Assembly (NCBI GenBank): GCA_963716255.1
Contig: OY970303.1
Location: 1 to 64,000, forward strand
Length of the DNA: 64,000 nt
Reading direction: 5' to 3'
From: an uncultured Gemmatimonadales bacterium
GTDB taxonomy: Bacteria; Gemmatimonadota; Gemmatimonadetes; Longimicrobiales; Longimicrobiaceae
Shown: positions 1 through 64,000 of the stretch, piece after piece
Layout: the number at the start of each line of letters is the position of its first letter
How positions within the stretch are numbered: the first letter of the stretch is position 1
The notes under the pieces: model-generated
Told to the model about the DNA's origin: nothing
The model's database searches: none
The model's input: only the letters and a program-made list of their open reading frames with translations
Translations under genes and position numbers: made by a program

Positions 1-3000
1 GTGTTGATGAAGAGGCCCACCATCTCCTCCACCCCCGGCAGCTCCGCCGGGCGCCCGGAAACGGTGGTGCCGAAGAGCACGTCCTCCTCGCCCGAGTAGC
101 GCGACAGCAGCAGGGCCCACGTGCCCTGCAGCAGCGTGCTCGCCGTCACCCCCCAGCTCCGTACCCGCTCCTGCAAGGCGCTCGTCCGCTCCGGCGTGAG
201 GTGGAGCCGCGCCTCCCCGAGCCCCTGCGCCTCCGCGCGGGCGCTCCGCACATGCAGGGGGAGGGGAGTGGGGGTAGTGAAGCCCGCCAGCACCTCGCGC
301 CAGAACGCCTCGGCGCGCGTCAGCTCCTGCCGCTCCAGCCACGCCACGTACTCCCGGTAGCGCCGCGCCGGCCCCAGGCGCGCGGCCTCGCCCCGCCAGT
401 GCGCCTGGTACAGCGACAGCACTTCGCGCAGCAGCAGCGAGACACTCCAGCCGTCCAGGACCAGGTGGTGGTGCGTCCACACCAGGTGGTGCTCCCCCTC
501 TCCCGTGCGGAAGAGCGCCAGCCGCATCAGCGGCGCAGCGGCCAGGTCGAAGCCGCGCGCCCGGTCCTCCACGAGGTACGCCGCCAGCCGCTCCCGCTGC
601 GCCTCCTCCCCCAGCCCCCGCAAGTCCTCGCGCCGAAGCGGCACCTCCACCTCGCGCCGGATCACCTGCACCGGACGCCGCAGACCCTCCCACGCGAAGC
701 CCGCTCGCAGCGCCTCGTGCCGCCCCACCCCCTCCCGCCACGCCCGCTCCAGCGACCCCGCGTCCAGCTCCCCCTCCAGAACGTACCCGTACTGCCCCAG
801 GTACACCCCCGCCTCCGGCGCGTACAGCGCGTGGAAGAGCATCCCCTCCTGCATCGGCGTCAGCGGGTACACGTCCTCCACACCCCGCCCGCTCCCCACG
901 AGCGCGTCCACCTCGGCCTGCGACAGCCCCGCCAGCGCGAAGTCCGACGGCGTGCACCCCCCCGCTCCCGCCGTCGTGCAGTGCGCGATCAGCTCCCGCA
1001 GCGCTTCGGCGTACCCCCCCGCCACGCGCTCGATCGTGGCCCGCCGGTGCACCCCCGCCCCGTAGCCGAACGTCATCTCCAGACGCCCCCCCTGCACCGC
1101 CCCGTTCAGCTCCAGCCGGTGCGCCCGCGACCCCCGAGGGTCCGCAGACGCTCCCGCCGACTCTCCCGCGAACCCAAAGTACGCCCCCTCCGAGACCGTC
1201 CCGTCCAGCTGCCCCAGGTAGTTGAACGCCACCTCCGCAGCCGGCCCCCCCGACAGCTCCGCTCGCACTTCGGGCGCCCCCTGGTAGCGCAGCAGACCGT
1301 ACCCCAGGCCGCGCCGCGGCACCGCCCGAAGCTGCTCCTTGACCGCCTTCAGCGCGGCCCCGGGCCCGGCGCCCTCCGGCACCTCCAGCACCACCGGGTA
1401 CAGGCTCGTGAACCACCCCACCGTGCGAGACACGTCCGCGCCCCCGCCCACTTCCTCCTCCCGCCCGTGCCCCTCCAGGTTCACCCGCACCCGCGCCGAG
1501 CCCGTCCACCGACCCAGCGCACGCGCCAGCCCCGTCAGAAGCACGTCGTCGATCTGCGTGCGGTACGCCTGCGGAACCTCCCGAAGCAGCGCCTGCGTCT
1601 CCCCCTCGCTCAGCCGCACCGACACGCTCCCCGCGCTTCCCACCGTGTCCGCCCCCGCCGCGTCGTCCACCGGCAGCGGCCCCACCTCGCGACGCGACTG
1701 CTCGACCCAGTAGCCCGCCTCCTCCGCAACCGCCGGCGACGCAGCCCGCTGGGCGAGCGCCTCGGCCCACCTCTTCCACGACGTCGTCTTTGCCGGCAGG
1801 CGCACCCCCTCCCCACGCGACAGCTGACGGTACGCCGTCTCCAGGTCTTCCAGCAGGATGCGCCAGCTCACCCCGTCGACGACCAGGTGGTGGATCACCA
1901 CCAGCAGCCGCTGCTCCCTGCCTCCCAGCGTGAAGAGCACCACCCGCAGCAGCGGCCCCCCCTCCAGATCCAGGCTCCGCTGCGCACGCTCCGCCGCCGC
2001 CTCCAGCGCGCTCCTGCGAACATCCTCCGCCAGCGCCGAGAGTTCCACCACCTCGACGGACGCGTGCGCTCCTACCTCGTCGTGCCACTGCCGCCACGTG
2101 CTCGCCTCGTCCCGGCGGAAGCGCAGCCGCAGCGCGTCGTGGTGCGCCTCCAGCGCGGACACCGCCCCCTCCAGCAGCTCCGCCCGAAACCGCTCGCGAG
2201 GCACCAGCAGCAGCGCCTGGTTGTAGTGCTGCGCCCCAGGCAGCGCCCGCTCGAAGAACCACGACTGGATCGGCGTCAGCGGCGCCTCGCCGCTCACCGC
2301 GCCCTGCGGCGCACCGCCGCCCCCGGACTCCGCCTCCTCCACGACGCGCGCCAGGCGCGCCACCGTGGGGTGTTCGAAGAGCTGCCGCGGCGACAGCTTC
2401 AGCCCCCGCTGACGAGCGCGGGCGACCACCTGGATGGAGAGGATGCTGTCGCCCCCCAGCTCGAAAAAGCTTTCCTCCACCCCCACCCGCTCCAGACGCA
2501 GCACCTCCGCCCACACCGCGCTCAGCGCCTCCTCGGCGGGCGTGCGCGGCGACACGTACTCTGACGATCCGCTCCACTCCGGGGCCGGGAGCCCCCGGCG
2601 GTCCAGCTTGCCGTTGGGCGTCAGCGGCAGCCGGTCCAGCGTCACGAACGCCGTCGGCACCATGTACTCCGGCAGCTGCGCCTGGAGTCTCGCGCGCAGC
2701 TCGCCCAGGCCGGCCTCGGCCCCCGTCTCCGGCACCACGTAGGCGACCAGGCGCTTCCGTCCCGGCTCGTCCTCCCGCGCCACCACCGCGGCGTCCCGTA
2801 CGCCCGGGTGCGCCCGCAGCACCGTCTCGATCTCGCCCAGCTCGATCCGGAAGCCCCGCACCTTCACCTGGTCGTCGATGCGCCCCAGGTACTCCAGCTC
2901 TCCCGCCGCACTCCACCGCACCCGGTCTCCCGAGCGGTACAGCCGTGCTCCCGGCTCCGCTGGATACGGGTCCGGGACGAAGCGGGCAGCGGTAAGCTCC

Positions 3001-6000
3001 GGCCGTCCCAGGTAGCCCCGCGCCACCCCCGCGCCGCCCACGTACAGCTCGCCCGGCACTCCCGCCGGCGCCACGTTCCCCCACGCGTCCAGAACCCGCA
3101 CGCACAGGTCCGGGATCGCCTCCCCCACCGGGCTCCGCTCCCCCGCCTCCACGTCGCTCCAGCGGATGTGGCGGTAGGTCACGTGGACGGTGGTCTCCGT
3201 GATGCCGTACATGTTCACCAGCCGCGGCCGCTCCTCGCCGTGCCGCTCCATCCATCCGCGCAGCGTGCGTGGATCCAGCCCCTCGCCCCCGAAGACCACG
3301 TGACGCAACGCCAGCTCCGGCGAGACCCCGCGCGCCTCCTCCGCGGCGGACAGCTGCTGGAAGGCGGAGGGGGTCTGGCTCAGCACGGTCACCCGCTCGC
3401 GCGCGAGCAGCGCGTAGAACTCCTCGGGCGAGCGGCTGGTTTCGAAGGGGACTACGACCAGGCGCCCGCCGTACAGGAGCGCGCCCCAGATCTCCCAGAC
3501 GGAGAAGTCGAAGGCGTACGAGTGGAACAGCGTCCACACGTCGTCCGCCCCGAAACCGAACCAGGAGTGGGTGGCCTGGAAGAGGCGCACGACGCTGGCG
3601 TGCGTGACTACGACACCCTTGGGGCGGCCGGTGGAGCCCGAGGTGTAGATGACGTAAGCCGCGTTCTCCGGGCGCACCTCCCCCTGCGGCGGGTCTTCAC
3701 CCCCGGACGCGTCGCCCAGCGCCTCCTCCAGGGAAAGCACCGCCGCCGCCGTGGGCGGGAGGGCGGCGCGCAGCTCCTCCTGCACCAGGACGGCGGCGCA
3801 CCCGGAGTCCTCTAGCAGGTACGCGATGCGGTCCACCGGATAGGTGGGGTCCACGGGCACGTAGGCGCCCCCGGCACGGAGGATCCCCAGGATCCCGACG
3901 GCCAGGTCGGCGGAGCGCTCGGCGCACAGTGCGACGCGGGTCTCGGGGCGGACACCCCGGTGCCGGAGATGGCGCGCCACGCGGCCGGCCCCGCGGTCCA
4001 GCTCCGCGTACGTCAGCGATTCCTCGCGGAAGACCACGGCCACGGCGCCGGGGGTCCGCGCCGCCTGCCCGGCAAAAAGCTCGTGGACGCAGGCCGGCGG
4101 ATACGCGACCGTCGTGGCACTCCATGCCTCCAGCAGCTGCGCCCGCTCGGCGTCCCGCAGCAGCGACACCTGCGCGAGATGCCGCTCCTCGCCCACCACG
4201 ATCATCTCCATCACCCGCTCCAGGTGGCCCATCAGCCGCCCGGAGGCGCCGCCCTCGACGCGCGCACGGTCGTAGCGCAGCTGCAGCTCCAGCCGCTCTC
4301 CCCGCGACACTGTCAGCACCAGCGGGAAGTTGGTCTGCTCCATGCTCAGTCCGGCCCGGACACGCAGCCCGTCCACCCCGTCCGCGACCACCACCTCCAG
4401 CGTGTGGTTGTCCAGCACCACCAGGCTCTCGAAGAGCGCTTCCCCGGTGGGGACCTCGCTCCATTTCTGCACCTGCACCAGCGGCGCGTGCTCGAACTCC
4501 CGCGCTCGCGCCTGCCGCCCTTGCAGCTCCTCCAGCCACTCCCGCAGCGTCGCATCGCCCGCCGCACGCACCCGCACCGGGAGCGTGTTGATGAAGAGCC
4601 CCACCGTCTCTTCCACCCCCGGCAGCTCCGCCGGGCGCCCGGAAACGGTGGTGCCGAAGAGCACGTCCTCCTCGCCCGAGTAGCGCGACAGCAGCAGCGC
4701 CCATGCGCTCTGCACCAGCGTGCCCACCGTCACCCCCCAGCTCCGGCAGCGCTCCTGCAGCGCGCTCGTCCCCTCCGCTGTGAGGCGCAGCCGGGCCTCG
4801 CCCAGCCCCGGCTCGGCGCCGGCCGCGGCGCGCCTCAGCGGGAGCGGGGTGGGCGCGGTGAAGCCCGCCAGCACCTCGCGCCAGAACGCCTCGGCGCGCG
4901 TCAGCTCCTGCCGCTCCAGCCACGCCACGTACTCCCGGTACCGCCTCGTCGGCCCCAGGCGCGCGGACTCGCCCCTCGCGTGCGCGTTGTAGAGCGCGAG
5001 GACGTCGCGGAAGAGAACCGCCAGGCTCCAGCCGTCCAGGATCAGGTGATGGTGCGTCCACACCAGGTGGTGCTCCCCCTCTCCCGTGCGGAAGAGCGCC
5101 AGCCGCATCAGCGGCGCAGCGGCCAGGTCGAAGCCGCGCGCCCGGTCCTCCACGAGGTACGCCGCCAGCCGCTCCCGCTGCGCCTCCTCCCCCAGCCCCC
5201 GCAAGTCCTCGCGCCGAAGCGGCACCTCCACCTCGCGCCGGATCACCTGCACCGGACGCCGCAGACCCTCCCACGCGAAGCCCGCTCGCAGCGCCTCGTG
5301 CCGCCCCACCCCCTCCCGCCACGCCCGCTCCAGCGACCCCACGTCCAGCTCCCCCTCCAGAACGTACCCGTACTGCCCCAGGTACACCCCCGCCTCCGGC
5401 GCGTACAGCGCGTGGAAGAGCATCCCCTCCTGCATCGGCGTCAGCGGGTACACGTCCTCCACACCCCGCCCGCTCCCCACGAGCGCGTCCACCTCGGCCT
5501 GCGACAGCCCCGCCAGCGCGAAGTCCGACGGCGTGCACCCCCCCGCTCCCGCCGTCGTGCAGTGCGCGATCAGCTCCCGCAGCGCTTCGGCGTACCCCCC
5601 CGCCACGCGCTCGATCGTGGCCCGCCGGTGCACCCCCGCCCCGTAGCCGAACGTCATCTCCAGACGCCCCCCCTGCACCGCCCCGTTCAGCTCCAGCCGG
5701 TGCGCCCGCGACCCCCGAGGGTCCGCAGACGCTCCCGCCGACTCTCCCGCGAACCCAAAGTACGCCCCCTCCGAGACCGTCCCGTCCAGCTGCCCCAGGT
5801 AGTTGAACGCCACCTCCGCAGCCGGCCCCCCCGACAGCTCCGCTCGCACTTCGGGCGCCCCCTGGTAGCGCAGCAGACCGTACCCCAGGCCGCGCCGCGG
5901 CACCGCCCGAAGCTGCTCCTTGACCGCCTTCAGCGCGGCCCCGGGCCCGGCGCCCTCCGGCACCTCCAGCACCACCGGGTACAGGCTCGTGAACCACCCC

Positions 6001-9000
6001 ACCGTGCGAGACACGTCCGCGCCCCCGCCCACTTCCTCCTCCCGCCCGTGCCCCTCCAGGTTCACCCGCACCCGCGCCGAGCCCGTCCACCGACCCAGCG
6101 CACGCGCCAGCCCCGTCAGAAGCACGTCGTCGATCTGCGTGCGGTACGCCTGCGGAACCTCCCGAAGCAGCGCCTGCGTCTCCCCCTCGCTCAGCCGCAC
6201 CGACACGCTCCCCGCGCTTCCCACCGTGTCCGCCCCCGCCGCGTCGTCCACCGGCAGCGGCCCCACCTCGCGACGCGACTGCTCGACCCAGTAGCCCGCC
6301 TCCTCCGCAACCGCCGGCGACGCAGCCCGCTGGGCGAGCGCCTCGGCCCACCTCTTCCACGACGTCGTCTTCGCCGGCAGGCGCACCCCCTCCCCACGCG
6401 ACAGCTGACGGTACGCCGTCTCCAGGTCCTCCAGCAGGATGCGCCAGCTCACCCCGTCGACGACCAGGTGGTGGATCACCACCAGCAGCCGCTGCTCCCT
6501 GCCTCCCAGCGTGAAGAGCACCACCCGCAGCAGCGGCCCCCCCTCCAGATCCAGGCTCCGCTGCGCACGCTCCGCCGCCGCCGCCAGCGCCGCCCCCGGC
6601 GCCGCCCCGGGAAGAGCCGACAACTCCACCACCTCCACCGGGGCGCGCTCTGCCGCGGGGGCGTGCTCCTGCACCCACCGCCCCGCGGCGCCCCGCCGGA
6701 AGCGCAGCCGCAGCGCGTCGTGGTGCGCCTCCAGCGCGGACACCGCCCCCTCCAGCAGCTCCGCCCGAAACCGCTCGCGAGGCACCAGCAGCAGCGCCTG
6801 GTTGTAGTGCTGCGCCCCAGGCAGCGCCCGCTCGAAGAACCACGACTGGATCGGCGTCAGCGGCGCCTCGCCGCTCACCGCGCCCTGCGGCGCACCGCCG
6901 CCCCCGGACTCCGCCTCCTCCACGACGCGCGCCAGGCGCGCCACCGTGGGGTGTTCGAAGAGCTGCCGCGGCGACAGCTTCAGCCCCCGCTGACGAGCGC
7001 GGGCGACCACCTGGATGGAGAGGATGCTGTCGCCCCCCAGCTCGAAAAAGCTTTCCTCCACCCCCACCCGCTCCAGACGCAGCACCTCCGCCCACACCTC
7101 GCTCAGCGCCTCCTCGGCGGGCGTGCGCGGAGATACGTACTCTGACGATCCGCTCCACTCCGGGGCCGGGAGCCCCCGGCGGTCCAGCTTGCCGTTGGGT
7201 GTCAGCGGCAGCCGGTCCAGCGTCACGAACGCCGTCGGCACCATGTACTCCGGCAGCTGCGCCTGGAGTCTCGCGCGCAGCTCGCCCAGGCCGGCCTCGG
7301 CCCCCGTCTCCGGCACCACGTAGGCGACCAGGCGCTTCCGTCCCGGCTCGTCCTCCCGCGCCACCACCGCGGCGTCCCGTACGCCCGGGTGCGCCCGCAG
7401 CACCGTCTCGATCTCGCCCAGCTCGATCCGGAAGCCCCGTACCTTCACCTGGTCGTCGATGCGCCCCAGGTACTCCAGCATCCCGGCGGCGGTCCAGCGC
7501 GTGCGGTCCATCGTCCTGTACATCCGCCCCGTCGGCGCGCCGTACGGGTCCGGGAGGAAGCGCTCCGCCGTCAGCTCCGGCAGGCCGTGGTAGCCGCGCG
7601 CCAGCCCGGCTCCCGCCAGGTAGAGCTCGCCCACCACGCCCACCGGGACCGGCCGCAGCTCCGCGTCCAGCACGTACGCCCGCGAGTCCGCCTTGGCGCG
7701 CCCGATCAGCATGCGCGCGGCGCCCCGCTCCACGCACCAGTAGGTGGAGTAGGTAGTGTCCTCGGTGGGGCCGTACACGTTGCCGACGCGGTCCACGTGG
7801 CCGAGCCCGTACAGCCCCTGCGCCAGCTCGTTCGGGAGCGCCTCGCCCGCCAGGTTCACGGTCCGCACGCTCGCCGGGATCCCGCCGGAACGCAGCAGCT
7901 CCGCCGCGGCGGTGGGCACCATGCTGGCGTAGACGACGGGCTCCCCGGCCGACGCCAGCTCAAGGGCGTTCTCCACCAGCACCAGCTTCCCGCCCCAGCA
8001 CAGCGCGCCGAAGATCTCGGCCACCGAGACGTCGAAGGAGATGGAGGTCGACCCGAGAAGCGCGCTCCGCTCCTCGTCCGAGATGATCTCCCGGAGCCAG
8101 TGCAGCAGGACCACCACGGACGAGTGGCGGACCATCACCCCGCGGGGCCGCCCCGTGGAGCCGGAGGTGTAGATGACGTGCGACAGGTTCTCCGGGAGCA
8201 CGCCGCTCTCCGGGGCCGCATCGCTCCGCGCGGCGATGGCTTCGCGGTCGGCGTCCACCCGGACGGTCCGCACCCCCTCGACGGACACTCGCCCGGACAG
8301 CCGCTCCTGCACCAGCACCACGGGGGCACCGGCGTCGGAGACCATGTAGGCCAGCCGCTCGGCGGGGTAGGCGGGGTCCAGCGGGAGGTAGGCGCCGCCG
8401 GCCTTGAGGATGCCGAGCATCCCCACCACCATCTCGATCCCGCGCTCCAGGCAGATCCCCACCGGCACCTCCGGCCCCACTCCCAGCCGCCGCAGGTGGT
8501 CGGCGAGGCGGTTGGCCCGCCGGTCCAGCTCCCCGTAGGTGAGCGCCTCGCCGCCGAAGGCGACCGCCGGCGCGTCCGGAGCGCGCGCAGCCTGGACGGC
8601 GAACAAATCGTGGACACACCCGCGCGGGTGCCCGGCGGCCGTGTCATTCCACGCCTCCAGCACCTGCGCGCGCTCCGCATCGTGGAGCAGCGACACCTCG
8701 GCGAGGCGGCGCTGGGGGTGCGCGGCCAGCACCCCCAGCACGGCCTGCAGGTGCCCCAGCATCCGCTCGCCAGTGCCGGGCTCGAAGCGGGAGGGGTCCC
8801 AGGCGGCCTGCACCCGGAGCCCCCGCCCCGGGACGACGATCACGGTGAGCGGGTAGTTGGACTGCTCGCGGGTACCCCGGCTCTCGATGCGGAGCGGCCG
8901 CTCCGTCCGGAGCAGCTCCTCGAACGGGTAGTTCTCGTAGGCGAAGAGGCTCTCGAAGAGCGGCGTGCCGGCGGGGACCTCGCTCCAGCGCTGCACCTGC

Positions 9001-12000
9001 GCCAGGGGGGCGTGCTCGTGGTCGCGCGCCTCCGCCTGCCGCTCCTGCAGCGACCGCAGCCAGGGGAGAACCGGCGTCTCCGGGGCCACCCGCGCCCGCA
9101 CGGGGAGGGTGTTGATGAAGAGCCCCACCATCTCCTCCACCCCCGCCAGCTCCGCCGGCCGCCCCGACACAGCGCCCCCGAAGACGACGTCCTCCTCCCC
9201 GGCGTAGCGGGAGAGCAGGAGCGCCCACGCGCCCTGCAGCAGGGTGTTGACGGTCAACTCGCCGCGGCGCGCCGCGGCGTTGAGGGCGTCCACGAGCTCC
9301 GCCGGGAGCGTGGTCTCCACCCGCTCGTAGCCGGCCCCGCCCGGCAGCCGCGTGCCGCTGGCCTCTCCCACCGGCGTCGGCGCCGCGAAGCCGGCGAGCG
9401 CGTCCCGCCAGAACCGCTCGGTCCGGGTGGGGTCCTGCCGCCGGAGCCACGCCACGTAGTCGCGGTACCGCGGGGCGGCTCCCCCCGCCGGGTCTCCTCC
9501 CGCGACGAAGGCGTCGTACCCTTCCAGCACCTCCCGGAAGACCACGGGGAGGCTCCACCCGTCCAGGAGGACCTGGTGGAAGGTCCACACCAGCTCACAC
9601 GCCGCTTCGTCCGTGCGGAAGAGCGCCAGCCGCATCAGCGGCGGGGCGGCGAGGTCGAAGCCGCGCGCCCGGTCTTCCGCGAGGTACGCCTCCAGCCGCG
9701 CCTCCCGCTCCTCCCGGGCGAGGCCCCGCCAGTCCAGGCGCAGGACCGGGAGCTCAACCGCGCGTCGCACTACCTGCAGCGGCCGGGGCAGCCCTTCGTG
9801 CGCCAGGCCGGTGCGGAGCGACGCGTGCCGCTCCAGGAGGCGCCGCCACGCCCGCTCGAAGGCGCCTTCGTCCAGCACCCCCGCCAGCCCGAAGCGGTAC
9901 TGCGCTACGTACACCCCGCTCCCCGGGGCGTACAGCGTCTCGAAGTGGATCCCCTCCTGGGTGGGGGTGAGCGGGTACGCGTCCTCCACGTCCCCCCAAC
10001 TCGCCACCAGCGCGTCCACCCCGGCCCGGTCCAGCCCGGCGAGGGGGAAGTCCGAGGGGGTGCAGCCTCCCGCCTCCCCGGAGCGGCAGTGGTCCAGCAG
10101 CCCGCGCAGCTCCGCGACGTACCGCCCGGCCAGCGCCTCCACGGTCTCGCGCCGGTGAACCCCCTCGCCGTACGTCCAGTCGACCCGCAGCTTCCCGCCC
10201 TCCACGATGGCGACGACCTCCAGGAGGTGGGCGCGCGGGGCGAGCGGGCTCACTCCCGGGCCAGCCGTCTCGGCGGACAGGCCGAAGAGCGACGCGCCGG
10301 ACACCGACGAGTCCACCTGCCCCAGGTAGTTGAACGAGACCTGCGCCTCGGGTAGCGCCGCCAGACGCTCCCGGGCTCCCGCGTCGGGGGCCAGGTAGCG
10401 CAGCGCGCCGTACCCGATCCCCCGCCTCGGGACGCCACGGAGCTGCTCCTTGACGCGCTTCAGCGACTCGCCCACCCCCTCCGCCCCGTCCACGTCGAGG
10501 CGGACCGGGTACACCGTCGTGAGCCAGCCCACGGTGCGGGACAGCTCCACCTCCTCGAACAGCTCCTCGCGCCCGTGCCCTTCCAGGTCCACGAGGAGGC
10601 ACGAATCCCCTGTCCACCCCTGGAACGCCCGCGCCAGCGCGGTGAGGAGCGCGTCGTCCACCCGGGTGCGGTAGGCCGCCGGCACTTCCTGGAGCAGCGC
10701 CCGGGTGTCGTCCGGCTCCAGCGCCACCGACACCGTGCGCGCCGCGGACGTCGGGTTGGGGCCGGGGGCGTCCACCGGGAGGGGGCGCAGCGTCCGCTGC
10801 GCCCCCTCCGTCCAGTATTCCAGCTCGGCGTCGAAGCCGCCGCGGGCCGCGTGCTCCGCCAGGCGCGCAGCCCATTCGCGGAACGAGGTCGTCTTCGCCG
10901 GGAGCGCGGGGCGCTCGCCGCGCTCCAGCTGCTCGCAGGCCGCCTGCAGGTCCTCCACGACGATCCGCCAGGAGACGCCGTCCACCACCAGGTGGTGCGC
11001 CGCGAGGAGGAGCCGGGCGCGGTTCCCGCTCCCCGGCTGGAAGAGGAGGGCGCGGAAGAGGGGGCCGCGCTCCAGGTCGAGCGAGGCCTGCGCGACGGCG
11101 CAGCGGCGTTCCACCTGGGCGGCCAGCTCCGCAGCCGGGACCCCGGAGAGGTCCACCCTTTCCACGGGCACGGCCGCCTCCGCGGGCGCGGCGTACCGCT
11201 GCGTCCACCCGCCGCTCGCCTGCCGCGCGTAGCGGAAGCGGAGGGCGTCGTGGTGCCGCACCACCACGCCCAGCGCCCCCTCCAGTAGCGCCGGGTCCAC
11301 CGGCCGGCGGAGCTCCAGCAGGAGCGGCATGTTCCAGTGGGCACGCCCGGGGATCTCCTGCTCGAAGAACCAGCGCTGCACGGGGAGAAGCTGCGCCGGA
11401 CCGGTCAGCGCCTCCTGGGTGGCCAGGACCGGCGCCGCCGACCCCGCCACCGCCGCGAGCCGGGCGGGAGTGGGGTGGAGGAAGACCTGCCGCGGGCGGA
11501 GATCCAGCCCCGCGCGCCGCGCCCGGGAGACCACCTGTATGGCAAGGATAGAGTCGCCGCCCAGCTCGAAGAAGTTGTCGTGCACCCCCACGCGCTCCAC
11601 GCGCAGCACCTCGGCCCAGACGCGCGCCAGCGTCTCCTCCGCCGCGTTGCGGGGAGCCTGGTACGCTTCCCCGCCGCCGAGCCTCCCCTCCTCCGGGACG
11701 GGGAGGGCGCGGCGGTCCAGCTTGCCGTTCGGGGTGAGCGGGAGGGCGTCCACCGCCACGAACACCGCCGGGACCATGTGCTCCGGCAGGCGCTCCACCA
11801 GGTGGGCGCGCAGGGCGTGCAGCGAGACCCCGTCCGCGCGGGCGGCCGGCCCCCCCGCCGCCTCCGGGACCACGTACGCCACCAGCCGCCGCTCCCCGGG
11901 CACGTCCTCGCGCACCATCACCGCTGCCTGCCGGACTGCCGGGTGCTCGGCGAGCGCCGCCTCGATCTCGGCGGGCTCCAAGCGGAAGCCGCGCACCTTG

Positions 12001-14609
12001 ACCTGCTCGTCCAGCCGCCCCAGGAACTCCACCGTGCCGTCCGGCGTCCACCGCACCCGGTCGCCCGTGCGGTACAGGCGCGCCCCCGTGGTCTCCCCGA
12101 AAGGGTCGGGGACAAACCTCGCGGCGGTGAGGTCCGGCCGGCCGAGGTAGCCTCGCGCCACCCCCTCGCCCCCCACGAACAGCTCGCCCGGCACCCCCAT
12201 CGGCACCGGCTGCCCCGCGGGGTCCAGCACGTGGATGGCGACGTTGGCGAGGGCGCTCCCCACCGGTAGGTTGGCGTGGACGGAGCCGTCCTCCCCCGCC
12301 GCCAGCCGCAGCGTGGTGGAGGTGACGGTCGTCTCGGTGAGTCCGAAGACGTGCACCAGCGGGACGCCGAGCCGTGCCCACTCGTGCAGCCGGTCGGGGA
12401 GGACCCGCTCGCCGCCCACGATCACGAAGCGGACGCAGGACGGGAGCCCCGCCCCCTCCTCCGCCAGCCCACGCACCCACTCGTGCCAGAAGGCGGTGGG
12501 GAGCTCCAGCCCGGTCACCCCGCGGTCCTCCAGCACCCGCGCCAGGTCGGCGGGCGCGCCCAGCAGCTCCGCTTCGGGGAACACCACGGCCGCCCCGCTC
12601 AGCCACGCCGGGAAGACCTCCTCCACCATGACGTCGAAGCTCGGGGAGGCGAACTGCAGGAACCGGTCGGCGGGGGTCAGCTCCAGCTCCTGGTGCATCG
12701 CCTCCGCGAAGCAGAGGAGAGAGCGGTGCGAGACCATCACTCCCTTGGGCCGGCCGGTGGAGCCGGAGGTGTAGATCACATACGCCAGGCTCTCCGGGAA
12801 CGCGCCCCGGACCGCGGCGCCCGGCGAGGACCCACCCTCCGGGTGGTGGTCGAGGCACATCACCTCCCCGGCGCCCCGGGGGAGCCGGTCGAGGAGGGAG
12901 GAGTGGGTCAGCACCACCGCGGCGCCGCTGTCGGCCAGGAGGAAGCCCAGCCGCTCGGCCGGGTACGCCGGGTCCAGGGGGACGTACGCTCCCCCGGCGC
13001 CGAGCACGCCCAGCAGCGCCGTGGCGAGCTCCACCCCACGCTCCAGGAAGATCCCTACTCGGTCCTCGGGACCCACCCCCCGCGCCCGCAGCGCGGCGGC
13101 CACGTCCCCCGCCGCCGCCAGCAGCTCGCGGTACGAGAGCGAGCGGCCGCCGCAAACGGCGGCGGGAGCGTGAGGCCATCGCGCCGCCCGCTCCGCGATC
13201 ACCTCCTGCACCAGCGCGTCGCGCGGGAAGTCGGCGACGGTGCTCGCGGCCCCGGCTAGGAGCCACTCGCGCTCGTCCGCGGCGATCACGGACACCTCCC
13301 GCAGCGGACGCCTGGGCGCGGCGGCGAAGGCCTCCAGCACGTTGCCGAAGTGCCTCAGCACCTGCTCGGCCTCCTCGGGGTGGAAGCGCCCGCGGCGGAA
13401 GGCGCACTCCACCTGCATCTCCTCCCCGACGGGGGATACCGTCAGGCAGAGCGGATAGTCGTCCACCTCGAGCCCCCACGCGTCCTCCACCCCGTAGCGG
13501 TCGCGGGCGGAGGGATCCACCGGGTAGTTCTGGAAGGACACGAAGCTCTCGAAGAGCGGCTGGCCCCTGTCCACCTCGCTCCACTTCTGCACCTGCACCA
13601 GCGGGGAGTACTCGAACTCGCGCGTTTCGACCTGCCGGCGGTGCAGCCGCTGGAGCCAGCCGAGGACCGGTTCGTCGGACCAGACCCGGACCCGCACGGG
13701 GAGGGTGGCGATGAACACGCCGACGATCTCCTCCATCCCCTCCAGCTCCGGCGGACGGCCGGAGACGGAGGACCCGAAGAGCACGTCGTCCTCCCCCGAG
13801 TAGCGGGACAGGAGGATCGCCCACGCGCCCTGCACCGCCGTGTTGGCCGTGACCTGGGCGCCGCGGGCCAGTTCGTGGACTGCGGCGGTGGCCGCGCGGG
13901 AGAGGCGCGCGGAGCACCGTCCTGTCTCCGTGCTCTCCGGCGCGGCGGTCCCGGCGGACCGGCCGATCCCCAGCGGCGTGGGGGCGGAGAACCCGGCCAG
14001 TTCCTCCCTCCAGAAGCGCTCCGCGCCCTCCATGTCCTGTCGCTTCAGCCAGGCGATGTAGTCGCGGTACGGCCTGGGCCGGGGAAGGCACGCCTCGCGG
14101 CCGGCCAGCCGTGCCTCGTACAGCGCGATCACCTCCCGGTACACGACGCCCAGGCTCCACCCGTCCAGGATCATGTGGTGGTGCGTCCACACCAGCTGGT
14201 ACGACGCGTCGCCCAGGCGGAAGAGCGCCACCCGCATGAGCGGCGGCCGGGCCAGGTCGAACCCCGCCTCCCGGTCGGCGCGCACGTACTCGACGATGCG
14301 ATGCTCCTGCTCCGCCGCCGGCACGTCGCGCCAGTCCTCGTACCGGAAGGGGAGCGTCGCGTCCCTGCGGACCACCTGCAGCGGCGCGTCCACCTTCTCC
14401 CAGGCGAAGGCGGTCCTCAGCGCCGGGTGCCGGTGCACCACCGCCCCCCACGCCTCTTCGAAGGGGCCGTGGGAGAGCTCGGTGCGGAGCCGGAGCCCGA
14501 GCTGTCCGATGTAGACGCCGGACCCCTGGTCGGACAGGGTGTGGAAGAGCATCCCCTCCTGCGTGGGAGAGAGGGGATACACGTCTTCCATGATCGCGCG
14601 CTTGCTCAT
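1..14609 (-). CDS. Giant NRPS, partial (runs off window start): C-A1-T-E-C-A2-T-E-C-A3-T-E-C...
   Basis: ATG at 14609 ([23 protein letters not shown]). The same frame holds at spot checks 11777, 9590, 7244, 2663 and 23. Motifs: YTSGSTG A3 loops, [10 protein letters not shown] domains, [11 protein letters not shown] domains ending TPSDFPL, HHxxxDGWS C domains. It is missing from the ORF track, consistent with no stop inside the window. Confidence 0.95.
470..2898. repeat. Copy 1 of ~2.4 kb near-identical direct repeat (Asub-T-E-C N-terminal part)
   Basis: Matches 5051-7479 at offset 4581 almost base for base, except a patch at ~2002-2117. Confidence 0.95.
5051..7479. repeat. Copy 2 of ~2.4 kb near-identical direct repeat
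   Basis: Matches 470-2898; divergent patch at ~6583-6698. Confidence 0.95.
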
Positions 14610-14857
14610 GCAGCCCCTTTTGCATTGGGGTGGGGTTCCCGGGGCCCGGGACGCCGCCGTCCCGTGCCTCCTCGCGGCTACGGCCCCCGGGGGTCCGCGC
14701 GGGTACCCCTTTCACAGGCGCGAAATACGCGGACCCGTCGATACGCGCTGCCGTCCGGGCCGCGTGTTCGCCATTAGTGGGTCGGTCCGCGGCCGCTGGG
14801 ACCGCGCGGGACCGTCTGTGAGAGCTGTCGCGCAGCAACCCTCTGAAGTTAGTTATG

Positions 14858-14901
14858 TCTCTACTTATGCGCAATCATAATGTCAATGTATGTTATGCGC
14901 A
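14858..14901 (-). promoter_or_regulatory. Putative promoter/operator of the giant NRPS: TTGACA flanked by two TTATGCGCA boxes
   Basis: AT-rich patch. TTGACA on minus strand at 14881-14886; ttatgcgca at 14865-14873 and 14893-14901. The -10 match is weak. Confidence 0.5.
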
Positions 14902-14948
14902 GCGGTCCGCGAGCGTAGTTTCGCCCCGCCCCGCTACTTCGGCCTCCG

Positions 14949-15977
14949 TCAGTACAGCACGCGCGAGGCGGCAGAGAGGCGCGCTTCCCGCGACTTGCGG
15001 AGGTCGCGCACCACGTTGATGCGCCTCAGCCAGCGGTCGGTGCCGTCGTAGCGTGCCCGGAAAGGCTTGCGGCCGTGCACCGCCTGGAAGTTGTCGATGA
15101 AGCAGAAGTCGCCGGGCTCCAGAACCTGGTCCTCCAGCGCGGAGTCCACCTGGCGGATGAGCTCATCCAGGGTGGCCTGCGCCACCGGGTCCTCCACCGT
15201 GTCCATGAAGAACGGGTCCAGGCGGACGTAAGGAGCCCGCAGGTCCCCGAAGAGCACAGGGATCCGCTCCGGGGAGCTCCACTGGTTCTCGATCTCGGCG
15301 TACGCGCGCCGGAGGAACTCCTCCTCCTCGGGCGGAACGCCGGCGTGGCCGCCGCTGTTCTTGGGGAGGTGCGACTCGTCGGGGCGGATGGTGAAGTGCG
15401 GGCTGGACAGCACGGCCACCTGCTCCGGTGTCAGCCGGACCCGGGAGATGGGGGCGAAGGTGGTGGGGACGCGGTCGGGGTTGCGCAGGCACATCATCCC
15501 CAGGTAGTCGCCCCGGTACGGGTGGAAGGCGTCTTCCACGTGCCAGGTCAGCGGTTCCTCGCTCCCGCTCCCCAGCTGCTCCTTCTCGTGCCCGCGGATG
15601 GGGAGGATGTCGTGCACCACCCGCCCGTCCTGCTGCGTGCTCCAGCCGATGGGCTCGCCCAGCAGCGACCCCAGGAGCAGGAGGAGCGAGTCCTCCTCGA
15701 CGGTATCGTTGGCGGGGTGGTGCCGCTTCCAGTGCTCGGGGGTGGGACCCACCTTGTCCTGGTCGACGGGGTAGCCGGACACCACCAGCAGCGCCTCCTC
15801 CGGCTCGTAAAGGCGGAACCGCCGCAGCGCCTGGCGGATGCGGCGCGGCAGCTCGTCCGCGATCACGCCTGCCTCGTCCAGGAACTCGCGCGCCTCCGCG
15901 GAGCCGTAGCGCGCGGAAAGCTCCGCGAGCAGTTGCCGGATCTCCGCCACCTCCCCATCGGTCATCACGATCCTCAT
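14949..15977 (-). CDS. Fe(II)/2-oxoglutarate dioxygenase, clavaminate-synthase-like, VioC/GntD-type basic amino acid hydroxylase
   Basis: GPTPEHW, GWSTQQDGRVVHDILP, WHVEDAF (HxE), DNFQAVHGRKPFRARYDGTDRWLRRINV..DLRKSR closely resemble VioC. AAAGGA RBS before ATG 15977. Confidence 0.9.
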   Translation of the reverse strand: MRIVMTDGEVAEIRQLLAELSARYGSAEAREFLDEAGVIADELPRRIRQALRRFRLYEPEEALLVVSGYPVDQDKVGPTPEHWKRHHPANDTVEEDSLLLLLGSLLGEPIGWSTQQDGRVVHDILPIRGHEKEQLGSGSEEPLTWHVEDAFHPYRGDYLGMMCLRNPDRVPTTFAPISRVRLTPEQVAVLSSPHFTIRPDESHLPKNSGGHAGVPPEEEEFLRRAYAEIENQWSSPERIPVLFGDLRAPYVRLDPFFMDTVEDPVAQATLDELIRQVDSALEDQVLEPGDFCFIDNFQAVHGRKPFRARYDGTDRWLRRINVVRDLRKSREARLSAASRVLY

Positions 15978-16054
15978 CGCTGTTCCTTTCCGCTCGGGTA
16001 CATTGTCGCGCATCATGTCCGCGCAGGATGCCCTGGCCTGCCCGGCGGCCCGGG

Positions 16055-18096
16055 CTAGGGGGCCGGCTCCCCGGCACCCGGAGCGCGCGGCCACCTGTTG
16101 TTCCCCCGGCTGACGTCAGGGAAGAGCCCGTCTGGGTCCACCTCCACCCGCACCGGGGCGCCGGCGACCGGGACGTCCACCGTCGCCGTGCGGCTCCGCG
16201 CCGCCAGCCACGCCTCGATCGGGATCTCCGCCCACGCGGACGCGCCGGACTCCGTCGTCACCACCACCAGCGCGGGGACCGGGACCTCGCCCAGGTCGCG
16301 CACCGTCACGCGGACGCTCCCCGGCGCGGCCCGCACTACGCTCTCCACCGCCAGGTCGGTGGTCCCTGTCTCCCAGAACCACGGGTAGAAGAACCAGTCG
16401 AGGTCGCGGCCGGCGACGCGTTCGAAGGTGTTGAAGAAGTCCCACGGCGTGGGGTGGCGGAACCTCCACTCCGCCAGGTAGGTGTCCATCGCCCGGCGGA
16501 AGGTCTCCTCCCCCACCACGGCTCGCAGCGAGCGGAGGAGGAGCGCCGGCTTGGAGTAGGCTGCGACGTAGCGTGCCCCGTAGGGGCTCACCAGGTCGGT
16601 GTGCCGCATCAGGGGAACCTCGGCGTCGCTCCCGGCCACCTGCAGGTAGCCGTCGCGGTCGGGGGCGAAGGGGTCGGCGACGGGGAAGAGGTCGCTGCGG
16701 CCCAGGATCTCGTAGTACGTAACCACCCCCTCGTCCATCCAGGCGTAGGCCGCCTCGTCCTGCCCCACCAGCATGGGGAACCACTGGTGCCCCACCTCGT
16801 GCACCACCCCGGAGTGCAGGTCGGGCGCGGTAGTGTACCCCCCGACGAAGGCGATCTGCGGGTACTCGATGCCACCCGCCATGGGGCCGTCGGCCACGGT
16901 GAGCTGCGGGTACGGGTAGGGGGTGAGCGTCCGGCTGAAGAACTCCAGCGCGTGCCTGCCGAAGCGCGCGCTCTCACCCCAGGGCGAAGGGCCGGCGCGG
17001 TAGAGCGCGTGGACGGGGACCGCCCGCGTCCCCCCGGCGCCGTCGGGGACGCGCGCGGCGACTGCGTCCCACAGGTACCGGTTGGAGGCGGCGAAGGCGA
17101 AGTCGCGCACCTCCCTGCCGCGGAAGCGCCAGGTCAGCTTCCCGTCCGGGGGGACGAGCGTCGCGCGCCCCGCGTCCAGTTCCTCGCGGGTGATCACCCG
17201 CACCACGGTGTCGGAGGCGGGCACGCCCGCCAGGCGGCGGCGCGCGTCGGGGGTGAGCACCTCCTCCGGGTTCCGCAGCTCGCCGGTGGCCCCCACCACC
17301 CACCCCGCCGGGAGGGTGAGCGCCACGTCGAACTCGGCGTAGTCCAGGTAGAACTCCCCGTCGCCCAGGTACGGGGTCGCGTCCCACCCGGTGAGGTCGT
17401 CGAAGACGGCCACCTGGGGGTACCACTGCGCCACCAGGAAGGCGCGGCCCCTGCGGCCGCCCCCGTGCGCCGTGCGGAAGCTGGGCGCCAGAGGGATGGT
17501 GTGCCGCCATCCGGTCTCCAGGACGGCGCTGTCCCCGGGGGCGAGGGGCCGCGGGAGGACGATGCGCGCGAGGGTGCCCTCCACCCGGTACCCGGTGGGC
17601 GCGTCCGGCCGGGGCTCCCGCCGCACCTCCGGGATCCCCGCGGCGTCCAGCGGACGCAGGGCCTCGCCCTGCGCGGCGACGCGCTCCAGCGTCACGCCGC
17701 CCGTGACCTTCACGGCCCGGTTCCGCGGCACACCCTCGGAATAGACGTTCTGGTACAGGTTGAGTACCACCGACCGGATCGGCACCGGCGAGCGGTTGAG
17801 GTACACGATGCGCTCCGTGCCGCGCAGGAGTGCCGTCGTGGGATCCAGCTCCGCGCGGATGACGTAGCGGACCTCCTGCTGCCAGTACCGCTCCCCGGGC
17901 CTCCCGTTCGTGGTCCGGGTCCCCCGCTCCACCGCAGCCCGGAAGGCGGCGGGGACGGGGACCGGGCGCAGCAGGTAGCGCGGCGCCGTGTCCGCGGGCG
18001 CGGGAGCCCCGCCGGCGGGGAGGGCGGGCGCGCACCCGGCCGCCAGCAGGAGGCCGGCGAGCAGGGTGCCGAGCCGCTGCTCGATCCGGGGCGCCC

Positions 18097-18100
<4 letters not shown>
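16055..18100 (-). CDS. M1-family zinc metallopeptidase, predicted lipoprotein
   Basis: Lipobox LAAG-C after a hydrophobic signal, GGIEYP, HEVGH-x18-E (HEVGHQWF...WMDEG). Start overlaps the upstream NRPS stop (ATGA). Confidence 0.9.
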
Positions 18101-25830
<7,730 letters not shown>

Positions 25831-25977
25831 GTAGAGCGTGGGTTCTCGGGAAGGCCACAGGGATCCGTAGGTGGAGCGGACCGCCCCTGATTCCACCGAT
25901 TTTGTCGCCAATTGTTCCCCGGTCCGGACGTGGCCCGCCCTCCCCCGCCGGCGGCGGAGGGGGGCCGTGGGAGATGG

Positions 25978-28650
25978 TCAGCGGACCGGGATCCAGTACG
26001 TCGCCTTCAGCACCAGGAAGTTGTCCCCGCTCGCCTCCACCGACCTCGCCAGGTCGCCCGGCCCCACCGGGGAGCCCAGCGCCTCGCTGGCGAATCGGTC
26101 CTGCTGCCACACCATGAAGAAGGTGCTCCCGGGGCGCCACTCCCAGCGCAACACCGCGTTGCTGCGGAACGAGCGCACGTTGAAGTCGCGGAAGGGGAGG
26201 GTGAAGGCGCTGCTCCCGTCGGTGACGGTGTACGGCCCCCGCTCCTCCGCCTGGAGGATGGTGGTGCCGTCCGTGCCGTAGGTCCGCAGCCGCCGGCTCC
26301 GCGCCGCCTCCAGTTCGCCGAAGTCGTGGTAGCGACCGCTCGCCGCGAAGGGCTCGGCGTACAGCTCCAGCGACAGGTCGGGCTTGAGGGTGTAGTTCAG
26401 CCGCAGCTGCGTGGAGAGGGTGGTCCGGTCGATGAAGGAGAAGACGTAGCGGCTGCCGAAGGTGGCGGCGGAGCCACCGGCCCGGACCCCGACGTACTGC
26501 CGTGGGTTGGTCTCGCGGTAGAACGTGGGGCTCGCCGAGAGCTCCCACCGGGGGCTGGGGTGCAGCGTCACGCCCCCCGAGGCGACCACCAGCTCCTGCC
26601 CCAGGTCGCTGCCCCCCAGGTCCAGCCGCCCGATGATCCCGGTGACTGCCGCGGGGGGCCCCTGCACGTGCATCACCGTCCTCCACCCCCGCCCGGTGCG
26701 CATCAGCGGCCCACCGCGCGTGAGGTCGTTGTTCAGGGCGGGGAGGTACAGGTACCCCAGCACGACGGTGCGCCAGTAGCTCTGCCAGGTGGCGCGCGCC
26801 TCGCCGCTGAGGGCGCGGTACGTGTTCACCCCCTCGAAGTTCCACTGGTTCTCGGTGCCCGCCCGCAGCTGGTAGCTGCGGAAGGCCCCTCGCGGCCGCG
26901 TCTCACGGTACCGGAGGTCCGCCTGCCCCCAGATCTCGTCCGCCACGTTCTGGAAGCCCGCGTCGTTGAGCTCCAGCCCCGGCGAGATGGTGCTCGCGGT
27001 CGCGCCCCAGAGCCAGTGGCTCCCGGCGTTCCGCGACACGCCCAGTGAGCCCGCGAAACCGGAGAGCGAGGTGCGCGAGGGATCCAGGCGGACCGGGCTG
27101 GCGTCGGGACGCTGGAAGTAGCGGGCGGAGGCAAGCTGAGTGCGGAGGATGGCAAGCGAGTCCCCCTCGACGTGGCTGAAGCCGAGCGTCCCCTGCACCT
27201 GGTACTCGCCCCCGCGGAAGCGCAGGCTCCAGTCGGCCCCGCCGCTGTACGCCTCCCGGGCGAGGAGCGCGGCGAGCGGGGCGCCCGCGGGGAGGTCGCG
27301 GCGCGTGGCGACCAGACTCACCCCCGCCGTGGACCCGCTCCCGCCGAACTCCTGCTGCGCCCGCAGCACGCCGTACCCGGTCCGCGGGGCCACGCGGACG
27401 CGCCCAAAGTCCCCCCCGTCCCCGTCGAAGGTGCGCGCGTGCTCCTCGTCGGTCAAAGCGGCCAGCGCGCCGAGCGACAGCCCCGAGGGGAGACGCCCGG
27501 TGAGCTTGGCGGCGCCCAGGATGGTGGCGACCCGGGGACGGTCCAGGTACGAATAGGGGCCGATCCGCTCCTCCACCAGCGCGTCCACCACCTCGTCGCG
27601 CGCCGCGGCCCCGATGCGGCGTGAATAGAAGTGCTGCCGCTCCCCACCGGCCACGGCTCCCCCCGCTCCGAGGAGCTGGCTCCCCTCGATGAAGAAGAGG
27701 CGCTTCTCCGAGAAGGAGCTCTCGAAGGCGGTCAGGTTCACCTCCGCCGGGTCCGCCTCCACCTGCCCAAAGTCCGGGTTCACCGTCCCCTCGACGGTGA
27801 GGTTGGACCCCAGCCCCATCTTCAGGTCGCCGCCCGTGCGCACCGAGAGCCGGCTCCCGTCGTCGAAGGGGTTCCCGGTGCCGGGGGCGGCGGTGAAGTC
27901 TCCCCCGCCGGCGATGTACGGCATCACCTCCACCCGGCGGGTGGGGCGGACCGCGTCGATCCCCTCCAGCGTGCCGAAGCGCGAGGCCCACCCCGTCCCG
28001 GTAGTGGGGACCAGCGCCCAGTAGCTGTTCTCCTGTGTGACGGGGTTGCGCCGCATCACGTTGACGCCCCACCGCTGCCCTGGACGGGTGACGAAGCGGA
28101 GCTGGGAGAAGGGGATGCGCATCTCCGCCGTCCACCCCGCCGAGTCGTGGCGCACCGCGGCCTGCCAGACGGGATCGAAGGAGGCGTCGGTGTCGGCCTC
28201 GTCGTCCGAGGGGTGGTACCAGTCCAGCCGCGTCCCCGCGGCGGTCACGCCGAAGGTGTAGGCGGTCCGGCGGTCCAGGTAGGTGTCCAGGGAGACGAGC
28301 AGGTACTCCGCCTGCGTCGCGTTGTCGCGCCGGCTCAGTGGCGCCCGGATCCGGGCGGGGTCCAGGCTGTGCATGCGGGCACCCACGTAGAGCGCCTCGT
28401 CGTCGTACAGGAAGCGGACCTCGGTGCGCTCCCCGGCGGGCGCGCCCTCCACCGGCTGCCGCTGCCGGAGGTCGGTGAGCGCGGGCGCCGCGGCCCACGC
28501 CTCCTCGGTGAGGCGCCCGTCCAGCACGGGGCTGCGCCCCTCGCTGTGGACCGCGCGGACCGCCCCCCCCGGAGAAGCCTGGGCACGGAGCGGCCCCGCG
28601 CCCACCAGCAGAAGCGCCGCAACGGCGGCGGCCACGGTCGCACGCCTCAC
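25978..28650 (-). CDS. Secreted/outer-membrane protein, CBM9-like N-terminal domain plus DUF5916-type beta-rich domain
   Basis: Signal peptide after GTG 28650 (GGAGG RBS). Motifs PVLDGRL..W, YDDEALYVG, WTAEMRIPFSQLRF, NPDFGQVEAD, EKRLFFIEG; C-terminal LKATYWIP. Confidence 0.8.
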   Translation of the reverse strand: MRRATVAAAVAALLLVGAGPLRAQASPGGAVRAVHSEGRSPVLDGRLTEEAWAAAPALTDLRQRQPVEGAPAGERTEVRFLYDDEALYVGARMHSLDPARIRAPLSRRDNATQAEYLLVSLDTYLDRRTAYTFGVTAAGTRLDWYHPSDDEADTDASFDPVWQAAVRHDSAGWTAEMRIPFSQLRFVTRPGQRWGVNVMRRNPVTQENSYWALVPTTGTGWASRFGTLEGIDAVRPTRRVEVMPYIAGGGDFTAAPGTGNPFDDGSRLSVRTGGDLKMGLGSNLTVEGTVNPDFGQVEADPAEVNLTAFESSFSEKRLFFIEGSQLLGAGGAVAGGERQHFYSRRIGAAARDEVVDALVEERIGPYSYLDRPRVATILGAAKLTGRLPSGLSLGALAALTDEEHARTFDGDGGDFGRVRVAPRTGYGVLRAQQEFGGSGSTAGVSLVATRRDLPAGAPLAALLAREAYSGGADWSLRFRGGEYQVQGTLGFSHVEGDSLAILRTQLASARYFQRPDASPVRLDPSRTSLSGFAGSLGVSRNAGSHWLWGATASTISPGLELNDAGFQNVADEIWGQADLRYRETRPRGAFRSYQLRAGTENQWNFEGVNTYRALSGEARATWQSYWRTVVLGYLYLPALNNDLTRGGPLMRTGRGWRTVMHVQGPPAAVTGIIGRLDLGGSDLGQELVVASGGVTLHPSPRWELSASPTFYRETNPRQYVGVRAGGSAATFGSRYVFSFIDRTTLSTQLRLNYTLKPDLSLELYAEPFAASGRYHDFGELEAARSRRLRTYGTDGTTILQAEERGPYTVTDGSSAFTLPFRDFNVRSFRSNAVLRWEWRPGSTFFMVWQQDRFASEALGSPVGPGDLARSVEASGDNFLVLKATYWIPVR

Positions 28651-28767
28651 GCGCCCTCCAGCCGGGCCGTGGCGGGGCGGCACCGGGACCGGGTCATCGC
28701 GGGCTCCGGGGATGCAGGGGTGCGGTGATCATGGGCCGGGGTACGGGTGAGGCGAAGGGGACGGGCC

Positions 28768-28796
28768 ACCATAACCGAGGTTCGCGATCATGTCAA
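28768..28796 (-). promoter_or_regulatory. Sigma70-like promoter
   Basis: TTGACA-17 bp-TATGGT on minus strand upstream of the DUF5916 gene. Confidence 0.6.
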
Positions 28797-28930
28797 GCCA
28801 ACTTCTGTATAAAATCGTAAGAGTGCGCCCGCATCCCTCGGCGCCGCATCCGTCCACCGGAACGGCCCGTCCGTGCCGCCCGCACCCACAGTGCGCTTGG
28901 AACGGCGGAGGAAGATGGAGATCAGCGGCC

Positions 28931-37689
<8,759 letters not shown>

Positions 37690-37801
37690 GACCTGCGGTA
37701 TGGGGATCTTGTAAGCGACGACCCGGCTCGTCGCGGGGAGATCTCGCCTGGCCGGGACGCCGCGACCGCTCGCCCTCGGCCAGCCATCTCTTTATTGTCA
37801 T

Positions 37802-37830
37802 ATCATATGCGCATATATCCTACCAATCAA
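37802..37830 (-). promoter_or_regulatory. Sigma70-like promoter of the PKS-NRPS with an overlapping palindrome
   Basis: TTGATT-17 bp-TATGAT on minus strand; ATATGCGCATAT palindrome at 37805-37816. Confidence 0.65.
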
Positions 37831-38099
37831 GAGGGGATTGAGCTTTCCTGTTCGGCGTGGAGCGAAAGGAAGTGCCCGGCTCCGGAGGATTGGCACGGAC
37901 GCGTGTGCCGGGGACGGTCCCATGCGAGCACCGTCAGGCAGAGCCCCGGGCTCGCGAAGCCCATCGCGTTCAGGGGTTGCGGCTGGGCGAAGGCTACTGC
38001 TTCGCCACGGATGCCGCAGAACTGGAAGCGGAATGGCTACGCCCGACTCCGCTCTACCGCCTCCGGCCGGCCTTGAGCTACCTCTGCGGGCCTCGACGA

Positions 38100-38142
38100 C
38101 GCCGCAGGAAAAATGCTCGGAACGTCTGACTACTAACTCAGG
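38100..38142 (-). mobile_element. Solo degenerate copy of the IS630 left end
   Basis: Reverse complement matches 41341-41383 at 37/43 positions. Confidence 0.7.
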
Positions 38143-38231
38143 ATCGACAGGACGTGCCGCGTACCACTCCGGCTTGGGGACGGAGATGTCCGGAAGCATT
38201 CCGGGCCGGGCCGACACGCTTGCGGGCGCGC

Positions 38232-39419
38232 TCACGCCGGAACCGCGGCGACGGCCGCCACAGCCCCGGCTTCCCGGGCCGTCTCCTCGATCAGCCGGTG
38301 GATCAGCCCGACCCCCCGCCGGGTCCGTTCCATGCTCTCGGTGCCCACCGACACCCGGATGAAGCGGTCGCAGGAACTACCGTAGCCGATTCCGGGCACG
38401 GTGCTGACGCGGTGCTCCGAGAGCAGCCGCGTACAAAACGCATCGGACGACAAGCAGGATCGCCCGATCGAAACGAAGATGTAAAACGTAGAATCTCCGG
38501 GGAGATACGAGATTCCGCGCGCGTCCATGAAGCGGACCATCTCGCACCGCCTCCGCACGACCTCCGCGATCTGGGGCCTGGTGATGTCGAGGATCTCGTC
38601 GAAGTGCCGCTCCAGGTAGTGCTGGAGAATGGTCGGAGCGCAGGTGACGAGGTGCTGGTTGATCTTGAGCACCTCGGCCGTCAGCTCAGGACGGGCAATC
38701 ACGTAGCCGATCCGCCACCCGGACATCCCGTAGTTCTTGGACATCGAGTTGCAGATGATGGTGTGCTTCTTCTCCGGGTCCAGCACGCCGCACGAGAGGA
38801 AGCCGCCGTCCGGCAGGAACTCGCTGTAGGCCTCGTCCGCGAGGAGGAACAGGTTGTGCCGGTCCGCCAGGCCGTGCAGGTGTTCCAGTTCCTCCAGCGA
38901 AAGGACCTTCCCCGACGGGTTGTTGGGATTGTTCACGATGATCGCCCGGGTCCGCGGGGTGATGAACTCACCCACCTCGAAGACGCTCCTGTCGAAGGGG
39001 ACCATGACCGGAACGGCGTGGCAAAGCTTGACCTGCTCCGTGTAGCTCACCCACGCCGGCTCTAGGACCACGACCTCGTCTCCGGGATTCAGGACAGCCA
39101 TGAGCGACATGTGAATGGCGATCTTGGATCCGGCCGTCACGACGACCTCGGTGTCCGGGTCCACCGGCACCCCATAGTGCTCCCGGTAGTACGCCGCCAG
39201 CCGCCGCCGCAACCCCGGGATCCCACGGGAATGGGTGTAGTGGTAGCCGTCGGGCATCGGCAGCTCCGCGAAGCTGAACAGCGGGATGTCGAAGAATGCC
39301 TCGCCCAGGGACAGCACGATGATGTCCTCGCCCCGGGACTTCATCTCGTAGACGAGGTTGTTGTACCGGATCGACAGGGCTTGGGCGATGTCCTCCAGGT
39401 GCGCCGCGGGTGCCGGCAT
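38232..39419 (-). CDS. PLP-dependent aminotransferase class I/II
   Basis: GGAGG RBS then MPAPAAHLED; NNPNNPSG, DEAY, SMSKNYGMSGWRIGY. Confidence 0.9.
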   Translation of the reverse strand: MPAPAAHLEDIAQALSIRYNNLVYEMKSRGEDIIVLSLGEAFFDIPLFSFAELPMPDGYHYTHSRGIPGLRRRLAAYYREHYGVPVDPDTEVVVTAGSKIAIHMSLMAVLNPGDEVVVLEPAWVSYTEQVKLCHAVPVMVPFDRSVFEVGEFITPRTRAIIVNNPNNPSGKVLSLEELEHLHGLADRHNLFLLADEAYSEFLPDGGFLSCGVLDPEKKHTIICNSMSKNYGMSGWRIGYVIARPELTAEVLKINQHLVTCAPTILQHYLERHFDEILDITRPQIAEVVRRRCEMVRFMDARGISYLPGDSTFYIFVSIGRSCLSSDAFCTRLLSEHRVSTVPGIGYGSSCDRFIRVSVGTESMERTRRGVGLIHRLIEETAREAGAVAAVAAVPA

Positions 39420-39639
39420 CTGAGTTCCTCCGGGTGAAGAGGTGAGCGCCGGCCGGATGCGAGCTGCATCCGACCATGGGGTGGCTCGCGCCGCCTGCAC
39501 ACTCGAACGAATGGCAGCGTCCATCGGTGTTGCCCCGGCGCGCCCGAGCGCGCCGTCGAAGCGAGGCGCCTCAGGCGTACGAGCGCGCCTGAAGCAGTTG
39601 CCAGGTCGCCCATGCTCTTCAGCCAGCCTGTGCCCCGGA

Positions 39640-40510
39640 TTGGCCGTGAAAGTGCGATCACCAGCTCCTTCTGCCCCGACAGCCGGCCCAGCACTGCGGC
39701 CCAGCCCGCCAGCAGCGTCGCGGACAGCGTTGCCCCGTTGCGGCTGCCGAGCGCACTGAGCCCCGCGGTCACCTCTTCGTCCAGCTCTAGCCCGACATGG
39801 GCCACGGCGTGGTCCTGCTGCACGGAGCGTGGGAAGGCGGGCGGCGGCTCCGGCAGCTCCGATGCGCCCGCGAGCGTCTCCTTCCAGTACTCCGCCTGGT
39901 GCCGCAGCAGCCCACCGGACACCAGACGCTGCTGCCACGCGCGGTAGTCCGCGTACTGTACGGGCAGCGCCGGCAGCGGATCGGCCTTGGGCCGCGTACA
40001 GCACGCCCAGCTCATGGACGACGACGCCCGCGGACCACGCGTCGGAATCCATGTGATGGATGGTCACCAGCAGCACGTGATCCCGTGCTCCCAATCGGAT
40101 CAGGCGCCCGCGGACGAGCGGCCACCGCTCCAGAATGAACGGGGCGTCCGCCTCCTCGACCGCCGGCCGGCCGACCTCCGCCTGCGCCTCGACCTCCCCG
40201 TACCCGGTCAGGTCGTGCTCCAGAAGATGGAACCCGCTCTCATCGACCGGCGCGATACGCTGCTTCGGCTCGTCGTCAACCAGCCGGAGCGTCGTGCGGA
40301 GCGCATCGTGGCGTGCCACGAAGTGATCCAGCGCGCGGCCCAGCGCCTGCCGGTCCAGCTCGCCTCGAAGCAGCCCGGGGATGTGGGACCTCGGGCCAAG
40401 GCTTCCGACCGGCTCCAGCAGCCAGAACCGCTTCGGGCCCGAACGACAGCGGCAGCTCCTCGCCCCGGCCCACAGGCTTAATCGCCGGCAACTCCGCTTG
40501 GACCCAGTTC
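39640..40510 (-). pseudogene. Decayed NRPS LCL-type condensation domain
   Basis: Fragments in different frames: ELPLSFG, ARHDALRTT, HHMDSDAWS, LPALPVQYADY.AWQ, LLAGWAAVLGRLSGQ. Confidence 0.85.
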
Positions 40511-40888
40511 ACCGTCAGCGACCGCGATGCGGAGGATGTCCGACCAGCAAGCCCGTCCATAGCCTGTCTCCCAAACGAATTCACGCAAGAGACGTCGAGG
40601 AGTCCGGCGATCAATTCCTCAACCTGCCAGCTTCACATGATTCCTGGCACGGCCCGATCTGCCCCGACTGAGGGGAAACAGGGCCTTTTCACGTGCCGCC
40701 TCGGTGGCTGAGGCGAGAAGGAGGTCGCGATTACATCGCGCCTGGCCGCAGCCCTCAATGTGGGGCTTCAATTATTTGGTGTCCGAAAATCAGCTAAGCC
40801 AAGGATACCCTCTCCGCTCTCCTCATGTCAATGCTTGATAGAGTTTTCCTTCGTTGACATGGGAAGAAGGAAAAACACCCTCGGATGT

Positions 40889-41279
40889 TCAGTTTCGGGA
40901 CCTGAACCAGGCGTAGTCGGCAGGGTTATTCTGCGGTGCCAGGCACAGGCGCAGCAGGTTCAGCGCCCCTCGGATCGAACCAGCAGACCCGGACTTCCAT
41001 GCGGCGGTTGACCTCGCGTGTCTGCTGCTCCACCAGGTTCGTCGTGCACTCGGCCGAGGCTTCTCGTAGAGGATCAAGGATGAAGTCTGTTCCAGCTCCT
41101 GCTGGGCCTTGCGGCTGATCCTGCCGATCCAGCACGTGAAAGCGCTCGTAGGGGCCCTTCTTCCGCGCCTGCGTCGTCTTCCGCAAGAGGATCCGCCCCA
41201 GCAGCTTACTCAGCCACTTGCGCCGCTTGGCCGGCACGCGGTCCTCGATCAGCGACGGTCCACTTCTGGGGTTACACAT
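40889..41279 (-). pseudogene. Possible transposase C-terminal remnant (IS256/ISH6/ISLre2-like)
   Basis: TTNLVEQQTREVNRR followed in another frame by SIRGALNLLRL, resembling the TxNxxExxxRExxRR motif of these families. Confidence 0.4.
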
Positions 41280-41344
41280 CCTGCGCGAATATCGGAGTGG
41301 ATGTAAGTGGCGCCTGGCCGCGGGCGCATGCCACGCCGTGCCTA

Positions 41345-42454
41345 AGTAAGTAGCCAGAAGTTCTGAGCACTTTTCCTGCGGCGCAGACTGGGCGCCCAGC
41401 ATCGGAGGAGAAGATGCTCTACGTACGGAATCTGAGCGAGGCCGAGCAGAAGGAACTGCGCCAAGGCGCTCGGCGGGAAGTGGGCCGAGTTGCCGAACGG
41501 ATGCGAATGGTTCTTCTCTCGGCCCGTGGCTACACGGTGCCACAGATCGGCACGATCTACGAGTGCGACGAGGCGACTGTGCGGCGCTGGATCGAGCGCT
41601 ACGAGGCAGACGGAGCCCAGGGGCTACGCGACCTCCCTAGATCCGGGCGGCCGCCGCGCGCCGACGCGGCCGCCCGTGACCAGATCAGGCGCATGGTCGA
41701 GGCCGGACCCGCCGAGGATGCTCAGCCGGGCTACTGGAGCGTGCTCGTCCTGGTGCTCCACCTGGGCGCTTCGGGGCTGGCGCTCTCGGCCAGCACGCTG
41801 CGCCGCTGCTTGCACGGGCTGGGCTTCGCTTGGAGGCGTCCGCGTCACGTGCTGCCGCGCGACCCGGATGCACCCTCGAAGATGCATGCGCTCGGGCAGC
41901 GCATCTTCCGAGCGCCGGCCGACGCAGTGATCCTCTGCCTCGATGAATGCGACCTGCACCTGCTCCCGGTGCTGCGCAGCATGTGGATGAGGCGTGGCCA
42001 GCAGCGCGACGTGCCCACGCCGGGCAAGAACCAGAAGCGCGGCATCTTCGGCGCCCTGGAACTGGAGACGGGGCGCTGGCTCTACCAGATCACGATGCGT
42101 AAGCGCACCGAAGACTTCGTCGCCTTCTTGGAGCACCTGCTCAGCAGCTACCCGGCGCAGCCGCTCCTGCTGGTCCTCGACAATGCAAGCATTCACCACA
42201 GTCGTGCGCTGCAAGCCTGGCTGGGTGAACACCCGCGCATCGAGTTGCTCCACCTACCCAGCTACGCAGGGCATCGCGAGAGCCCGGTGGAGAAGGTTAT
42301 GGTGGCGTCTCAAGAGCCACGTCGCCGCCAATCGCTTGCGCTCCAACATCGACACCTTGGTTGCCGCGGCCGAGCGATTCTTCGCCGATCTGACGCCTGA
42401 GGCCGCCCTCCGCCTGGCAGCCTGAAAACTCGACAGAACCTTTGGCTATCTACT
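41345..42454 (+). mobile_element. IS630-family insertion sequence
   Basis: Imperfect ~30 bp terminal inverted repeats (agtaagtagccagaagttctg / cagaacctttggctatctact). TA is duplicated at 41343-44 and 42455-56; the empty site would read CTAG. Confidence 0.85.
41414..42425 (+). pseudogene. IS630 transposase with +1 frameshift near the C-terminus (~42298)
   Basis: HTH (ATVRRWIERY..GLRDLPRSGRP), LDE, LDNASIH, LPSYA...VEKV. The expected WWRLKSHVAANR tail lies in another frame. Confidence 0.85.
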
Positions 42455-42460
42455 TAGAAC

Positions 42461-42500
42461 AAAGAAAGCGGCCCCGGGACAGTCCCGGAGCCGTTCTCTT
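42461..42500 (-). terminator. Intrinsic terminator of the tRNA pair
   Basis: cggccccgggac-a-gtcccggagccg hairpin followed by a T-rich tract on the minus strand. Confidence 0.6.
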
Positions 42501-42611
42501 GCCATCGCATCGCCGCGCAACAACCCGCAATCGGCCCTGGCCCCACCGCTGGCCCCACGCCGCCGTTTGCGCGCCGGACGCCGCGCTCGTAAGTTGTTGT
42601 CCTGCTTGAAG

Positions 42612-42682
42612 AGGCGCCGCCCGGATTCGAACCGGGGGTCGAGGATTTGCAGTCCTCTGCCTTACCACTTGGCCACGGCGCC
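42612..42682 (-). tRNA. tRNA-Cys(GCA)
   Basis: GGCGCCGTGGCCAAGTGGTAAGGCAGAGGACTGCAAATCCTC...GGTTCGAATCCGGGCGGCGCCT; CCA not encoded. Confidence 0.97.
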
Positions 42683-42708
42683 GTACTACGTACCCTTGCG
42701 GGCGCCAG

Positions 42709-42781
42709 AGCGGGCAACCGGACTCGAACCGGCGACCTCAACCTTGGCAAGGTTGCGCTCTACCAACTGAGCTATGCCCGC
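42709..42781 (-). tRNA. tRNA-Gly(GCC)
   Basis: GCGGGCATAGCTCAGTTGGTAGAGCGCAACCTTGCCAAGGTTGAGG...GGTTCGAGTCCGGTTGCCCGCT. Confidence 0.97.
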
Positions 42782-42797
42782 GCCAGAAAGGAGAGCA

Positions 42798-42826
42798 AAC
42801 ATAAAGACCGTCCCTGGGGTCGTCAA
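42798..42826 (-). promoter_or_regulatory. Sigma70-like promoter for the tRNAs
   Basis: TTGACG-17 bp-TATGTT just upstream of tRNA-Gly. Confidence 0.65.
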
Positions 42827-42879
42827 CCCCGCGGGCCCGTGATTTTTTCGCCTTGCCGCGTCCCTCGCGGGGGCGCGCG

Positions 42880-42908
42880 TTGACAGCGTGGGAGCCGACC
42901 GCTAGCGT
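42880..42908 (+). promoter_or_regulatory. Sigma70-like promoter, divergent from the tRNAs
   Basis: TTGACA-17 bp-TAGCGT. Confidence 0.55.
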
Positions 42909-43001
42909 CCCCGCACCGCCGGCTCGGGCACGGGCCGGCGGTCCGAGCTGGACGCCCACGGCGCGGGTCCTCCTCCCGCCCTTCCGGAACCTGCGAGCCC
43001 G

Positions 43002-44426
43002 ATGAAGCGCTTTCCACGCGTGGCCGGTGCCTGCCTCGCCCTGCTCCTGTCGGCCGGAGTGGCCGCGGCCCAGGAGGACGCCCGCGTCCTTCCCCGCGGC
43101 TACCTGGCCCTCCGGGTGGGGGGCGAGTTCACCCAGTACGATTCGCGCCGGGGGGGTGGGAGCGAGGGGCTGGGAGCGCCCTTCGCCACGCCGCTCCCGG
43201 CGGAGCGCTTCCCCAGCCTGAGCGCCACGCGCGACTCGCTCGCCGGCTTCTTCCGGGCGAGCGCGCGGGCCGGCGACAGTTTCGCGCCGGCGGCGGACGA
43301 CTTTTTCCTGGGGAGACTGAGCGCCGACCTGGCGGCGGACCAGCGCCGCGTCCCCATCGCCGTGGAGGCGGGGCTCACGAGCCGGTTGATGCTGCGCCTC
43401 ACCGTTCCCGTGGTCCGCCAAGAAACGGAGCTGGTCTCGCTGCGGCTGGCGGACGCGGCCCTCGGCGCCAACCGCAGCCCCGATTCGCTCGCCGCGCGGC
43501 TGCGGGCGATCGACTCCACGCTGGTGCGCTTCGGGAGGCTCCCCTTCGTCCCCGTCGCGGGGTCGCGCGCGGGCAACGAGATGCAGCGCCGGTACACGCG
43601 CGCCACCGGCGACAGCACTCCCCTGCCCCTCCCGGCCGTGGGGCTGGGTGCCACCGCCCTGAACTCCCTGCTCCAGGCGAACGACCTGGGAAGCCTTCCC
43701 ATCGCTTCCGCCCCGGAGAACTACCGCCTGGGCGACGTGGAGCTGGCGGCGAAGCTCCAGCTGCTGGGCGGCACCGGCGGCGCCCTGTCGCCGCGGCAGA
43801 CCGGGACGCGGCTGGCGCTGGAGGCCGGGATCCGCCTTCCCACGGCGACCGGCACCGACGTGGACAGCCTCACCGAGATCGTGGGCGACGACGGCCACGC
43901 CGGCGCGAGCGCCGCCCTCTTCGCCGACGTGCCGCTGGGCCGCCGCCTGTGGGTGGGCGCGCAGGCCCGCTACGGCCTTCTCCTGGCGCGCGACGTGGAG
44001 CGCGCCACCTGGAACCCGCAGGCTCCGTGGGAAAGCCTGGGCGCGGCGCGGGTCTTCAGCCGCGAGCCCGGCGCCCGCCTGGAAGCCGCCCTCGCGCCCA
44101 CCTACCAGCTCACCGACCAGCTGGCCCTGTCCGCGCGCTACGCCTTCGCCCACCTGGGCGAGACCACCTACTCCGGCGACGCCGACCCCGGCTCCGCGCC
44201 GGCGGCCTTCGCCGGCCTGGAGAGCACCGCCGCGCAGACCCTGCAGACGCTGGGACTGGGCCTGGGCTACAGCACGCTGTCCGCGTTCGTGGAGCGCCGC
44301 ACGAACATCCCGCTGGAGATCTGGCTCACCTACGACACCGCCTTCGCGGGATCGGGAGGCGCCCCCGACGTGGGAATCGCCCGGCTGACGGGCCGCATCT
44401 GGGTGCCCGCGTGGGGAGGACGGTGA
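43002..44426 (+). CDS. Hypothetical exported protein, possibly an outer-membrane beta-barrel
   Basis: Signal peptide (VAAA-QE), typical codon usage, amphipathic strands, GDVELAAK and GIRLPT motifs. Confidence 0.75.
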   Translation: MKRFPRVAGACLALLLSAGVAAAQEDARVLPRGYLALRVGGEFTQYDSRRGGGSEGLGAPFATPLPAERFPSLSATRDSLAGFFRASARAGDSFAPAADDFFLGRLSADLAADQRRVPIAVEAGLTSRLMLRLTVPVVRQETELVSLRLADAALGANRSPDSLAARLRAIDSTLVRFGRLPFVPVAGSRAGNEMQRRYTRATGDSTPLPLPAVGLGATALNSLLQANDLGSLPIASAPENYRLGDVELAAKLQLLGGTGGALSPRQTGTRLALEAGIRLPTATGTDVDSLTEIVGDDGHAGASAALFADVPLGRRLWVGAQARYGLLLARDVERATWNPQAPWESLGAARVFSREPGARLEAALAPTYQLTDQLALSARYAFAHLGETTYSGDADPGSAPAAFAGLESTAAQTLQTLGLGLGYSTLSAFVERRTNIPLEIWLTYDTAFAGSGGAPDVGIARLTGRIWVPAWGGR

Positions 44427-44456
44427 ACGGGAGGGAACAGGGAACAGCCTGCAACT

Positions 44457-44500
44457 GAAACGGCGCCCCCACCGGAACCTCCCGGCGGGGGCGCTTTTCG
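44457..44500 (+). terminator. Terminator hairpin between convergent genes
   Basis: gcgcccccaccgg...ccggcgggggcgc followed by tttt. Confidence 0.6.
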
Positions 44501-44696
44501 TCGTTCGCAGTTCCCGCAGTACCCCTCGAAGTCGGTTCGGAGGGAGACTCGCCGGCGCCGCAGTTCATAGGCGCTGTGCGAGGCTCCCTCCGGCGCAGGG
44601 AGACAGGCCGGCTGTTTGGCCTGGCTCCCGGAGCCCGCGCAGGAGACGGACGGCCGTATCGTCCGGCTCCGGAGCGGCCCGCGGAACCCGGACGAA

Positions 44697-46373
44697 TTAC
44701 GCTACCCCGACCCCGCCGCGCTCCAGCAGCTCCCGCGCGTGCTCCAGCGAAACGGCGCTCTCGGGATCCCCGCCGAGCATGCGCGCGATCTCCTGCACCC
44801 GCGTGTCGTCGTCCAGGGCGAGCACCTCGGTGGTGGTGCGGCCCGCCTTCTCGCGCTTGACCACGAGCAGGTGGTTGTGCGCGCGCGACGCGATCTGCGG
44901 CAGGTGCGTGATGGCGAACACCTGGTGGCTCCCCGCCACCGCGCGCATCTTGTCGCCCACCTGGAGCGCGACGCGCCCGCCGATCCCGGTGTCCACCTCG
45001 TCGAAGATCAGCGTGGGCACCGAGTCCAGGCGCGCCAGGATGGTCTTGAGCGCCAGCATCACCCGCGCCAGCTCGCCGCCGGAGGCCACCTGCGCGATGG
45101 GCCTGGGATCGAAGCCCTTGTTGAGGGACACGCGGAACTCCACCTCCTCGGCGCCGTGCGCCCCGGGGGCGGGGAGCGGCAGCCCCAGCGCCTCGAAGCG
45201 GCCGCCGGTCATCCCCAGCTCGGGGAGCACGGCATTCACCTCCCTGGCCAGCGCGCTCATGGCCTTTGCGCGGCGGCGGCTCAGGTCGCCGGCCAGCCGG
45301 CCCAGCGCCTCGCCGGCCTCGCGCTCGCGGCGCTGCAGTTCCTCCAGCTCGAAGGAGGCCCCCTCCAGCAGGTCCAGCTCGCCGCGCGCCTTGTTCCCCG
45401 TCTCCACCACGTCCGCCAGCTCCGGCCCGTACTTGGTCTTGAGCCGGAAGAACAGGTCCTGGCGGCGGCGGATCTCCTCCAGCCGCTCCGGGTCGGCTTC
45501 CACCGAGCGGGTGTAGTCCTCCATCCGCTCGCCCAGCTCCTGCAGGGCGTAGTAGGCGGTGTCGTACAGCTCCTGGAGCGCGCCCTGCGCCGGGTCGATC
45601 CTCACCAGCTGGTCCAGCGGGCGCTGCAGGCTTCCCAGGCGCGAACCGATGGAGGAATTCCCCCCCGCCAGCGCCTCGTACAGGCTCCCGGCGATGGCGG
45701 TCAGCTCCTCGGCGTGGGAGAGGCGGCTGGACTCGGCGTCCAGCTCCTCTTCCTCGTCGGCTCGCAGCTTCGCGCCTTCGATCTCCTCCAGCTGGAAGCG
45801 CAGGAAGTCCACCCGCTGCGCCGCTTCGCGCCGCCGCTTCTCCAGCTCCTCGATGTCGCGGCGGGCGCCCAGCAGCACGCGGTACGCATCGGCCACCCCG
45901 GCCGCAAGCGTCTCGCTCCCGGCGTACGCGTCCAGGATGGCGCGCTGCTCCTCGCGGCGCAGCAGCGTCTGGTGCTCGTGCTGCCCGTGCAGGTCCACCA
46001 GCGCGCGCCCCAGCTCGCCCAGCACGCCGGCGGTGGTGGGCGAGCCGTTGATCCAGGCGCGGCTGCGCCCCTCCGCGGCGACCTCGCGCTTGAGCACCAC
46101 CACCCCGTCCTCCGGCTCCACCCCGCGTTCGTCCAGGAGGCGCGCGATGTCGTCGCGCCCACCCACCTCGAACACGCCCTCCACGGAGGCGCGGTCGGAG
46201 CCGGCGCGGACCACGTCGGCGGAGGCACGCTCGCCCAGCAGCAGGGAGAGCGCGCCGACGATGATCGACTTCCCCGCCCCGGTCTCGCCCGTGAGCACGT
46301 TGAGCCCGGGCGCGAGACGGACGGAAAGCTGGTCGATCAGCGCGAAGTTGCGGATGCGGAGCTCGGAAAGCAT
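44697..46373 (-). CDS. recN: DNA repair protein RecN
   Basis: MLSELRIRNFALID, LTGETGAGKS, HGQHEHQ, ASGGELARVMLALK, IFDEVDTGIGG. Confidence 0.97.
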   Translation of the reverse strand: MLSELRIRNFALIDQLSVRLAPGLNVLTGETGAGKSIIVGALSLLLGERASADVVRAGSDRASVEGVFEVGGRDDIARLLDERGVEPEDGVVVLKREVAAEGRSRAWINGSPTTAGVLGELGRALVDLHGQHEHQTLLRREEQRAILDAYAGSETLAAGVADAYRVLLGARRDIEELEKRRREAAQRVDFLRFQLEEIEGAKLRADEEEELDAESSRLSHAEELTAIAGSLYEALAGGNSSIGSRLGSLQRPLDQLVRIDPAQGALQELYDTAYYALQELGERMEDYTRSVEADPERLEEIRRRQDLFFRLKTKYGPELADVVETGNKARGELDLLEGASFELEELQRREREAGEALGRLAGDLSRRRAKAMSALAREVNAVLPELGMTGGRFEALGLPLPAPGAHGAEEVEFRVSLNKGFDPRPIAQVASGGELARVMLALKTILARLDSVPTLIFDEVDTGIGGRVALQVGDKMRAVAGSHQVFAITHLPQIASRAHNHLLVVKREKAGRTTTEVLALDDDTRVQEIARMLGGDPESAVSLEHARELLERGGVGVA

Positions 46374-46437
46374 GCGCGAAGATACACCGAAGGCAGAGAG
46401 CGGTTCGGACTTTGTGGACGGCGGTCTTACTGCATGT

Positions 46438-46569
46438 TTCGGGCGTGCCCCGGCTGGCGCCGGGTCGGGCTTCGGCTCCGTAGGGCTGCAAACGACGCAG
46501 CCCAACGGAGTCGAGCCCCCGCGAAACGGCCCGCGGGGTCTCGCCCCTTCGGGCCGAAATCCCTCACGC
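46438..46569. repeat. Structured ~130 bp intergenic repeat, copy 1
   Basis: Homologous to 55905-56036; multiple hairpins. Confidence 0.85.
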
Positions 46570-46602
46570 AACTGCTTGCCCGTTCTCAGGATCCAGAAGT
46601 TG

Positions 46603-46658
46603 CCCCCTCTCCCAGAATTGGGAGAGGGTGGCGAGCCTCGAGCGAGCCGGGTGAGGGC
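46603..46658. repeat. REP-like palindromic element
   Basis: ccctctccca-gaat-tgggagaggg...gggtgaggg. Confidence 0.5.
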
Positions 46659-46661
46659 CGT

Positions 46662-48053
46662 CTACAGCAGCAGCCGGCTCGCCAGCCCCAGCAGCAGGAA
46701 GAAGCCGCACATGTCCGTGAACGTGGTCACGAAGATGGAAGACGCCACGGCCGGATCCACGCCCATGCGCTCCAGCACGGTGGGGACGAAGGCGCCGGCG
46801 AAGCCGCCCACGGCGAGGTTGAGCCACATGGCCAGGAGCACGACCACGGCCAGCATGGGAGGACCCCCGGTGACCACGGAAAGGGCGTAGGCGGCGCCGG
46901 CCGCGACGATGCCGGTGGCGAGGCCGTTGGTGGCGCCCACCAGCAGCTCCTTGCCCACCACGCTCCAGCGCTGCTCTTGCACCTCGTCCGAGAGCGCCAG
47001 CCGGCGCACGGTCACGGCGAGCGCCTGGGTGCCGGTGTTGCCGCCCATCCCGGCGATCACCGGCATGCACACGGCCAGCAGGGCGACCCGGCCGACGACG
47101 TCCTCGAACGCGTAGACCACCGAGGCGGCGGCGAAGGCCGTGACCAGGTTGATGAAGAGCCAGGGGAGACGGGAGCGTACGGCATCCCACCAGCCGCCCC
47201 GGATCTCTTCCTCCTGGGGCACGCCGCCGAACTTGAGGATGTCCTCCGTGGTCTCCGCCTCGATGACGTCGATGACGTCGTCGAAGGTGACGACGCCCAG
47301 CAGGTGCCCGCGGTGGTCCACCACCGGCACGGCGGGGAGGTTGTAGCGGGCGAGCACGCGCCCCACCTCCTCCTGGTCGGTCTCCGGCAGGACGCTGGCG
47401 ACCACTTCCTCCACCAGGTCCACCACGCGCGCGCCCGGCCGCGCGATCACCAGGGCCTGCAGGGGGACGGTCCCGAGCAGCCGGTTGCCGTGATCCACCA
47501 CGAAGATGGTGTAGAAGTCCCCGATCTCCTGCCCCTGCCGCCGCACCTCCTCGATGGCCTCCGCGGCGCTCAACGCCTCGCGGACCGCGACCAGCTCGGT
47601 GGTCATCAGGCCGCCGGCGGACTCCTCGTCGTACTCCAGCAGCTGGCGGATGTCGCCCGCGTCCTCCAGCGACAGGGCGCTGAGGACGCGGTCCTGTTCC
47701 TCCGGGTCCAGCTCGCCGATCATGTCGGCGGCGTCGTCGTCGGAAAGCTCCGCGAGCACCGCGGCCATCTGCTCCGGCTGCAGCCCCGCCAGCGAGTCCT
47801 CGGGGTGCTCCTCCCACTCCATCTCGGACAGCGCCTCGGCGGCGAGCGCCGGGTCCTCGGCCCCCAGCACCCCCACCACGCGGGCGCGGTCCTCCTCGTC
47901 CAGCGCCTCCAGCAGGTCCGCGACGTCGGGGCCGTGGAAATCGGAAAGGAACGCGCCGAGCGCCGCGTCGTCCCCCGCGGCGATCAGCTCGTGCAGCCGG
48001 TCGAGCGGGTCCACCGGGGACGGCGGCGCGGGCGACGGCGTGGCGGCGCTCAC
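46662..48053 (-). CDS. mgtE: Magnesium transporter MgtE
   Basis: YDEESAGGLMTTE CBS pair, RLPWL, GMGGNTGTQA, DPAVAS..FVTTFTD. GTGA overlap with ybeY. Confidence 0.95.
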   Translation of the reverse strand: MSAATPSPAPPSPVDPLDRLHELIAAGDDAALGAFLSDFHGPDVADLLEALDEEDRARVVGVLGAEDPALAAEALSEMEWEEHPEDSLAGLQPEQMAAVLAELSDDDAADMIGELDPEEQDRVLSALSLEDAGDIRQLLEYDEESAGGLMTTELVAVREALSAAEAIEEVRRQGQEIGDFYTIFVVDHGNRLLGTVPLQALVIARPGARVVDLVEEVVASVLPETDQEEVGRVLARYNLPAVPVVDHRGHLLGVVTFDDVIDVIEAETTEDILKFGGVPQEEEIRGGWWDAVRSRLPWLFINLVTAFAAASVVYAFEDVVGRVALLAVCMPVIAGMGGNTGTQALAVTVRRLALSDEVQEQRWSVVGKELLVGATNGLATGIVAAGAAYALSVVTGGPPMLAVVVLLAMWLNLAVGGFAGAFVPTVLERMGVDPAVASSIFVTTFTDMCGFFLLLGLASRLLL

Positions 48054-48502
48054 CCGCGCACGTCCGCGGCCGGGAGCGTGGCCAGGATCTCCTCCTGGCG
48101 GCGGAACATCGCGGACTCCAGCCGCTCCTCGCCCTCGGGGTGGTCCCACCCCAGCACATGCAGGGTGCCGTGTACCGCGAGGCGCAGCAATTCCTCGCGC
48201 GGGTCCACCCCCAGCTCCGCCGCCTGCCGGAGCGCCTGGTCCACCCCCACGTACACGTCGCCCAGCGGCGCCTCGTCCTCGCCGTGCAGCGCGAAGGAGA
48301 TCACGTCGGTGGGGCGGTCGTGGTCCAGGTACTCGCGGTTCAGCGAGGTGATGCCGGCGTCGTCCAGGAACGCCACGGACAGCTCGGCGGCCTCGTGGCC
48401 CTCGGCGCGCAGCGTCGCGCGGACCGCGCGCTCCACGGCCTCTTCCGGGAGCGGGAGGGCGACGCCCTGGCCCAGGCTCACCTCGACCTCGATGGAACCC
48501 AT
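48050..48502 (-). CDS. ybeY: rRNA maturation endoribonuclease YbeY
   Basis: LNREY..HDRPTDVISF, LGDVYV, HGTLHVLGWDH. Confidence 0.95.
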   Translation of the reverse strand: MGSIEVEVSLGQGVALPLPEEAVERAVRATLRAEGHEAAELSVAFLDDAGITSLNREYLDHDRPTDVISFALHGEDEAPLGDVYVGVDQALRQAAELGVDPREELLRLAVHGTLHVLGWDHPEGEERLESAMFRRQEEILATLPAADVRG

Positions 48503-48510
48503 GGGCGGCC

Positions 48511-50775
48511 TCAGGCGCGGGTGGGGGCGGGCTCCGCCGCCGGCGCGGCCGCGTCCTCGGCGGCCGGGGGGGCGGCGGGGTAGTCGATGCGGTGGTGGTA
48601 CATCCCCGCCAGCACGCGGGCGAGCTGCTCCTTGACCACCTGCACGTCGCGCAGCGTCAGCGGCGAGTCGTCCAGCTGCCCGCTTGCGATCTTGGAGGTC
48701 ACGATGCGCTCCACCATCTCGCGCAGGCGCTCCGGCGAGGGATCGGGGAGCACGTGGGCGGCGGACTCCACGGAGTCGGCCAGCATCAGCACCGCGGTCT
48801 CGCGGGTGCGCGGCCGGGGGCCCAGGTAGGTGAAGTCCTGGGGGTTCACCGGGCCGTCCGGGTCGGCCTGCCGCGCCCGGTCGTAGAAGAAGGAGATCTT
48901 CTGCGTCCCGTGGTGCTCGCGGATGAACGCCCTGACCGCGGGGGGGAGCCTCGCCTCGTCCGCCAGCCGCAGCCCTTCCACGACGTGGCTCCGCACGATG
49001 GCCGCGCTCATGGCGGGCTTGAGCTTGTCGTGCGGGTTGCGGTCCCGGGGCTGGTTCTCGATGAAGTACTGCGGCTTCGCGACCTTGCCGACGTCGTGGT
49101 AGTACGCCCCCACCCGCCCCAGCAGGGCGTTGGCCCCGATGGCGTGGCACGCGGCCTCCACCAGGTTGGCGACGTTGATGGTGTGGTGGAAGGTGCCGTT
49201 GGCGTCGCGCTGGAGCCGCCGCAGCAGCGGCCGGTTGGTGTCCGACAGTTCCAGCAGCATGGCGTCGGTGGTGACGCGCGCGAACGACTCCAGCAGCGGC
49301 AGGAAGCCGATGGCGACCACCGACGAGAGCACCGCGCTGGCCACCCCCCAGGCCACGTCGTGCAGGATCTCGGGCGCGGGGCGGGAGCGCAGCAGACCCA
49401 GCGACACGGCGCAGAGCGCGTACGCCAGGGCGATGATGACCACGAACAGCCAGGTCTGCGAGCGGCGCTGCGCCGCGCGCACGCTGAACGCCGCCGCCGC
49501 GCCGGTTACCGCCGCCGTGAAGGGGACGCTGACCCCCAGGAAGGGGGTCTGTCCGCCCAGCAGGAGCGCCAGGATCAGCGCCACGGAAAGCCCCAGGCGC
49601 CCGCCCCAGAGCGTGGCGACCACCAGCACCGCGAAGGTGACCGGGATCAGCTCCTGGGGAAGCGCCGCCCAGCTCGCCAGCGCCGCGGTCCCCGCCACCG
49701 TGGTCACCAGCACGCCCAGCAGGAAGAGCGAGCGCAGGTCGTCGTACAGCGGCCGGCGCGAGAAGCGGAGCAGCAGCCCCAGGATGCCCAGCACCGAGGC
49801 GTTGAAGAGGATCGCGCCCAGCGCCCGCGGCACCGTGTCCTCGCCGCGCTCGTCCAGCCCCCGCTCGGCGAGGGCGTCGTGGTACGCGCGCAGGCGGGCC
49901 TCCTCGCGCTCGCCCACCTGCTCGCGGGCGCCCACGATCTTCTCGCCGCGGAGCACGTTGGCCGCCACCGGCTCCACGGCCGCGCGGGCCCGGGCGCGGG
50001 CGGCCTCGGTCTCGCGCTCGTTGAAGGTGAGGCTGGGCTGGAAGTAGCGGATGAGGAGGAGGCGCTGCAGCTCCGCGGCGTCGGCGCCGAGCCCGGCGGG
50101 GAGCCGTGACGACGCGAGGCGACGGAACTGGTCGGGGGTGACGATGGAGTCCACCGGGACGATGCGCTCCCCGCCCACCGCGCCGCGCACCCGCACGGCG
50201 GAGATCCCCTCGCGCTCCAGCGCGGTGGACGCCACCCCGAGCGGGAGGAGCGCCCGCACGGCGGCCGCGGTGGCGTCCCGCAGGCGGGCGCGCCGCTCCG
50301 GGTCCAGCAGCAGTTCCACCGAGCCCGGCGTGGCCCCCACCCGGCTGCCGCGCAGCGCCCCCTGCGCCGCCGCGGCGGGATCGGCGCCGGGAGCGGGAAT
50401 CGCCACCGCGGCGAAGAACGCGCCGATCCCCGCCAGCACACTGTCCGCGGCGGCGGGGCGGTAGTCGTACACGGGGGGGACGCTGCGGGCCGCCTCCTCC
50501 TGCTCGCGGCGCAGGTCGGCGGGGTCCTTGGGAACCTGGAAGGCGAACTCGGCGACCACGTCCGCGGGCGCGACCATCCCCCGCTCCAGCGCCGCCGACT
50601 CGGAGACCCGCGCCGGGGGGAAGAACAGGTAGACCGCCGCCGCCACCGAGAAGAGCAGGAGGACGCGGAGGCCGTCGTGCACGAAGCGGAGGGCGCGCCG
50701 CGGCTCCGGCGCCGGGCGGGGCGCGGGCGCGGCCCGGCGGCCCGCCCCGGCCGCCCGCGCCCGCTCCGGGCTCAT
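48511..50775 (-). CDS. 7TM-HD(IG) phosphohydrolase, PgpH/YqfF-like
   Basis: Extracellular domain, multiple TM helices, GTFHHT, YYHDVGK, YFIENQ, EHHGT, MLADSVE. Confidence 0.9.
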   Translation of the reverse strand: MSPERARAAGAGRRAAPAPRPAPEPRRALRFVHDGLRVLLLFSVAAAVYLFFPPARVSESAALERGMVAPADVVAEFAFQVPKDPADLRREQEEAARSVPPVYDYRPAAADSVLAGIGAFFAAVAIPAPGADPAAAAQGALRGSRVGATPGSVELLLDPERRARLRDATAAAVRALLPLGVASTALEREGISAVRVRGAVGGERIVPVDSIVTPDQFRRLASSRLPAGLGADAAELQRLLLIRYFQPSLTFNERETEAARARARAAVEPVAANVLRGEKIVGAREQVGEREEARLRAYHDALAERGLDERGEDTVPRALGAILFNASVLGILGLLLRFSRRPLYDDLRSLFLLGVLVTTVAGTAALASWAALPQELIPVTFAVLVVATLWGGRLGLSVALILALLLGGQTPFLGVSVPFTAAVTGAAAAFSVRAAQRRSQTWLFVVIIALAYALCAVSLGLLRSRPAPEILHDVAWGVASAVLSSVVAIGFLPLLESFARVTTDAMLLELSDTNRPLLRRLQRDANGTFHHTINVANLVEAACHAIGANALLGRVGAYYHDVGKVAKPQYFIENQPRDRNPHDKLKPAMSAAIVRSHVVEGLRLADEARLPPAVRAFIREHHGTQKISFFYDRARQADPDGPVNPQDFTYLGPRPRTRETAVLMLADSVESAAHVLPDPSPERLREMVERIVTSKIASGQLDDSPLTLRDVQVVKEQLARVLAGMYHHRIDYPAAPPAAEDAAAPAAEPAPTRA

Positions 50776-51770
50776 CCTGCGCCCTGCTCCGCGTCCGCGT
50801 CCTGCCCCGCGTCGGCGGCGTAGGCACGGATGATCTCGCGCACTAGGCGGTGCCGGATCACGTCGGTGGGCTTCATGTAGACGAAGGAGATCCCCTCGAT
50901 CCCCTTGAGGATCCGCTCGATCTGCAGCAGCCCGGAATCGTCGCGCCGCGGCAGGTCCACCTGCGTGGGGTCGCCCGTGATCACCGCCTTGGAGTTCAGC
51001 CCCAGGCGGGTGAGGAACATCTTCATCTGCAGGCCGGTGGCGTTCTGCGCCTCGTCCAGGATCACGAAGGCGTCCTGGAGGGTGCGGCCGCGCATGTACG
51101 CCAGCGGGGCGATCTCGATGGTCCGCGACTCCATGGCCCGCTTCAGCCGGTCGGCGGGCATCATGTCCTCCAGCGCGTCGTACAGCGGCCGGAGGTACGG
51201 GTCCACCTTGTCCTGCAGGTCGCCGGGGAGGAAGCCCAGGTTCTCGCCGGCCTCCACCGCGGGGCGCGCCAGGATGATGCGCTTGACGCGCTTCTTGGCG
51301 AGCGCGTCCACCGCCATCGCCATGGCCAGGTAGGTCTTCCCGGTGCCGGCGGGGCCCACGCCCACCACGATGTCGTTGTCGGCGATCGCCTCCAGGTAGT
51401 CGCGCTGCCCGGCGGACTTGGGGCTGATGGTCTTGCGCGCCCCGGGGATGACGATGCGGCCGCCCTCGCCCAGGCGCGCCGCGCCCCCGGCCGCGTGGGT
51501 GGCCTCGTCCCAGAAGCGCTCCACGTCGTCCTGCCCGAAGGGCTGGCCGCCGCGGGCGAGCTCGATCATGTGCTGCGCCACCGGGACGGCGCGCTCCACC
51601 TCGTCCACCCCGCCGGACAGGAGGAGGTGGTCGCCCCGCAGCACCACGCGGACGCCGGCGAGGCGCCCCAGCTCGGTGAGGTGGGCGTCGTTGATTCCCC
51701 CGACGGTGAGGGGGTCGGCTCCCTCGGTGGAGAGCCGGTGCTGGACCGTCTGGACTTCCGTGTTCGCCAT
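50772..51770 (-). CDS. phoH: PhoH-family ATPase
   Basis: [38 protein letters not shown]. Confidence 0.95.
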
Positions 51771-51803
51771 GATGAGACCGGTGCGACGCCGGCGAGGCGA
51801 CCG

Positions 51804-53696
51804 TCAGGCGGTCTCCCCTCCCAGCGTACGGATGTGCAGTTCCCTGAGCTCCCCGTCGGCCACCGCCACCGGGGCGCCCTCGAACAGGGCCCGGGTGGAT
51901 GCGGTCTTGGGGAACGCGATGACGTCGCGCAGGCTGCCCGCCCGCGCCAGGAGCATGACCATGCGGTCGAAGCCGAAGGCGAACCCCGCGTGGGGCGGGG
52001 CCCCGTAGCGGAACGCCTCCAGCAGGAAGCCGAACTTGGTGCGCGCCTCCTCGTCCCCGATCCCCACCGCCCGGAAGATGCGGCGCTGGAGCTCGGGGTC
52101 GTGGATGCGGACCGATCCGCTGGCCAGCTCGTTCCCGTTGTACACCGCATCGTACGCCCGGGATCGTACCGGGAGCGTGAACAGGCGCCGCGCGGCCTCC
52201 GCGGCGAGCGGCCCCTCCCCCGCCGTCGCCTCCATGAGCGCGGGGATGTCGTCGGGGTGCGGCATGGTGAAGGGGTGGTGCGCGGCGACCAGGCGCCCCG
52301 CGTCCTCGTCCCAGTCGAACGCCGGGAACTCCGTCACCCAGAGCCACGCGTGCCGGTCCGCGTCCACCAGCTCCATCCTGCGGGCCAGGTGGCGGCGCAG
52401 CTCGTCCAGCGCCGGCTCCAGCCCGGCCGCCGCCGGGGCGGCGGCGCCCTCGCCGCCCGCGCGGACCACCCGGAAGTCTCCCACCACGGCGACGAACAGG
52501 TCGCCCGCCTCCATTCCCGTCGCCGCGTAGAACGCCTGCGCCTCGCCCTCGCCGAGCGCCTTTGCGAACTGCCCGGCCAGCCCCTCCTCCGTGCGCTTCA
52601 CCCACAGGGCGCCCGCGGCCCCACCGCGCTTCGCCACCTCCTGCAGCTCGTCCGTCTCCCTGCGGGAAAGGCGCGCGCCGCCGGGAACGCGGATGCCGCG
52701 GATGCGCTGCGCCGTCCCCCGCGTGGCCTCGAACAGGCGGAACCCGGTGCCCTGAAGCACCTCCGTCACGTCCACGACGGCCAGGTCGAAGCGCAGGTCC
52801 GGCTTGTCGGTGCCGTAGAGCTCCATCGCCTCGGCGTAGCTCAGGCGCGGAAAGGGCGTCGCCAGCTCCACCCCCAGCACCTCGCGCCACACCGCCGCCA
52901 TCATCCCCTCGCCCACGCGGAACACGTCCTCCTCGTCCACGAAGGACATCTCGGCGTCGATCTGCGTGAACTCCAGCTGCCGGTCGGCGCGCAGGTCCTC
53001 GTCGCGCAGGCAGCGGGCGATCTGGAAGTAGCGGTCGAAGCCGCTCACCATCAGCAGCTGCTTGTACAGCTGCGGCGACTGCGGCAGCGCGAAGAACTCG
53101 CCCGGGTACGCGCGCGACGGAACGAGGAAGTCCCGCGCGCCCTCCGGGGTGGGCTTGGTGAGGAGCGGCGTCTCCACCTCCAGGAAGCCCTGCCCCGACA
53201 GGAAGCTGCGAACCGTCTGCGCGGCCCGGCTGCGGAGCATCAGGTTGTGCTGCAGCGCGGGGCGGCGCAGGTCCAGGTAGCGGTGCCTCAGCCGCTGCTC
53301 CTCGGCGGGGAGCTCCTCGTCGGCGGCGTAGTCCACCTGGATGGGGAGCGGCTCGGCCACGGTGACCACGCGCAGCACGGCCCCCCGCACCTCCACCTGG
53401 CCGCTGGGGAGCTGCGGGTTCTCGCGGATGCGACGCTCCACCGTGCCCTCCACCTGCACCACCGACTCGGGCTTGAGGTCGCGCGCGGCGGCCAGCACGT
53501 CGGCGGGGGTCCAGGAGGGGTCGAACGACACCTGCACGATCCCCGCGCGGTCGCGCAGGTCCAGGAACGCCACGCCCCCCAGGTCGCGGATGCGGTGCAC
53601 CCACCCCGCGAGGCGGACGGGGGTCCCGGCGTGTTCGGCGCGCAGCTCCCCGGCGGGGAGGTCGCGGAAGGCGGTGCGGAGCGGGCTCTCGGTCAT
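51804..53696 (-). CDS. aspS: Aspartate-tRNA ligase
   Basis: RDLGG..FLDLRD, TPEGARDFLVPSR, LPQSPQLYKQLLM, GAPPHAGFAFGFDR. Confidence 0.97.
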   Translation of the reverse strand: MTESPLRTAFRDLPAGELRAEHAGTPVRLAGWVHRIRDLGGVAFLDLRDRAGIVQVSFDPSWTPADVLAAARDLKPESVVQVEGTVERRIRENPQLPSGQVEVRGAVLRVVTVAEPLPIQVDYAADEELPAEEQRLRHRYLDLRRPALQHNLMLRSRAAQTVRSFLSGQGFLEVETPLLTKPTPEGARDFLVPSRAYPGEFFALPQSPQLYKQLLMVSGFDRYFQIARCLRDEDLRADRQLEFTQIDAEMSFVDEEDVFRVGEGMMAAVWREVLGVELATPFPRLSYAEAMELYGTDKPDLRFDLAVVDVTEVLQGTGFRLFEATRGTAQRIRGIRVPGGARLSRRETDELQEVAKRGGAAGALWVKRTEEGLAGQFAKALGEGEAQAFYAATGMEAGDLFVAVVGDFRVVRAGGEGAAAPAAAGLEPALDELRRHLARRMELVDADRHAWLWVTEFPAFDWDEDAGRLVAAHHPFTMPHPDDIPALMEATAGEGPLAAEAARRLFTLPVRSRAYDAVYNGNELASGSVRIHDPELQRRIFRAVGIGDEEARTKFGFLLEAFRYGAPPHAGFAFGFDRMVMLLARAGSLRDVIAFPKTASTRALFEGAPVAVADGELRELHIRTLGGETA

Positions 53697-54073
53697 CGGT
53701 CCGTGCCGGCCATGGCGGGGGTGCGTCCCCGGAGCCAGGCCCGAAGGCGTGCATAAACAAAGGTGCCGGCCAGGACGCCGAGCGCGTCGGCGGCCCAGTC
53801 GGCGGGATCGGCGGAGCGTCCGGGGACGAACGCCTGGTGAAGCTCGTCGGAAAAGGCGTACGCCCACCCCGCCGCCACGGTTCCGCGCCGCCCCGGCCCC
53901 GTCGCGGCGGCGCCGTGCGCCACCAGGAAGCCCAGGAGCGCGTACGCGCAGAAGTGGAGCACCTTGTCCGCGCTCCAGAAGGAGGGAATGCCGACGGAGT
54001 GCCGGGAGCTCACCGCGAAGATCGCGGCGGCCCAGGCGGCCGCCGGGGCCCACGCCAGCGCCCCGCGGCTCAC
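53693..54073 (-). CDS. VanZ-family membrane protein
   Basis: DKVLHFCAYALLG, SDELHQAFVPGR..DW.AD. Confidence 0.85.
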   Translation of the reverse strand: MSRGALAWAPAAAWAAAIFAVSSRHSVGIPSFWSADKVLHFCAYALLGFLVAHGAAATGPGRRGTVAAGWAYAFSDELHQAFVPGRSADPADWAADALGVLAGTFVYARLRAWLRGRTPAMAGTDR

Positions 54074-54528
54074 GACTGCTCCGCTTCGGTCAGCACCTGG
54101 TGGAACTCCTCGGGCGAGGCCACCTCGGCCAGGCGGCGGCGGAAGGCGTCGCTGCGCACCAGGCGCGAGATGCGGGAAAGCGCCTTGACGTGGTCGCCCG
54201 CGGCGCTCTCCGGCCCCACCAGCAGGAAGAACAGGCTCACCGGCCGCCCGTCCAGCGCCTCGAAGTCCACCGGCTCGCGCGTGACCCCGGCCGCCATGGC
54301 CAGCGACGTCACCTGGGCGGACTTGCCGTGCGGGATGGCGACGCCGTTGCCGATCCCCGTGCTGAGCACCGCCTCGCGCTCGCGCACTGCGCGCAGCACC
54401 TCGGACGCGTCCCCCACCTCGCCGGCGGCGTGGAGCACCTCCACCAGCTCGCGGAGGAGGTCGTCCTTGGTGGCCCCCGCCAGCGGGATGCGGACCCGCC
54501 CGGGCGGGAGAAGCTCGGAAAGCAGCAC
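54070..54528 (-). CDS. PTS IIA (Ntr/Fru-type) domain protein
   Basis: EREAVLSTGIGNGVAIPHGK, VDFEALDGRPV. Confidence 0.9.
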   Translation of the reverse strand: MLLSELLPPGRVRIPLAGATKDDLLRELVEVLHAAGEVGDASEVLRAVREREAVLSTGIGNGVAIPHGKSAQVTSLAMAAGVTREPVDFEALDGRPVSLFFLLVGPESAAGDHVKALSRISRLVRSDAFRRRLAEVASPEEFHQVLTEAEQS

Positions 54529-54752
54529 GGAAAGCCTCGGTCTCCCCAGGTCCGGAAACGGACAGCGCGGGAGGACGATCCCCCCGCGGGCGCAAGGGTT
54601 GCAAAGGTAACGCCACGCCTGGCGCGCATCAAGCGAGCGCGCGGCGTTTTCCGGGGGAACCCGGGCCCCGCTGCGGGGCATAAAGGCGGACGTATCAGGG
54701 CCGGGCGGACGGGGACGCTTCCCTCCCGCCGCATTCGCAGAACAGGTGCACG

Positions 54753-55895
54753 ATGAGCGCTTCCGAGACCAAGACCGACCTGGTGGGCCTCCTCCCCGAG
54801 GAAGCCGAGGCCGCCCTCGCCCTGCACTTCGCCCGCCGCGGGCAGCCGCGCTACCGGGCAAAGCAGGTGGTGGGCTGGCTGTACGAGCGGCTCGCCTTCG
54901 GCTTCGAGGAGATGAGCGACCTGCCGAAAGCGGAGCGCGACGCGCTGGCGGAGGCCTTCGACTTCACCGCCCCGGAGGTCGCCAAGCTTTCCCGCTCCAC
55001 GGACGGGACCGCGAAGCAGCTGTGGCGGCTGCGGGACGGCGAGCTGATCGAGTCCGTGCTGATCCCCACCTCCACCCGGCTGACGCTGTGCATCTCCTCG
55101 CAGGCGGGGTGCGCCATGGCGTGCTCCTTCTGCGCCACGGGGTGGTCCGGCTACCGGCGGCAGCTCAGCGCGGCGGAGGTGGTGGCGCAGTTCCGCGGCG
55201 CGCGCGCCTGGGCCCGCGACAACGGCTACGACGAGATCACCAACGTCGTCTACATGGGGATGGGCGAGCCGCTGATGAACCGCAGGGCGGTCTTCCCCTC
55301 GCTCGCCATCCTCAACCGCGGCTACGGGCTGGGGGCGCGGCGCATCACCGTGTCCACCGTGGGCGTGGTCCCGGGGATCCTGGAGATGGCGGACATGCCC
55401 GAGCAGTACCGGCTTGCCGTGTCGCTGCACGCCCCCAGCCACGAGCTGCGCCAGAAGCTGATCCCGCTGGAAAAGAAGCACCCGCTCCCCGAGCTGCTGG
55501 ACTCGCTGCGCCGCTTCGACGAGGCCGGGGGAAAGCGGATCACCTTCGAGTACGTGATGATCGACGGGGTCACGGATGCGCCGGAGATGGCCGACGAGCT
55601 GGCGGGGCTGGTGAGCGAGTTCAACGCCTTCGTCAACCTGATCCCCTTCAACCCCATCCCCGGGACCGACTGGAAGCCCAGCTCCCGCGGCCGGCTCAAC
55701 CTGTTCGTGGAGCGGCTGGGGAACCGCGGGATCTCGGCGGCGGTGCGGGAGTCGCGCGGGCGGGACATCGCGGCGGCGTGCGGGCAGCTGCGCGCCGAGG
55801 CCACGGAGGGGCGGAAGCCGGTGCAGATCACGCCGGGATCGACGCTCAAGGCGCGGCCCGGGCGGGAGGCGGCGGCGTCGGTTGAAGCGGACTGA
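54753..55895 (+). CDS. rlmN: 23S rRNA A2503 C2-methyltransferase RlmN
   Basis: CISSQAGCAMACSFCATG, MGMGEP, SLHAP, NLIPFN, DIAAACGQL. Confidence 0.95.
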   Translation: MSASETKTDLVGLLPEEAEAALALHFARRGQPRYRAKQVVGWLYERLAFGFEEMSDLPKAERDALAEAFDFTAPEVAKLSRSTDGTAKQLWRLRDGELIESVLIPTSTRLTLCISSQAGCAMACSFCATGWSGYRRQLSAAEVVAQFRGARAWARDNGYDEITNVVYMGMGEPLMNRRAVFPSLAILNRGYGLGARRITVSTVGVVPGILEMADMPEQYRLAVSLHAPSHELRQKLIPLEKKHPLPELLDSLRRFDEAGGKRITFEYVMIDGVTDAPEMADELAGLVSEFNAFVNLIPFNPIPGTDWKPSSRGRLNLFVERLGNRGISAAVRESRGRDIAAACGQLRAEATEGRKPVQITPGSTLKARPGREAAASVEAD

Positions 55896-55904
55896 ACGGA
55901 AGGG

Positions 55905-56036
55905 TTCGGGCGTGCCCCCGGCTGGCGCCGGGGTCGGGCTTCGGCTCCGTAACGCAAGAAACAACCGTGCGTAACGGAGTCGAGCCCGCGCAAACAGCCG
56001 CGCGGTCTCGCCCCTTCGGGCCGAAATCCCTCACGC
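55905..56036. repeat. Structured ~130 bp intergenic repeat, copy 2
   Basis: Homologous to 46438-46569. Confidence 0.85.
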
Positions 56037-56061
56037 GGGTTCTCGGCGTGGGCCGAAAGAC

Positions 56062-56101
56062 CAGAGGCGGCCTCCCGGGTGGGGGGCCGCCTCTCTCGCT
56101 T
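56062..56101. terminator. Hairpin between convergent genes
   Basis: agaggcggcctcc-cgggt-ggggggccgcctct. Confidence 0.55.
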
Positions 56102-56123
56102 CTCGCTCCCGGCCGAGCGGTCG

Positions 56124-56603
56124 TCAGGGCGCCGTCGTCGTGTCCGGCGCGCTCTCCGCCGTTTCCGGCGCGCCCTTCCAGTCCCTGCCCACCACCACCG
56201 TCACCTCCAGCAGCAGCGTGGAGTCCGGCCGGCTCCGCACGCGGTCCACATCCAGCGCGTCGGCGACCTCGCGGGCGGTCTCCTCCCGGCCCACGCGGTC
56301 GATCACCAGCGTCGTCTCCGGCGAGAAGCCGCGCGCGTTGCCGAAGTACACCACGTCGAAGCCGCGCTCGCGGAGCGTTCGCGTCGCCACCCGCGCCAGC
56401 CCGGGGATCCCGGCCGCGTTCAGCACCTCCACCCGCACCCGCTCGCCGGGAGGCGCCTTCGCCGCGGGGAGGTCCGGGACCTCCTCCGGCGCGGAGGGGG
56501 CATCGCCGCCGCTTCCGGAGCCCAGGCCCAGCGCCATGGAGGCCACCAGCCCCGCCACCAGCAGCAGGGTCGCGGCGAGCGCCGCCGTCTGCACGCGCTT
56601 CAT
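56124..56603 (-). CDS. LytR C-terminal domain protein
   Basis: N-terminal TM, VEVLNAAGIPGLA, GFDVV..GNA, VTVVVGRDW. Confidence 0.85.
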   Translation of the reverse strand: MKRVQTAALAATLLLVAGLVASMALGLGSGSGGDAPSAPEEVPDLPAAKAPPGERVRVEVLNAAGIPGLARVATRTLRERGFDVVYFGNARGFSPETTLVIDRVGREETAREVADALDVDRVRSRPDSTLLLEVTVVVGRDWKGAPETAESAPDTTTAP

Positions 56604-57206
56604 CTACCGTCCCCCCACCGCGGCGCTCCAGAAGGCCGCCGTCTCCGGGCTCACGGGCCTGCGGCGGTCCACCAGGTTGCGGATGCGCGCGCCCAGCACC
56701 TCCACCAGCACCTCGTCCATCTCCGCGGGCATGCGGGCGGCCAGCGACGCCCGCCACTCCTGCTCGAAGTCGCGCCCCGGCTCCAGGAAGTCCGCGAGGT
56801 ACAGCGCCTTCCCCAGGCGCCCGAAGCCCGCCCACCCCAGCGTGTGGTAGCGCAGCGCGTCGCACAGCTCCGGGTCCGCCACGCCCGCCAGGCGCTCCGC
56901 CACGGCGGGCCCGTGCAGGATCGCGCCCGGGAGCGAGCGGAAGCGCTCCGGCACCGCGGCGCGCAGCCGCTCCGGGTCCGCCTCGCGCAGCGCGTCGTGC
57001 AGCCACCCGGCCGCCACCCAGCGGTCGCGCTCGGCGGGGTCCCGCCCCGCCGCCTCCGCCCACTCCGCGAGCAGGGCGCTCACGCGGGCGATGTGCGCGC
57101 GCCGGCGCGCGCCGGCCTCGGCCCACGCCGGGAGCTCGCCGGCCGCGGCGGCGCGCACCACCTCCGGGAGGTCGCGGGCCGGGTCAGTCGTAGCCGCGTC
57201 GGACAT
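56604..57206 (-). CDS. HD-domain protein, YqeK-like
   Basis: AHIARV, LHD, LHGP, YHTLG, LYLADFLEPGR. Confidence 0.85.
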   Translation of the reverse strand: MSDAATTDPARDLPEVVRAAAAGELPAWAEAGARRRAHIARVSALLAEWAEAAGRDPAERDRWVAAGWLHDALREADPERLRAAVPERFRSLPGAILHGPAVAERLAGVADPELCDALRYHTLGWAGFGRLGKALYLADFLEPGRDFEQEWRASLAARMPAEMDEVLVEVLGARIRNLVDRRRPVSPETAAFWSAAVGGR

Positions 57207-58029
57207 ACGGCTCCAGGATGGCGCGGTTGCGAATGGACGTGTGGGAAAGGTAGTTCCACCCCTTGAGCTCCACCCCGCTCCCCACCCAGCTGTCGACGAT
57301 GCGGCACCCCGGCCCCACCACCGTCTCCTCGCCGATGGTGGTCTGTCCCTCCAGCACCACCCCCGGGTAGACCACCGCGTCGCGTCCGATGCGGACGTCC
57401 AGGTCCACCCACGAGGTGTGCGGCAGGAGGAAGCTGACGCCCGCGTCCATCAGCGCCCCCACCAGGCGGTCGCGCAGCAGCTCGGACGCGCGGGCGAGAG
57501 AGCGCCGGTCGCGGACCACCAGCGCGCTCTCCCCGCCCGCCAGGCGGGGTGCGTCCCCCGCTTCGGCGGCCAGCGCGGCGAAGCCCCGCCAGCGGCCCAG
57601 GCGCCGGCGCGCGGCGTCCAGGTCCATGCAGGCGGCGGCCACGCCCGCGCCGTCGGCCAGGAACAAGTCGCAGGGAGAGTCCAGGAGCGCCTGGAGCCCG
57701 GAGGTCAGCAGCGGGGCCCGCGCGTCCACCAGCAGGAAGCGCTCGTCCGGGTCACCCGCCTCCTCCACCGCGCTCCAGGAGTCCTCCCCGGAGCGCTCGA
57801 ACACGCGGATCCCGTCCCAGGCGTCCCGGAAAGGATCCGGGCCGACCTCGCGGTCGGCCAGCAGCAGGATGCGAGACGGCGCCGGCCGGAGCGCGGCCAG
57901 CGCGGAAACGGCGTGCCAGGCCAGCGGGCGCCCGGCGAGCGGGTGCAGGAAAGTGGGAAGCCGTGACGCCATCCGATCGTCGTCCGGCTCCGAGCGCGCC
58001 AGGACGATGCCGGTCCAGGCCGCGGCCAC
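57184..58029 (-). CDS. Short, degenerate GlmU-like protein
   Basis: IVLARS..RMASRLPTFLHPLAGRPL N-terminus, then LMDAGV and hexapeptide repeats ending ILEPYVRRG. Confidence 0.7.
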   Translation of the reverse strand: MAAAWTGIVLARSEPDDDRMASRLPTFLHPLAGRPLAWHAVSALAALRPAPSRILLLADREVGPDPFRDAWDGIRVFERSGEDSWSAVEEAGDPDERFLLVDARAPLLTSGLQALLDSPCDLFLADGAGVAAACMDLDAARRRLGRWRGFAALAAEAGDAPRLAGGESALVVRDRRSLARASELLRDRLVGALMDAGVSFLLPHTSWVDLDVRIGRDAVVYPGVVLEGQTTIGEETVVGPGCRIVDSWVGSGVELKGWNYLSHTSIRNRAILEPYVRRGYD

Positions 58030-58034
58030 GGGAC

Positions 58035-58409
58035 TCAGGGCGCGTGGGCCCGGAGGGAGTTGCCCACGATCCGGTTCTCGTCGTCCACGAAGACGAAGGC
58101 GGGCCGGTAGTTCGTCAGCTCGGCCTCCTCGTACTGCCCGTAGGACATGATGATCACCCGGTCGCCGGCGTGCACCAGGCGAGCCGCGGCGCCGTTGAGG
58201 CAGATCTCCCCCGCCCCGCGCTCCCCGGTGATCACGTACGTCTCGAAGCGCGCCCCGTTGTTGATGTCGACCACCTGGACCTTCTCGTACTCGATCAGGT
58301 CGGCGGCCTCCATGAGGTCCGGGTCGATGGTGATCGACCCGACGTAGTTCAGATCCGCCCCGGTGACCGTGGCGCGGTGGATCTTGGACTTGCACATGGT
58401 CCGCTGCAT
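58035..58409 (-). CDS. panD: Aspartate 1-decarboxylase
   Basis: [37 protein letters not shown]. Confidence 0.97.
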
Positions 58410-58435
58410 GGGACTCCTTCCGGAGGGGGGCGTGT

Positions 58436-59284
58436 TCAAAGGATGCCGTTGTCGATGAGCCGGGTGCTCCCGACCCGGCCGGCCACGGCGCAAACCATGC
58501 CGGGAAATACATGCTCCACGGGCGCCAGCGTGGCCGGGTCCACGATCTCGGCGTACTCCACCCGGACTCCCGGTACGGCGAGCGCGCTGCGCGCGGCGTC
58601 GCGAAGGACGCCGCCGTCCGTCTCCCCGGAGGCGAAGAGCGCCCGGACCGCCTCCACCGCGCGGGGCAGGGCGAGCGCCCGCGCCCGCTCCTCGGGCGAC
58701 AGGTAGACGTTGCGGGAGCTCATCGCCAGCCCGTCCGGCTCCCGGACGATGGGCGCCACGTCCACCTCCAGGGGCATGTCCAGGTCCGCCACCATGCGGC
58801 GGACGAGGAGCGCCTGCTGCAGGTCCTTCTGCCCGAAAACCGCCACGTCCGGCGTGAACACGCCGAACAGCTTGGCGACCACCGTGAGCACGCCGCGGAA
58901 GTGCCCGGGGCGCGCCGCCCCGCAGAGCCGGTCCTCCAGCGACGGGTCGGCGACCACGGAAACCCGCGGCTCGCCGCCCGGGTACATCTCCGCCGCGGAC
59001 GGCGCGAAGACCAGGTCCACCCCGCGCTCCTCCGCCAGCCCCAGGTCGCGCTCCAGGTCGCGCGGGTAGCGGTCCAGGTCCTCCGCCGGGCCGAACTGGA
59101 GCGGGTTGACGAAGATGGAGAGCGCCACGCACCCGGCGCGCGCCCGCGCCCGGTCCACCAGAGACAGGTGCCCCTCGTGCAGGTAGCCCATGGTGGGCAC
59201 CAGCGCGACACGGTGCCCCTCCTCCCGGGCCGCGGCGGTCGCGGCGCGCACCTCGGCCCTGGTGCGGACGACCCGCATGGTCAT
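58436..59284 (-). CDS. panC: Pantoate-beta-alanine ligase
   Basis: [43 protein letters not shown]. Confidence 0.97.
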
Positions 59285-60105
59285 TCGAAGGTGTGCTCGG
59301 CGGCTGGATACTCGCCCGACCGGACGGCTTCGACGTAGCCGCCGACGGCCGCGCGCGTGGCCTCGCCCAGCTCGCCGAAGCGGCGCAGGAAGCGCGGCGT
59401 GAACCCCTCGTTGAGCCCCAGCATGTCGTGGAGCACCAGCACCTGCCCGTCGCACCCGGCGCCCGCGCCGATCCCGATGGTGGGGATGGACAGCCCGGCC
59501 GTCACCGCCACGGCGAGGGGGCCGGGGACCAGCTCCAGCACCACGGAAAAGGCGCCCGCGTCCTCCACCGCCCGCGCCTCGGCCAGCAGCCGCTCGAGCC
59601 CGCCCTCCTCGCGCCCCTGCACCCGCGTCCCGATGGTGTTCACCGACTGCGGGGTGAACCCCAGGTGGGCCATGACGGGGATCCCCACCCGCACCAGGTC
59701 GCGGATGGTGTCCGCGATCTCCGGGGAGCCGCCCTCCAGCTTCACCGCGGCAGCGCCTGTCTCCTTGAGGACGCGTCCGGCGTTGCGGATGGCCTCTTCG
59801 CGCGAGACCTGGTAGGTGAGGAAGGGGAGATCCACCACCAGGAGCGCACGGCGCACGCCGCGGCGCACGGCGCGCGCGTGGTGGATCATGTCGTCCAGGG
59901 TCACCGGGAGAGTGGAGTCGTATCCCAGGACGACCTGCGCCAGCGAATCCCCCACCAGCACCACGTCCGTGCCCGCCTCGTCGACCAGCCGGGCGAAGAG
60001 GTAGTCGTACGCAGTGAGGGCGGCGATCTTCTCGCCACGCCGCTTCATCTCCCGGAGCGTCGTCGTGGTGACGCCCCGGCCCGAACCCGCGCTCTGAACG
60101 GACAT
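59281..60105 (-). CDS. panB: 3-methyl-2-oxobutanoate hydroxymethyltransferase
   Basis: [37 protein letters not shown]. Confidence 0.97.
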
Positions 60106-60205
60106 AAGCTCTCCGGCACCTGGAAATTGCGCCGTGACACACACGTCGCGCACCCGTCACGGCGCCGAGCTTCTCCGCTCCTCTCTGGCGGGTTGACCGC
60201 CCGAA

Positions 60206-60234
60206 AAGCTAATCCCATTTTGGGGGGGTGTCAA
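60206..60234 (-). promoter_or_regulatory. Sigma70-like promoter of the pan operon
   Basis: TTGACA-17 bp-TAGCTT, overlapping the start of the divergent gene. Confidence 0.55.
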
Positions 60235-61925
60235 ACCCGATCCGGTACGATCCCGTGCTCGTCCGTGCCCTGGCACGCGAGCTGGACGAGCGCCTCCGCG
60301 GCCGCCACGCGAGCCCGTCCCTCCTGTTCTCGCCGGACCTTTCCGCCACGCTGGTGCTGGACGGGCGGGAAGCGCTGCGCTTCGACCTGCATCCCGCCCG
60401 AGGCTGGGCGCGCATCGTCCCCGCCCCCGACGACGCCGACGACGAGCCGGACGCGCGCATCACCGGCGTGTCCGCCCCGCCGGACGAGCGCGTCCTGTTC
60501 ATCGGCCTCGCCGACCCGGCCTCCTTCGGGAGCTCGCGGCGGCGGATGGTCGTGGAGCTGCACACCAACCAGTGGAACGCGCTCCTCACCGCCGGCGAGG
60601 ACGAGCGCATCATCGCCGTGCTGCGCGGGCGCGACGCGGGGGAGCGGGCGCTCCGCATCGGGGCACGCTACCGCTCGCCGCCGCCCTCGCACCGCTTCGG
60701 CACCGGCGACGAGTCGCGCGAGGACGCCTGGGACGCGTGGCGCACGCTGATGGGCCGCGTCGCCCCGGCGGACCGCCCCACGGCCGCCGTGCGCAACTTC
60801 GCCTGGACGAGCCCGCTCACCGCCGGTCCCGTGCTGGACGGCGCGGCGCGCTCGGCGGACGAGGGGGAGCTGGAGGCGGCCTTCGGGCGGTGGTGGGCGC
60901 TGCGCACCGGCGCGGGGGCGGGCCCGGTGCTGCTGGAGCGGAAGCGCGGGGTGCAGCCCTTTCCCTTCGTCCTCCCGGGGATTCCCTCGCGCCCGGCGGC
61001 CTCGCTGCTGGCGGCGATGGACGCCGCCGCGGCGGAGGCGGCCGTGGAGCCGGCGGACGAGGGCCGCGACGCCGAGAAGCTGCTGCGCGGCGCCCGCCGG
61101 CGGCTGGCGTCGGCGGAGGGACGGGCGCGCAGCCTCTACCGCCAGCTGGAATCTGCGGGCGAGGCGGAGCGGATGCGACGCCTGGGCGACACGCTCCTGG
61201 CGCACCTCCACCTGGTGCCCCCCGGCGCGTCCGTCGCGCGGCTCCCGGACCTGGAGGACGGCCAGCGGGAGATCGAGGTGGAGCTGGATCCCACGCTGCG
61301 TCCCCACCAGAACGCGGAGGCGTGGTACGAGAAGGCGCGGCGGCTGGCGCGGGCGGAGGAGCGGCTCCCGGAGCTGATCGAGGCGGCGGAGGCGGAGGCG
61401 GCGCGCTGGCGGGCGGCGATCGAGGCTGCGGAGGCGGAGGGCGGCGCGCTCCCGGAGTGGGCGCTGCGGGCGCTGGAACGCCCCTCCGGCCGCCCCGCCC
61501 CCAGGGCCGACGAGGGGCCGCGCATGCCCTACAAGCTGTTCCGCACCTCGGGCGGGATCGAGGTGCGGGTGGGACGCAGCGCAAAGGACAACGACCTGCT
61601 CACCTTCGGGCACTCGGCGCCGGGGGACGTGTGGATGCACGCGCGCTCGGTCCCGGGGTCGCACGTGGTGCTGCGCTGGGCGGACCCGGCCGCCTCGCCT
61701 CCCGCGCGCGACCTGGAGGAGGCGGCGACGCTGGCGGCGCTGTACAGCAAGGCGCGCACGTCCGGCCTGGTGGCGGTGGACTGGACCCGCCGCAAGCACG
61801 TCCGCAAGCCGCGCGGCGCGCCGCCGGGGATGGTCAGGATCCAGCAGGTGAGGACGCTGTTCGTGGAGCCGGACCCGGCGGTGGAGGAGCGTCTGCGCGA
61901 CGACGCCCCTCCCCCGGCGGCCTGA
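60228..61925 (+). CDS. NFACT/RqcH (FbpA-like) protein
   Basis: PPDERVL, LDPTL.PHQNA..WYEKARR, VGRSAKDNDLLT, WMHARSVPGSHVVL, VRKPRGAPPG. Confidence 0.9.
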   Translation: MSNPIRYDPVLVRALARELDERLRGRHASPSLLFSPDLSATLVLDGREALRFDLHPARGWARIVPAPDDADDEPDARITGVSAPPDERVLFIGLADPASFGSSRRRMVVELHTNQWNALLTAGEDERIIAVLRGRDAGERALRIGARYRSPPPSHRFGTGDESREDAWDAWRTLMGRVAPADRPTAAVRNFAWTSPLTAGPVLDGAARSADEGELEAAFGRWWALRTGAGAGPVLLERKRGVQPFPFVLPGIPSRPAASLLAAMDAAAAEAAVEPADEGRDAEKLLRGARRRLASAEGRARSLYRQLESAGEAERMRRLGDTLLAHLHLVPPGASVARLPDLEDGQREIEVELDPTLRPHQNAEAWYEKARRLARAEERLPELIEAAEAEAARWRAAIEAAEAEGGALPEWALRALERPSGRPAPRADEGPRMPYKLFRTSGGIEVRVGRSAKDNDLLTFGHSAPGDVWMHARSVPGSHVVLRWADPAASPPARDLEEAATLAALYSKARTSGLVAVDWTRRKHVRKPRGAPPGMVRIQQVRTLFVEPDPAVEERLRDDAPPPAA

Positions 61926-61964
61926 GCGGACGTCCGTCCGCCCACAAACTTCAGAGGAGATCCC

Positions 61965-62399
61965 ATGAGCACAGCTTCACCCTCAGGCAGTAACGGCGCC
62001 GGACACGCCGGGGCGGATTCCTTTCGCGCCAGCGCCCTCGCGGCCTCGCTGACCGTCCGGGACCTCCAGGAGAGCCTGGCCTGGTACCGCGACGTCGTGG
62101 GCTTCGCCGTGGACCAGCAGTACGAGCGCGACGGCAAGGTGCTGTCGGTGGCGCTGAGGGCCGGGGACGTGCGGATCCTGCTCAACCAGGACGACGGGGC
62201 GAAGGGGCTGGACCGGATCAAGGGCGAGGGCTTCTCGCTGATGCTCACCACGGCCCAGGACGTGGACGGGATCGCGCGCGGAATCCGGGAGCGTGGCGGC
62301 ACCCTCGACACGGAGCCGGCGGACATGCCGTGGGGCGTACGCGCGTTCCGGCTGCGCGACCCGGACGGCTACAGGTTCGCGATCTCATCGGGGAAATAG
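61965..62399 (+). CDS. VOC/glyoxalase family protein
   Basis: LTVRDL.ESLAWYRDVVGF, MPWG.R.F..RDPDG; AGGAG RBS. Confidence 0.9.
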   Translation: MSTASPSGSNGAGHAGADSFRASALAASLTVRDLQESLAWYRDVVGFAVDQQYERDGKVLSVALRAGDVRILLNQDDGAKGLDRIKGEGFSLMLTTAQDVDGIARGIRERGGTLDTEPADMPWGVRAFRLRDPDGYRFAISSGK

Positions 62400-62522
62400 C
62401 CCGGCGACACCGTTCAAGTTGAAGCGTCCCGGCGCTTCCGCGCTACTCGAGGCACAACCCGCCGTATGCATGTGGCGGGATAGCTCCGACTCACTTCCAC
62501 GTGACAGGAAGAGCGGATTCCT

Positions 62523-62550
62523 GGCGATCACCCCCGCGAGGGTGATCGCC
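62523..62550. terminator. Hairpin downstream of the last gene
   Basis: ggcgatcaccc / gggtgatcgcc perfect 11-bp inverted repeat. Confidence 0.45.
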
Positions 62551-62559
62551 TGCCGATTT

Positions 62560-64000
62560 CTACTGTGCTGCTTCGGGAGTCGGCTGGCACTTCCACAGAT
62601 CGGCGGCGCAGATGGCCCGGGCCGCTGCACCCACGTACGCGGTGTCTCGGCTGCTTCGCATACGCAGAACTACGGGAAGCCACCGATCGCGAGATGCGAT
62701 AAGGGCGTCTCGCGTGACACGGAATTGCATCGCTGACCCATGCTGCGTACGAAGCTCGCTGAGCACCTCGGTCAGGGAATCGCGGAGCGCTTGGTTCGCA
62801 ACGGAGTTTCGCGAAACGCTCACCCGCAGCGCCATTCCCTCTGCGACCGCCTGTTTGAGCGACCTTTCGAGCGACTGCTTGGCCGTTCTCTCCGCCGCCA
62901 GTGCAGCGGCGAAGCTGGCCTCTCCTGCCACAAACGCCTGTGAGACCGAGTCTGCCCGCTTCACCGCGTTGGAGCTCTCGGCGACGAGGGTCCCCACGCG
63001 AGAAGCAACCCGGTTCAAGCTGTCATCCTTCTCACGGATCGCCAACTCAAGGTTGGCGCGAGTAGCTTCGGCCCGCGTCGTCCGCAACCTCATTTCCTGC
63101 ACCCGAGCATTCTTTTCCGCCTCGAACGCTTGCAGCCGCAGCAGAAGCGAAGCGACCGCTACGACCACAAGTACAAAGACGCCTCCCCAGACGAGAATCT
63201 GCCTGCGGTACCTGGCCCATCGCCGCTCCGCCTCACGTTCGGCTCGCCAGTCGCGGATACGAGGCACAAGGAATTCGCTTACGATCGTATAGAAGGGAAT
63301 CCCGCGTGGCTCTTCTCGACGGACGAGCCGCGTCTTGCGCCCGTCGAAGTCGGTAAGGATCTCCATGAGTTGTTCACGCGGAACCCCGGTCTCCTGCTGC
63401 ACGTCGTCAAGCAGCGACACCTCGGAGATAATGTTCCGCGTTCCGGAATCAGTGACCATTTGGGAGAGGAGAGCCACCCCTGCGTCGCGCAGTTCCGGTT
63501 TGTAGGCGCTGAGGGCGCCGTCCAGAAATCGCTCCAGGATCACCTGCACTCCCTTTTCCAGCAGCCCAACGCGGTCCGGCGACTCCCACAACTCGCGGCA
63601 GGCGATCTGCACTTCGGTGGGGACCATCTGTCCGGCCCCGATCCGGGTCCGGAACTCTTCTTCCAGGCGCGGGGCCAAGTCCTTCATCTTGCGGGCCACC
63701 TCTGCGCGCGGCTCGCCCGCGGCGGTGGTGCCCTCCGCCTCATGGAATGCGGCGAGCGGACCGTACATGATGGATGAAAGCTGGCCGACGTCCGGAGCGA
63801 CTACGCGGACGTCGTGGTCTCCAAGTTCGGGAACCCGCCCTATCAGCTTGGAGAGCTTGGCCAAGTAGTCCTCCCGGAACGAGAGGACGATCTTTACCGG
63901 GAGTGTGTGGTCCGTGAGCAGATCGACGATCGCGTCGAACACCCTCCGCTGCACGTCCAGCGAAGCTTGGCCGCTGCCTGACCGGGGCGATTCTTCGAAC
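62560..64000 (-). CDS. Partial protein, probable nSTAND-type NTPase C-terminal part + TM helix + coiled coil
   Basis: KIVLSFREDYLAKL, EVQIACRELW, LSQMVTDSGTR, RLVR..YTIVSEFLVP.I..W, then a hydrophobic helix and a coiled-coil-like tail. The N-terminus probably lies beyond the window. Confidence 0.6.
   Translation of the reverse strand, partial: FEESPRSGSGQASLDVQRRVFDAIVDLLTDHTLPVKIVLSFREDYLAKLSKLIGRVPELGDHDVRVVAPDVGQLSSIMYGPLAAFHEAEGTTAAGEPRAEVARKMKDLAPRLEEEFRTRIGAGQMVPTEVQIACRELWESPDRVGLLEKGVQVILERFLDGALSAYKPELRDAGVALLSQMVTDSGTRNIISEVSLLDDVQQETGVPREQLMEILTDFDGRKTRLVRREEPRGIPFYTIVSEFLVPRIRDWRAEREAERRWARYRRQILVWGGVFVLVVVAVASLLLRLQAFEAEKNARVQEMRLRTTRAEATRANLELAIREKDDSLNRVASRVGTLVAESSNAVKRADSVSQAFVAGEASFAAALAAERTAKQSLERSLKQAVAEGMALRVSVSRNSVANQALRDSLTEVLSELRTQHGSAMQFRVTRDALIASRDRWLPVVLRMRSSRDTAYVGAAARAICAADLWKCQPTPEAAQ

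Follow-up and report, generated by a model that had tools for sequence, protein, structure and literature searches.

What does the assembly line at the start of this contig make, and can it still make it, given three apparent defects in its synthetase? The window, i.e., the whole 64,000-nucleotide stretch of DNA analysed here, begins at base 1 of a single 8.42-Mb Longimicrobiaceae contig (hereafter G000), and the host genome carries at least 464 adenylation (A) domains. As read from its sequence, the locus probably encodes a complete 17-module FAAL-PKS-NRPS line yielding a 17-residue lipopeptide, in which D-capreomycidine, either as such or 4-hydroxylated, is the likely fourth residue and would be joined onward by a condensation (C) domain with a conserved His-to-Gln change.

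Organization of the assembly line

All cluster genes lie on the minus strand, and 17 modules were counted, which agrees with the original prediction of a co-oriented FAAL-PKS-NRPS lipopeptide line with at least six A domains. The aminotransferase gene is followed by the starter gene, a DUF5916 gene, NRPS2, an M1 peptidase gene, a TauD-family hydroxylase gene and NRPS3. NRPS2 (18097..25830, minus strand) has the order C-A2(DTKDLALVDK)-T-C-A3(DVASFALSYK)-T-E, its first C domain being of the DCL type. The 5' part of NRPS3 (1..14609, minus strand) encodes modules 4–6 (C-A4-T-E-C-A5-T-E-C-A6-T-E) and then C7. This last ORF of the window crosses the contig origin as one open frame of 9,299 codons, and ten more modules, a thioesterase (TE, PF00975) at the end of the line and a B12 radical-SAM methyltransferase gene lie beyond the origin. 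The rest of NRPS3, encoding modules 7–10 with an E domain in module 8, runs from 8423711 to 8410421 of G000. NRPS4 (modules 11–13) maps to 8410264-8400491 and NRPS5 (modules 14–17 and TE) to 8400494-8386818. The total line is colinear and consists of a FAAL-PKS part and 17 C-A-T modules, five of which contain E. The A10 lysine is kept in all 17 A domains and the serine motif in all 17 T domains; KS, AT and TE motifs are also present.

E domains were found after modules 3, 4, 5 and 6, the four consecutive modules in which they had been noticed. The product had been described as rich in D-residues, which holds for an N-terminal D run, but only 5 of the 17 modules are epimerised (the fifth E is that of module 8), so the C-terminal half of the peptide would be L. 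Six Stachelhaus codes read by hand were identical, letter for letter, to those recomputed from alignments. PDB searches gave no assignment for A2, and an A7 DNA pattern, which was too strict, matched 2 of 71 genomes. TE, MbtH and exporter genes had been reported missing from the window, and Pfam analysis of the cluster ORFs within it revealed none. The architecture had been called unlike any characterised cluster, and homologue and literature searches gave no characterised match: no named characterised NRPS occurs among the 120 homologues listed (best identity 58%), and none of the six codes was found as a text string in the literature searched. Sequences resembling sigma-70 promoters, which are consensus matches only, occur before the starter gene (37802..37830, minus strand) and at 40831-40802 and 28796-28768 (three observed, 0.3 expected).

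The cluster is carried by an 88,254-bp island at tRNA-Cys, with 44-bp direct repeats at both ends. One repeat (42610..42653, minus strand) is the 3' half of the tRNA-Cys gene (42611-42682), and the second marks the opposite boundary (G000:C1:8378111-8378154). The empty site, with the order tRNA-Gly-Cys-Glu-Met-Val, is found in a genome of the same genus (G006, L291). Judged by these sequences, the 88-kb island is inserted at tRNA-Cys. A DDE transposase gene (41414..42400, plus strand; Pfam DDE_3 and HTH), which we take to be of the IS630 type, lies at the island edge. The edges also contain decayed remnants, i.e., a C domain in two frames (39632..40433, minus strand), a truncated acylase after the radical SAM gene, beyond the origin, and a second DUF5916 gene. 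No PF00589 integrase was found inside the island. The entire orthologous cluster was not found in 71 genomes of the family, where only two orthologues of the starter gene, on 8-kb contigs, were seen. A metagenome scan gave only 30–45% relatives among the matches listed, and in five same-genus genomes no synthetase DNA exceeded about 75% identity among 150 listed of 323 matches.

Starter gene and predicted lipid tail

The starter gene (28931..37689, minus strand) encodes FAAL-ACP-KS-AT-truncated DH-ACP-C-A1(DAEDIGTVVK)-T(GGDS), without KR or E. The best NCBIfam matches of residues 8-567 of the protein are fatty-acid-AMP ligases, all under their cut-offs. The FAAL would load a fatty acid, to which one PKS round would add two carbons; because KR is missing and only half a DH is left, the tail would stay beta-keto. 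T1 carries GGDS, which is typical of carriers preceding E, and C2 is DCL-like, yet there is no E between them. Searches of region 25901-29200 with five E domains (tblastn) revealed no remnant, as nothing scored better than E=0.44. The missing E1 is not taken as a sign of decay, given that the GGDS carrier is likewise the last domain in four orthologues. Two of them, P0147 (2,987 aa) and P0160 (2,926 aa), are full-length, unbroken, 65–66% identical and of the same layout; the others are partial sequences (L062 and L063).

In the assembly as given, a frameshift at a run of seven C residues (30019-30025) within A1 splits the starter gene and, if real, would halt the line at module 1. Seven of the ten intra-domain breaks in the assembly occur at 7-nt G/C runs, compared with 53 of 3,000 random windows. 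Five paralogues break in one shared context, the 8-G form of which has no occurrence. The three apparent defects, namely, the A1 frameshift, the missing E1 and the His-to-Gln change in C5, are probably not fatal.

A stand-alone class I/II PLP aminotransferase gene (38232..39419, minus strand) lies directly upstream of the starter gene. In three loci (G034, G021 and G091), close homologues adjoin NRPS genes in which the code of module 7, DGRNLGLTAK, is found, while the remaining loci fetched have no such code or are too short. The enzyme likely supplies the amino acid of module 7.

Two readings would change the product or abolish it. The island may be decaying, with a real A1 frameshift and no full product any more, as suggested by the break itself, by the broken C-domain, acylase and DUF5916 sequences at the island's edges, and by an IS element in an island without a PF00589 integrase. 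We regard this as unlikely, since about 68 kb of synthetase carries only this one break, at the type of run that holds most such breaks genome-wide, and relatives share both the Gln motif of C5 and a T1 without E. Alternatively, the aminotransferase might replace the beta-keto group of the tail by an amino group, giving a beta-amino fatty acid as in cyclic lipopeptides of the iturin/puwainaphycin kind; the PKS module without KR and the position of the gene would fit. In iturin and puwainaphycin systems, the aminotransferase domain is embedded after the PKS module. Here, the enzyme is encoded by a separate gene, Pfam shows no aminotransferase domain in the starter protein, and the NRPS genes adjoining the closest homologues begin with a C domain and contain the code of module 7, all of which makes a beta-amino tail very unlikely. 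The reading preferred here is an intact line with a beta-keto tail.

Module 4 and its probable capreomycidine residue

Module 4 (A(DVEEIGVVTK)-T-E; 10104..13277, minus strand) was originally thought to load an unusual basic residue. That residue can be narrowed, from VioD co-occurrence and a streptothricin-like gene order, to a likely capreomycidine type: the probable substrate is capreomycidine or 4-hydroxycapreomycidine, which E4 would turn into the D form. Among the 71 family genomes, 16 have both an A4-like domain and an above-cut-off VioD, one (61% complete) has the A domain only, none has VioD only and 54 have neither. Within one genus, 7 genomes have both and 30 neither. Because the genomes counted are kin, these co-occurrence counts, as the motif counts given below, overstate independence. 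VioD is above cut-off in all five Acidobacteriota/Myxococcota genomes with this module, in none of five genomes with a Gln-type C domain after another code and in none of 14 controls. Of 40 VioC-family loci from Streptomyces, 9 have a stand-alone A domain with a DVEE code immediately upstream of the hydroxylase gene, and a VioD/OrfR-like gene lies on the far side of this A domain in all five of the nine for which ORFs were listed. In L211, the hydroxylase is orthologous to OrfP. In streptothricin-like loci, an A domain of the A4 type separates the OrfR-type gene from the OrfP-type gene.

The cluster hydroxylase (14949..15977, minus strand) is an Fe/2-oxoglutarate arginine beta-hydroxylase of the OrfP/VioC/GntD family. 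It scores 482.8 on NF041363 (GntD, cut-off 345) and 408.3 on TIGR03946 (VioC, cut-off 418.6), and its best PDB match is OrfP (4M23). The iron triad HxE...H is present in WHVED and AVHGR motifs. Compared with the residues described in PMC9513391, the enzyme has the OrfP-type Gln and Gly, and Phe at OrfP Tyr257. No VioD-type cyclase was found in the cluster, the aminotransferase of which scores only 129 on TIGR03947. The single above-cut-off copy in the genome (score 511) is located at 453 kb (G000 453221-454294), and its best PDB match is OrfR. In the proposed route, arginine would first be hydroxylated by the cluster enzyme and then cyclised by the capreomycidine synthase encoded at 453 kb.

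A condensation domain with glutamine in place of histidine

C5 (8685..9983, minus strand) follows E4 and scores as DCL on profiles derived from the cluster's own domains. It lacks the canonical HHxxxDG motif and features HQVLLDG (at 9578-9573). In the host genome, all four C domains that follow a DVEE module with E have Gln, and all 31 that follow other E modules have HH. A forward test in other genomes gave 19 Q, 2 M and 1 H in 22 C domains located after DVEE modules with E; the D-modules tested were chosen by A-domain similarity and group into 21 clusters at 80% identity, and just 8 of these could have been picked up by the earlier motif scan. L277 carries a DVEE module with E whose next C domain keeps His. 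In contrast, HH is kept in 17 of 17 C domains located after DVEE modules without E (L-modules). Gln-type C domains also follow non-DVEE codes: the motif scan gave 18 E-modules whose code was readable, and 6 of these are of that kind. Trees obtained by a quick method expressed no preference between one and several origins of Gln. The 120 listed NRPS homologues contain four E-C pairs in all, and no DVEE code precedes any of them.

That Gln marks a dead C domain was rejected because the change is conserved in relatives. The streptothricin C domain ORF18, which has the motif HQxxxDM, is active (PMC11546977). Among the matches listed, the string HQxxxDG was not met in the literature, and HQxxxD occurs in one paper. 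After inversion of residue 4 by E4, C5 would form the next bond without the histidine, and the cyclic guanidinium on the donor beta-carbon would most likely stand in for the charged His or would clash with it. We tentatively propose, at somewhat less than even confidence, that C domains with the motif (H/L)QxxxDG are an undescribed subtype for D-capreomycidine donors in Gemmatimonadota, Acidobacteriota and Myxococcota, in which the cyclic guanidinium of the substrate replaces the catalytic His. A(DVEE)-T-E-C(Gln) would then allow genomes to be mined for D-capreomycidine peptides, a large and unexplored class that would include this 17-mer.

Residue 4 could also be an open-chain, mono- or dihydroxylated D-arginine made by the cluster hydroxylase, without ring closure. 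The cluster has a hydroxylase and no cyclase, the hydroxylase belongs to a different clade than the VioD-linked paralogue of the same genome, and the best single-domain PDB match of A4 is of the Arg type, A4 scoring 180.8 bits against the Arg/Tyr domain ApnA A1 and only 121.6 bits against CmnG, the capreomycidine domain. Nevertheless, a member of the cluster hydroxylase's own clade (L006/L030) directly adjoins VioD, VioD tracks A4-like domains over the 71 genomes, and the cyclofaulknamycin cluster, which has vioC only, relies largely on a distant PLP enzyme (PMC8399532); an open-chain residue thus appears quite unlikely. In another scheme, A4 would load beta-hydroxy-arginine, and the E4-C5(Gln) pair would dehydrate it and close the ring on the thioester. 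Such a route was proposed for faulknamycin (PMC8399532; 10.1101/2023.03.21.533663), and it would suit the restriction of Gln to DVEE modules with E and its absence from those without. It has only a slight chance of being right, as E4 motifs are ordinary, no column separates Gln-type from His-type DCL domains except the motif neighbour chosen by the search pattern, and genomes with the A4 type carry VioD, which an on-line route would not need. Ring closure by the VioD-type enzyme before loading is the reading retained here.

Accessory genes

A hydroxylase, a surface peptidase and an outer-membrane protein had been placed between the synthetases, where their genes are indeed found. The DUF5916 protein (25978..28683, minus strand) is an outer-membrane beta-barrel with a CBM9-like N-terminal domain; its predicted model (pLDDT 94.9) features this domain and a large barrel. 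Its paralogues adjoin the hydroxylase or the radical SAM gene in four relative loci, and the protein is possibly involved in export or uptake. The peptidase (16055..18100, minus strand) is an M1 zinc aminopeptidase with a lipoprotein signal and a HEVGH (HExxH) motif, and its start overlaps the NRPS2 stop. The B12 radical-SAM C-methyltransferase gene (G000 8386733-8384808) scores 479.9 on TIGR03975 (cut-off 281.85), and a PDB search found no relative of its product. The peptide would be released by TE and C-methylated by the radical SAM enzyme, and loci outside the cluster would provide MbtH, PPTase and an exporter.

Predicted product and significance

Codes and E positions predict the chain Lys-Glu?-D-X-D-Cap-D-X-D-allo-Thr-X-D-Ser-X-Ile-Glu?-Ile-Asp-Ser-X-Val-Gly. 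X stands for an unassigned residue, and residue names other than Thr and Cap follow general code tables and are presumptive. Glu for module 2 and the Ala-like reading originally given for modules 3 and 5 are likewise putative. The Thr code agrees with the table in PMC8399532, in which D-capreomycidine is described only from faulknamycins.

The role of the second histidine in C domains is still debated (PMC11546977). In C domains after DVEE modules with E, Gln repeatedly takes the place of His in nature; the change is linked to a single donor residue in a single configuration, and the same genomes supply controls with the L configuration. The pattern would serve as a predictive rule for D-capreomycidine. 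No description of NRPS products of the host phylum was found in the literature searched. From that phylum, the cluster offers a complete target with defined limits (88 kb), and its predicted product is an undescribed fat-tailed peptide.

Comparison with known systems

A close parallel is provided by the faulknamycin/cyclofaulknamycin clusters (fau, flk; PMC8399532), which carry a VioC homologue and no VioD, make D-capreomycidine on a C-A-T-E module and D-allo-Thr from Thr plus E, and have the identical Thr code, DFWSVGMVHK. However, faulknamycin is a hexapeptide made by six modules without lipid tail or TE, whereas this line has 17 modules and a TE, and the capreomycidine A domain of faulknamycin (FlkS A4) has the code DLAESGAVDK (PMC8399532 Table 3), not DVEEIGVVTK. 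None of 40 Streptomyces loci, taken from 401 genomes, could be recognised as carrying FlkS.

As in viomycin and capreomycin biosynthesis (VioC, VioD, CmnG), an arginine hydroxylase and a PLP cyclase would form capreomycidine, although the CmnG A domain is not the closest relative of A4. Viomycin and capreomycin contain L-capreomycidine in a cyclic pentapeptide, and both genes lie inside the cluster. The FAAL start, single PKS extension, NRPS modules and TE are shared with mycosubtilin/iturin, puwainaphycin and ralsolamycin (PMC11837247), from which this line differs in having no embedded aminotransferase, in its 17 modules of another order and in its phylum. The discodermin synthetase with DscE is likewise a long D/L NRPS accompanied by a cobalamin radical-SAM C-methyltransferase, a pairing termed unusual in PMC12858407. 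The discodermin line starts from a formyl unit and has 14 modules. Methylation of the finished peptide, as by DscE, would be a precedent for the radical SAM enzyme here.

OrfP and OrfR of the streptothricin streptolidine cassette are the best PDB matches of the cluster hydroxylase and the genome's cyclase, respectively, and the A domain between them, in an A-T didomain, has a DVEE code. The HQxxxD motif of C5 also occurs in the active C domain ORF18 (PMC11546977). Streptothricin biosynthesis differs in that it employs stand-alone enzymes for an aminosugar antibiotic and in that the donor of ORF18 is poly-beta-lysine, with no E domain.

Extent and modular organization of the cluster

The window covers bases 1-64,000 of one contig of 8,423,711 bases (73% GC). 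The reading frame leaving the left end of the window remains open across the joined contig end and start and spans 9,299 codons; the original prediction therefore viewed only the upstream half of the cluster. Pfam, NCBIfam and profiles made from the cluster's own domains revealed the gene order, which lies entirely on the minus strand. It opens with the remnant of a broken C domain, followed by an aminotransferase of the PLP type and a FAAL-ACP-KS-AT-half DH-ACP-C-A1-T gene. A gene for a DUF5916 protein then precedes NRPS2, which comprises modules 2-3 with an E domain in 3; genes for an M1 peptidase and a hydroxylase separate it from NRPS3 (modules 4-10, with E domains in 4, 5, 6 and 8). NRPS4 (modules 11-13) and NRPS5 (modules 14-17 and a TE) come next, and the order closes with a radical SAM methyltransferase of TIGR03975 and the remnant of an acylase gene.

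The computed adenylation codes of modules 1-6 (DAEDIGTVVK, DTKDLALVDK, DVASFALSYK, DVEEIGVVTK, DVASNAVTYK and DFWSVGMVHK) are identical to the six originally read by hand. Modules 7-12 carry DGRNLGLTAK, DVWHVSLVDK, DAFYVGEVWK, DAFFLGVTYK, DTKDLALVDK and DAFFLGVTYK, and modules 13-17 carry DLTKVGHVGK, DVWHVSLVDK, DSWDVGLIGK, DVLWMGGVFK and DILQLGLVWK. A10 and A12, which differ at only 4 of 1,707 bases, are the result of a recent duplication.

A 44-base duplicate of the tRNA-Cys 3' half lies at a distance of 88,254 bases on the other side of the origin, and the site is empty in a same-genus genome. These features mark the cluster as an integrated island. No PF00589 integrase was found within the island. 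By eye, a small ORF (L003:14622-15137; G000 8378672-8379187) close to the far repeat reads as excisionase-like, and a remnant (window 40926-41300) close to the window-side repeat as transposase-like. Outside the island, window positions 43002-64000 carry ordinary housekeeping genes (recN, mgtE, ybeY, phoH-like, aspS, rlmN and panB).

The residue installed by module 4

The named matches of the cluster hydroxylase come from Longimicrobium and Longimicrobiaceae, and on this ground the host is assumed to be a Gemmatimonadota member of this family. The solved structure nearest to the hydroxylase is OrfP, which together with OrfR produces hydroxy-capreomycidine (PMC9513391). The enzyme shares Gln and Gly with OrfP and has Phe at the third position named there. 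In relatives, homologues of the hydroxylase adjoin true VioD genes. Across 71 family genomes, A4-like domains and VioD occur together in 16, the A domain alone in 1, VioD alone in none and neither in 54; VioD is likewise present in all five non-Gemmatimonadota genomes with this module, and in 0 of 5 comparison genomes. A stand-alone DVEE-type A domain (the code type of module 4) adjoins the hydroxylase in 9 of 40 Streptomyces VioC-family loci, one of whose hydroxylases is an OrfP orthologue, and a VioD/OrfR-like gene flanks that A domain in the five loci with ORFs listed. Taken together, these results make D-capreomycidine, or the 4-hydroxy form of it, the likely residue of module 4, although the nearest structure to A4 is not CmnG and the faulknamycin capreomycidine code differs from that of A4. 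This genome holds one VioD copy, at 453 kb; a vioC-only cluster relying on a distant PLP enzyme has a precedent (PMC8399532).

One Streptomyces cassette (L213-L215) consists of a VioD-like gene, a stand-alone A domain (DVEELGVVTK), the hydroxylase and one further gene; streptothricin-like neighbours were not seen in the stretch in view. In the present genome, G000:C1:448000-459000 (L089, L090, L206) holds a precursor-supply operon adjoining large NRPS genes, with a 4HPPD-like enzyme, a PLP enzyme, a thioesterase-like gene, VioD, an arginine hydroxylase and a cyclic-peptide exporter, in an order similar to that of several same-genus genomes. This content suggests a shared supply of capreomycidine and, presumably, of hydroxyphenylglycine.

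A histidine-less condensation domain downstream of module 4

C5, the condensation domain following module 4, has the motif HQVLLDG. In this genome, Gln occurs in 4/4 C domains that follow a DVEE module with E, and HH in 31/31 following other E modules and in 12 of 13 following DVEE modules without E, the thirteenth probably being mis-parsed. Scanning GTDB for the Gln motif returned 112 stretches, 41 of them within C domains. Of these, 18 come after an E module whose code could be read; that code is DVEE-type in 12, drawn from three phyla, and of another type in 6. To avoid circularity, 40 loci were chosen by A4 similarity alone from ~115 matches outside this genome. Of the 22 C domains after DVEE with E, 19 have Q at this position, two have M and one has H; all 17 after DVEE without E have H. 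Q was found in 11 of the 14 unable to match the scan pattern. Gln-type and His-type groups are separated by the motif columns only.

In the streptothricin system, the C domain of ORF18 (HQxxxDM) is functional, and replacing its Gln with Ala weakens it (PMC11546977). No statement of a donor-linked rule for this Gln was found in the literature searched. In our best reading, once the alpha-carbon has been inverted, the cyclic guanidinium of the donor would stand in for the charged histidine, or would clash with it.

HQxxxDG C domains also follow other codes in Nostoc (L104, L125), Actinomycetota (L133, L168) and Paenibacillus (L096, L158); above-cut-off VioD is absent from the three such genomes examined (L104, L133, L168). 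A second 17-module FAAL-NRPS (G000:C1:7244662-7308300; L091, L092) has four consecutive E modules, two of which are DVEE-E modules followed by LQxxxDG C domains.

Integrity of module 1

A1 is broken at a seven-C run. Genome-wide, 7 of 10 intra-domain breaks in synthetase genes fall at 7-base G or C runs, the control being 53 of 3,000 random windows. A same-context break is common to five paralogous domains, the 8-G form of this context occurs nowhere in the genome, and the A1 region is unbroken in two full-length orthologues. The clustering at 7-base runs, the recurrent context and the unbroken orthologues favour a probable consensus error of the assembly. T1 carries the GGDS motif; in this genome, 34 of 44 such motifs stand before an E domain. 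C2 is DCL-like, yet no E domain was found between T1 and C2. Since four orthologues terminate likewise after T1, without E, this end is a design of the family.

Tailoring, export and accessory genes

In three loci, close homologues of the aminotransferase adjoin NRPS genes that carry the code of module 7, which suggests that the enzyme supplies the module-7 residue. The radical SAM enzyme clears the TIGR03975 cut-off; as DscE shows, enzymes of this type are able to methylate a nonribosomal peptide after its completion (PMC12858407). The predicted fold of the DUF5916 protein (pLDDT 94.9) combines a CBM9-like domain with a large outer-membrane barrel; for this protein and for the M1 peptidase, other parts of the genome encode several paralogues. 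The single MbtH-like motif match is located with a PPTase near 5.77 Mb, and a cyclic-peptide exporter is found at 450-452 kb. Directly after the starter gene, one orthologous locus has an ABC exporter and another a full-length acylase.

Genome setting and comparison with known systems

The genome encodes no fewer than 464 adenylation domains, among which 209 different complete codes occur, and NRPS/PKS domain runs amount to about 1.64 Mb (19%); first-look candidates number in the hundreds in same-genus genomes too. In 29 A domains of the contig (for instance, at 327932, 2985552 and 7871831), an in-frame repeat-like insertion of 114-267 bases occupies one common loop, at approximately position 144 of the profile; none of the 29 belongs to this cluster. 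For Longimicrobium terrae, 12 predicted clusters have been reported, with no description of products (PMC7291104).

In its mode of operation, the cluster resembles known FAAL-PKS-NRPS lipopeptide lines (PMC11837247), and by the features tested it belongs to neither the faulknamycin nor the beta-amino-lipopeptide family.
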